This document shows, piece after piece, positions 1-34,976 of a DNA stretch of 34,976 nt; the first letter of the stretch is position 1; each line of letters starts with the position of its first letter. The DNA lies in NCBI GenBank assembly GCA_944333345.1, contig CALVKW010000002.1, positions 1-34,976 on the forward strand. Direction: 5' to 3'. The translations under genes were made by a program, and so were the position numbers. Below the pieces are notes generated by a model. The model saw nothing but the letters and a program-made list of their open reading frames with translations. It did no database searches and was not told the DNA's origin. The stretch is from an uncultured Bacilli bacterium. Its GTDB lineage: Bacteria; Bacillota_I; Bacilli_A; RF39; UBA660.

Positions 1-501
1 GAAATCAATATGGAAAAATATATGAGTTTTTGGTATACTGAAGATGTACAAGAGATAGAGGATAATAAAGAAATCATTATGTTAGATTTGAACTTAGAAG
101 AATTAAAGACTCTATCAAAAAAAGATAGGATGGTGGCCAAGTATATGGAAGAGATTAAAAGAGTAAATGAAGACCCTGATTTTCATGTATTTATGAGTGC
201 CGAAGAAGATAATCGAAAAATAGAGAACTCCATTCGAGAAGAGATGATAGAGAAAGGATTAAAAGAGGGGTTAGAAAGAGGATTAAAAGAAGGTCTAGAA
301 CAAGGTATTGAGAAAGGTGTTAAACAGGGGATAGAACAAGGTGTTAAACAAGGACTTGAGCAAGGAAAGAAAGAAGCTAATAAGCAAGTAGTTATCTCTA
401 TGTTGAATGAGGGATTAGAGGTTTCTTTAATTGCAAGATGTACTAAGCTAGATGTTTCAGAAGTGGAAAAAATGAAAAAAACTATTCAAGAGGGGTTGTA
501 A
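1..501 (+). CDS. Rpn-family (YhgA / 'transposase_31'-like) recombination-promoting nuclease, C-terminal part only; 5' end probably upstream of the window
   Basis: Frame 1 is open from base 1 (gaa atc aat precede the first ATG at 10), so the ORF is probably cut by the window edge. Ten tandem 4-aa units [EK][KQRE]G[LIV] are followed by 'MLNEGLEVSLIARCTKLDVSEVEKMKK'. I associate this layout with C-termini of Rpn/PD-(D/E)XK 'putative transposase' proteins. The catalytic N-terminal domain is not visible. Confidence 0.5.
   Translation, partial: EINMEKYMSFWYTEDVQEIEDNKEIIMLDLNLEELKTLSKKDRMVAKYMEEIKRVNEDPDFHVFMSAEEDNRKIENSIREEMIEKGLKEGLERGLKEGLEQGIEKGVKQGIEQGVKQGLEQGKKEANKQVVISMLNEGLEVSLIARCTKLDVSEVEKMKKTIQEGL
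250..369 (+). repeat. In-frame degenerate 12-nt tandem repeat (10 units) encoding EKGL/KEGL/ERGL/KEGL/EQGI/EKGV/KQGI/EQGV/KQGL/EQGK
   Basis: Read directly from the translation (aa 81-120 of the ORF starting at 10) and from the nucleotide periodicity (gaaaggatta aaagaggggtta gaaagaggatta...). Confidence 0.85.
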
Positions 502-583
502 TATTCTTATAAATTGTGTAAACTATTAGTTGTCAAGGAGTGAGTTCTTATGACAAAGTTTATATTACAATTCTATTATTAAT

Positions 584-632
584 AAAGCAGTACTTTAAGG
601 ATATTTTGTCCTATTTTGAGTACTGCTTTTTT
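584..632 (+). terminator. Rho-independent terminator after the Rpn-like gene
   Basis: aaaGCAGTACT (584-594) pairs with AGTACTGCttt (619-629). There is an inner AGGA/TCCT sub-stem, followed by a T-run at 627-632. Confidence 0.6.
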
Positions 633-648
633 ATTAAATAAAGTTGAG

Positions 649-677
649 TTGAATTTTTAAGTATTTTATGTTATAAT
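649..677 (+). promoter_or_regulatory. SigA-type promoter for the ligase gene
   Basis: TTGAAT (649-654), 17-nt spacer, TATAAT (672-677) with an extended -10 TG at 669-670. Confidence 0.5.
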
Positions 678-702
678 ATGCGCAAATTGAGGGGGATGAT
701 TT

Positions 703-2553
703 ATGGAAATTAAGAATTTTGATGTAAATCAAGAAAAATTAAGAGATATTTATTTGAAGAAACTATTGTTAGGAGAAATACAGGGACCTTTAACAGGTAA
801 GGCATCTATTGATAAACCTTGGCTAAAACATTATGAAGAATTACCAGATTATAAAGAAAATAATAAAACAGTATATCAAGAATTAATTGAAAAAAATGAA
901 AATAGAAAAGAACGCTTGGCGTTAGAATATTTTGGTGCAAAAATTACTTTTGGTGAATTGTTCAAAAAAATTGATGATGTCGCTAAATCATATTATGCTA
1001 ACGGGGTTAGAGAAGGTGATTTTGTAACTATATGTGCTGCGGGAACACCGGAAACGGTATACTCTTTTTATGCATTGTCTAAAATAGGTGCTGTTTCTAA
1101 TATGATAGCTCCACATTTTGATCATGAACAACTTATTAGAAGAATAGAAGATTGTAATAGTGATATTTTAGTTGTTATGGATACTTTTTATGATAATATC
1201 AAGGATGCAATTGCTAGATCACGTATTAAAAAAACAGTTGTTATACCGACATTGAATGCTTCATTGCTTGGACTAGTAACAAAGAAACATAAAATTGATA
1301 GAAATAACAATGAAGTATATTGGAATGAATTTATAAAAGAAGGTAAAAATATTGGATTTGTTCCAGAATGTGAATATAAAATGGAACACCCTTTGGCAAT
1401 GGTTTATTCTAGTGGAACAACAGGTGCGGCAAAAGGAATTTTATTAACTAATGATAGTTTTCAAAATTCTGTATATGCGTATGATAAAATGGGATTTGAT
1501 TTCCGTTCTGGTCTAAAATTATATCAAATAGTACCACCATGGTTTTCAACAGGATTAAGTACATCTATTCATTTACCTTTATCAAAAGGGGTATCTGTAT
1601 ATATGGATCCAAGATTTGATCGTAAACATTTTGTTAAGAATATTGTGAGAGCTAAAACAAATTATACTATTGCTCCAACAAGTATGTATGAAGGTTTTTT
1701 GGATAAATCGTTAATTAAAAATAAAAATCTTTCACATTTGACATATCCTTTTGAAGGCGGAGAACCTTTAAGTATTGAAGTTAGAAGTGCAGTTGAAACT
1801 GTTTTCCGTGAGCATGGTAGTAATGCTGAATTAAAAGTGGGATACGGACAGTGTGAAGGTGGAGCAGGAATTACTACTGAAATACATAACTTTCAACATC
1901 CTAAAGGAACTGTTGGAATTCCTTTATCTGGAGTTATTATAGGAATATTTGATGAAAATAAAAATGAGTTGACCTATGGTCATAGAGGTGAAGTACTCGC
2001 TAGTACACCGTGTAGAATGAAAGAGTATTATAAGAATGAAGATGCAACAAATCAGTATTTCTATGTTGATCGAAATGGTAGAAAATGGAATTGTACTGGA
2101 GATGTTGGATATATTGATGAAGATGGATATTTGTATATTGAAGGAAGAGCTAGCGATTATAGTATGGTAGGAGATAGAAAAGTTTACAACTTTGATGTTG
2201 AATCAGCAATTAAAAATGTAGAAGGAATTGCCAATGTAGATGTTTTGGAGAAAAACGATGAAGCAGAAGAAAATAAAATGGCTGTTCATATTATACCAAC
2301 TGGCGAATTTATGACATCTATTAGTAATAATCCAAAAGTATTAGCAGATAAGATTTTTGAGCTTCAAACATTAATTTTTGATAAATTTCAAGATGAAACT
2401 TTGGTTCCAACAATATTTAAGCTTAGAGAATCATTCCCTCATGCAAAATCGGGAAAGCGTGATACAGTAAGTATGATGAATGAAACAGATGGGTTTATAA
2501 AATGTCCATATGACGCAAAAAAAAGTGCAAAAGTTAAACAAGTAGTTGCATAA
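703..2553 (+). CDS. ANL-superfamily adenylate-forming enzyme (acyl-CoA synthetase / AMP-dependent ligase), substrate unknown
   Basis: 616-aa ORF with RBS GAGGGGGA about 8 nt upstream. AMP-binding signature 'YSSGTTGAAKGILLT', plus 'GYGQCEGG', 'TGDVGYIDEDGYLYIEGRASD' and the C-terminal catalytic-Lys context 'KSGKRD'. Confidence 0.85.
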   Translation: MEIKNFDVNQEKLRDIYLKKLLLGEIQGPLTGKASIDKPWLKHYEELPDYKENNKTVYQELIEKNENRKERLALEYFGAKITFGELFKKIDDVAKSYYANGVREGDFVTICAAGTPETVYSFYALSKIGAVSNMIAPHFDHEQLIRRIEDCNSDILVVMDTFYDNIKDAIARSRIKKTVVIPTLNASLLGLVTKKHKIDRNNNEVYWNEFIKEGKNIGFVPECEYKMEHPLAMVYSSGTTGAAKGILLTNDSFQNSVYAYDKMGFDFRSGLKLYQIVPPWFSTGLSTSIHLPLSKGVSVYMDPRFDRKHFVKNIVRAKTNYTIAPTSMYEGFLDKSLIKNKNLSHLTYPFEGGEPLSIEVRSAVETVFREHGSNAELKVGYGQCEGGAGITTEIHNFQHPKGTVGIPLSGVIIGIFDENKNELTYGHRGEVLASTPCRMKEYYKNEDATNQYFYVDRNGRKWNCTGDVGYIDEDGYLYIEGRASDYSMVGDRKVYNFDVESAIKNVEGIANVDVLEKNDEAEENKMAVHIIPTGEFMTSISNNPKVLADKIFELQTLIFDKFQDETLVPTIFKLRESFPHAKSGKRDTVSMMNETDGFIKCPYDAKKSAKVKQVVA

Positions 2554-2559
2554 TATTAT

Positions 2560-2594
2560 AAGAATGTAGATTATTCTTTTACATTCTTTTTTTT
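2560..2594 (+). terminator. Rho-independent terminator after the ligase gene
   Basis: AAGAATGTA (2560-2568) pairs with TACATTCTT (2580-2588) around an 11-nt loop. T-run at 2587-2594. Confidence 0.65.
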
Positions 2595-2623
2595 ATGCTA
2601 TAATTAATAATAGAGGTGGTAGT

Positions 2624-4885
2624 ATGATAGTATCAAATATGACAATGTTATTATTATTTTGCATTATATATATGTTGTGTTTGTCAGCAATTTATTTTTC
2701 AAAACAGAGAATAGATAATCAAGAGAATAAAATATATAAAAAATTAATAGTTTTGAATATAATTGGTTTAATCATTCAATTAATGTGTGATTATGTATCA
2801 TATAAGTATGATTCTATTAATCCAATTTTTTCTAATTTTATATTAAGAATATATTTAGTTTATTTTATATTATGGATAAATCAATTTATGTCTTATCTTA
2901 TCACGATAACAAGAGATAAGTTTGATAATATTTGGTTTAAAATTTTTACGATAATTGAAAGTGTTGTAGCTTTTATATTGCCATTTGAATTGTATACTGA
3001 TAATGTTAAAGGAATTTATTATACAACGGGTCCAGCTATTACTTTTACCTTTATATTATCAGCCATAATAATTACTATAATGATTTTTTTAGTTATTAAA
3101 TACTGGAAAAAGAGTGATAAAAAGAAATTGATTCCTATTTTGTTATTTGCAATTTTTGGCTTGTTTGCAGCGATATTGCAAATGTCACATCCGGAATTGG
3201 TTATTACTACGGTTACGGAAAGTTTAGTATGTTTTATTATGTATTTCACTATTGAAAATCCTGATATAAAAATTATAGAGCAATTGCAACTTGCTAAAGA
3301 ACAAGCTGATAAAGCTAATCAAGCTAAGACTGATTTCTTGTCTAGTATGTCTCATGAAATACGTACTCCTTTAAATGCTATTGTTGGATTTAGTGATTGT
3401 GTTCGTCATGCTAAGACTTTAGATGAAGCCAAGGATAATGCTAAAGATATTATGAATGCTTCTAATACTTTATTAGAGATTGTTAATGGAATCTTGGATA
3501 TTTCTAAAATCGAGGCTGGTAAGTTAGAAATTGTTAATTCTCCTTATGATGCCAAAGAATTATTTTCTAGTCTTGCGAAACTTATTAAGCCTAGGATGGA
3601 TGAAAAGGGTCTTGATTTTCAAGTTTATATTGCTCCAGATTTACCTAAGGTTTTATATGGTGATCATACGAATGTAAAAAAAGTTGTTACTAATATTTTG
3701 AGTAATGCTTCTAAATACACAGATAAAGGGTTTGTTCGTTATGAAGTTAATTGTGTCAACAATAATAATCGTTGCCGTTTGATTATTTCAGTAGAAGATA
3801 GTGGACGTGGAATTAAAAAAGAAAATATAGATAAATTATTTACCAAATTTCAGAGGTTAGAAGAAGATCGAAATACTACGATTGAAGGTACTGGACTTGG
3901 ACTTGCAATTACGAAACAGTTAGTAGAATTAATGGGAGGTAAAGTTATTGTTCATACTGTTTATGGAGAAGGTTCTAAGTTTACGATTATTTTAGAACAA
4001 CCTATTGAAAAAGAAAGTGCCTTACAAAAAGTACAAGGACCGAATTTGACACATTTAGACCTTACTGGTGTTAAAATATTGGTTGTTGATGACAATACTT
4101 TGAATTTAAAAGTGTCTACTAAACTATTCGAAAGATACCATGCGACGATAGAGTGTGTAGATAGTGGATTCCGTTGTCTTGAAAAGATACAAGCTGGAGA
4201 AAAATATGATATTATTTTGCTAGATGATATGATGCCTAAAATGAGTGGCGTAGAAACATTAAAAAAATTAAAACAACTTCCTAATTTTTCTATACCAGTT
4301 ATTGCTTTAACTGCGAATGCGATTACTGGTATGAGAGAAAAGTATATGAATGATGGATTTGATGATTATTTGGCTAAACCTATTGAAAAGGATGAAATGT
4401 TACGAGTTTTTGCTTCTGTTTTACACTTAGATCAAGAACCGATAGATAAAACATTTGATGCTCCAGAACTTTTGGAATTAGAAGAAGATGTTAATACTGA
4501 TTCTTCTTCTAAAGATGCTATTTATAATCAGGATTATTTAAGAAGTCATGGCGTTGATATTGATCAATCTTTAGATCTTTTAGGAGATATGGAGATGTAT
4601 CATATGACACTTCATGATTATTTGGAAGAAATTGATGGTAAGGTCGAGCAATTAAAAAAATATTTGGATGTTCATGATATGCCAAATTATGCTATTGTAG
4701 TTCATTCGATGAAAAGTGATGCTAAATATTTGGGATTTATGTCATATGCTGATATTTGCTATCAACATGAATTAAAAAGTAAAGAAAATAATTATAATTA
4801 TTGTGTAGAACATTTTGATGAATTAAAAAACGAACTGCAAAAATATTTAGATGTAGTTCGTCCTTATAGTAAACATGTTAGTTAA
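2624..4885 (+). CDS. Unorthodox hybrid sensor histidine kinase (multi-TM sensor, HisKA, HATPase_c, REC, HPt)
   Basis: The N-terminal ~210 aa has about 6 hydrophobic helices. H-box '[14 protein letters not shown]'; ATP-lid boxes 'DSGRGI' and '[18 protein letters not shown]'. Receiver '[11 protein letters not shown]...[12 protein letters not shown]...ALTANA...KP'. C-terminal HPt '[11 protein letters not shown]'. An extended -10 TGCTATAAT lies at 2596-2604. Confidence 0.9.
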
Positions 4886-5336
4886 TATTTAATAAATATA
4901 TTGATAATGAAAGAACACTTGCAAATAAGCTAAATAAGATATATATAATTAAGTGCTTTGCACTTTTTTCTTTTAAATCTTTTGTTTCTTTATATAAAAA
5001 TAGAGAAGTAATAAAAGTTGAGATACATGAGACGAAACCTAAGAAGTTACTTTTTAGTAAAAAGAATATTGGTTGAAAAGACTCATTAGCTAAATAATTT
5101 AATAATAAGGTATACTTATATGACTTAGGTATATCTTTTATTTTGTAAGTATTGATTATTTGATAAATACTTATACTAATACCGATATAGATAATAGTCC
5201 ATATAATACTATAGGCTATTTGTGGTGGTGTAAAGAATGGTAAAGTTGGAGAATTATAGTATGTTTTATTGATAGGAATTAGAGAAGATAAGAACCAAGG
5301 CAGTAAGATAATTATGAATTTAAAGCAAGCTTTCAT
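4878..5336 (-). CDS. tspO: TspO/MBR family tryptophan-rich sensory protein
   Basis: 152-aa, 5-TM ORF. '[38 protein letters not shown]', '[16 protein letters not shown]' and the C-terminal '[17 protein letters not shown]' follow the conserved TspO layout. The 3' end overlaps the convergent kinase gene by 8 nt. Confidence 0.75.
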
Positions 5337-5401
5337 AAAACACCTCTTTCTTTATTTTATGTTTTAGTATATAATATTATTAGTAATTTTGGAGGGATTA
5401 G

Positions 5402-6553
5402 ATGGAAAATGAAATTTTAATGGATGACAAGAATGTTCTTGTGATGAAATTACTTCATTATTTTATTATAGATAAAAATTATAATCCTATTATATTACAA
5501 GGGGTTGAAAATGAAATTTGGTTAGAAAATTTGGATGAAGATTATAAAGTCGTTCGAATTGTTTCTTCTTATATACATAATGATGAACAGTTTAATTTTG
5601 ATATGTTTAAGACAAAACGCATTGTTAAGAAAATTAAGAAAAAGACGTTATCATTTAGTATTAATACCTTAAGTATATTTTTGGATTTAGGAGATAATGT
5701 AAGCCAAGACATTCATGCTATTCCTAATGTTGAATGTGTAAAAATTGATACCGAAGCTGATTTTAAGAAAAGTGATATTATTAAAAAGAAATTTCCTGAT
5801 TTAACTAAAAAATTGAAATATAGTGAAGAAGGTATTGCTTTGTTTGCTAAAATCACTAGTGATATTAATGAACATAATAAAAAAGATGCGAAAAAAATAA
5901 ATGCAGTATTTAAAAATAAGTTTCCTATGATTACCTATTGGCTTATTGCAGTTAATGTTATTTTGTATGTGGTTCCTATTTTATTTGGACAATATAATGA
6001 TTTAATTAATAATTATTCTGTATGGGGACCGGCTATTCGTGAGGGCCAGGTTTATAGATTGTTTACAGGTATGTTTTTACATGGTGGATTAGTTCATTTG
6101 TTATTTAACTGTTATGCTTTATATGTGATTGGCTCACAAGTAGAAAGTTTTTTAGGAAAATTTAAATTTTTAGTTATTTATTTAGTTGCTGGTATTAGTG
6201 GGGCACTATTTTCTATGATTTTTGGTGGAAACTATGCATCTATTGGTGCTAGTGGTGCTATCTTTGGATTGATGGGAGCTTTAGTTTATTTTGGATATCA
6301 CTATCGTGTATATTTAGGAAACGTTGTTAAAAGTCAGATTATTCCTTTAATTGTACTTAACTTAGCATTAGGATTCTTTATGACTGGTATTGATAATTTC
6401 GCTCATATCGGAGGACTTATTGGTGGAACTTTAATGTCTATTGCGTTAGGTGTAAAAGATAAGAGTAGTTGGTTTGAAAGAATCAATGGTTGGATAATAA
6501 CAGCTATCTTTTTAGCATTTGCGATTTATATGGCTTTTATCTATACTGTATAG
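5402..6553 (+). CDS. Rhomboid-family intramembrane serine protease with N-terminal cytoplasmic domain (GluP/YqgP-type)
   Basis: C-terminal 6-TM core with rhomboid motifs 'HLLFNCYALY', 'GASGAIFGLMGA' (GxSG catalytic Ser) and 'AHIGGLIGG' (catalytic His). RBS GGAGGGA; -10 TATAAT at 5370-5375. Confidence 0.85.
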   Translation: MENEILMDDKNVLVMKLLHYFIIDKNYNPIILQGVENEIWLENLDEDYKVVRIVSSYIHNDEQFNFDMFKTKRIVKKIKKKTLSFSINTLSIFLDLGDNVSQDIHAIPNVECVKIDTEADFKKSDIIKKKFPDLTKKLKYSEEGIALFAKITSDINEHNKKDAKKINAVFKNKFPMITYWLIAVNVILYVVPILFGQYNDLINNYSVWGPAIREGQVYRLFTGMFLHGGLVHLLFNCYALYVIGSQVESFLGKFKFLVIYLVAGISGALFSMIFGGNYASIGASGAIFGLMGALVYFGYHYRVYLGNVVKSQIIPLIVLNLALGFFMTGIDNFAHIGGLIGGTLMSIALGVKDKSSWFERINGWIITAIFLAFAIYMAFIYTV

Positions 6554-6582
6554 AATATTACAATTCGTAATATTCTTTTTTT
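6552..6582 (+). terminator. Rho-independent terminator after the rhomboid gene
   Basis: 10-bp stem AGAATATTAC (6552-6561) / GTAATATTCT (6567-6576), 5-nt loop, T-run 6576-6582. Confidence 0.7.
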
Positions 6583-6585
6583 AGG

Positions 6586-6614
6586 TTGTAATTGATTTTA
6601 AAGAATGGTAAAAT
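6586..6614 (+). promoter_or_regulatory. SigA-type promoter for the ireB-ruvX-DUF1292-mltG operon
   Basis: TTGTAA (6586-6591), 17-nt spacer, TAAAAT (6609-6614) preceded by TG (6606-6607). Confidence 0.5.
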
Positions 6615-6643
6615 AGAATTAAATATTATAGTGAGGTGATATT

Positions 6644-6898
6644 ATGTCACAAGATAAGACTAGTCTATTTAATATTAAAGATATTGATACGGAGTTAGTT
6701 TATAGTATTCTTGGTGAAGTATGGGATGCTTTAGAAGAAAGAGGATATAATCCTAGTAATCAAATTGTGGGTTACTTGATTAGTGGAGATCCTGGATATA
6801 TTTCTAGTTATAAAGATGCACGTAATAATATTCAGCAGATTGATCGTGCTAAAATTATAGAAGTCTTGTTGCAGGAGTTTTATAAACATAAGAAATGA
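6644..6898 (+). CDS. ireB: IreB-family regulatory phosphoprotein (UPF0297, YrzL-like)
   Basis: 84 aa. 'VYSILGEVWDALEERGYNPSNQIVGYLISGDPGYISSYKDARNNIQQIDR' is the conserved UPF0297 core. Sits in the conserved position upstream of ruvX. Confidence 0.9.
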   Translation: MSQDKTSLFNIKDIDTELVYSILGEVWDALEERGYNPSNQIVGYLISGDPGYISSYKDARNNIQQIDRAKIIEVLLQEFYKHKK

Positions 6899-7308
6899 AA
6901 TATTTAGGATTGGATTTAGGAAGTCGTACTTTAGGAATAGCGAAAAGTGATGCCATGGGACTTATTGCCAGTAGTTATGGTGTGATTCGTCATCAAGAGG
7001 AATATTCTAGATTGATTGATGAAGTTGTTAGGTTAGTTGATTTAGAGAAGATTGATGCTATTGTGCTGGGTTTTCCTAAAAATATGAATAATTCTATTGG
7101 TCCTAAAGGTGAACTTAGCTTAAAGTTTAAGAAAGAATTAGAAAAAAGATTGTCTATTCCAATTTATTTACAAGATGAAAGATTATCTACTAAGAGTGCT
7201 ACTGATTTGTTGATTTCTGGGAACGTTTCTAGAAAGGGACGGAAGAAAGTAGTCGATAGTGTAGCAGCAACTATAATATTACAGACATATTTAGATAAGG
7301 AGAAATGA
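6895..7308 (+). CDS. ruvX: Putative pre-16S rRNA nuclease / Holliday junction resolvase-like YqgF
   Basis: 137 aa. N-terminal 'YLGLDLGSRTLGIAKSD' plus '...LGFPKNMNNSIGP...DERLST..A' match RuvX/YqgF. ATGA overlap with ireB. Confidence 0.9.
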   Translation: MKYLGLDLGSRTLGIAKSDAMGLIASSYGVIRHQEEYSRLIDEVVRLVDLEKIDAIVLGFPKNMNNSIGPKGELSLKFKKELEKRLSIPIYLQDERLSTKSATDLLISGNVSRKGRKKVVDSVAATIILQTYLDKEK

Positions 7309-7312
7309 GTTT

Positions 7313-7606
7313 ATGAAAAAGAATAGTTTTACCATGATTGATGACAATGGAAATGAAACGGTATATGATATATTATTTACATTTGAAAGTGAGGAGACTC
7401 ATAAAAATTATATTGTTTATACCGATAATACGAGAGATGAAGCTGGTAATGTAGAAGTTTATGCTTCTATTTATAATCCAGAAGATCCTCATAGTAGATT
7501 AGAGGCTATTGAGACAGAAAAAGAATGGAAAGTAATTGAGACTATTCTTGAAACTTTACAAGAAGAAGTTAGAAAACAACAGAATAATCAGGATGATGAG
7601 CAATAG
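7313..7606 (+). CDS. DUF1292 protein (YrzB-like)
   Basis: 97 aa, acidic. 'DDNGNETVYDILFTFESEETHKNYIVYTD' is the typical DUF1292 core. Conserved position between ruvX and mltG. Confidence 0.8.
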   Translation: MKKNSFTMIDDNGNETVYDILFTFESEETHKNYIVYTDNTRDEAGNVEVYASIYNPEDPHSRLEAIETEKEWKVIETILETLQEEVRKQQNNQDDEQ

Positions 7607-7632
7607 CTCTTTATTTTTCTGGAGGGGTATTT

Positions 7633-8703
7633 ATGGTAGTGAGAAGAAGACCAAAACCGTTACTAATTTTTTTAGTCGCTACTGGTTCTTTTTTAATTTT
7701 ACTGGCGGCAGTTTATTTGTTTTTAGCTAGTCCTGTAGATAGGAATGATCATGAAATGATAGATGTAGTTGTTCCTAGTGGTACAGGAGTTTCTGGCGTT
7801 GCTAAGATATTAAAGGAGAATGATTTGATTCGTAGTGAGTTGTTATTTACTCTTACTGTTAGAAGTAAAAGAGATTTATATTTACAAGCTTCTACTTATC
7901 AATTTAGTAGAGATATGTCAATGGAAGAAATCATTCATCAGTTGTCTTCTGGTAATAGTTATAATCCAGATGCTATTACGATTACTTTTAGAGAAGGAGA
8001 GAGAATTACCGATTATGCTGATGCCATTGCAGAAGTGACAAATCATACGACTGAAGAAGTTTTAAATACAATTAATGATCCTAATTATTTACAGGAACTT
8101 ATGAGTAGATATTGGTTTTTAACTGATTCTGTTTTACAAGAAGGTATATATTATCCATTGGAGGGGTATTTGGCACCAGATACTTATGAATTTAAAGATA
8201 AAGATGTAACAATTACTACAATTATTGAGACTATGCTTGATGAGATGGAAAGTGAATTAGAACCATATCGAAATATGATTTCAGATAATGTACATTATTA
8301 TATGACAATGGCTTCTATGATAGAATTGGAAGGAACTAATACAGATAACCGTAAAATGATTGCAGGAATTTTTGAAAATAGATTGGAAGCTAATATGAAT
8401 TTGGGTAGTGATGTAACTACATATTATGCTTTACAATATCCTATGACTAGTGATTTAACTACAGAACAGTTTGCGACTATTAATCCTTATAATACTAGAG
8501 CATCTAATATGAGAGGCAGAATGCCGATTGGACCGATTTGTAATCCTAGTTTATCTAGTTTGGAGGCTAGTATTGAACCAATAGATAGTACATATTTGTA
8601 TTTTGTTGCTGACAAAAATGGAAATATATTTTATACTAATACCTTAGCTGAACATGAAGCTATGGTACAGGAGATAAAAGATAAAGGTGATTGGATATGG
8701 TAG
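7633..8703 (+). CDS. mltG: Endolytic murein transglycosylase MltG (YceG-like)
   Basis: N-terminal TM anchor. 'LEGYLAPDTYEF', 'MASMIELEG', 'NPYNTRASNMRGRMPIGPICNPSLSSLEA' and 'YLYFVADKNGNIFYTNTLAEHE' match YceG/MltG signatures. RBS GGAGGGG. Confidence 0.9.
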   Translation: MVVRRRPKPLLIFLVATGSFLILLAAVYLFLASPVDRNDHEMIDVVVPSGTGVSGVAKILKENDLIRSELLFTLTVRSKRDLYLQASTYQFSRDMSMEEIIHQLSSGNSYNPDAITITFREGERITDYADAIAEVTNHTTEEVLNTINDPNYLQELMSRYWFLTDSVLQEGIYYPLEGYLAPDTYEFKDKDVTITTIIETMLDEMESELEPYRNMISDNVHYYMTMASMIELEGTNTDNRKMIAGIFENRLEANMNLGSDVTTYYALQYPMTSDLTTEQFATINPYNTRASNMRGRMPIGPICNPSLSSLEASIEPIDSTYLYFVADKNGNIFYTNTLAEHEAMVQEIKDKGDWIW

Positions 8704-9290
8704 GAAATTATTCTATGATTCGAGAGATTAAGGAGTATGCTAAACAAAATAATATTCCTATTATGGTAGATGATGGCATCGATTTTTTAACTACGTTTAT
8801 TTTAAAAAAGCATGTTCGTTCTATTTTGGAAATAGGAACTGCTATTGGGTATTCGGCAATTATGATGGCTCTTGTGGATCCTAATGTAAAAATTACTAGT
8901 ATTGAAAGAGATGAAAAAAGATATTTAGAAGCTTTAAAAAATGTGAAGGCTTTTGATTTGGAAGATAGAATAACATTGATTTATAATGATGCATTTAATG
9001 TGAAATTAGAGGAAGAATATGATTTAATATTTATTGATGCAGCGAAAGCTCAAAGTATTAAGTTTTTTGAAATGTTTGAACATAACTTAAAAACCGGTGG
9101 TGCTATTATTACTGATAATTTGAAATTTCATGGTTTCGTTGAGAAAAAAGAGTGTGATATTCCGAGTAAAAATTTACGGGCATTGGTAAGAAAGATTAAA
9201 GATTATATTTCCTATTTGAAAAGTAATTCTAGATATGATACAGAGTTTTTAGATGTTGGTGATGGTATTTCTATAAGTATTAAAAAATAG
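8697..9290 (+). CDS. yrrM: Class I SAM-dependent O-methyltransferase, family 3 (B. subtilis YrrM/TrmR-like)
   Basis: 'ILEIGTAIGYSAIMMA' (SAM motif I), 'ITSIERDE', 'DLIFIDAAK' and 'GGAIITDN'. Synteny mltG-yrrM-(U32,U32)-greA as in Bacillus. The track ORF starts at TTG 8691; I prefer ATG 8697 (RBS AAAGGTGA 6-7 nt upstream). The start is uncertain. Confidence 0.75.
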   Translation: MVGNYSMIREIKEYAKQNNIPIMVDDGIDFLTTFILKKHVRSILEIGTAIGYSAIMMALVDPNVKITSIERDEKRYLEALKNVKAFDLEDRITLIYNDAFNVKLEEEYDLIFIDAAKAQSIKFFEMFEHNLKTGGAIITDNLKFHGFVEKKECDIPSKNLRALVRKIKDYISYLKSNSRYDTEFLDVGDGISISIKK

Positions 9291-9302
9291 TGGGGTGGTT
9301 TG

Positions 9303-10136
9303 ATGAATCGATTTTTCCAAATTTTAGATTGTAATAAAGTTTTGGGGACTTGTTGTACAGATTATGGTTTGTTACATATTTTGGATATTATAAGACGAGC
9401 ACTTGATTTAATACAGTTAATGGTTCCTATTCTTTTGATGGTTGCTTTGGTAATTCAGTTTACGCAACTATTAGTTAATCCTGATGATGATAAGAAAAAG
9501 AAAAGTTTGATTAATAAGTTTAAAGCGGCATTCATTTGTTTTTTTGTACCATTTTTAGTTAATCTTGCTTTAGGTGTGCTTCCAGATGATATGGAAACCT
9601 TTCAATTGGGGGCTTGTTGGGATAGTGCCCGTATTTCTAGAGAAGTGTTAAAGGAACAAAACAGTACTTACGTTTCTACTACAAATAAAAAACCTAGTAC
9701 TTTTATCATTACGGATTTTCCGGATATACAAGGGGGTGGCAGTTCTGGTGAAGGAAGTACCACTGGTAGAGCAATTGTTGCTTATGCTAAAGAATTTGTA
9801 GGACAGCCTTATTCTTATGGTGGCTCATGGAACGGTGAAAGGCCTTATACTCCAACGGATTGTAGTGGCTTTGTTCAAGGGGTCTTTTCTCATTTTGGTA
9901 TTAGCTTACCACGTAGCAGTTCGGCTCAATGGGCAGCTACAAATACTTATACTTTAGTTACTGATGGTAATATTAAAGCAGGTGATGTTGTTATGTATAA
10001 TGGTCATGTTGGTATTTTAACGGGAAACGGAAAAGAAATGGTTCATGCTTCTAATGCAAGAGAGGGCATCAAAATATCAGAATCTTATGATTATCGGACT
10101 GTTCTTGGTATTATGCGAATTAATGGTGTTAATTAG
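9303..10136 (+). CDS. NlpC/P60 peptidoglycan endopeptidase with an N-terminal 2-TM hairpin module (the same module as in the T4SS-like genes at 30.3 and 31.7 kb)
   Basis: The C-terminal domain 'YSYGGSWNGERPYTPTDCSGFVQGVFSHFGISLPRSS...GDVVMYNGHVGILTGNGKEMVHAS' has the canonical P60 Cys/His/His. The N-terminal aa ~10-96 form two TM helices flanking 'NPDDDKKKK'. ATG 9303 is preferred over TTG 9300 (RBS GGGGTGG). Confidence 0.85.
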   Translation: MNRFFQILDCNKVLGTCCTDYGLLHILDIIRRALDLIQLMVPILLMVALVIQFTQLLVNPDDDKKKKSLINKFKAAFICFFVPFLVNLALGVLPDDMETFQLGACWDSARISREVLKEQNSTYVSTTNKKPSTFIITDFPDIQGGGSSGEGSTTGRAIVAYAKEFVGQPYSYGGSWNGERPYTPTDCSGFVQGVFSHFGISLPRSSSAQWAATNTYTLVTDGNIKAGDVVMYNGHVGILTGNGKEMVHASNAREGIKISESYDYRTVLGIMRINGVN

Positions 10137-10144
10137 GAGGTATT

Positions 10145-10921
10145 ATGTTTGGAGTGGAACATGTCAAAGAAAAAAAAGTGAATGGGTTAAGAAGACCTAG
10201 TCAAGTTCATACTTCTTTTCATTGGAAAAAGATTTTACCTTGGATTGGTGTTGCTTTTTTTATTGTATTATTGGTTGTTTACTATTTATATAAAAATTAT
10301 TATAGTAATTACAACTATATTAAACAAGATATATCTCAGTATTTAGTTTATACCACTTATCGTGATACCAATAATCAAAATATGCAAATAGAGATACCCT
10401 ATATTAACATAGATAGTGAAGATGCTAAGTTGGTTAATGAGGCGATTCAACGATATGCTGAAGATTTTTTGGCAGATGATAATAATTTAATTGTTTATGA
10501 TTCTCAGGTAAATGGTGAAGTGCTATCTGTTTTATTGAGAATGTCCGATTATCGTTCTGGCTATTCTTATCCAGAGGTTGATTTTCATACTTATAATTTT
10601 AATTTAAGGACACAAACTTTGATGAGTGATGAGCAAGTATTAGCTTTGTTTGATGTTACTTCTGAAGATGTGGAGAAGCAGCTTCGAAATCAATTTGAAT
10701 TTTATTATAATGATGAAGTTGCAGAAGGGTATTTTGATTCTAGAGAGTGTGATTACGAATGCTTTTTAAATTGGAGAGGTGTTAGTGATTATTTGAATCC
10801 TATTTATTATTATATAAAAAATGGTAATTTAGTTGCCTATCGTCCTTTTTCTATTTATTCTGTATATGGAGAAGAAGAGTATTTTGATGATGATAGTTAT
10901 GAATTTTCTATTACTAATTAG
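10145..10921 (+). CDS. Membrane-anchored hypothetical protein (N-terminal TM, extracytoplasmic ~200-aa domain)
   Basis: RBS AGGAGG 5 nt upstream. Single TM 'ILPWIGVAFFIVLLVVYYLY'. The rest is acidic and aromatic-rich. 'IEIPYINIDSEDAKLVNEAIQRYAEDF' is faintly reminiscent of DUF3298/DUF4163-type domains, but I cannot assign it. Confidence 0.6.
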   Translation: MFGVEHVKEKKVNGLRRPSQVHTSFHWKKILPWIGVAFFIVLLVVYYLYKNYYSNYNYIKQDISQYLVYTTYRDTNNQNMQIEIPYINIDSEDAKLVNEAIQRYAEDFLADDNNLIVYDSQVNGEVLSVLLRMSDYRSGYSYPEVDFHTYNFNLRTQTLMSDEQVLALFDVTSEDVEKQLRNQFEFYYNDEVAEGYFDSRECDYECFLNWRGVSDYLNPIYYYIKNGNLVAYRPFSIYSVYGEEEYFDDDSYEFSITN

Positions 10922-10946
10922 GCAAGTTTTTACTTGCTTTTTCTTT
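10921..10946 (+). terminator. Rho-independent terminator
   Basis: GCAAGT (10922-10927) / ACTTGC (10932-10937), 4-nt loop, then TTTTTCTTT. Confidence 0.5.
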
Positions 10947-11167
10947 CATTTGATATTAATTAAATTGGGGAAGAGACAATATATGGAATTTTGCTATGAA
11001 ATAATCTTAATTAGAGGATTATACTGTGAGTTTAAATATTCAATGTCATAAGGAGTAAGACTAGTTAAAATATTCGTGGTTTCTAATAAAAAGTATTCTT
11101 GTTGAGATGTTTCATATTTTCTTTTCTTTTTCTCTTTCTTACTATATAATAAGTGCAGAGGTGAAGT

Positions 11168-12022
11168 ATGAAGATATTAGTCGAAGTTGCTAGTAAAGAT
11201 ATTTCTAGATATATTGGAAAATGTGATGCTATTTTATTGGGAATAGATAAATTTTCTGTTATGAATTCTGTTACTTTTCATGTTGATGAAATTAAAGATA
11301 TTGTATCTACTTATTCTGATATGGAGTTTTTTGTTAAAATGGATAAAAATATTTTTAATGATGAGATTGAAGAGGTTAAAAAGATATTACAACAATTAAA
11401 TACCATAAATATTCAGGGCGTCTTTTTTTATGATTTGGCAGTTTTAGAATTAAAAAAAGAACTCTCTTTATCTATCGATTTTGTATGGAGTCAAACACAT
11501 ATGGTTACGAATTATCGTACTTGTGATTATTATTATCAGCAAGGGGTTCGTTATGCTTTACTTTCGAAAGAAATTACCTTAGAGGAAATTTTGGATATTG
11601 CTAGAAACTCCTCTATAAAAACGATTGTAGAAGTGGTTAGTTTGCCAAGTGTTGGATATAGTCGGAGAAAATTAGTTCATAATTATTATGAAGATTTAGG
11701 TGAGAGTGGCAGTTCTACACTTTCTGTGTTAGAAAAAATTACTAATAAAAAGTATTTGGTAAAAGAGGAAAAAGAAGGTACTGGATTTTTGCTTGATGAG
11801 GTTTTAAATGGTACTAGTGTTATTTCTTCTTTATATCAAGCTGGGTGTAGTTATGTTTTATTTCGTGAAGAAGGAATTTCTAATTTCTTAGGGCTTCTTT
11901 CGGATGCTAAGAAATATATGGATGGAGGTTGTTTAGACTCTTCTTATGTAGAAAAATATAAAAAGTTAGGGGATAGTACTGGTTTCTTTTTTAAGAAGAC
12001 TATCTATAAGGTGAAAAAATGA
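11168..12022 (+). CDS. Peptidase U32 family protein, short paralogue (B. subtilis YrrN-like)
   Basis: 284 aa, RBS GAGGTGA. It sits immediately upstream of, and overlaps (ATGA), the long U32 gene, as yrrN-yrrO do in Bacillus. Its own motifs are weak, so the call is mainly positional and by size. Confidence 0.65.
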   Translation: MKILVEVASKDISRYIGKCDAILLGIDKFSVMNSVTFHVDEIKDIVSTYSDMEFFVKMDKNIFNDEIEEVKKILQQLNTINIQGVFFYDLAVLELKKELSLSIDFVWSQTHMVTNYRTCDYYYQQGVRYALLSKEITLEEILDIARNSSIKTIVEVVSLPSVGYSRRKLVHNYYEDLGESGSSTLSVLEKITNKKYLVKEEKEGTGFLLDEVLNGTSVISSLYQAGCSYVLFREEGISNFLGLLSDAKKYMDGGCLDSSYVEKYKKLGDSTGFFFKKTIYKVKK

Positions 12023-13206
12023 AGAAAATAGAGTTACTTTCTCCGGCTGGGGATTTGGAAAGATTAAAAGTTACTTTGTTGTATGGTGCTGATGCTGTCT
12101 ATATTGGTGGAGAAAAATATGGACTTAGAGCTAATGCTACTAATTTTACTTTAGAACAGATTCAAGAAGGGTGTAGTTTTGCACATAGCTTGGGGAAAAA
12201 AGTTTATCTTACTTTGAATATTGTTTTTCATAATGTGGATATGGAAGGTGTAGAAGAGTATATTTCTTCTGTAGTTGATTGTGGTATTGATGCTTTTATT
12301 GTTAGTGATCCTTTTATTATTTCCTATATTAAGAAAAAATTCTCTAATGTAGAAGTGCATTTATCTACTCAAAATTCTACTACTAATTATAAAGCTGTAG
12401 AATATTTTAAACAGGAAGGAATTGATAGAGTTGTTTTAGCACGAGAAGTATCCTTAAAAGATATGAAAGAAATTATTGATAAGACTGGAATGGATATAGA
12501 GGTTTTTATTCATGGGGCGATGTGCACTTGTTATAGTGGTAGATGTGCTTTGTCAAATTATGTTACTAACCGTGATGCTAATCGTGGTGGATGTGCTCAA
12601 GTTTGTAGGTTTTCTTTTGGGGTGGATGGTAAAAAGGATTTTACTTTTGCGACTAAGGATAATAATTTAGCTAGATATATTGGAAAGCTTATTGATATTG
12701 GGGTTACTAGTTTAAAGGTAGAGGGTAGGATGCGTTCTTTATACTATCTTGCTACTGTGATTGGTACTTATCGGGAGATTATTGATTCTTATTATGAAGG
12801 TAGTTTGACGGATGATAAGTTAGATGTGTTAGAAAAGAGACTTGCTAGAGTTGCTAATCGAGCGGTTTCTACCCATTTTTTATTAAAAGAAGCGGATGGG
12901 ACGGATCAATATTATACTGGTCGAAATGAGGCTAGTAACCAGGATTATTTAGGCCAGGTGATTTCTTATGATAAAGATTGTAAATTAGTAAAATTTTATG
13001 AAAGAAATTATTTTAAAATTGGAGATTTCGTGGAGTTATTTACTCCGAAGGGAGATAGGGTTTCTTTCGTGGTTGAAAAATTGTATGATGAAGATAAGAA
13101 TCCGTTAGATGTTGCTAGACATCCGGATAATATTTATTATTTATTTTTGGATACTGATATGGATATTGAAGAGTATTCTATGATTCGTTTGTTAAATGAG
13201 GTGTAA
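12019..13206 (+). CDS. Peptidase U32 family protein (B. subtilis YrrO-like; family implicated in tRNA ho5U synthesis)
   Basis: 'ELLSPAGDLERLKVTLLYGADAVYIGGEKYGLRA' and the U32 signature region 'EVFIHGAMCTCYSGRCALSNY'. Confidence 0.9.
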   Translation: MKKIELLSPAGDLERLKVTLLYGADAVYIGGEKYGLRANATNFTLEQIQEGCSFAHSLGKKVYLTLNIVFHNVDMEGVEEYISSVVDCGIDAFIVSDPFIISYIKKKFSNVEVHLSTQNSTTNYKAVEYFKQEGIDRVVLAREVSLKDMKEIIDKTGMDIEVFIHGAMCTCYSGRCALSNYVTNRDANRGGCAQVCRFSFGVDGKKDFTFATKDNNLARYIGKLIDIGVTSLKVEGRMRSLYYLATVIGTYREIIDSYYEGSLTDDKLDVLEKRLARVANRAVSTHFLLKEADGTDQYYTGRNEASNQDYLGQVISYDKDCKLVKFYERNYFKIGDFVELFTPKGDRVSFVVEKLYDEDKNPLDVARHPDNIYYLFLDTDMDIEEYSMIRLLNEV

Positions 13207-13208
13207 GT

Positions 13209-13544
13209 ATGAAATATTATGATGTTCCTATTTATCAGGGAAATACTACAATTAAAAAGTTAGAACCATGTGGTAATGTCGTTGTTTCTAGAGATATACT
13301 AGGACGAGTATTTTTAGCTTCTGATTCTACTCCTGTTGATGTTATCTCGTCTTATGAGTTAGAAATGATTTCTAAAAATTTATATTTGTCTGACAAAGAT
13401 ACTTTTCGAAATTATAAATATCATAAATTTATTGAAACTTTTGGGAGTTATTATTGTTGTTTACAAGAAGATTTGTTGGAGAAAAATCAAGTTGTTCCTT
13501 TTGTTCCTTTGGTGAGTAGTGTTCAAAAAAGAATAAAAAAGTAG
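13209..13544 (+). CDS. Hypothetical protein
   Basis: 111-aa ORF, RBS GAGGTG, 2-nt gap after the U32 gene. No motif recognised. Confidence 0.55.
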   Translation: MKYYDVPIYQGNTTIKKLEPCGNVVVSRDILGRVFLASDSTPVDVISSYELEMISKNLYLSDKDTFRNYKYHKFIETFGSYYCCLQEDLLEKNQVVPFVPLVSSVQKRIKK

Positions 13545-13570
13545 TTGTCAAATTATATGGGAGGAATCTT

Positions 13571-15340
13571 ATGAAAAAAGATTTTATGTTGGAGATGAAA
13601 AGTGAGGTTGAAAGAGTAAAAAAATATTCTTCGCCATTTGTTATTTTATTTAGTGCTTATCCTGGTTCTTTAAAATTTGAATTTGCTAGAGAGTTATCCA
13701 AAAAATTATCTATCTTTTTACTTAGTAATGACTATGTTCGTAATTATTTTTATCAACTTAGTGATGATGCTAATGAAGAGACGCGATTGAAGATTGAGGA
13801 TAAGGTTACTAATATTAATAATGAAAGATTGGAGTATTTGCTTTCTCATGGTATTTCTTTTGTGTATGATCAAAATGTAAATAATTTTCAATGTTTTGAA
13901 AAAATAGAGGAGAAGTTATTAAAACATTCTTATCAAATTATAAAGATTCGTATTCATTCTGAGGATTCTTTAAATATTGATACGATTAGTCATAGGAAAA
14001 TGGATTATTCTAATAAAGATTTTTCTGTCATTGGAGATAATGTTTTTTATGTTAGTAAGTTTCCTCGGGAAGTTTATTTTGAAATAAAAAATAGAAAAGA
14101 AATTGTTTTTGATGATGCGTGGTTTGATTACGTTGTAAAACGTAGAGAGAATGATAAGCAATTTATAAAAGATATGATGCTTGTTATAAATCAAATTAAG
14201 AGACGTTTTTGTTCTTCTATAGAGTTAGAGAAGATAAAAAGTAATTTCTTAAAGATTGAAGATACTTATTCTCCTTATGCTACGAAGAGTAGTGCTGCTA
14301 TTCGATTTGAGAAGATTGATGATGATATAAGGGCACCTTTTTTCCGAGATGTTGATCGTATTATTCATGCTCTTAGTTATACTAGATATGCAGATAAAAC
14401 ACAGGTCTATTCTTTTAAAGAGAACGATCATATTAGTGAAAGGATGCTTCATGTACAGTTGGTAAGTAAAGTCGCACGTACTATTGGAAGGGCTTTAAAT
14501 TTAAATTGCGATTTAATTGAAGCTATTGCTTTGGGACATGATGTTGGGCATACTCCTTTGGGCCATACGGGAGAGGCATTGCTTAATGAAATTTCTATCA
14601 AAGAATTGGGGGAATCATTCGCTCATAATATTCAGGGAGTTCGTCATTATATGGAAGTTGAGAATAATGGCAATGGCCTTAATTTAACTGTTCAAGTTCT
14701 TGATGGTATTATGTGTCATAATGGAGAGATGTTATCAAATGTTTATACCCCAGTTAAGAAGACTAAAGAGGAATTTTTATCACAATATCAAAATGCTTAT
14801 CATGATTTAAAAGAATCTAGTCATAATCATCCAATGACTTTAGAAGGATGCGTTGTTCGCATTAGTGATATTGTTGGTTATATTGGTCGAGATATTGAAG
14901 ATGCTATTGAACTTGGATTGTTCCGTCGAGAAGAACTCCCTAAAGAAATTACTGATGTATTGGGCAATACAAATAGTTCGATTATGAATACTGTTATTTT
15001 AGATATTATAGAAAACAGCTTGAATCATCCTTACATTGCCTTAAGTGACGATGTTTATCATGCTTTGTTTGCTCTGAAAAAATTTAATGGAAAAAAAATT
15101 TATAGTAAAAGTATGTGCCCGAAAGATATTGCATATTATCGTGAAGGGATGAATAAACTATATCATCTTTATTTAAATGATATAAAGCGTCAAAACACAT
15201 CTAGTATTATTTATACTTTATTTTTAAATGCTCAGAGTTCTCGTTATTTAACTTCTACCAATGATAAGCGAATGGTTATTGATTTTATTGCAGGCATGAC
15301 GGATGATATGTTTGTTAGAGAAATTGAGCGAGAGCTATAG
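13571..15340 (+). CDS. HD-domain dNTP (dGTP) triphosphohydrolase-like protein with an N-terminal ~200-aa degenerate P-loop-kinase-like extension
   Basis: 'HVQLVSKVARTIGRAL...AIALGHDVGHTPLGHTGE' fits the HDxGHxPFGHxGE dNTPase signature, with the C-terminal 'DFIAGMTDDMF'. The N-terminal 'PFVILFSAYPGSLKFEFAREL' sits where a Walker A would be but lacks GK[ST]. Confidence 0.8.
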   Translation: MKKDFMLEMKSEVERVKKYSSPFVILFSAYPGSLKFEFARELSKKLSIFLLSNDYVRNYFYQLSDDANEETRLKIEDKVTNINNERLEYLLSHGISFVYDQNVNNFQCFEKIEEKLLKHSYQIIKIRIHSEDSLNIDTISHRKMDYSNKDFSVIGDNVFYVSKFPREVYFEIKNRKEIVFDDAWFDYVVKRRENDKQFIKDMMLVINQIKRRFCSSIELEKIKSNFLKIEDTYSPYATKSSAAIRFEKIDDDIRAPFFRDVDRIIHALSYTRYADKTQVYSFKENDHISERMLHVQLVSKVARTIGRALNLNCDLIEAIALGHDVGHTPLGHTGEALLNEISIKELGESFAHNIQGVRHYMEVENNGNGLNLTVQVLDGIMCHNGEMLSNVYTPVKKTKEEFLSQYQNAYHDLKESSHNHPMTLEGCVVRISDIVGYIGRDIEDAIELGLFRREELPKEITDVLGNTNSSIMNTVILDIIENSLNHPYIALSDDVYHALFALKKFNGKKIYSKSMCPKDIAYYREGMNKLYHLYLNDIKRQNTSSIIYTLFLNAQSSRYLTSTNDKRMVIDFIAGMTDDMFVREIEREL

Positions 15341-15345
15341 AATTC

Positions 15346-15374
15346 TTGCTTTTTTTGAGAAAGTATGTTATAAT
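15346..15374 (+). promoter_or_regulatory. SigA-type promoter
   Basis: TTGCTT (15346-15351), 17-nt spacer, TATAAT (15369-15374) with an extended -10 TG (15366-15367). Confidence 0.5.
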
Positions 15375-15404
15375 GTGGCTACTTTATTGAAAAGAGGTAA
15401 AACT

Positions 15405-16157
15405 ATGAAATGTTATTTAGATGAAAAAGATTCTAGAGGGAGAGAATTATATATTACCGATGTAATTAAAGATAAGCCATCAGGTGATGATAAACAAAAT
15501 GATTCTACTTTTACTGTTCGTTATGCTAATGGTGATTTTGATAGAAAAGTTTTAAATACTAAAGGAAATCGAGAAATACTAAATAATATACTTACACAAC
15601 AAGCAAAGAATGGGGTTTTAGCTAGAGCAAAATTAGTGAAGCGCAAAGTGAAAGATACTGCGGCCTATTTAGGCAGTAGTGCTTGTTTTTGTTTAGGTGG
15701 TGGTTGTGGTGTTGGCGGCGCAATATCTACTCATGGAGTTGACTCTGTTCCTTTTTATATAGGTGTTGTGACTGCAGGAGTGCTTGGAATTGGTGCTATT
15801 ATGTTAACTGCCAAGGGTATGAAAAAGATTAAAGCAGTGAATGGAATGATTGAAGAAATTGATGAGAATAAGGCTCGTATCGATAACACTAAAACAGCAA
15901 GAGAGTGTTTAACTACTTCTTCTAATGCCTATCTAGCGTTAGAGGGTCAGTCTGAAGAAGAAAAAATTAATCGTGCTGGAAAATTATTTGATTATATTGA
16001 TGCAGGTGGCGATCCATTTTCTTTCTTAGCCGCAGAATTAGGTGAAGGTGTTACTACGGAAGAGATGGGCCATCTTGTAGCGCGTAGAGCAAGAGAGAAA
16101 AAAATAGGTCTTGCTTTTGGTCAGGGTTATTCTTATCAAGCAGTTTCTAAAAAATAG
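15405..16157 (+). CDS. Hypothetical membrane protein with a Gly-rich 2-TM hairpin
   Basis: The track ORF starts at 15303 and overlaps the previous gene. I prefer ATG 15405 (RBS AAGAGG 7 nt upstream, promoter at 15346-15374). Central 'AAYLGSSACFCLGGGCGVGGAIS...FYIGVVTAGVLGIGAIMLTA'. No family recognised. Confidence 0.6.
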   Translation: MKCYLDEKDSRGRELYITDVIKDKPSGDDKQNDSTFTVRYANGDFDRKVLNTKGNREILNNILTQQAKNGVLARAKLVKRKVKDTAAYLGSSACFCLGGGCGVGGAISTHGVDSVPFYIGVVTAGVLGIGAIMLTAKGMKKIKAVNGMIEEIDENKARIDNTKTARECLTTSSNAYLALEGQSEEEKINRAGKLFDYIDAGGDPFSFLAAELGEGVTTEEMGHLVARRAREKKIGLAFGQGYSYQAVSKK

Positions 16158-16182
16158 TAAGTAATAATTTTTTGATTGGGGA

Positions 16183-16211
16183 TTGCATATATTTTTTAAA
16201 TGTGATATACT
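16183..16211 (+). promoter_or_regulatory. SigA-type promoter for greA
   Basis: TTGCAT (16183-16188), 17-nt spacer, TATACT (16206-16211) preceded by TG (16203-16204). Confidence 0.5.
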
Positions 16212-16253
16212 ATCGCAAGTTGAGTTTAAAAATAAACATAATGAGGTGATATT

Positions 16254-16724
16254 ATGAAAAATAAAAATACAGTTTATTTAACACAAGAGGGGTTGGATAA
16301 TTTAAAGAAAGAATTAGATGATTTAATTAATGTTCGTCGTCCTGAAAATGTTCAAGCAATTAAAGAAGCTCGCGCTTTAGGAGATTTATCTGAAAATGCT
16401 GAATATGATGCTGCTCGTAACGAACAAGCCGTAATTGAAGCTAGAATTAAACAATTAGAAAAGATGCTAGAAAATGTTTCTATTATTACTGATGTATCTA
16501 CTGATTTTGTTGGTATTGGAAATACTGTTTCTATTAAATATGTAGATGATGATGAAGAAGATGAGTATAAGATTGTTGGTAGTCAAGAAGCAGATCCATT
16601 TGAAAGTAAAATTTCTAATGAAAGTCCTATTGCTAAAGCTTTATTTAATCATAAGGTAGGAGATATTGTTACTGTTGATAGTCCTAATGGTGCCTATCAG
16701 GTAGAAATTATTGCTATTCAATAA
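16254..16724 (+). CDS. greA: Transcription elongation factor GreA
   Basis: 'LTQEGLDNLKKELDDLINVRRPENVQAIKEARALGDLSENAEYDAARNEQAVIEARIKQLE' is the GreA coiled-coil signature, followed by the C-terminal FKBP-like domain 'SPIAKALFNHKVGD'. Confidence 0.95.
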   Translation: MKNKNTVYLTQEGLDNLKKELDDLINVRRPENVQAIKEARALGDLSENAEYDAARNEQAVIEARIKQLEKMLENVSIITDVSTDFVGIGNTVSIKYVDDDEEDEYKIVGSQEADPFESKISNESPIAKALFNHKVGDIVTVDSPNGAYQVEIIAIQ

Positions 16725-16750
16725 ATGAAGATTGAAATCTTCATTTTTTT
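16724..16750 (+). terminator. Rho-independent terminator after greA (end of the backbone block)
   Basis: AATGAAGA (16724-16731) / TCTTCATT (16738-16745), 6-nt loop (16732-16737), T-run 16744-16750. Confidence 0.75.
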
Positions 16751-16925
16751 GTTTATAAGAAATTTATTTTTCTAAAATGTAAATTTAAAAACTTGATAAA
16801 AAATAATCGATATATGAACAAAGTAAATTGAATTAATTTCATTCTTTTGTTCTTTTTGGAAAAAAACTTTTAAATTGAGAAAAAATACGGTATACTGATA
16901 GAGAATAAGAATAGAGGGTGTTTTT

Positions 16926-18482
16926 ATGATTATCAGGAAACCGTATGCTTTTTTAATTAAACATTTTAGAAAAATTCATATCTTTTTATTACTTTTGTGT
17001 GGTTATGTTTATTATAAAAATATGCAAACTCGTTCCTTTGTGTCTGAGTTTTTACAGTTAGAGTCTTATGATGCTTATTATGAACCAATTACTAATTATG
17101 CTAGTTTTTTGGCTATCATTTTTTTAATTATTATTATTGCTCTTTCGATTACTTTAATTATTTTATTGCGACATAAAAAGAAACCTTGGAAATTATATAT
17201 TGTTCCGGCTATTTCTTATTTGTTTTTATTAGTTATATTCTTTTTTACTATTTCTTATTTTTCGAGTTATCGAGAGGGTAGTGGTACTACCGTTATACGT
17301 GCTCTTAATGATTTGTTGTTTATGGCAACTATTCCGCAATACATTGTTATTGTTATTTTATTGGTTCGTATTTTTGGTATTGATTTAAATAAGTTTGATT
17401 TTAAGTCTGATCAGGAATATTTGGAACTTAATGCGGAAGATAGAGAAGAAGTAGAAATTAATATTGATGTAGATAAGGAAAGTTTTAAAAGAGCTTTTAA
17501 AAGGTTAAAACGTAATATTGGTTATGTTTATCAGGAACATAAACTTATTTTTCATGCTATTAGTGTTATTTTTGTTGTTTTTAGTGTGATATCTATTTAT
17601 AATTATGTTTTTATTGTTCATAAATCTTATCAGGAGGGAGATACCTTTCAAAGTAGTGGATATTCTATTACTGTGCATCATAGCTATTTTACAAATAAGG
17701 ATTATAGTGGAACCGTGATTTCTAATAGTAGTAACTTTATTATATTAGATCTCACTATTCAAAATAATACTTCTCAAAGAAATGTTAATTTTAATCGATT
17801 TCATATTATGAACGGAACAGAAAATTATTCTCAAACTTATCGTACTTATCAGCTTGAATTTCAAGACTTAGGTCAGACTTATGATAAGCTTACTTTGAAA
17901 AACGGTGAGAGTCAAAGATTACTGATGGTTTATCGTGTTGCAAAAGATTTAGATCCTTCTAAGTTTGTTCTTTATTATCAAGAGTTGGATAATAATCGTC
18001 CTTATTTAAGAAAAATTAAATTGAATGTAGAAGATTTAAGTGAAATTAAAAAACAAGGTGAAAAGTTATTGCAAGAGGAAGAAGTTATTAAATTTGGAGA
18101 AGAAGAAATATCTTTTTCGATAGAAGAATATTTTCTAACTAATCAAATTAGTTATAATTCTAGGGTTTGTTCTAGTAGTAATAATTGTTATTCTAAAGCG
18201 AATGTTATGTATGCAGATTCTAACCGATTATTCTTGCAAATTTTCTTTACTTCTGATTATTTTACGGGTAAAGATTTCGTTGACTTTTCTAAGGAATATG
18301 GTAAAATTGATTATATAGATAATAAAGGGGAATATCATGAACTTTCCGTTGTGGATGCAGTTAATTATAATTATGATGGAAATTATATGTATTTAGATGT
18401 CCCTATAGAATTAGCAGATGCAAATGAGATTCGGTTGGTATATACGGTGAGAAATCAAGAGTATACTTACAGACTAAAATAA
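16926..18482 (+). CDS. Polytopic membrane protein with a large beta-rich extracytoplasmic C-terminal region; first gene of the accessory supercluster
   Basis: RBS AGAGGGTG. About 4 N-terminal TM helices, a charged linker, and a further TM 'LIFHAISVIFVVFSVISIYNYVFIV'. The region 'SNFIILDLTIQNNTSQ...GESQRLLMVYRV' is reminiscent of DUF4352/Ig-like domains (weak). Confidence 0.65.
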   Translation: MIIRKPYAFLIKHFRKIHIFLLLLCGYVYYKNMQTRSFVSEFLQLESYDAYYEPITNYASFLAIIFLIIIIALSITLIILLRHKKKPWKLYIVPAISYLFLLVIFFFTISYFSSYREGSGTTVIRALNDLLFMATIPQYIVIVILLVRIFGIDLNKFDFKSDQEYLELNAEDREEVEINIDVDKESFKRAFKRLKRNIGYVYQEHKLIFHAISVIFVVFSVISIYNYVFIVHKSYQEGDTFQSSGYSITVHHSYFTNKDYSGTVISNSSNFIILDLTIQNNTSQRNVNFNRFHIMNGTENYSQTYRTYQLEFQDLGQTYDKLTLKNGESQRLLMVYRVAKDLDPSKFVLYYQELDNNRPYLRKIKLNVEDLSEIKKQGEKLLQEEEVIKFGEEEISFSIEEYFLTNQISYNSRVCSSSNNCYSKANVMYADSNRLFLQIFFTSDYFTGKDFVDFSKEYGKIDYIDNKGEYHELSVVDAVNYNYDGNYMYLDVPIELADANEIRLVYTVRNQEYTYRLK

Positions 18483-18492
18483 GGAGATTTAT

Positions 18493-20295
18493 ATGGATAA
18501 AAAGAGAGTAGTGAAATACCTTAAAATTGCTATTGTATGTATCGTAGTCGCATTGTTTTTATGGTTTTTAGTGATTCATCCTCTTCTTACTTTTAAAGGA
18601 TATGAAAATCAAATTGAAAGTGCGGCGAAAAGATATTTTGAACTTAATGAGAGTCAATTGCCAACTGGAACTAGAGTTAAGACCCTTAGTGTTCAAGAGT
18701 TATTTGATCAAGCTTATTTAAAGGAAGATTTTTATGTTCCTTTTTCTAAGAAACCTTGTTCTATTACAGAAAGTTGGGTAAAGGTTAGAAAAGAAGATGG
18801 GGAATATAAATATTATACTTATTTGCAATGTGGTGTATTATCCTCTTTAGTTGATCATGAAGGTCCAGAAATTATTTTAAATGGTGACGATGAAATTACG
18901 ATTGATCAAGGTGATAAGTATGAAGAATTAGGAGTTAAAAGTGTTGTTGATAATTCTGATGGTAAGATGAATGTAGATGATGTTGAAATTGATTCTAGTG
19001 ATGTCAATACAAATGTTACTGGTACTTATAAAGTTACTTATACTACTCGTGATAGTTTGAATAATCGAACTGAAAAAGTAAGGGAAGTAAGCGTTGTTTC
19101 TAGAATTAAAAATATCGTAAAGAATAATACTGGTGATTTAGGAGTTTATACCGGTTCTAATCCTAATAATTATATGTATTTTTCTGGTATGGTATTTAGA
19201 ATAATTGGGCTTGATGGTGATAATGTTCGTATTGTTGCTGAGGAAGATATTAGTAATGTTAATTATTCTGCTATTGATGATTGGCTAGAATATTATTATG
19301 ATCATTTGACTGATAAGGCTAAGGATTATATTGTTGAAAATAAATATTGTAATATGAAATTAGATGATAATAGTGTTGGTAGTGTTACGGATTGTAGTTC
19401 TTATACTGGAAATCGTAGTGTTGCTATTTTATCAGCAAATGATATTAATCAGGCACAGGGGGATGATGGTAATTATTTATATCCGCTTAGTATCTCTTGG
19501 GTATTAAATACTAAGAATAAAGACGAGGCTTATACAACACGCAATTTCTTTTATAATTCTTCTTCTAATTATATGAGTTTTGATAAAGATTATAATTTTG
19601 GGGTTCGTCCTGTTCTTACTATTCAAGGAGATGTTTTTGTAGTAGATGGTGATGGTACGAAAGAAGACCCATATTCTATTGGCGATTTTACTTATGCTAA
19701 AACTGGAGATAAGGTAAATAGTAGATATAGTGGTGAATTTTTAACTTATTCTGGTATTTTATGGAGAATTATCGATGTTGAAAAAGGTGGAGTTACTAAA
19801 ATTATTTCTACTTCTACCTTAAACAGTGATGGTCAAAAAATACAAACTCATTATACTACCGAAGGAGAACGTAAGATTTATAATCCTAAACAACGAGGAA
19901 ATATTGGTTATTTTATTAATAATCAGGCTAGACAATATATTGATACCGACTATCTTGTTACTCATGAAGTAGAAGTTCCTATTTATAAAAATGAAATAAA
20001 ATATGGTAAAGAAGTGGATACGAAAACTTATGATGTTTTATTAGCTGCTCCTAATATGTATGAGATGTTTAGCGCTTTTGAATTTAATAGTTCTACTTTA
20101 CATTCTTATTGGTTGATTAATTCTTCTCGTCAAAGTAATACGAAAGCGGTTATTGCTGATCTTGGTACATCTTTGTATGGAAATATATATGATAATACTG
20201 ATTATGGTGTACGTCCTGTTGCATTTTTAGATGAAAATTGTACTATTGTTAGGGGAAATGGTACATTTAATAATCCATATTCTATTGCGAAGTAA
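18493..20295 (+). CDS. Membrane-anchored modular surface protein: pilin-head-like N-domain, Ig-like (DUF5011-type) domain, two tandem ~190-aa 'GVRPV' modules
   Basis: N-terminal TM 'IAIVCIVVALFLWFLVI'. 'EGPEIILNGDDEITIDQGDKYEELGVKSVVD...TGTYKVTYTTRDSLNN' matches the DUF5011-type Ig pattern. Modules aa ~205-396 and ~400-600 both run Y..(F/Y)SG..(F/W)RII ... SYW/SWVLN ... (F/Y)GVRPV ... G(D/N)GT..(D/N)PYSI. Confidence 0.7.
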   Translation: MDKKRVVKYLKIAIVCIVVALFLWFLVIHPLLTFKGYENQIESAAKRYFELNESQLPTGTRVKTLSVQELFDQAYLKEDFYVPFSKKPCSITESWVKVRKEDGEYKYYTYLQCGVLSSLVDHEGPEIILNGDDEITIDQGDKYEELGVKSVVDNSDGKMNVDDVEIDSSDVNTNVTGTYKVTYTTRDSLNNRTEKVREVSVVSRIKNIVKNNTGDLGVYTGSNPNNYMYFSGMVFRIIGLDGDNVRIVAEEDISNVNYSAIDDWLEYYYDHLTDKAKDYIVENKYCNMKLDDNSVGSVTDCSSYTGNRSVAILSANDINQAQGDDGNYLYPLSISWVLNTKNKDEAYTTRNFFYNSSSNYMSFDKDYNFGVRPVLTIQGDVFVVDGDGTKEDPYSIGDFTYAKTGDKVNSRYSGEFLTYSGILWRIIDVEKGGVTKIISTSTLNSDGQKIQTHYTTEGERKIYNPKQRGNIGYFINNQARQYIDTDYLVTHEVEVPIYKNEIKYGKEVDTKTYDVLLAAPNMYEMFSAFEFNSSTLHSYWLINSSRQSNTKAVIADLGTSLYGNIYDNTDYGVRPVAFLDENCTIVRGNGTFNNPYSIAK

Positions 20296-20299
20296 GTAG

Positions 20300-21109
20300 G
20301 TGATTAGTGTGAGTAAAAGAACAAGAATGTTAATTTTAAAGAAAAAGAAAGTGTTCTTATTGATAGGGATTCTATCTTTTTTGTGTTTTATTAGTGCAAT
20401 TGGTTTTCTGTTGTTTTATGATTATTATCCTGTAGAATCTAGGGTTAGTAATGTGGAGCGGTATGCTTCTAGCGATTCTAGTGATTATACTACGGTTGGG
20501 TGGCTTCGAGTGCAAGGCACTAATATTGATTATCCGGTTATTTATGCACCAGATTATGATTTAAGTATGAAAACAGATGATTTTGTTTGGACCGAGGTAA
20601 GCAGTGATAGATTATTAAATAAAGTTAATATTATTGGACACAATATATTAAATTTATCCACTCATCCCCTTGTTACTTCAGAAAATCATAAACGTTTTGA
20701 ACAGTTAATGAGTTTTGTATATTTAGATTTTGTAAAAGAAAATAAATATATTCAATATACTTTCCAAGATAAGAATTATATTTATAAAATATTTTCTATC
20801 TCCTTTGTTGATCATGATGATATAGGGTTGTATGCGTTCGAAGATTATACAAAGGATGAAATGAATGATTATATACAACAGTCACTTCAAGATAGTATAT
20901 TTGAGTTTGATATAGATGTTGATGAAGATGATAAAATTATTTCTTTGGTTACTTGTACTAGAATGTTTGGATATGGTAATGATATTGAGTTTAGAGTCGA
21001 TGCAAGATTGGTTAGAGAAGGTGAAATGAAAATGAATTACGGTGTTCAAAAAAGCGATAAGTATCAAGAAATTGATGATATTATGAAAGGTGGGGAAAAT
21101 AATGTATAA
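20300..21109 (+). CDS. Class B sortase-like cysteine transpeptidase (membrane anchored)
   Basis: Collinear with S. aureus SrtB as I remember it: 'TVGWLRVQGTNIDYPVIYA' (cf. IVGWIKLSGTSLNYPVLQG), 'VNIIGHNI' (catalytic His), 'KIISLVTCTR' (TLxTC Cys) and 'EFRVDARLV' (Arg). The start is uncertain: GTG 20300, GTG 20309 (RBS AGGTGA 5 nt upstream) or ATG 20327. Confidence 0.8.
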   Translation: MISVSKRTRMLILKKKKVFLLIGILSFLCFISAIGFLLFYDYYPVESRVSNVERYASSDSSDYTTVGWLRVQGTNIDYPVIYAPDYDLSMKTDDFVWTEVSSDRLLNKVNIIGHNILNLSTHPLVTSENHKRFEQLMSFVYLDFVKENKYIQYTFQDKNYIYKIFSISFVDHDDIGLYAFEDYTKDEMNDYIQQSLQDSIFEFDIDVDEDDKIISLVTCTRMFGYGNDIEFRVDARLVREGEMKMNYGVQKSDKYQEIDDIMKGGENNV

Positions 21110-24011
21110 GCATAGAAAAAAGAGAATATTAGGGGTATTAATTATTTTTGCTTTTGTTGTTGCTATTGGTTCTTTTGTTGGTATTCATAATCTGTTAGCA
21201 ACTAAGGAAACGACTAATGTTTCTAGAACGAAAACAGCAGCAAAGACTACAGATGGTAGTAAATGTAAAGATGTTGCTTATCTTCGTGATCATTATAAAG
21301 TACAGGTTGATTATGAGGTTACTGATACTTCACTTATTGCGCATCTTACTGCTGAAAAGGGGTCCTTTTCTATCGATAATTGGAGTAGTGATATTGATAA
21401 TCCATTTCTTGTTAATCCTCAACAAGCCGGGGTGCTTTCTAAAGATAATCCGATTGATTTAGTTTTTAGAAAAGATTCTAGTGCTAGTGTCGTTGTACAT
21501 TTTATATTGGCAGAAACTGATGAATTGTGTTTATCTTATAATGATGCTACTACGGATGAAACTGGGAAAAAGGTTGGTACTTATGACTTTAATATGAATT
21601 TTGAATTGAATGATTTAACTAGTACTTCCCTTGAGGTTAATAATGAAAATTATAATGGTATGTGTCGAGTTATTCGTGATGGAACTAATTTTAGCGATTA
21701 TTCTTCTTATTTAAAAGGAATTACTTCTGCTGATATTGAGAAGTATAATGCTACTACTAATAGTAAGGCATTGGATCATTATCGTACTATTTTACCGTTT
21801 TGTTTCCCAGATACGTCAACAGGCGGAATACCTAGTGTTACCTTTACTTATGATGATGAAACTTTAGGAGGAATGATTGTTGCGGCTGTTTCTAGTTTTA
21901 AGATAATTAATTCTTCTGGTTCTACAACGTCTAGACCTGATGGTGACGCTTTTATGGAAGCTTTTCAAGATGCCAAAGATGCTGCTTTTGGTTCAGGACA
22001 TAATTATACGATACCTGAGGGCGCTACGTTAGAGCAAATTAAGAGTATTCTTAGTGCTGATAATAAGTTGACTTGTGATTGGAAATTACAACCTCAGAAG
22101 GATGAGGCTGGTAATATTATTGATTATTATGTAAATAAAGATTATTATTACGCTATTCAGACTGAGGAGGAAGAACTTACTTATGAACATCAGTATACTG
22201 GTGGTACTCAGTATACTGATGGAGGGGCTTGCAAGCGTACTTGTGAAGAGTCTGTCGTTGTAGAGTATGGACCTCCAGTTGCTTCCAAAGCTGGCCTTTG
22301 TTTTGAATACAAAGTTAAAGTTACGAGTAGAGTAGTTTGTAATACTGATGTAAAAGGGTTAATTGCTCCTCCTATTACTTCTGTTTGTACACCTGTACCT
22401 ATTTGTAATGACATTGCTGGTTTTGAAAATCAAGGTGGACCTACGGAAGAGTATGATGCTTGTATTCAAGAATGTGATGGTGGAAAATATTCACAATCTT
22501 GTAGTAATAAATGTTATGATGAAGTTTATGGTGATGATTCTAAGAAAGAAAGTAATCCATTGGCATTGAATTATGAGGATGCAGTGGTATCTCCGGTTGC
22601 TATTGATTTCCCTGGTTATGCTGGAAAATATAAATGGAATGGAAATGTAATTTATTGGGAAAATTCTGGTACCAGTGAAACTTATGGTCGTTGGTATAGT
22701 TATGGTAGTCGTGATCAACGTACTAGATCTGATCATAGTTCTGGTGCTTATCATGCTGCAGATAATGGATTTAAGAGAGAAGTATATGGTAATGATGATT
22801 GTGACGATCCTTGTGAGTGGACCAGTTGTTCGAAAGATACTTATTTAAATGAGGAGGAAGCAAGCAAATCTTACTCACATAATCTACAGATTTATAATAA
22901 TGCTTTATCTTCTTGTCAAGCTGCTGCATCATGTACTACCAAGACTGCCTATTTTGAAATTAGTGTTGATTATTTACACGCTAATGAATCCGGAAATATT
23001 GTAAAGGAGAATATTAAATTTCCTGCTTCTACCCAAGCATCGTTACCTAGTGGTGATAATCAAACTACTTCTAGTCCACAGGGTACGAATATTTTCTTAA
23101 GTGATGGAGAAGATTATAAGGGTTATGATGGTTGTTATGTAAGTAGTGATGCTAAAGATTGGTATCAGGCTGAATGGAGTTTCCCTGGTACATGGATTAA
23201 TAATAAAACTGGTGAAATTTCTTATGAAGATAAGATGGATGATAAGTTATGGCACTTACGAGAAGATAAATTCTGTATTCCATTAGATGCTCAAAGTGTT
23301 AATACAAAATGGTGGGAATGGAGTGAAGTTGGTAGAGAGTGTTATACCGAAGCTGAAATAGAAGAAGAAATAAAAGATAATTATAATATTCATGCAAAAA
23401 CAACTAATTTTGGATATTTTGGTTGGGACTTTACCTTCGAGTGTTTTTATGCATTGAGAAATGAAGTTTGTGATACTAGTATTGATGGATGTTGTGATGG
23501 CCCTGATCCAGAACCTGATCCTCCTGGTCCTGGTACAACGATTCCTACTAGAGATTATGCATTTAGAATTATAGACACTTCTGATATGTTCCCTGAAACG
23601 AGTACTTCTACTGAAGAGGACAGTGTGGGTGAAGGCTATTCTAAGACCGGAAGAACTCCTGGTTATAACTGGAATTTGAATGGTGAGGTTATTGGAGCCC
23701 TAACTGCTAAGAATAGTAATTACGCGATTAACCCTACTGCTTTGATTGCTGATATTCAACAACGTCAATCTTCCATTTATGATGGTACGAAATATCTAGA
23801 TTATCGTTTCGTGCTAGATACTGAAGATTTGGCAGAAATTAGAAGCTATAATAACCAAAGATATAATGGTAGTCGTGATATGCAATATACTGATTATTTG
23901 GGTAATACAACTATTAAGAATGGTGTTACTGTATATGAAAGTGAATTAATTAATAAATATGCAACGAAGCAAGGAACTCCTGGAGTTAATAATGATGGGG
24001 AGGATGATTAA
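21102..24011 (+). CDS. Large (~970 aa) cysteine-rich exported/membrane-anchored protein of unknown family, with a Pro-rich hinge (CCDGPDPEPDPPGPG)
   Basis: ATG 21102 (RBS AAGGTGGGG 7 nt upstream) is preferred over GTG 21090, giving an 8-nt overlap with the sortase gene. N-terminal 'KKRILGVLIIFAFVVAIGSFVG' anchor. I count 27 Cys by hand after the anchor, many as close pairs. No domain recognised. Confidence 0.7.
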   Translation: MYKHRKKRILGVLIIFAFVVAIGSFVGIHNLLATKETTNVSRTKTAAKTTDGSKCKDVAYLRDHYKVQVDYEVTDTSLIAHLTAEKGSFSIDNWSSDIDNPFLVNPQQAGVLSKDNPIDLVFRKDSSASVVVHFILAETDELCLSYNDATTDETGKKVGTYDFNMNFELNDLTSTSLEVNNENYNGMCRVIRDGTNFSDYSSYLKGITSADIEKYNATTNSKALDHYRTILPFCFPDTSTGGIPSVTFTYDDETLGGMIVAAVSSFKIINSSGSTTSRPDGDAFMEAFQDAKDAAFGSGHNYTIPEGATLEQIKSILSADNKLTCDWKLQPQKDEAGNIIDYYVNKDYYYAIQTEEEELTYEHQYTGGTQYTDGGACKRTCEESVVVEYGPPVASKAGLCFEYKVKVTSRVVCNTDVKGLIAPPITSVCTPVPICNDIAGFENQGGPTEEYDACIQECDGGKYSQSCSNKCYDEVYGDDSKKESNPLALNYEDAVVSPVAIDFPGYAGKYKWNGNVIYWENSGTSETYGRWYSYGSRDQRTRSDHSSGAYHAADNGFKREVYGNDDCDDPCEWTSCSKDTYLNEEEASKSYSHNLQIYNNALSSCQAAASCTTKTAYFEISVDYLHANESGNIVKENIKFPASTQASLPSGDNQTTSSPQGTNIFLSDGEDYKGYDGCYVSSDAKDWYQAEWSFPGTWINNKTGEISYEDKMDDKLWHLREDKFCIPLDAQSVNTKWWEWSEVGRECYTEAEIEEEIKDNYNIHAKTTNFGYFGWDFTFECFYALRNEVCDTSIDGCCDGPDPEPDPPGPGTTIPTRDYAFRIIDTSDMFPETSTSTEEDSVGEGYSKTGRTPGYNWNLNGEVIGALTAKNSNYAINPTALIADIQQRQSSIYDGTKYLDYRFVLDTEDLAEIRSYNNQRYNGSRDMQYTDYLGNTTIKNGVTVYESELINKYATKQGTPGVNNDGEDD

Positions 24012-24016
24012 GTTTT

Positions 24017-24481
24017 ATGAATAAAGCAATGTTAACGGTTGGTATTATCATCTTGAGTTTAGCAACATTATTAATGATTAATATTATTTCCAATTATTCA
24101 ACAGGTAGTGAGTTAGATTACTACCTGGTGAAGGAAACATCGGAAGCTGCTATGATTGATGCTATTGATGTTGCGTATTATCGTGAAAATGGTTTGCTTC
24201 GAATTGATAAAGAAAAATTTGTAGAAAGTTTTATTAGAAGGTTTGCTGATACTGTTGATAACACTAGAAATTATCAGGTTTCATTTTATGATTTAAATGA
24301 AGTTCCACCTAAAGTTAGTGTGAAAGTTGATTCTTCTACTGTATTGAGTTTCAAGGGATCTAATTTGGAGATGACTACGCAACTTGATGCTATTTTAGAA
24401 AATACTTATGATACTGATCCATTAGTTACTAATGAACTTACGGACTTTAATAGTGATATGGGTAAACCTATAGAAGAATAG
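24017..24481 (+). CDS. Small membrane-anchored protein, candidate minor pilin/pseudopilin
   Basis: 154 aa. An N-terminal hydrophobic helix 'AMLTVGIIILSLATLLMINII' is followed by a ~125-aa globular part. It sits immediately upstream of the cpaB-like gene. No Gly cleavage motif. The function call is weak. Confidence 0.45.
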   Translation: MNKAMLTVGIIILSLATLLMINIISNYSTGSELDYYLVKETSEAAMIDAIDVAYYRENGLLRIDKEKFVESFIRRFADTVDNTRNYQVSFYDLNEVPPKVSVKVDSSTVLSFKGSNLEMTTQLDAILENTYDTDPLVTNELTDFNSDMGKPIEE

Positions 24482-24495
24482 AAAGGAGAGATATA

Positions 24496-25314
24496 ATGGG
24501 AAATCTTGGTGTTGGAATTAAGAAGTTTTTGTCGAATAAGAATACTGTTACTGTTGTTGGAGTTGTTGTTGCTGTTGTTGTTCTTTATGTTGCTTACAAT
24601 TTACGTGTTCAAGCCGCAGTTAATCCTATTAGTGTTCCTTATGCGAGACAACAAATTAACCCTGGGGTACAAATTACGTCAGATATGGTAGGAACTATGG
24701 AGGTTCCTCCTTCTATGCTTGAGGGAGATGTTATTACGAATCAAGCAGATGTGATTGATAAATATTCAAATGCGGATACACTAATTCCTGAAGGTAGTTT
24801 ATTCTACTCTAGACAAGTAGTTGAGAAGGAACAATTACCTGCTAATATTATACTTGATTATCCTAAAGGATATGTTTTATATAATATGCCTGTGAATACG
24901 GAAAGTACTTATGGTAATTCTATTTATCCTGGTAATTATATAGATATTTATTTAAGAATTACCAGAAAAGCGGTGGAAGGGCAAACTACTACGGATACTC
25001 AGGGAGCAGAGTTAATGCAATATGGTAAGTTTTTGGAAAATGTTCAAGTATTAGCTGTTAAAGATGGTTCTGGTCGACCAGTATTTTCTAATTTAGATGA
25101 GCAAAGAACACCAGCTATGATTGTTTTTGCACTTCCAGAAGAGTATTATATTTTACTTAAAAAGGCTAGTTATTTAACATTATATGATTCTGAACTTGTC
25201 CCTGTTCCAACAAATGAGAGTTTGCAGGATGAACCTGGAGATTTGGAAATGAGTAGTGAAAGTTTACGTGATTGGATTAATAGTGCTACTTATTGGGATG
25301 AAAGTATTGGTTAG
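24496..25314 (+). CDS. Flp pilus assembly protein CpaB/RcpC-like (SAF + beta-clip)
   Basis: N-terminal TM 'VTVVGVVVAVVVLYVAY'. 'PYARQQINPGVQITSDMV...VPPSMLEGDVI' is SAF-like. 'GYVLYNMPVNTES..GNSIYPGNYIDIY...ENVQVLAVKDGSG' follows the CpaB pattern (PG..VD...V.VLAV). Confidence 0.7.
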   Translation: MGNLGVGIKKFLSNKNTVTVVGVVVAVVVLYVAYNLRVQAAVNPISVPYARQQINPGVQITSDMVGTMEVPPSMLEGDVITNQADVIDKYSNADTLIPEGSLFYSRQVVEKEQLPANIILDYPKGYVLYNMPVNTESTYGNSIYPGNYIDIYLRITRKAVEGQTTTDTQGAELMQYGKFLENVQVLAVKDGSGRPVFSNLDEQRTPAMIVFALPEEYYILLKKASYLTLYDSELVPVPTNESLQDEPGDLEMSSESLRDWINSATYWDESIG

Positions 25315-25346
25315 TTATTATTAAGAATAAAAAGGAGATGGGTTAG

Positions 25347-26813
25347 ATGAACGAGAATATTTTTGATAAATTAGATTTCGGTCCTTTACGACCATTGTTA
25401 GATAACGATGATATAACTGATGTTTCTTTTGATAATAATGGTCAAATCTGGGTTCGTTCTTTAACTCAAGGTTCTTTGCGTGTTGAAGTTCAAGGGCTTA
25501 CTCCTGAATTTGTAGAGAAACTTGCTTTTCAATGTTCTAATGTTATGGGAACTACATTCAATAATGCCAAACCGTTTTTGGATGCTGAATCTGCTGAGTT
25601 GCGTTTGAACTTTGTTCATCCTTCGATTGCCACTAATGGGATTGCGATGGTTATTCGTAAAACTCCGGCAAAGATTAGACTTGAGAAGGATAAGTTGTTG
25701 AAGGATGATTACTTTACTCAAGATATTCATGATATTTTAATTAAATGTGTTGAGGGTCACTGTAACATTATCGTTTGTGGAGAGACTGGTTCTGGTAAAA
25801 CGGAATTTGTTAAATATCTTGCTAGTCATACTCGTACAGATGAAAAGATTATTACTATTGAAGATACTTTGGAATTACATTTGGATCGTATCTTTCCTCA
25901 ACGTGATATTGTGGTAATGAAGACGAATAATGTAGCTAGTTATACGGATGTTTTAGTTACTTGTATGCGTCAGAATCCTAAATGGATATTGTTATCTGAA
26001 GTTCGTAGTGCAGAGGCTGTTTCTGCAGTGCGTAATTCTATTTCATCGGGACATAATATTTTGTCTACTATTCATGCTGATAAAGCATCGGCTATTCCTT
26101 ATCGTATGTATAGTTTGATGGAAACCGATTTGGATGTTAATCAGTTCTTGAACACAATTTATCGTTATATTCAGTTAGGAGTTCATATTAAAGCCTATTA
26201 TAGTAAAGAAAAAGGTAAGTTCCACCGTGAAGTGGATGAAGTGTGTGAATTTTATGTAGATGAGAATAACAAACCACAATGTCGTATTATTTATCAGAAA
26301 TTATTCGGACAAGAACCTGTATTGAGAAAACCTAGTCCACACTTAATTGAATACTTAGAAAATCAAAATATTGATATTAGTGCTATTACTGAACATTTGA
26401 GTGATGATTTACCGTTTCATGATGATTTAGAAAGGGAAGAATATATGGAAGAACATAAGGATGGTGATGATGCAGGTGAAGGTAGTACTACAACAACTGC
26501 TCCTGTTACTTCGATTCTTTCCAATGATGTAGCACTAGCTACTGATTCAACGATTGCTACAACATCGCCTGGAGTTGAAGCCGTTGTACAACAGACAGTT
26601 ACAACACCGGTTGTTAGTCCTGTTAGTCAGCAAGCTGTTGCAACTGTTCCTGCTAATATGGTTGATCCTGATGCTGTTGCTAATGAAGTAAATGTCGCTA
26701 CCGTTGATTCGAATGTTCTTCCTACGGTTGGAGTGTCTAATAACAATGTTACGGTTAACTCAACACCAATTTCTCCATCTGTTGATTTTACTTCTTTAGA
26801 TAATTTAGAATAG
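25347..26813 (+). CDS. tadA: TadA/CpaF-type secretion ATPase (T2SS-E/VirB11 superfamily) with a ~115-aa T/S/V/A/P-rich C-terminal tail
   Basis: Walker A 'CGETGSGKT' (25776-25802), Asp box 'IITIEDTLEL', Walker B 'WILLSEVR' and His box 'SGHNILSTIHAD'. It is followed by two platform-protein genes. The tail 'GEGSTTTTAPVTS...VTVNSTPISPS' runs from ~26460. Confidence 0.9.
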   Translation: MNENIFDKLDFGPLRPLLDNDDITDVSFDNNGQIWVRSLTQGSLRVEVQGLTPEFVEKLAFQCSNVMGTTFNNAKPFLDAESAELRLNFVHPSIATNGIAMVIRKTPAKIRLEKDKLLKDDYFTQDIHDILIKCVEGHCNIIVCGETGSGKTEFVKYLASHTRTDEKIITIEDTLELHLDRIFPQRDIVVMKTNNVASYTDVLVTCMRQNPKWILLSEVRSAEAVSAVRNSISSGHNILSTIHADKASAIPYRMYSLMETDLDVNQFLNTIYRYIQLGVHIKAYYSKEKGKFHREVDEVCEFYVDENNKPQCRIIYQKLFGQEPVLRKPSPHLIEYLENQNIDISAITEHLSDDLPFHDDLEREEYMEEHKDGDDAGEGSTTTTAPVTSILSNDVALATDSTIATTSPGVEAVVQQTVTTPVVSPVSQQAVATVPANMVDPDAVANEVNVATVDSNVLPTVGVSNNNVTVNSTPISPSVDFTSLDNLE

Positions 26814-26827
26814 AGAGGAGTGAATTT

Positions 26828-27730
26828 ATGTATTTAGAAGAATTAATTTTTCTAATTGTATTAGTTATTGTTATTGTCCTTTATCGTAATTATAAAGGAC
26901 AAAATGTAAGAAAATTTATTACTAGCCAAGTACAAAGTGTTTATGATAAATTTGCTCCTTATTCTTTTAAAGTTGTACGTGAAAAGACGAAAGAGTTAGG
27001 TCAAGAATATACACCTAGGCAATATACAATCCAAGTTGTTGTTATGGGAGCTTTTGCTGGTGTTGTTAGTTATTTATATTTCTATAATTTATTTGTTTCC
27101 TTGATTTATATGATTGTTGTTGTTATGTTTATTCCGTACTTATCGTATTTACGATGTAAAAGAGTATATAGTGAATTTATATTTGAACAAATTCAGGTAT
27201 ATACCTCTAATACTATTATGGAATTTGCGACGACTCAATCTTTTGTTAAAGCATTAGAGGGGGTTCGTAATTCTGGTATTTTGGAGGATCCTGTTAAAAG
27301 TGATGTTGATCATATGATTGAACTTGCTTATCAGAATGGTAGTATTGATGAGTCTTTAACTTATATGGCACAGTTATATCCATATTATATAGTAAAAAAT
27401 ATGCATCAACTTTTTTTACAAATTACTAAAGAAGGTGCAAGAAACTCTATGGAATCTTTGGATAATATGCAACTTGATATCGATATGTTAGTTGAAAGTG
27501 TTTATCGAGATCGAATTGAAAGGGCATCTTTCCATCGATCATTTTTACAATTTGGTATTATGCTTTATTTAATGGTTATGTTAGTGCAATATTTGTTAGG
27601 GCGAGAAACTTATTTGATTATGCTGGATCGATGGTATGTCAAAGTTTTACTACATGGGGTTTTGATTATTAATACTTATTTCTTATTAAAAGGCGAAAAA
27701 TATTATAATGAGAATGTAGGTGCTGAATAA
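26828..27730 (+). CDS. TadB/TadC-family (T2SS-F-like) pilus platform membrane protein
   Basis: 300 aa. N-terminal TM, a second hydrophobic block, a ~130-aa cytoplasmic helical domain ('FEQIQVYTSNTIMEFATTQSFVKALEGV...') and C-terminal TM helices. The architecture and the position after tadA fit TadB. Confidence 0.65.
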   Translation: MYLEELIFLIVLVIVIVLYRNYKGQNVRKFITSQVQSVYDKFAPYSFKVVREKTKELGQEYTPRQYTIQVVVMGAFAGVVSYLYFYNLFVSLIYMIVVVMFIPYLSYLRCKRVYSEFIFEQIQVYTSNTIMEFATTQSFVKALEGVRNSGILEDPVKSDVDHMIELAYQNGSIDESLTYMAQLYPYYIVKNMHQLFLQITKEGARNSMESLDNMQLDIDMLVESVYRDRIERASFHRSFLQFGIMLYLMVMLVQYLLGRETYLIMLDRWYVKVLLHGVLIINTYFLLKGEKYYNENVGAE

Positions 27731-28515
27731 TGGTAGAGATTATTGTAGTTGGTGCTATTATTATATTTATTTTGATATATAATAATACAATTGATAAGAA
27801 TAAGTTTATCGCGGATAATGAAAAATATTTTGATATTTTACGGGAAGATGACTATAATTTTTTAGTTTATGCTAAATATGGTGAAGATGTGGATCCTAAT
27901 CAGTTATTTCGGAAAAGGATATTTTATGCCATTATTGTTGGAATTATTTTCTTATTTGTCTTTTTAAATCAATTATCATTTTTAAATGTTGTCTTTTGTG
28001 TCGTTGTGGCAGTTTTAATATTTAAGATGCCATACATGCAACTAAAATCATTTTATAAAGCACATTTGCATGATATTGATGTTATGTTGCCATACTATTT
28101 AAAGAGTTTGGAAATTTTGATTCAACATTATACGGTTCCAGTGGCTTTGGGAAAATCTATTGATGATGCTCCTGATATTTTTAAACCAGGCTTACGTAAG
28201 CTTATTGAACGTATTAATTCTGGAGATTCTACTATTGATCCTTATATGGAATTTGCCAATACTTATCCTGTAAGGGATTCTATGCGTATGATGCGTTTAT
28301 TATATCGTTTGGGACTTGGTTCTCAGGAGAGAAAGCAAGAGAGATTAATGATGTTTTCTAGAACGGTTTCTAATTTGCAGAATAAAGCCAGAGAAACAAA
28401 ATATAAAGAACGTCTTAATCATATGGAAAGTCAGACTATGGTAATGCTTGTAGTTACTGGTGCTGGAACGATGGTAGTTATTTTGATTTCTATGATGATG
28501 ATGTTCAATATGTAA
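27730..28515 (+). CDS. TadB/TadC-family (T2SS-F-like) pilus platform membrane protein, second paralogue
   Basis: 261 aa with the same TM/helical-domain/TM layout ('DIDVMLPYYLKSLEILIQHYTVPVALGKSIDDAP...'). 1-nt TAATG overlap with the preceding gene. Confidence 0.65.
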   Translation: MVEIIVVGAIIIFILIYNNTIDKNKFIADNEKYFDILREDDYNFLVYAKYGEDVDPNQLFRKRIFYAIIVGIIFLFVFLNQLSFLNVVFCVVVAVLIFKMPYMQLKSFYKAHLHDIDVMLPYYLKSLEILIQHYTVPVALGKSIDDAPDIFKPGLRKLIERINSGDSTIDPYMEFANTYPVRDSMRMMRLLYRLGLGSQERKQERLMMFSRTVSNLQNKARETKYKERLNHMESQTMVMLVVTGAGTMVVILISMMMMFNM

Positions 28516-28531
28516 AAAAAAATAAAATATA

Positions 28532-28560
28532 TTGTTAAAAAAAAATTATCTTGTTATAAT
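28532..28560 (+). promoter_or_regulatory. Strong SigA-type promoter in front of the flp-like pilin gene
   Basis: TTGTTA (28532-28537), 17-nt spacer AAAAAAAATTATCTTGT, TATAAT (28555-28560) with an extended -10 TG (28552-28553). Confidence 0.6.
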
Positions 28561-28615
28561 ATATATAGTATATGATATTGATATATACAATAGGAAAGGA
28601 TGTGTATGTTTTTAA

Positions 28616-28798
28616 ATGAAAGCAGCAACAGGTGAATTAAACTTAACAGTTATTACTCTTATTGCCATTGCAGCAGTAATTGGATTTTTCTGGATTATGT
28701 GGCCTAATATTCAAAAGGCAATTAATAGTCAATGGAATAATATTTCTGGTACAGAAGGTCCTAGCGCAGGAGTTATTATTGTTGATTATAATAAATAA
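28616..28798 (+). CDS. flp: Flp-size (60 aa) type IVc-like pilin
   Basis: 'MKAATG/ELNLTVITLIAIAAVIGFFWIMW': a short basic leader, Gly, then a ~22-aa hydrophobic helix and a short tail. The size, its position after tadC and its own promoter fit a major Flp pilin. The canonical G/xxxxEY motif is absent. Confidence 0.6.
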   Translation: MKAATGELNLTVITLIAIAAVIGFFWIMWPNIQKAINSQWNNISGTEGPSAGVIIVDYNK

Positions 28799-28817
28799 AA
28801 GAGAGGTGTAGAAGAAG

Positions 28818-29261
28818 ATGCGGGATGCTTTTGGTGGAGTTGTCAATTTAGCAATGATTGTAGTGTTCTTGGTTTTGGTTTGTGGCTATTTGGCATTTAA
28901 TGTTAATTATACGAAAGCATTCCGTGTTAAAAACTACATCATTACATCAATTGAACAGTATGAAGGTAATTGTGATGAAGGAACAACTTGTTATCAAAAG
29001 ATTAGTGATTATATTAATCGCATAGGTTATAACGCTCCAGATTTTACTATGGATGATCCTGACTATAAGTGTATGCATGGTTATTGTTATAAGCAATTTG
29101 ATGCTTCTAACGAAGCTGGTGTGTCTGAAGGAGAAAAACAAGTGTATTATCGAGTTGTTACTCAAATTAACATTGATATTCCAATTATTAATAGAATTAT
29201 GCCGGGTTTAAGAATTTTTCAAGTTTCTGGTAATACGAAGTTAATTACACTGTTTAATTAG
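28818..29261 (+). CDS. TadE-like pseudopilin (minor pilin)
   Basis: 147 aa. 'MRDAFGG/VVNLAMIVVFLVLVCGYLAF' has the same G-x-[LV]-N-L-x-x-I start as the flp-like product. It is followed by a globular part with 4 Cys, and sits immediately after flp. Confidence 0.5.
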   Translation: MRDAFGGVVNLAMIVVFLVLVCGYLAFNVNYTKAFRVKNYIITSIEQYEGNCDEGTTCYQKISDYINRIGYNAPDFTMDDPDYKCMHGYCYKQFDASNEAGVSEGEKQVYYRVVTQINIDIPIINRIMPGLRIFQVSGNTKLITLFN

Positions 29262-29275
29262 GATAGGGTGATTAC

Positions 29276-30256
29276 ATGAATGTTATTGTTAGTAATGTAC
29301 AACGAAATATTTTATCTGGGTTGGACGTTGATGTTATTAAAAGTATTTCTGGAGAATATGATGCTAATGAATTGGTGGAAATGTTTAAAAACTTTTTTTA
29401 TAATAAAATGATTTTAGATGTTACTGCTATTAAAGATTTTCATAATATAAAGAATTTTCAGACTATTGCCATGGGATTAGATGTTGAAAAGATAGTATTC
29501 TTTTTGCCAGAGGGAACAGATGTTTGCACCTCAGCTTTTTTATCTAAATTAGTTTCTATGGGAATTTATAATTTTACTACTAATGTCGAAGGTGTTAAAT
29601 ATTTGCTGGAGCATCCAAATACTTATAAACAGGTTGCTCATATTCAACAGTTAAATGATGTTTCTAATACTGTTGCTCATAAAGTGGAAAATGGTGCGAA
29701 GATAATTGGTGTTAGAAATGTTACGGAGCATGCTGGAGCAACTACATTTATTTATATTTTGAAGAAAGAATTGAAGGTTCATTTTGGCGATAGTATTATT
29801 GCTTTAGAGATTAACCGAAGTGATTTTCAATATTTCGGTGATAAGAATATGGTGTCTATTACCGCAGATCAAATTCATACTTATTTGACAAGATTTGCGG
29901 GTGCTACCGTAGTCTTAATTGATTTGAATGATTGCCCTGATGATTCTTTTTGCGATGATGTGTTGTATTTATTGGAACCATCTACTATTAAATTAAATAG
30001 ATTAATGAGAAGAAACCATATGATTTTTTCTAAGCTTCAACAAAAAAAGATAGTTTTGAACAAAAGTTTATTAACAAATAAAGATATCACAGATTTCGAA
30101 TATGAAGCAAAGGCTAAAGTATTTTATAATATGCCTCCTTTAGATGAACGTAAAAAAAATCCTATTTTTGATGATTTCTTATCTAGATTAGGATTGATTC
30201 AATCTAAGGAAGAAAAGAAAGAAACTGGTAAAATATTTGGTTTATTTAGAAGATGA
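29276..30256 (+). CDS. TadZ/CpaE-like protein: receiver-like N-domain plus ParA/MinD-like domain with a degenerate Walker A
   Basis: 'KIIGVRNVTEHAGATTFIYILKKEL...IIALEINRSD...TVVLIDLND' is collinear with the '..G.KGGvGaTT.a.nLA...v.lvDlD' region of CpaE/TadZ, but the KGG lysine is missing. The N-terminal ~125 aa has a flavodoxin-like alternating pattern. Confidence 0.45.
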   Translation: MNVIVSNVQRNILSGLDVDVIKSISGEYDANELVEMFKNFFYNKMILDVTAIKDFHNIKNFQTIAMGLDVEKIVFFLPEGTDVCTSAFLSKLVSMGIYNFTTNVEGVKYLLEHPNTYKQVAHIQQLNDVSNTVAHKVENGAKIIGVRNVTEHAGATTFIYILKKELKVHFGDSIIALEINRSDFQYFGDKNMVSITADQIHTYLTRFAGATVVLIDLNDCPDDSFCDDVLYLLEPSTIKLNRLMRRNHMIFSKLQQKKIVLNKSLLTNKDITDFEYEAKAKVFYNMPPLDERKKNPIFDDFLSRLGLIQSKEEKKETGKIFGLFRR

Positions 30257-30258
30257 TG

Positions 30259-30287
30259 TTGACAAAAAAAAAATTATACGTTAATAT
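30259..30287 (+). promoter_or_regulatory. Consensus SigA-type promoter in front of the T4SS-like module
   Basis: TTGACA (30259-30264), 17-nt spacer AAAAAAAAATTATACGT, TAATAT (30282-30287). Confidence 0.65.
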
Positions 30288-30314
30288 ATATGTGATGTCG
30301 AAGGAGAGTTGTTT

Positions 30315-30674
30315 ATGTTAGATTTATTTCAAATTGGAGACGTAGGAGAAGGAACTATCGATGAAAACTGTGGTGGTTTAGCACCTGTTGTCAAAATTGT
30401 TAAATTTGGAGTTTTCCCTATTGTTCAAATTGGTATTCCAATTTTATTAATTGTATATGGGACTATCGATTTAGGTAAAGCCGTTATTTCAAGTGATGAA
30501 AAAGAAGTCAAGCAAGCGCAAAGTCGTTTGATTAAAAGATGTATTTATGCAGCAGCTATCTTCTTTATTACTACAATTGTTACATTAATCATGACTTTGG
30601 TTGGTACTGGAGCAGATCCTACAGAAACTGATACTAATAGTTGGGCAAACTGCTGGAATACTCTTGAAAGATAA
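30315..30674 (+). CDS. Small 2-TM hairpin protein, VirB2/TrbC-like (pilin-like conjugal transfer protein) candidate
   Basis: ATG 30315 (RBS AAGGAGAG 6 nt upstream) is preferred over TTG 30309. Two TM helices ('FPIVQIGIPILLIVYGTIDLG', 'CIYAAAIFFITTIVTLIMTLVG') flank 'SSDEKEVKQAQSR'. It is the first gene before VirB6/VirB3/VirB4-like genes. Confidence 0.5.
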   Translation: MLDLFQIGDVGEGTIDENCGGLAPVVKIVKFGVFPIVQIGIPILLIVYGTIDLGKAVISSDEKEVKQAQSRLIKRCIYAAAIFFITTIVTLIMTLVGTGADPTETDTNSWANCWNTLER

Positions 30675-30680
30675 TTTACA

Positions 30681-30707
30681 TAGCAAAATAATTGCTATTT
30701 TTTTTTT
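30681..30707 (+). terminator. Weak hairpin + T10 run after the VirB2-like gene (possible partial terminator)
   Basis: TAGCAA (30681-30686) / TTGCTA (30692-30697), 5-nt loop, T-run 30698-30707. The stem has only 6-7 bp and 2 GC pairs. Confidence 0.3.
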
Positions 30708-30720
30708 ATTCTGTTATACT
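30692..30720 (+). promoter_or_regulatory. Possible internal promoter overlapping the hairpin
   Basis: TTGCTA (30692-30697), 17-nt spacer, TATACT (30715-30720) with TG at 30712-30713. Confidence 0.4.
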
Positions 30721-30754
30721 TATTCTGTATAAATGTTTATATGGAGTGGTGACA

Positions 30755-31957
30755 GTGAAACATTTTAAGTTTTCTTTATTTATTTTTGTCTTTGGAATTG
30801 TGCTTTTTATTCCATATAATACAAATGCTTTGGGAAACAAAGTAGTAAATTGTAACTATCAATTTACGAATCAAAATGATCAAGATATTGAATTGACTTA
30901 TGAAGTTTATTCTGATGGAAGTGTTTCTCTTCCTTTTGCAGATGCTTCTAGTTATGTTAATGATGGACGCACTTGGTATCATAGTGATGGTTTTTCTAAT
31001 ACATTTTATAATATTGCAAAATTAAATTCTTCTACCATTACTTGTCCATCTATTTATGTGCAAGAGGATGATTCTTCTGTGACAATATATCCTAACCCGC
31101 TTTATAAGGATTCTTGTACTGGAAAGTGTTATAATATTAGCGCTGCTACACCTAAACTTTCTAGTTGGGCAACAGATACAGGGATTGAAGCGAAAAGGGT
31201 AATCTCTACTTGTACAGGTTCTAGTATGGGATTTTATAATAGACAAAGTTATATCTTTCCTTATTTTAGAATGTTTTCTGATGGTACAAAAGAGTGGTCT
31301 ATTGATGGGAATACTTATGTTCCGGTAACGGATGCTATTACTGGTAGGATTAATGCTAGCGAAACTTTTTCTATTACGGTTAACGATTCTTTATTAAATT
31401 CTATTTATAGTTCTTCTAGACCATCTTGTCCTACTAGGATTTATCGTTGCGTTACGGAAACCGAGAATGGCTATTCTTATGAGTTGTCTACTTCCCCAAA
31501 TCAATGCTCTGGGGATGAGTTGAGTACTAATGATAGTCAAGAGTATGGTTCTAACTACTATAATGCGGCTTATGGTGATCCAGGTGATGGAAGTGCTAGT
31601 AGCGAGGATGGATCTGTTAGTATTGATGATTTGAGAGAAGAATTAGAAGTTTATAATCAAGATGCCGATTGTAATTCTATTTTGGGAAGTACGGAGGATG
31701 AAAATTCCGTTGCGTGGTTGTTGCAGCAATTATTAAACTATATAAAGATATTAGGACCGATGTTAGTGGTTATTTTAAGTAGTATGGATTTTGCGAAAGC
31801 AATTATAGCTAGTGATGATGAAAATATGAAAAAGGCTGAAAAGAAATTGATGATTCGTTTGGTATTGGCTGTTGCTTTATTCTTAATTCCTACATTAGTT
31901 AGTGTTTTATTAAATGTTTTCGGAATTACAACTAATCAGATATGTGGTTTACAGTAA
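30755..31957 (+). CDS. Secreted Cys-rich protein with a C-terminal VirB2-like 2-TM hairpin module
   Basis: GTG 30755 (RBS GGAG 8 nt upstream) gives a clean signal peptide 'KHFKFSLFIFVFGIVLFIPYNTNA/LG'. The track start TTG 30692 lies inside the terminator. I count 10 Cys by hand. The last ~96 aa (31667-31954) align without gaps to the 30315 product. Confidence 0.65.
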   Translation: MKHFKFSLFIFVFGIVLFIPYNTNALGNKVVNCNYQFTNQNDQDIELTYEVYSDGSVSLPFADASSYVNDGRTWYHSDGFSNTFYNIAKLNSSTITCPSIYVQEDDSSVTIYPNPLYKDSCTGKCYNISAATPKLSSWATDTGIEAKRVISTCTGSSMGFYNRQSYIFPYFRMFSDGTKEWSIDGNTYVPVTDAITGRINASETFSITVNDSLLNSIYSSSRPSCPTRIYRCVTETENGYSYELSTSPNQCSGDELSTNDSQEYGSNYYNAAYGDPGDGSASSEDGSVSIDDLREELEVYNQDADCNSILGSTEDENSVAWLLQQLLNYIKILGPMLVVILSSMDFAKAIIASDDENMKKAEKKLMIRLVLAVALFLIPTLVSVLLNVFGITTNQICGLQ

Positions 31958-31973
31958 AGGTAGGTGATAATTA

Positions 31974-34001
31974 ATGACTGATAATGCGAATGCTGGTGTT
32001 GTTTGGGATCTTATTCGAAGTTTTGCTTCTGCTGTTAATATTGGAATTTACACCCTTTTATCATTTATGTATGAAATTTTCTTTAATGTTTCCACTGTTC
32101 AGTTGTTTGCAAATGAGACAATTAAGAATTTCTATGGCCGTATTCAATTAATCATCGGTGTGTTTATGATTTTTAAATTGGCAATTTCTATCTTGCAAGG
32201 AATTATGGATCCTGAGAAGTTTGCTGGCCCCAAAGAGGGGTTCGGTAGTATTATTACAAGAGTTATTATTTCTCTTGCCTTACTTACTGTTTTAGTTCCT
32301 ATTAATGTTCCAGATGTGGAAAATGCTAATTCGTTTGAAAAACATATTAATAATAATGGGCTTTTATTTGGTACTTTATATTCGTTACAAGAACGTATTC
32401 TTTCGAATAATACTTTGGGTAGACTTATTCTTGGTACGACAGATGAGGCCACGGAGCTTACGGCTGACCAGCAGGCGGCAGGTATGACACAAGCAGATAT
32501 ACAAAATCAGATGTTGCAACGGTCGGCTAGGATTTTTACTTCTACGATTTTAAAAGGATTTGTACGTATTAATTTATTACCAGAAGAAGAGAGAGTTAGT
32601 GATGATGAAAGTGATCAACAAAACTGGTATTGTGGTCATGATTTGAGTGATCAGGCAGTCAATGCTATCGAAGCTTATCAAGCTTTGGATGTTGCTCCTA
32701 GTACAATATTAAGTGATGATATTATTAATGTTGATTGCGATATTCAATCAGGTTTTCTTGGTATTCGATGGCTTGGTGGAGAAGGTAAATATGTTTTTGC
32801 TTTTAACTGGATAGTTTCTGCTATTGTTGGTGTTATTTTCTTAGTTGTTTTAGTTTTATTTACGGTTGATATTGCCATTCGATCTATTAAACTTTCTATC
32901 TTAAGACTTTTAGCACCAATTCCAATTATTAGTTATATAGAGCCTAAATCATCTAAAGATGGGGGAATGTTTTCTTCCTGGGTGAAAATCCTTACTAGTA
33001 CCTATTTGGATTTATTCTTACGACTTGCTATTATTTACTTTGTTATTTTCTTAATTCAAGATATGATTGCAAATGGTATCATTATTAATCAAGCTACTGG
33101 TACTGTTGGTATTGTTTCTGTCATCTTTATTTGGATTGGTTTATTCTTCTTTGCGAAGATGGCACCTAAATTTATTAAAGATGCACTTGGTATTAAGGGT
33201 ACTAGTATGACTAATTTTGGTTTAGGTGGTACTCTTGCTGCTGCTGGAGCCCTTCGTCAAGGAGGTTCTTTGATGGATGCATGGCAAGCTGCGGGGGATG
33301 CTACTGATGCTCAACTCCAGGCTTATAATCAAGGGAAACCGTTACCTGGTCTGGGTATGTCATACAATGCTGGTAAGGATTTTGCTGCAAAGATGTTAAC
33401 TGGAGATGAGCGTATGACTGCTCGAAGAATGAATCAAGGTAAATGGCAGTTATGGGCATCTGGTATTACTCCACAGAGTGGTAAGAGAGTTCATGATGCC
33501 GCTGTACAAGCTCAGGCATTCTCTGATCGTATGTCTTCTGACTTCGTTGCTGGTGTCGGTCAATATATGGATAAAGATGGAACCATGCATGATTATATGT
33601 ATGAGGATGATAATCATCAACTTCATAGTGTTATGGACTGGGTTACTGACGAAAGGGGTAATAGAGTCCAAGTTCTTAATAAAGATAAGGCTTCTCTTGC
33701 TTTGGCACAGCAGAGAACTATTGCTGGAAAACTTGCTTCACGTGATAAGAAAATTGATGCTGAGCTTCGTAGAACTGGTCAAGCTCGTGGATATCGTGAT
33801 TCTGTCCGTCGTAATAATGAAATGTCTACTCATCCTGTTACGCAAGCTGTTGTTGATCGTTACTTGTCTAAGCGTCACGATCAGTCTTATAATCCTGCAG
33901 ATAAAAAATATGGTGAAAAAGGTCCAGATACGTATCAGGCATACGATTCTGATGATTTCCAAGGATATGCAACTGGTTACGATATAAAAACACATAATTA
34001 A
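31974..34001 (+). CDS. VirB6/TrbL-like polytopic T4SS channel protein with a ~230-aa hydrophilic C-terminal tail
   Basis: 675 aa, RBS AGGTAGGTGA. There are at least 6 hydrophobic helices in two blocks (aa ~15-110 and ~275-400) separated by a soluble loop. Its size, topology and position between VirB2-like and VirB3/VirB4-like genes match VirB6 analogues (Tn916 Orf15, ConG, TcpH types). Confidence 0.6.
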   Translation: MTDNANAGVVWDLIRSFASAVNIGIYTLLSFMYEIFFNVSTVQLFANETIKNFYGRIQLIIGVFMIFKLAISILQGIMDPEKFAGPKEGFGSIITRVIISLALLTVLVPINVPDVENANSFEKHINNNGLLFGTLYSLQERILSNNTLGRLILGTTDEATELTADQQAAGMTQADIQNQMLQRSARIFTSTILKGFVRINLLPEEERVSDDESDQQNWYCGHDLSDQAVNAIEAYQALDVAPSTILSDDIINVDCDIQSGFLGIRWLGGEGKYVFAFNWIVSAIVGVIFLVVLVLFTVDIAIRSIKLSILRLLAPIPIISYIEPKSSKDGGMFSSWVKILTSTYLDLFLRLAIIYFVIFLIQDMIANGIIINQATGTVGIVSVIFIWIGLFFFAKMAPKFIKDALGIKGTSMTNFGLGGTLAAAGALRQGGSLMDAWQAAGDATDAQLQAYNQGKPLPGLGMSYNAGKDFAAKMLTGDERMTARRMNQGKWQLWASGITPQSGKRVHDAAVQAQAFSDRMSSDFVAGVGQYMDKDGTMHDYMYEDDNHQLHSVMDWVTDERGNRVQVLNKDKASLALAQQRTIAGKLASRDKKIDAELRRTGQARGYRDSVRRNNEMSTHPVTQAVVDRYLSKRHDQSYNPADKKYGEKGPDTYQAYDSDDFQGYATGYDIKTHN

Positions 34002-34023
34002 TGTTATAGGAGTGTGATAGATA

Positions 34024-34341
34024 GTGAATTATTTAATACCTGCTAATACGAAGAAAGGTCAATTAATTTTAGGATTATTTCGGCCTTTCGATTTAGCTTT
34101 ATTTTTATCAGGGGTTATGGTTACGATTATATTACTTGCATTTATGCCTTTAAGTTCTACCTGGGTTACTATTTTGGTTATTAGTCCTGCGGTTATTTGT
34201 GGCTTTTTGGTAATGCCAGTACCTTATTATCATAATATTTTAAATATTATTGTAGAAATGTATGAGTTTTTTACTACAAATCAGACTTATCATTGGAAAG
34301 GTTGGTGTTTCATGAATGAAAAAGAAAATCGCAGGAAGTAA
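34024..34341 (+). CDS. PrgI-family / VirB3-like small membrane protein
   Basis: 105 aa, GTG start. 'IPANTKKGQLILGLFRPFDLALFLSGVMVTIILLAF' follows the PrgI-family start (vPkd...ki.fGLt.rQl + 2 TM). It lies upstream of the VirB4-like gene. Confidence 0.55.
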   Translation: MNYLIPANTKKGQLILGLFRPFDLALFLSGVMVTIILLAFMPLSSTWVTILVISPAVICGFLVMPVPYYHNILNIIVEMYEFFTTNQTYHWKGWCFMNEKENRRK

Positions 34342-34867
34342 CTTTACGGAAAATTGGTTGCCTGTTAAAGCTATTCAAAATGGGATGATTATTACTTATG
34401 ATAATTTAAAAGTATCTGGTGTAAAGATTGCACCTCGTAATATCTTTATTTTGGATGCACAAGCTCAAGATAATGTACTAATTAGTTTGAGGAACTTTTA
34501 TAATATGTTGGATTTTGAGTTTTGGTTAGTTGTTGCAGATAGACCTGTTGATATTTCTGTATATATGTCACAGCTTCAACTTCTATATAATGAAACACAG
34601 TTACCTTCTATACGTAAATTAATTATGCAGGATATTGAGAAGGGAAATACTTTTATTAATAATAATATTGTAGATACTGAGTATTACATTTTATTTAAAG
34701 AAAAGAATCCTGATGATGTTCAGAAGAAGATTCGTATGTTGATTAATGGTCTTGCTACCTGTGGACTTAATGCTTCACAGACTAGTAATGATGACTTAAG
34801 AATTATTTTAGATAATTTCTTAAATGGGGGAACTACTACTGAATTTGGGACGGTGATGCCTGTATGA
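34316..34867 (+). CDS. T4SS-module protein of unknown function, possibly a stand-alone VirB4-N-terminal-like domain
   Basis: 183 aa. It overlaps the PrgI-like gene by 26 nt and the next ORF by ATGA. 'WLPVKAIQNGMIITYDNLKVSGVKIAPRNIFILDAQAQDNVLISLRNFYNMLDFEFWLVV' resembles the start of some Firmicute VirB4/TraE ATPases. No Walker motifs. Confidence 0.45.
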   Translation: MKKKIAGSNFTENWLPVKAIQNGMIITYDNLKVSGVKIAPRNIFILDAQAQDNVLISLRNFYNMLDFEFWLVVADRPVDISVYMSQLQLLYNETQLPSIRKLIMQDIEKGNTFINNNIVDTEYYILFKEKNPDDVQKKIRMLINGLATCGLNASQTSNDDLRIILDNFLNGGTTTEFGTVMPV

Positions 34868-34976
34868 GTACCAGCTTAAGAAGTCAACTTGCTCCTAAGG
34901 GGCTTAGTTTTAATCCTAGTGATTTCTTTATTAGTGATAAGTATGCAACTATTATGACAGTTGTTTCTTATCCTAA
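34864..34976 (+). CDS. VirB4-like conjugal transfer ATPase, extreme N-terminus (truncated by the window end)
   Basis: This ORF is not in the supplied track. The ATG at 34864 overlaps the preceding TGA (ATGA). Translation: MSTSLRSQLAPKGLSFNPSDFFISDKYATIMTVVSYP..., which matches the 'AP..i.f......i..g.ky.r.l.v..yP' start typical of Gram-positive VirB4 homologues. Only 37 codons are visible. Confidence 0.45.
   Translation, partial: MSTSLRSQLAPKGLSFNPSDFFISDKYATIMTVVSYP

Follow-up and report, generated by a model that had tools for sequence, protein, structure and literature searches.

A chromosomal Tad-like filament and type IV secretion gene block conserved across RF39 bacteria and related to Bacillus plasmid transfer regions

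A 34,976 nt stretch of DNA from an uncultured Bacilli bacterium (GCA_944333345.1, CALVKW010000002.1:1-34976; the whole stretch is called the window below) was found to contain genes 1 to 18 of a probable envelope machine encoded by 23 genes over ~27 kb, in which a Tad-like module precedes a type IV secretion system (T4SS) module. The block is a vertically inherited chromosomal system and not an integrated conjugative element (ICE), since it is colinear in 80 loci, and is flanked by housekeeping genes, and since the 10 kb downstream contain neither a relaxase nor an integrase. Judged from its sequence, the whole is probably a Tad-like filament and T4SS machine fixed in the chromosomes of order RF39, related to the apparatus of plasmids pBMB67 and pLS20, that would make cell contact and then export a substrate. 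The features of the block, together with an outlying gene, are as follows.

9300..10136, +, outlying 278-aa protein: N-terminal VirB2-like 2-TM module plus NlpC/P60 cell-wall hydrolase (Pfam)
16725..16751, +, greA intrinsic terminator: AT-rich hairpin and T-run, upstream limit of the block (read from the sequence)
16926..18482, +, g01: 518-aa polytopic membrane protein, extracellular DUF4352-like domain (Pfam, hydropathy)
18493..20295, +, g02: 600-aa membrane-anchored surface protein, Ig-like domain (Pfam Bact_surface_Ig-like, 50.4 bits)
20300..21109, +, g03: sortase-like membrane protein (Pfam Sortase, 27.7 bits, over the cut-off of 26.6)
21090..24011, +, g04: 973-aa cysteine-rich (27 Cys) secreted or anchored protein (one N-terminal TM segment)
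24017..24481, +, g05: DUF5411 protein, one N-terminal TM segment (Pfam DUF5411, 168.7 bits)
24496..25314, +, g06: CpaB/RcpC-like protein (RcpC 26.5 bits, cut-off 28.8; TIGR03177 34.9 bits)
25347..26813, +, g07: TadA/CpaF/FlaI-type T2SSE secretion ATPase (T2SSE, 97.5 bits)
26828..27730, +, g08: 300-aa polytopic membrane protein, TadB/C-like platform candidate (fusions, neighbours)
27730..28515, +, g09: 261-aa platform protein, GspF/T2SSF-fold cytoplasmic domain (AlphaFold2 and Foldseek)
28532..28560, +, promoter-like site before the pilin gene, extended -10 TGnTATAAT (scan)
28616..28798, +, g10: 60-aa pilin-like protein (alignment)
28818..29261, +, g11: 147-aa minor-pilin or pseudopilin candidate, N-terminus MRDAFGGVVNLAMIVVFL (likeness to g10)
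29276..30256, +, g12: TadZ-like two-domain protein (AlphaFold2, pLDDT 81; Foldseek)
30259..30287, +, internal promoter TTGACA-17-TAATAT in the 58 nt gap ahead of the T4SS half (scan)
30315..30674, +, g13: VirB2/TrbC-like 2-TM protein, T4SS_pilin family (Pfam matches of family members)
30692..31957, +, g14: secreted protein, variable N-terminal domain and C-terminal T4SS_pilin module (PF18895, 19.2 bits, residues 340-406)
31974..34001, +, g15: 675-aa VirB6/TrbL-like polytopic channel protein (TrbL_4, 26 bits, cut-off 27)
34024..34341, +, g16: 105-aa VirB3/PrgI-like 2-TM protein (two TM segments)
34316..34867, +, g17: 183-aa TraC-like protein (precomputed Pfam PF26593 on an identical copy)
34865..34976, +, g18: VirB4 ATPase start, cut by the window edge (read from the sequence)

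The 18 + strand ORFs are tightly packed between the greA terminator and the window edge. All those listed in an earlier sequence-only reading were present, at or near the positions assigned to them, and the gap range it gave, -26 nt (34316 versus 34341) to +100 nt (28515 to 28616), holds. Co-directionality by itself carries little weight, since 17 of the 18 upstream genes also lie on the + strand and the GC skew is strongly positive throughout. Beyond the edge, a 94%-identical relative (L003) has five further genes, including those for VirB4, a SpoIID-type hydrolase and VirD4, plus g22, the last gene of the block. The greA terminator was missed by the terminator scan because its hairpin has fewer than three G-C pairs; the greA-to-g01 adjacency is kept in loci L095 and L096. 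Promoter-like hexamers in the window were not enriched over shuffles (118 versus 101.5 ± 11.7). Before the pilin gene, a TATAAT-type site was visibly kept in the related loci displayed, and the loose pattern TTGnnn-N16-18-TAnnnT was matched in 78 of 78 loci. Between the two halves, 74 of the 77 related loci keep TTGACA-N16-18-TAnnnT, and a conserved GAAGGAGAG ribosome-binding site comes after it, in agreement with the consensus promoter proposed earlier for the T4SS half. The conservation of these promoter-like sites suggests at least three transcription units: the upstream genes through the platform, the pilin through the TadZ-like gene, and the T4SS genes. For the first T4SS gene, ATG 30315, after the GAAGGAGAG site, is the most likely start, as previously proposed. 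The 421-aa ORF of g14 probably starts ~21 codons further in, near 30755, since the calls in relatives are of 400 aa.

Family and structure searches backed the Tad-like identity of the 24496-30256 products, which had been read as a Tad/Flp-type core. Just upstream, g05 has positional counterparts in Holdemania, Anaerorhabdus and pBMB67; DUF5411 is characteristic of this Firmicutes Tad-like module. In Holdemania (E = 1.4e-30) and pBMB67 (E = 7e-32), the g06 family HMM matched RcpC/SAF proteins. The ATPase g07, with a low-complexity C-terminal tail of ~170 aa, contains all four motifs noted beforehand (GETGSGKT, TIEDTLEL, LLSEVR and GHNILSTIHA). Its placement in the TadA or VirB11 clade appears weakly resolved: PDB sequences scored 74 (FlaI), 72.9 (CpaF) and 57.9 bits (VirB11), i.e. 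73 versus 58, while NCBIfam leaned slightly toward VirB11 (121 bits, versus 109 for the TadA type, both under cut-off). No direct match was found for g08 in sequence-family searches. Metagenomic proteins of ~500 aa are g08-like plus g09-like fusions, two of which match T2SSF at 19 bits within the g08-like half, and in both Holdemania (3.5e-17) and pBMB67 (1.4e-10) a g08 homologue comes after the ATPase. The AlphaFold2 model of g09 (pLDDT 93.5) retrieved SpoIIIAB and the EpsF/OutF cytoplasmic domains as the top seven Foldseek PDB hits (probability 0.93-1.0); its distant relatives are named 'T2SS protein F' or 'TadB' in source databases, and gene 39 of pLS20 is a homologue (hhalign 96.4%). The platform is likely split in two, with GspF-fold g09 beside a second platform protein, g08.

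The N-terminus of the pilin-like g10, MKAATGELNLTVITLIAIAAVIGFFW, was almost invariant between species in the alignment, and its Glu7 is in register with the Flp-like 'EY' of small proteins from Holdemania and Anaerorhabdus; g10 had no Pfam match, and the canonical G/XXXXEY motif is missing from it. Three features recur in g10 and g11: a short basic leader, a Gly and a hydrophobic helix. The g11 HMM weakly matched (5e-05) proteins of 114-116 aa whose genes occupy the corresponding place in Holdemania and Anaerorhabdus, and no TadE Pfam match was found. Direct family-level support was absent for g08, g10 and g11 in the sequence-family searches. The g12 product combines a receiver-like N domain with a MinD/ParA-like domain bearing a degenerate Walker A; it had no sequence-family match, and 3FKQ ranked second in Foldseek (E = 9e-05), followed by ParA, FlhG and HypB. 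We take 3FKQ, a two-domain protein of E. rectale, to be a TadZ structure. Family searches detected no prepilin peptidase in the block; since, in addition, the pilin lacks G/XXXXEY, the filament is a candidate only.

The 30315-34976 products had been assigned to a T4SS, and family searches and relatives agree. The window copy of g13 scored only 13.2 bits for T4SS_pilin; PF18895 was matched by 18 of 29 family members (best E 2.9e-06). The g14 module aligns with g13, and g14 ranges from 108 to 435 aa between species. Many g15 orthologues contain PF19597. The g16 family HMM matched an annotated PrgI-family protein at the same position in pBMB67 (E = 2.8e-04). In the same plasmid, g17 is homologous to a 227-aa protein ahead of VirB4 (E = 1e-19); it would effectively be a separate VirB4 N-terminal-type domain, that is, a split VirB4. 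VirB4 does begin within the window, as claimed, with the amendment that 34316-34867 is a separate, complete 183-aa ORF and VirB4 proper starts at ATG 34865. In L003 the full-length protein has 596 aa, with AAA_10 (43 bits) and P-loop_TraG (42.6 bits) matches; VirB4 identity between species is 85-96%. Of the genes expected downstream, those for the remainder of VirB4 and for a VirD4 coupling protein were recovered, along with one for a cell-wall hydrolase; a relaxase and an integrase were not found in the 10 kb covered. VirD4 is full, with a TraG-D_C domain (T4SS-DNA_transf 195 bits; 63-88% identity), and points to export because the T4SS-DNA_transf family is annotated as conjugative-DNA-transfer coupling proteins. 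By its predicted products, this half appears to be a complete Gram-positive T4SS: VirB2-like modules, VirB6, a VirB3-like protein, split VirB4, hydrolase(s) and VirD4.

Among the flanking products, g01 matched DUF4352 at 24.4 bits (cut-off 25.9) and has four TM segments by hydropathy; its orthologue follows greA in relatives (68-69% identity). The g02 query cross-matches g22 in related loci, the two being paralogues; g22 has a weak DUF6273 match. The sortase-like g03 contains the motif LVTCT; a search of the cluster products for an LPXTG-type substrate gave none. The g04 product, w​ith no Pfam family match, is a candidate adhesin or filament-associated protein. It is kept immediately upstream of the DUF5411 gene in related loci (26-55% identity), and the equivalent module of Holdemania, Anaerorhabdus and pBMB67 likewise holds large surface proteins. 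The outlying 278-aa protein (NLPC_P60 65 bits; T4SS_pilin PF18895 23.9 bits), whose N-terminus aligns with the g13 family module, is encoded at the same housekeeping position in six related metagenome loci and likely belongs to the system.

Genes g04-g22 were colinear in 80 of 80 species-level genome loci, as far as the contigs reach, and no locus lacked one half where its contig covers both. The co-occurrence anticipated by the sequence-only reading is borne out, in the same order, in ~80 related species, and the sequence divergence of the two halves correlates across loci (Spearman 0.58, p = 4e-6). The 80 include loci of Ca. Faecimonas, a genus of order RF39, family CAG-611 (PMC8035907), which places the lineage in RF39 (class Bacilli, an uncultured gut order with small genomes). 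Housekeeping genes lie upstream (ireB, ruvX, mltG, U32 peptidases, greA) and downstream (rhodanese, DedA, RmuC, tRNA synthetase, trigger factor, Lon). Neither the window nor the 10 kb downstream yielded a relaxase, an oriT candidate or an integrase, and no att-type boundary was detected in or near the block, which is therefore not a self-transmissible element. Platform proteins are 66-96% identical between species. Synteny around the locus, flanking genes included, is generally well kept among closer relatives, so adjacency within RF39 alone is no proof of functional coupling.

The predicted filament would comprise the large surface protein, DUF5411, CpaB-like protein, TadA/FlaI-type ATPase, split TadB/TadC-like platform, pilin, minor pilin and TadZ-like protein; the T4SS, the VirB2-like modules, VirB6, VirB3-like protein, split VirB4, SpoIID-type hydrolase, VirD4 and outlying NlpC/P60 hydrolase; anchored surface proteins would stand at each end of the block. 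Most likely, the filament and surface proteins would attach to a neighbouring cell in the liquid gut and keep hold of it, and the T4SS would next export a VirD4-chosen substrate into that cell. The substrate would be proteins, or else DNA that a relaxase with its gene outside the block has processed. As no relaxase, oriT candidate or integrase lies in the window or 10 kb downstream, the DNA-transfer function first suggested is unproven and a protein substrate is possible.

The two halves might instead be mere neighbours, an adhesive Tad-like pilus (for host or mucus) and a separate T4SS kept adjacent by the stable gene order of small genomes. The conserved promoter of the T4SS half, the equally syntenic flanking genes of closer relatives and the homologous, presumably adhesive, modules that stand alone in Holdemania massiliensis and Anaerorhabdus furcosa fit this account. 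We nevertheless consider it rather unlikely: each RF39 locus has both halves as far as its contig extends, the pLS20 Tad-like genes lie on the strand of the T4SS genes in the conjugation operon (PMC8557374), and the pairing recurs on unrelated replicons of other families (pLS20, pBMB67 and, according to PMC5696575, a Cutibacterium acnes plasmid), which chance adjacency fails to explain. DNA import, as by ComB of Helicobacter or Ced/Ups of Sulfolobus, with the filament capturing DNA and the T4SS channel taking it up, so that an auxotrophic cell with a small genome gains nucleotides or genes, seems improbable. It would accord with the missing relaxase, with the reduced, auxotrophic RF39 genomes described in work that PMC12306168 cites, and with the need for Tad pili in DNA uptake reported for Micrococcus luteus and Liberibacter (PMC4322843, PMC8513845). 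The nearest homologues of the block are, however, exporting conjugation systems. The conserved, full VirD4 also weakens the Ced-type comparison drawn earlier; we know of no coupling protein in the importers ComB and Ced.

Most improbable is an integrated conjugative element, or its decaying remnant, lying beside greA by chance. In its favour, the genes as a set have homology to plasmid transfer regions, and g17 sets the VirB4 N-terminal-type domain apart as its own ORF, but the same split occurs in pBMB67 and pLS20. Insertion context and gene order are the same in ~80 species, with housekeeping genes on both sides; integrase, relaxase and replication genes are all absent; and the GC ranges of the block (about 0.27-0.40) and of the remainder of the window (about 0.25-0.33) overlap, with an increase in the block only near the 3′ edge. 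No ORF is broken and all are strongly conserved, those for VirB4 and the platform proteins included, indicating purifying selection and not decay.

The contact-and-export reading finds its closest parallels on Bacillus conjugative plasmids. Both halves have homologues on pBMB67 (pAW63/pXO2-like), on the Tad-like side (CpaB 104 bits, ATPase 114 bits, g08 1.4e-10, g09 2e-21) and on the T4SS side (g17 1e-19, VirB4 278 bits, VirD4 260 bits). They also do on pLS20, where the ATPase (174 bits), gene 39, VirD4 and VirB4 lie on one strand; the Tad-like genes there are inside the conjugation operon described in PMC8557374. The split ahead of VirB4 is common to RF39, pBMB67 (227-aa protein) and pLS20 (192-aa protein). 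For both plasmids, the ATPase goes by the name "VirB11", and the genes next to it are termed "unknown". The view that a VirB11-class ATPase is missing from Gram-positive T4SSs is outdated for the pLS20 and pAW63 families (PMC8557374, PMC9673590). Nor is the composite undescribed, as had been thought: besides these plasmids, a tad locus beside VirB4/TcpC/FtsK genes has been discussed for a C. acnes plasmid, with a functional link posed as a question (PMC5696575). In the cultured Erysipelotrichales H. massiliensis and A. furcosa, by contrast, the Tad-like module lies between housekeeping genes with no T4SS neighbour. By homology, the RF39 block appears to be a relaxase-less chromosomal relative of the pBMB67 and pLS20 transfer apparatus. 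The pairing was thus already present, largely unrecognised, in Bacillus conjugative plasmids; what is new is its chromosomal, relaxase-less, RF39-wide version.

The window had a GC content of ~30% with a strong positive GC skew, and almost all its genes lay on the + strand. From a hairpin located after greA to the window edge, 18 + strand ORFs followed one another at spacings between -26 and +100 nt, in agreement with the close co-directional packing described in the sequence-only reading. The shared orientation is uninformative, because 17 of the 18 genes upstream likewise lie on the + strand. VirB4 had been proposed to start near the window edge; the gene is present there, but the segment 34316-34867 proved to be a separate, complete ORF. 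The window features were as follows:

1-16724: housekeeping genes (AMP-binding enzyme, hybrid histidine kinase, rhomboid protease, ireB, ruvX, DUF1292, mltG/YceG, O-methyltransferase, U32 peptidases, greA)
9300-10136: NlpC/P60 hydrolase (278 aa) with a VirB2-like T4SS_pilin 2-TM module, among the housekeeping genes and ~7 kb upstream of the cluster
16725-16751: AT-rich hairpin and T-run preceding the 18-ORF run
30315: ATG of the first T4SS gene
34316-34867, + strand: complete TraC-like ORF (183 aa; precomputed Pfam match PF26593 on an identical copy)
34865, + strand: ATG of VirB4 proper

Since exact matches of the window's own VirB6 gave short contigs only, the block was extended past the window edge by way of L003, a locus 94% identical. 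The downstream extension, which the sequence-only reading had called for, revealed the rest of VirB4 and a VirD4 coupling protein; the relaxase and integrase that were also sought were absent in or near the block. The genes found in L003 were:

VirB4, 596 aa (AAA_10, 43 bits; P-loop_TraG, 42.6 bits)
SpoIID-type hydrolase, 763 aa (SpoIID, 40 bits)
membrane protein, 261 aa
VirD4 coupling protein (T4SS-DNA_transf, 195.5 bits; TraG-D_C, 88 bits)
surface protein, 394 aa, a paralogue of g02 (an Ig-like surface protein of the block)

After the block came genes for a rhodanese, DedA and RmuC, then those for a tRNA synthetase, trigger factor and Lon. Neither the window nor the block, nor the 10 kb that follow it, contained a relaxase or replication gene, and the block is chromosomal in ~80 species; it was thus rejected as a mobile replicon with its own relaxase. 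No integrase was present in the window or the downstream flank. An Rfam scan of the window gave zero family matches. Between the U32 peptidases and greA lies a gene, kept in relatives, coding for a 589-aa protein (13571-15340) in which a Zeta-toxin-like P-loop kinase domain is joined to HD and HD_assoc phosphohydrolase domains.

In the T4SS half, the VirB6 protein (g15) reached 26 bits for TrbL_4 in the window (cut-off 27), and many orthologues carried the match. The window copy of the VirB2-like g13 was weak; 18 of the 29 family members matched T4SS_pilin (PF18895; best E 2.9e-06). The 2-TM module of g13 also forms the end of the secreted g14 and the start of the NlpC/P60 hydrolase at 9300-10136, a fusion gene found at an equal position in six related metagenome loci. 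In g14 (30692-31957; orthologues in L004-L083), the N-terminal domain was highly variable and the C-terminal VirB2-like module conserved, the total length of the orthologues lying between 108 and 435 aa in the different species. A family HMM of g16 matched the annotated PrgI-family protein at the equivalent position of pBMB67, a pAW63/pXO2-like Bacillus plasmid (2.8e-04). The VirB4 and VirD4 of the block were homologous to their counterparts in pBMB67 and in pLS20, a conjugative plasmid of Bacillus subtilis. These similarities point to the VirB4 and VirD4 of a Gram-positive conjugative T4SS of the pAW63/pLS20 type, accompanied by the predicted VirB6, VirB3/PrgI-like and cell-wall hydrolase components of such a system. 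No VirB8-like component was identified in the block, the membrane protein g20 being a candidate for one.

In the Tad-like half, the ATPase encoded by g07 matched T2SSE with 97.5 bits (Pfam cut-off 24.9) and carried the Walker A, Asp, Walker B and His boxes. Its best PDB sequence matches were FlaI (74 bits) and CpaF (72.9 bits), VirB11 being behind at 57.9 bits; NCBIfam gave no separation of VirB11 from the TadA type. The protein is probably a T2SSE hexameric ATPase of the TadA/CpaF type. Both this ATPase (26300-26813) and VirD4 (19500-20305 of L003) bear long low-complexity C-terminal tails, the former rich in Thr, Val, Ser and Pro, the latter in Met, Pro and Asn; such tails are missing in the shorter ATPases, of 351 aa in Holdemania and 402 aa in pLS20. 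The CpaB/RcpC-like g06 fell just under the cut-off in the window copy (26.5 versus 28.8 bits), with 34.9 bits for TIGR03177. The g06 family HMM matched RcpC/SAF-bearing homologues in Holdemania, Anaerorhabdus and pBMB67 with values of 1e-28 to 1e-32, which argues for a CpaB/RcpC protein. A PDB sequence search with it found nothing.

Pfam, NCBIfam and PDB profile searches with g08, g09 and g12 were empty or returned noise only. A full HMMER search gathered 552 relatives of g09, and the AlphaFold2 model made with this diverse alignment had a pLDDT of 93.5. Distant relatives of g09 carry the labels ‘T2SS protein F’ or ‘TadB’ in their source databases. The top seven Foldseek matches in the PDB were SpoIIIAB and the cytoplasmic domains of EpsF/OutF (probability 0.93-1.0, TM-score 0.58-0.67). 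The modelled structure suggests that g09, which adjoins the ATPase, is a platform protein with the GspF/T2SSF fold. The neighbouring g08 is a candidate second platform protein, which would make a TadB/TadC pair. Comparison of g08 with g09 by hhalign revealed no similarity, with profiles of Neff <2. Fusions of g08-like and g09-like sequences exist as single metagenomic proteins, the usual two-domain platform layout, and two of them reached 19 bits for T2SSF, below the cut-off of 25.2, within the g08-like half. Fusion proteins of ~500-610 aa (P0322, P0348, P0358, P0361, P0366, P0371 and P0386) came from other lineages.

The model of g12 (pLDDT 81) contained a receiver-like domain and a MinD/ParA-like domain. 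The second-best Foldseek match in the PDB, 3FKQ, which we take to be the TadZ structure of E. rectale, spanned both domains and was followed by ParA, FlhG and HypB. The Walker A motif of g12 is degenerate and sequence searches were empty, so that its assignment as a putative TadZ/CpaE protein derives from the two domains of the model. In L084, the nearest outgroup contig (2591-2680), a g12-like gene directly follows a g09-like gene with no pilin genes between them; the gene order of the module therefore varies outside RF39. Taken together, family and structure searches identified both the Tad-like and the T4SS parts, and the gene anatomy given in the sequence-only reading was largely right.

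The 60-aa pilin (g10) has a nearly invariant N-terminus, MKAATGELNLTV. It contained no G/XXXXEY motif in this N-terminus and had no Flp Pfam match, and was rejected as a canonical Flp prepilin. Its Glu7, and no other residue, aligned with the Flp-like ‘EY’ found in small proteins of Erysipelotrichales. No prepilin peptidase (TadV/CpaA, A24) was found among the products of the window, the block or the downstream extension. The pilin-like proteins at 28616-28700 of the window, 6635-6814 of L087 and 6746-6895 of L089 have no recognisable Gly-ending leader before the hydrophobic helix, and share a conserved Glu at position 7 (MKxxxxE). Pilin-like proteins of this kind may be assembled without a prepilin peptidase. 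A sortase-like gene lies inside the block (20300-21109; Pfam 27.7 bits, motif LVTCT); LPXTG-type sorting signals were absent from all 23 cluster products.

A distribution scan limited to a single genome for each species gave 80 loci, which all came from metagenome-assembled genomes of uncultured gut ‘Bacilli’, ‘Tenericutes’ or ‘Mycoplasmatota’, Ca. Faecimonas among them; the latter belongs to GTDB order RF39, family CAG-611 (PMC8035907). Genes g04 to g22, the last of the block, were present and colinear in all loci as far as the contigs extended. Identity was 85-96% in VirB4, 66-96% in the platform proteins and 35-69% in VirB6. Closer relatives keep both the junction between greA and g01, the first block gene, and the NlpC/P60 gene in its place. 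A scan for consensus promoters and terminators was not above chance in the AT-rich DNA of the window, and conservation across loci was used instead. Between the two halves, a promoter TTGACA-N16-18-TAnnnT followed by GAAGGAGAG was kept in 74 of 77 loci. Before the pilin gene, a promoter-like site of the TGnTATAAT type was kept across the related loci shown, and the looser pattern TTGnnn-N16-18-TAnnnT occurred in 78/78 loci.

Several explanations can be considered for this arrangement. That the Tad-like pilus and the T4SS are independent systems that happen to be neighbours seems rather unlikely to us. The co-occurrence and co-variation of the halves, which the sequence-only reading had proposed to check, were both observed, the block being colinear wherever covered and the divergence of the two halves being correlated (rho = 0.58, p = 4e-6). 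The presence of VirB4 and VirB6 could recall the DNA importers of the ComB/Ced type, in which these proteins form a channel and no VirD4 coupling protein is known. The block, however, has a conserved VirD4, outside the import-type pattern, and a Ced-like importer was ranked lower for this reason; we regard it as improbable. That the block is an integrative and conjugative element (ICE) or its remnant is very improbable, and was rejected: integrase and relaxase are missing in and near the block, housekeeping genes lie on both flanks with a conserved greA junction, and the block is present in every covered locus rather than patchily.

By homology to conjugation systems, the most likely mechanism would be that the filament and the surface proteins form a contact with another cell, after which DNA or protein would be exported through the T4SS in a VirD4-dependent manner. 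A more far-reaching explanation, which we put forward as a tentative possibility, is that the filament and T4SS of RF39 are a conjugation-type machine domesticated into a core organelle for obligate interaction with other cells. Such an organelle could possibly serve to attach to and feed on partner bacteria, to inject effectors into them, or for routine exchange of chromosomal DNA within the population. RF39 is a prevalent uncultured lineage of the human and animal gut, auxotrophic and with genomes of ~1.4 Mb. The ~27-kb machine, intact and syntenic in ~80 species, takes up close to 2% of the genome, and is therefore likely to be central to the life of the RF39 cell. It offers a concrete target for cultivation, imaging and metatranscriptomics.

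Type IV filaments are known to aid DNA transfer by VirB4-type systems in R64 (IncI), through its thin pilus, and in Sulfolobus (Ced/Ups). The R64 plasmid belongs to diderms and its pilus is of type IVb; Ced is a DNA importer, has no known coupling protein, and is encoded at a locus separate from that of Ups. In the cultured Erysipelotrichales Holdemania massiliensis and Anaerorhabdus furcosa, a homologous Tad-like module stands alone among housekeeping genes, with no T4SS genes within 10 kb, in the order pilin, DUF5411, RcpC/CpaB, T2SSE ATPase, g08-like, g09-like, small TM protein and large surface protein. No TadZ-like gene was present in these clusters. Their pilins retain a Flp-like ‘EYG’ motif, which the RF39 pilin has lost. 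An operon of TANB77 (uncultured gut Firmicutes) has been assigned to Tad by structure, as done here (PMC11680825).

The sequence-only reading knew of no description of such a composite. The pairing recurs on pLS20 and pBMB67, and for a large plasmid of Cutibacterium acnes it has been published: VirB4-, TcpC- and FtsK-like genes are immediately followed by a Tad/Flp locus, and a functional link between pili and conjugation apparatus is raised there as a question (PMC5696575). By its description, that plasmid resembles the RF39 block as a monoderm replicon pairing Tad with conjugation genes; it differs in being actinobacterial and in having canonical TadE-type pseudopilins and a G/SSTVET-type pilin motif. 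What appears to be new here is a relaxase-less copy that is carried on the chromosome and kept throughout order RF39; literature searches tying RF39 to T4SS or pili found no description of the RF39 system. A second likeness, also by description, is to the Saccharibacteria and other CPR bacteria, which have small genomes, depend on partners and have a chromosomal T4SS. In them, genes for VirB4, VirB6 and VirB2-like proteins are kept lineage-wide and the genome also encodes type IV pili, though a single cluster of pili and T4SS as in RF39 is not reported; the evidence for a role in episymbiosis comes from those organisms alone (PMC7427843). The partner-attachment and effector role considered for RF39 parallels the proposal for Saccharibacteria.

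The closest plasmid counterpart was pBMB67 (NC_009841), whose VirB4 was the best plasmid match to that of RF39 (29.6% identity). It holds both halves, with homologues of CpaB/SAF, the T2SSE ATPase, g08, g09, g17 (the TraC-like ORF), VirB4 and VirD4, and with DUF5411, TrbL-family, PrgI-family and large surface proteins at equivalent positions. Unlike the RF39 block, pBMB67 is a plasmid and encodes a MobP3 relaxase, and its T4SS genes come first, the Tad-like genes lying ~8 kb further on. CpaB and the secretion ATPase flank a ParA-like/CpaE-like ATPase (AAA_31) that, unlike g12, retains the Walker A lysine. The sequence-only reading had stated that Gram-positive T4SSs lack a VirB11-class ATPase, yet such systems are known: the ATPase of the pAW63 type is described as VirB11 (PMC9673590), and gene 37 of pLS20 as ‘putative VirB11’ (PMC8557374). 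Our literature searches found no link of pAW63 or pXO2 to Tad components.

The conjugation operon of pLS20 (genes 28-74) lies on one strand, as does the RF39 block, and encodes an adhesin, small TM proteins, a T2SSE ATPase (gene 37; 36% identity, 174 bits) and two ~250-aa membrane proteins, gene 39 coding for one of them, followed by small TM proteins. Comparing shallow RF39 family profiles with single pLS20 proteins by hhalign was mostly uninformative, the clear match being that of gene 39 to g09 (96.4%) with A6, the diverse g09 alignment. Neither a CpaB-like nor a TadZ-like protein was detected in pLS20. Downstream of its Tad-like genes come those for VirD4 and VirB6, then for a VirB3-like protein, a 192-aa protein and VirB4; pLS20 differs from the RF39 block in being a plasmid with a relaxase and in having VirD4 before VirB6. 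Genes 38-41, which come after the ‘VirB11’ ATPase (9446-13334 of L090, NC_015148), are given as ‘unknown’ by authors who report no pilus homologues (PMC8557374), and a 2024 paper states that Gram-positive systems seem to be without a pilus (PMC11730352). By sequence similarity, this segment looks like a reduced Tad-like module. A second apparently new point, shown by the comparison, is that the regions of ‘VirB11 plus unknown genes’ in pLS20 and pBMB67 are part of a Tad-like module comprising platform and pilin-like proteins, to which pBMB67 adds CpaB-like and CpaE-like proteins. As a corollary of the tentative reading given above for RF39, pLS20 and the pAW63/pXO2-type plasmids would encode a real Tad-type mating filament in their ‘VirB11’ regions, overturning the view of Gram-positive conjugation as pilus-less. 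Conjugation of pLS20 has been shown experimentally; this plasmid being a genetically tractable model, the role of a Tad-type filament in monoderm mating pairs is directly testable in it.

Follow-up and report, generated by a model that had tools for sequence, protein, structure and literature searches.

Sortases are defined by the C-terminal sorting signals of their substrates, and substrate prediction, surface-proteome annotation and sortase engineering all rest on this rule. In the loci of Spy0129 of S. pyogenes and of the S. pneumoniae type II pilus, pilins with sorting signals are polymerised by the sortase. The head-of-operon adhesin of pLS20, the thioester protein TIEpLS20, has a signal peptide and neither an LPXTG motif nor a TM segment, does not need host sortases, and its attachment to the cell is unexplained (PMC8092201). 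This adhesin is an earlier example of a surface protein whose anchoring is unsolved. The gene order of pLS20-type plasmids, as annotated in pNARUSE, is secreted adhesin, TadA/VirB11-like ATPase, small pilin-like genes, VirD4, VirB6-like protein, VirB4 and wall hydrolase. Class B sortase genes (srtB) were described on T4SS-bearing plasmids, namely pCS1 of C. sordellii (PMC5770547) and the 'Hodor' megaplasmids (PMC12934698), and inactivation of srtB in pCS1 had little effect on transfer (PMC5770547). In Patescibacteria, whose genomes are reduced, a T4SS of the monoderm type is encoded on the chromosome together with VirB2-like pilins and usually without a relaxase; the words "sortase" and "Tad" are absent from the main text of that paper (PMC12102498). 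A literature search covering titles and abstract openings found no sortase inside a Tad/T4SS operon and no RF39 locus of such a kind.

The window analysed here is the whole stretch of 34,976 nucleotides, and its contig ends at position 34976; all features described below are on the forward strand. The gene at 20300..21109 starts with GTG and encodes a divergent class-B-fold sortase of 269 aa; a TM helix lies at its N-terminus, and its C-terminus carries a conserved extension of about 30 aa. The motif IIGHN begins at residue 111, LVTCT at 216 and RVDARL at 232. The sequence-only reading had stated that the catalytic His, Cys and Arg are kept, and the alignment of 57 sequences bore this out: His114 (codon 20639..20641) and the Cys219 of LVTCT (20954..20956) were found in 57/57 sequences, and position 236 in RVDARL (21005..21007) was occupied by Arg in 53, Lys in 3 and Val in 1, so that the orthologues retain the catalytic residues. 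The gene is under purifying selection (dN/dS = 0.18-0.23). In the AF2 model (pLDDT 85.9) residues 6-39 form a helix, and the extension, which is specific to the clade and has invariant R239, E242 and Y255 in 30 sequences, contains a strand (249-251) and a helix (255-262). The sortase has 669 homologues at E<=0.001 and occupies the same gene position in 57 species; therefore chance resemblance is no concern. Two RNA-library runs from two studies contained short contigs identical to parts of the sortase gene and of its neighbours p600 and p973. These contigs hint at expression; DNA carry-over is possible, and none of them crosses from one gene into the next with 31 nt to either side of the junction.

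Pfam Sortase (PF04203) matched residues 70-224 of the protein with 27.7 bits, a marginal pass over the cut-off of 26.6, and in whole-genome searches some orthologues (e.g., that of genome G381) scored weaker than E 1e-5 with this profile. Together with the beta-barrel fold and the His/Cys/Arg triad, this match places the protein in the sortase superfamily. The sole NCBIfam match was TIGR03064 (SrtB) with 51.7 bits (E 7e-14). A PDB sequence search returned 15 matches at E<=1, all of them sortases and 14 named or annotated as sortase B, with C. difficile SrtB on top (1.1e-11, query 60-224, chain 52-211). Foldseek found 126 PDB matches at E<=0.001 for the model, those listed being all sortases; ranks 1-18 were all class B (E 1.6e-14 to 1.1e-9) and the first match outside this class was a class D enzyme (4.6e-7). 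The earlier designation as an SrtB-type enzyme thus stands by fold, class B being the nearest structural class, and fails by the curated SrtB equivalog threshold (51.7 vs 153.75 bits); since the score lies below this threshold, the SrtB label is valid for the fold only. With the two genuine SrtB paralogues encoded in the same genome it shares only 23-24% identity. With the solved class B sortases of C. perfringens (5b23, 5yfk), C. difficile (4ux7, 5gyj, 6kyc) and S. aureus (1ng5, 4lfd) the protein shares the fold (Foldseek E 1e-14 to 1e-11, identity 16-26%), the His-Cys-Arg triad, the TLxTC-like motif LVTCT and the N-terminal membrane anchor. Unlike them, it has the conserved C-terminal extension and no adjoining substrate of the NPxT or (S/P)PxTG type. 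From sequence and model the sortase is predicted to be catalytically competent and membrane-anchored, with a class B fold, in a divergent subfamily of its own.

The sortase gene is tightly packed between its neighbours, with a spacing of 4 nt on one side and -8 nt on the other. Its 3' end reads AAT AAT GTA TAA up to 21109, and the ATG of p973, preceded by AAAGGTGGGG, lies at 21102; the sequence thus confirms the reported overlap of 8 nt (21102..21109) between the sortase stop and the start of the Cys-rich protein. An alternative GTG start of p973 at 21090 would give an overlap of 20 nt. Housekeeping genes lie upstream of the locus within the window, and a scan for promoters and terminators remained at the level of shuffled sequence (118 vs 101.5±11.7 and 8 vs 6.6±2.7, respectively).

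Downstream of p973 follow the genes of the machine. The first encodes a DUF5411 protein (24017..24481; PF17424, 168.7 bits) with a pilin-like N-terminal hydrophobic segment, which belongs to the core of the locus and is retained in sortase-less loci. It is followed by a CpaB/RcpC-like protein (24496..25314; TIGR03177 34.9 bits with a cut-off of 71, RcpC 26.5 with a cut-off of 28.8) and by a TadA/VirB11-type secretion ATPase (25347..26813; T2SSE 97.5 bits, VirB11 121 bits and below cut-off). Two polytopic membrane proteins (26828-27730 and 27730-28515), conserved in 50/57 and 49/57 sortase loci, had no family match in Pfam and NCBIfam; position and hydrophobic sequence suggest that they take the TadB and TadC roles. 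The 60-aa pilin p60 (28616..28798) has the leader MKAATGELNLTVI, nearly invariant in 48 sequences and present also in sortase-less loci as MKEATGE..., and the putative TadE-like pseudopilin p147 (28818..29261) begins with the conserved sequence MRDAFGG ahead of a hydrophobic helix, its relatives being likewise present in sortase-less loci. The conserved protein p326 (29276..30256) is encoded in 47/57 sortase loci and had no Pfam or NCBIfam match. Next come p121 and p421, proteins with T4SS-pilin-like membrane hairpins (30309..31957; T4SS_pilin on p421 19.2 bits, below cut-off), of which the p121 profile recovers the same module in sister loci. A VirB6/TrbL-like protein (31974-34001; TrbL_4 26.0 bits, cut-off 27), a VirB3-like protein (34024-34341) and a VirB4 N-terminal ORF (34316-34867; VirB4_plasma 52.1 bits, below cut-off) complete the block within the window.

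The downstream half of the locus was followed in a relative, genome G001, where VirB4, a SpoIID-domain hydrolase, VirD4 and a DUF6273 protein precede housekeeping genes; the T4SS-DNA_transf match in this region reached 191.7 bits. TadA/VirB11-type ATPase, VirB4, VirD4 and wall hydrolase in one same-strand block identify a pLS20-like Tad-like pilus with an MPF_FATA-type T4SS. No relaxase or integrase was present among the 12 ORFs (20 kb) inspected downstream in G001, a stretch that leads on to genes for rhodanese, RmuC, a tRNA synthetase and trigger factor, and the locus was not classed as a conjugative element. Fold, triad and context all support, at the level of sequence, the earlier proposal that a real sortase with intact catalytic residues is located within a Tad-like/T4SS operon.

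The known systems resemble this locus in different respects. Spy0129 (3psq) and the S. pneumoniae type II pilus sortase (4y4q) were both structural matches of the model and are, as here, class-B-fold enzymes encoded within a surface-appendage locus; in contrast to their loci, the filament genes here are Tad-like/type IV and no product carries a sorting signal. The pLS20 operon shares with this locus a secreted head-of-operon protein lacking LPXTG and TM segment, and behind it the TadA/VirB11-like ATPase, small pilin-like genes, VirD4, VirB6-like protein, VirB4 and wall hydrolase. BLAST matches to the pLS20-type plasmid are confined to the three ATPases (TadA, against the Bacillus plasmid ATPase, 36%, VirD4 27% and VirB4 22% identity), and the gene order differs; pLS20 is without sortase, and the locus described here is chromosomal, with no relaxase in the 20 kb inspected downstream in G001. 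pCS1 and the Hodor elements combine, as here, a class B sortase gene with VirB4/VirD4-type transfer genes on one element; they differ in that the sortase gene lies outside the transfer operon and that the element itself also codes for canonical signal proteins. A tblastn search with the sortase against 72,556 plasmids returned no relative at E<=1e-3. The Patescibacteria T4SS is like this locus chromosomal, and usually relaxase-less, but belongs to a different phylum.

The distribution of the sortase was assessed in 49 family and 3 outgroup genomes, a sample drawn without regard to the sortase. DUF5411 was found in 42/49 family genomes. Sortase orthologues were present in 14 of these 42, in none of the 7 family genomes without DUF5411 and in none of the 3 outgroup genomes with it, the scores being bimodal (>=239 or <=63 bits). 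Co-occurrence of the sortase with the locus, proposed earlier as a check, therefore held in one direction, the sortase being found only in DUF5411-bearing genomes, and did not hold in the other, only 14/42 of these having it. Across the family, the Tad-like/T4SS operon is found widely, and the sortase is not a general part of the machine. A full-length match to the p600 profile (>=536 bits) was obtained in 14/14 sortase genomes and in 0/38 others (best 196 bits, partial), and the p973 profile scored >=135 bits in 14/14 sortase genomes vs 1/38 others, the single case being a contig-edge fragment from the same genus as a sortase-positive genome.

Twelve sortase-less family loci were compared with the sortase loci. 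They keep DUF5411, cpaB, tadA, tadB and tadC, and in most cases the downstream genes, whereas p600, sortase and p973 are missing from 12/12. At the head of the operon these genes are replaced: a protein of 208-257 aa with signal peptide, four Cys and C-terminal TM segment is encoded upstream of DUF5411 in 10/12 sortase-less loci, with 0 homologues in the sortase loci, and one to three big signal-peptide proteins are encoded in 11/12. In a quick TadA tree all 52 sortase-bearing loci clustered on one side of a single branch (SH-aLRT 99), and with two outgroup rows on the other side the sortase loci are nested among sortase-less rows; because the sortase loci were retrieved with the sortase as query, this tree does not demonstrate retention of the sortase inside the clade. 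Sortase, p600 and p973 form a head-of-operon surface cassette in one sub-clade of the family, a distribution that would fit a single origin. Their strict co-occurrence could reflect shared descent, and if there was only one gain it amounts to no more than one evolutionary data point.

The block opens with p518 (16926..18482), the gene of a multi-pass membrane protein whose outer domain resembles DUF4352 (24.4 bits, under the cut-off of 25.9). It is present in 54/57 sortase loci, has relatives (26-29% identity) in 4/12 sortase-less family loci and is an older, optional component of the locus. The cassette member p600 (18493..20295) is an N-terminally anchored surface protein (Bact_surface_Ig-like, 50.4 bits) composed of a TM segment, a two-Cys module of about 90 aa, an Ig-like domain and a pair of DUF6273-like domains that both end with G.GT...PY.I; it was found in 56/57 sortase loci (dN/dS ~0.3). 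The second partner, the 970-aa Cys-rich protein p973 (21102..24011), is secreted and fast-evolving (dN/dS ~0.5), and many of its orthologues look secreted without an anchor of their own. It is a conserved neighbour in 55/57 sortase loci; one miss is a 2.6-kb contig, and locus L056 keeps sortase and p600 without a p973 match. Pfam and NCBIfam searches with p973 gave no match and a protein atlas search no usable one. Its AF2 model has a pLDDT of 74 with a poor C-terminal stretch of 170 residues (block means 34-69), and a PDB structure search with this model returned nothing at E<=0.001 (best 0.064). HMMs of p973, p600 and p518 did not match the 15 big proteins of sortase-less loci; a more sensitive whole-genome search with the p973 profile gave weak matches (28-41 bits) in 5 sortase-less genomes, to the C-terminal domain of the big proteins. 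A complex prediction of sortase 45-269 and p973 370-969 with alignments scored 0.00 in both control-free runs, a result that speaks neither for nor against an interaction.

The search pattern for sorting signals was xPx[TSA]x with a hydrophobic segment and then a basic tail behind it. The whole genome gave 40 raw matches in 1964 ORFs, 0 of them on the contig of the window, and the 57 orthologous loci (±10 kb) with two downstream extensions gave four raw matches, all spurious (three short antisense ORFs and one p147 homologue without TM segment). The absence of a canonical sorting signal from all cluster products, reported in the sequence-only reading, was thus confirmed in the window and extended to the 57 loci, and the idea of a substrate encoded downstream failed for canonical signals, since neither the sequence just downstream nor the rest of the G001 locus contained one. 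No NP(Q/K)(T/S)x-type or (S/P)PxTG-type substrate was linked to the sortase in the window, the 57 loci (±10 kb) or downstream in G001, and no signal-bearing pilins of a sortase-assembled pilus lie beside it. The Pfam profile Gram_pos_anchor recovers 3/8 known signals in the window's own genome; a profile built from these eight signals detected no credible signal in G381, nor in G199 despite its four sortases, and its sensitivity is therefore too low for the G381 result to carry weight. A conserved C-terminal xPx[TS]x was absent from p518, p600 and p973, which contain only internal EPISK, VPYSK and FPGTW.

Several other candidate signals were inspected and rejected. The C-terminal G.GT...PY.I.K (PYxIxK) of p600 is a domain-end motif, repeated within p600 and in a 395-aa paralogue, and the LPTG at residues 56-59 of p600 has the wrong spacing and adjoins the N-terminal anchor. 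The C-terminal G[CV]NN of p973 resembles the ends of big proteins in sortase-less loci; it is not sortase-specific, given these similar ends and the weak C-terminal profile matches in sortase-less genomes. In NP[IV][ST]V of CpaB the S/T is found in only 66% of sequences, and other forms are normal in sortase-less CpaB N-termini.

Our preferred reading, held tentatively, is that the sortase serves the proteins of its own cassette via a non-canonical signal. The sortase, p600 and the present form of p973 would have arrived together, where sister loci have the small protein with signal peptide, four Cys and C-terminal TM segment at the same position, and the enzyme would act in cis on its cassette partners. 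Its most plausible role would be the tethering of the surface protein p973 to the wall or to membrane-anchored p600, with a recognition signal other than the canonical motif, TM segment and basic tail. Substrate, recognition element and acceptor are putative assignments. Known sortase substrates, to our knowledge, all have a C-terminal membrane-retention segment; its lack in p600 and p973 counts against cassette substrates, as do the failure to find a recognition motif and the missing p973 match in L056. A further step, which we consider unlikely, is that the donor used by the subfamily is of a new kind, either secreted or held by an N-terminal anchor, and lacks LPXTG-like motif, C-terminal TM segment and basic tail; p973 and/or p600, as the fast-evolving contact protein of the machine, would be covalently fixed to the wall or the filament.

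A rather doubtful rival is that the sortase works in trans on ordinary signal proteins elsewhere, its place in the operon only co-regulating adhesin anchoring with the machine. Unlinked substrates are commonly served by sortases, and four signal proteins of the genome have no adjacent sortase (VPDTS on contig C8, VPNTA on C10, VPNTS on C16 and SPETG on C15). Moreover, the best PDB sequence match, C. difficile SrtB, has the motif (S/P)PxTG, and in the sortase-positive, 95% complete genome G381 PF04203 finds no second sortase at E<=1e-5. These motif classes are, however, already covered by four further sortases of the same genome, each adjoining a canonical substrate: two class C/D-like enzymes beside VPDTG and VPNTS proteins, and two bona fide SrtB paralogues on contigs C14 and C29 (158.2 and 169.7 bits on TIGR03064, both over cut-off) beside NPQTY and NPETN proteins. 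Other sortases were found in 13/14 sortase-positive and 27/35 sortase-negative family genomes alike, so general anchoring does not need the sortase described here. In addition, the distribution of SPETG-protein relatives does not follow that of the sortase (1/14 sortase-positive vs 5/35 sortase-negative genomes, all partial matches), and the sortase gene was never found outside the cassette in 57 species.

The earlier suggestion that the sortase matures filament subunits (Tad-like pilin, pseudopilins, T4SS-pilin-like proteins) by cleavage, cyclisation or polymerisation would agree with a gene embedded in the operon, with the cyclisation of conjugative pilins by other enzymes as a precedent and with the conserved Cys near both termini of p121, which suggests that its ends are close together. 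It is disfavoured and quite improbable: sister loci keep the pilin leader and the p147-like, DUF5411 and T4SS-pilin modules without a sortase orthologue, a search of p60, p147, DUF5411, p121 and p421 for conserved xPx[TS]x gave nothing, and a prepilin peptidase gene is present elsewhere in the genome, outside the locus. It is also very unlikely that the enzyme is only a hydrolase or a structural partner, shedding or processing an anchored neighbour or serving as scaffold without transpeptidation, because the intact triad and purifying selection speak against a purely structural role, we know of no sortase acting as sheddase only, and the CpaB motif, which lies just outside the TM segment in this clade and could be invoked here together with the missing donor or acceptor signal and a docking function of the C-terminal extension, is variable and has other forms in sortase-less loci.

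The preferred reading, action on the cassette partners, can be approached directly, as the comparison narrows the substrate search to p600 and p973 and provides sister species as natural minus-sortase controls; with two partner proteins and such controls the question is testable by heterologous co-expression and mass spectrometry. At least 57 species, uncultured bacteria that are abundant in the gut, have a sortase fixed within a pilus/secretion operon and no sorting signal close to it. Unless its substrates are unlinked proteins, served from an unusual place in the genome, this enzyme departs from the sorting-signal rule. The answer bears on how relaxase-less, chromosome-fixed conjugation-type machines display contact proteins. 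If p973 and/or p600 were indeed a new kind of donor, these bacteria would hold a built-in answer to how anchorless head-of-operon adhesins of the pLS20 type stay on the cell.

The sortase ORF (20300-21109, + strand, 269 codons, GTG start) was compared with domain models and structures. It passed the Pfam Sortase model narrowly (27.7 bits, threshold 26.6, residues 70-224), and the sole matching NCBIfam model was TIGR03064 (class B sortase) at 51.7 bits, the curated cut-off of this model being 153.75 bits. A sequence search of the PDB gave 15 matches at E ≤ 1, every one a sortase and 14 of them named or annotated as sortase B; the top match, C. difficile SrtB (E 1.1e-11), was collinear over query residues 60-224. 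An AlphaFold2 model based on an alignment of 30 homologues (mean pLDDT 85.9) showed an N-terminal helix (residues 6-39) and a beta-barrel. Among the Foldseek matches of this model in the PDB, class B sortases took the first 18 places (E 1.6e-14 to 1.1e-9); class D was the next class, from 4.6e-7. The SrtB-type collinearity proposed in the sequence-only reading was thereby confirmed. The catalytic His, Cys and Arg motifs were located as it had described them (IIGHN, LVTCT and RVDARL, starting at residues 111, 216 and 232), and the 8-nt overlap of the sortase stop with the ATG of the Cys-rich p973 (locus proteins are named by their length in aa) was read at 21102-21109, with a purine-rich stretch immediately upstream.

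Residue conservation was assessed in an alignment of the window protein with complete orthologues of other species, 56 in number. Neither His114 nor Cys219 varied in the 57 sequences, and position 236 was occupied by Arg in 53, Lys in three and Val in one. An extension of about 30 residues past the catalytic Arg is also conserved, and across 30 sequences R239, E242 and Y255 do not vary; the true SrtB paralogues of the same genome do not have it. Pairwise dN/dS of the sortase against four relatives was 0.18-0.23. It was higher for p600 (about 0.3) and p973 (about 0.5) and lower for the core genes (0.06-0.17); all values are rough because dS is near 1. A family-wide search gave 65 sortase matches, six of which contain in-match stops; five of these six keep open frames of at least 251 aa, and only the match in one genome (G711) was broken into two pieces. 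Judged from its sequence, the window sortase looks like an active enzyme.

From 16926 to the contig end all genes lie on the + strand with intergenic gaps of -8 to 100 nt. The first gene, p518 (from 16926), encodes a DUF4352-like domain and is followed by p600 (Ig-like domain and DUF6273-like repeats), the sortase, p973 (no known family), a DUF5411 protein (168.7 bits), a CpaB-like protein, a TadA/VirB11-type ATPase, two polytopic membrane proteins, a 60-aa pilin (28616-28798), a TadE-like protein, p326, two proteins with T4SS-pilin-like hairpins, a TrbL/VirB6-like protein, a VirB3-like protein and a VirB4 N-terminal ORF (34316-34867), after which the contig ends. In the relative G001 the block goes on with the VirB4 ATPase, a 774-aa SpoIID-domain protein, a 260-aa protein, VirD4 and a 395-aa DUF6273 protein, and then housekeeping genes. 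This continuation contained neither a relaxase nor a sorting signal, which speaks against the earlier suggestion of a substrate encoded downstream as far as canonical signals are concerned.

Several other features of the region were observed. The VirB4 N-terminal region forms its own 183-aa ORF in the window's genome and in the relative alike; in the relative (locus L068) this ORF (3217-3768) overlaps the 596-aa ATPase ORF (3765-5555) by 4 nt. The leader of the small pilin is near-invariant, MK(A/E)ATGE(L/A)N, with Glu directly behind Gly, and its variable C-terminal part is Cys-free in the window and Cys-rich in most sortase-less loci (L070-L083). The N-terminal module of p600 (18493-18870; TM and two Cys) and its Ig-like and DUF6273 domains recur in many paralogous surface proteins, at many places in 51 of 52 genomes, with 1-23 profile matches per genome. 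Seven kb upstream of the locus, in housekeeping surroundings, a 278-aa protein (9300-10136, +) combines a T4SS-pilin-like hairpin (PF18895, 23.9 bits, under cut-off) with an NlpC/P60 wall hydrolase (65.3 bits). A 589-aa protein (13571-15340, +) carries a Zeta-toxin-like P-loop region (23.8 bits) and HD and HD-associated phosphohydrolase domains.

A search with one genome per species revealed 57 loci with a sortase orthologue (37-72% identity). The MAGs that hold them carry the titles Bacilli, Tenericutes/Mycoplasmatota or 'Candidatus Faecimonas', the last filed by NCBI under Bacilli incertae sedis. Gene order was collinear, with p600 in 56, p973 and DUF5411 in 55 each, tadA in 52 and p121 in 44 of the 57 loci, and most missing genes fall at contig ends or at the 10-kb limit. 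No credible sorting signal was found among the ORFs of these loci and two downstream extensions. Only one complete locus with sortase and p600 (680 aa) had no p973 match (L056, RUG14903 contig); there DUF5411 starts about 630 nt past the sortase. One genome (G080) carries two copies of the p600-sortase-p973 cassette, on contigs C26 and C30, and two loci (L027, L031) have an additional p973-like/DUF5411 pair upstream of p518.

DUF5411 marks the locus (42 of 49 sampled family genomes; three strong matches outside the family), and the sortase is far rarer: at E ≤ 1e-20 it was found in 60 of 400 genomes of the family. In a test sample of 52 genomes, picked according to whether they have DUF5411, the scores of the sortase profile were bimodal (at least 239 or at most 63 bits). 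Orthologues were found in just 14 of the 42 DUF5411-positive family genomes, and in none of the seven DUF5411-negative family genomes or three outgroup genomes. Full-length p600 (at least 536 bits) occurred in exactly these 14 genomes and in none of the 38 others, where the best match was partial (196 bits); p973 (at least 135 bits) occurred in the same 14 and as a contig-edge fragment in G367, whose genus includes a sortase-positive genome. In five sortase-less genomes, big proteins immediately upstream of DUF5411 weakly matched (28-41 bits) the final ~200 positions of the p973 profile; these proteins and p973 thus have a C-terminal domain in common.

Twelve sortase-less family loci retain DUF5411, cpaB, tadA, tadB, tadC and most downstream genes; p600, the sortase and p973 are missing from them. 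Ten of the 12 encode, upstream of DUF5411, a protein of 208-257 aa that starts with a signal peptide, contains four conserved Cys and has a TM segment plus basic tail at its C-terminus; this protein has no sortase-type motif and no homologue in sortase loci. In 11 of the 12 there are one to three big signal-peptide proteins (351-1360 aa), at times repeated along with DUF5411. The small protein occupies the place of the sortase in L070-L083 and the big secreted proteins come next; in L081-L083 these units are duplicated, in L083 together with DUF5411. In a quick TadA tree (66 rows, SH-aLRT support only), a single branch (support 99) has all 52 sortase-bearing rows to one side; the two outgroup rows lie across it, which nests the sortase-bearing rows among sortase-less ones, a pattern consistent with one origin of the cassette. 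The sortase thus belongs to a lineage-specific head-of-operon cassette and not to the conserved machine.

The window's own assembly (1.59 Mb, 189 contigs, 63% complete) encodes four further sortases. Two pass the TIGR03064 cut-off (158.2 and 169.7 bits) and share just 23-24% identity with the window sortase, which is no ordinary SrtB; the other two (230-234 aa) had class C/D top models, with scores under cut-off. In one of the SrtB paralogues (C14, 6355-7170) Lys appears to replace the catalytic Arg in a by-eye alignment (VIHAKLIK versus VLHARLIK). A tripartite-signal scan gave 40 raw matches in 1964 ORFs, none on the window's contig, in agreement with the earlier statement that the window holds no canonical signal. 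Eight were credible by inspection, four of them directly adjoining the four other sortases (VPDTG on C1, VPNTS on C99, NPQTY on C14, NPETN on C29). A ninth match, NPETE on C25, looks by inspection like a membrane protease, having an HExxH motif.

Within the locus proteins no recognisable signal for the window sortase was found; the few conserved xPx[TS]x motifs of the block are all internal. The C-terminal end of p600 was rejected as a signal, being a domain-end motif that recurs, as was the p973 tail, which is of the same kind in sortase-less relatives. Atlas and fold searches with p973 returned no usable match, and complex prediction gave no usable result, neither for nor against. By eye, the signal peptide of many p973 orthologues seems to be cleavable, and these proteins seem to lack an anchor.

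The best-supported explanation, which we hold tentatively, is that the sortase acts in cis on cassette proteins. It draws on the strict co-occurrence with p600 and p973, translational coupling of the sortase to its neighbour, replacement of the dedicated small anchor protein of sister loci by the cassette, and the seemingly anchorless, secreted p973. The main rival, in which the sortase would act in trans on proteins with ordinary signals encoded elsewhere, is less probable. Four credible signals (VPDTS, VPNTA, VPNTS, SPETG) have no adjacent sortase, and in the 95% complete family genome G381 the locus sortase (orthologue profile, 251 bits) was the only sortase found, with no Pfam PF04203 match at E ≤ 1e-5. 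Other sortases are frequent with and without the locus sortase (40 of 49 genomes), and the SPETG protein, which stands alone, has relatives in one of 14 sortase-positive and five of 35 sortase-negative genomes, a distribution that does not follow the enzyme. Maturation of filament subunits is improbable, the pilin, pseudopilin-like and T4SS-pilin-like proteins being alike with and without sortase, and equally little weight is given to the idea that the conserved enzyme serves only as a hydrolase or structural partner.

The top plasmid matches of the ATPase were pLS20-type Bacillus plasmids (30-36% identity), but BLAST matches were limited to TadA, VirD4 and VirB4 and the gene order is unlike that of the window; no relative of the sortase was found in 72,556 plasmid records. 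According to excerpts of PMC8092201, the pLS20 head-of-operon adhesin has no sorting signal, is independent of host sortases and is retained on cells in an unexplained manner, a parallel from a homologous plasmid system. Sortase genes occur on T4SS-bearing plasmids, namely pCS1 srtB, inactivation of which barely changed transfer (PMC5770547), and the Hodor megaplasmids (PMC12934698); as far as excerpts of these papers describe them, canonical substrates are present and the sortase gene lies outside the transfer operon, unlike in the window. Patescibacteria possess a relaxase-less, chromosomal monoderm-type T4SS, and the main text of the paper describing it mentions neither a sortase nor Tad (PMC12102498). 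Among the titles and abstract openings returned by literature searches, none described a sortase lying within a Tad/T4SS operon. The window sortase represents a divergent class-B-fold subfamily, without recognisable substrates, that is fixed in a pilus/secretion operon.
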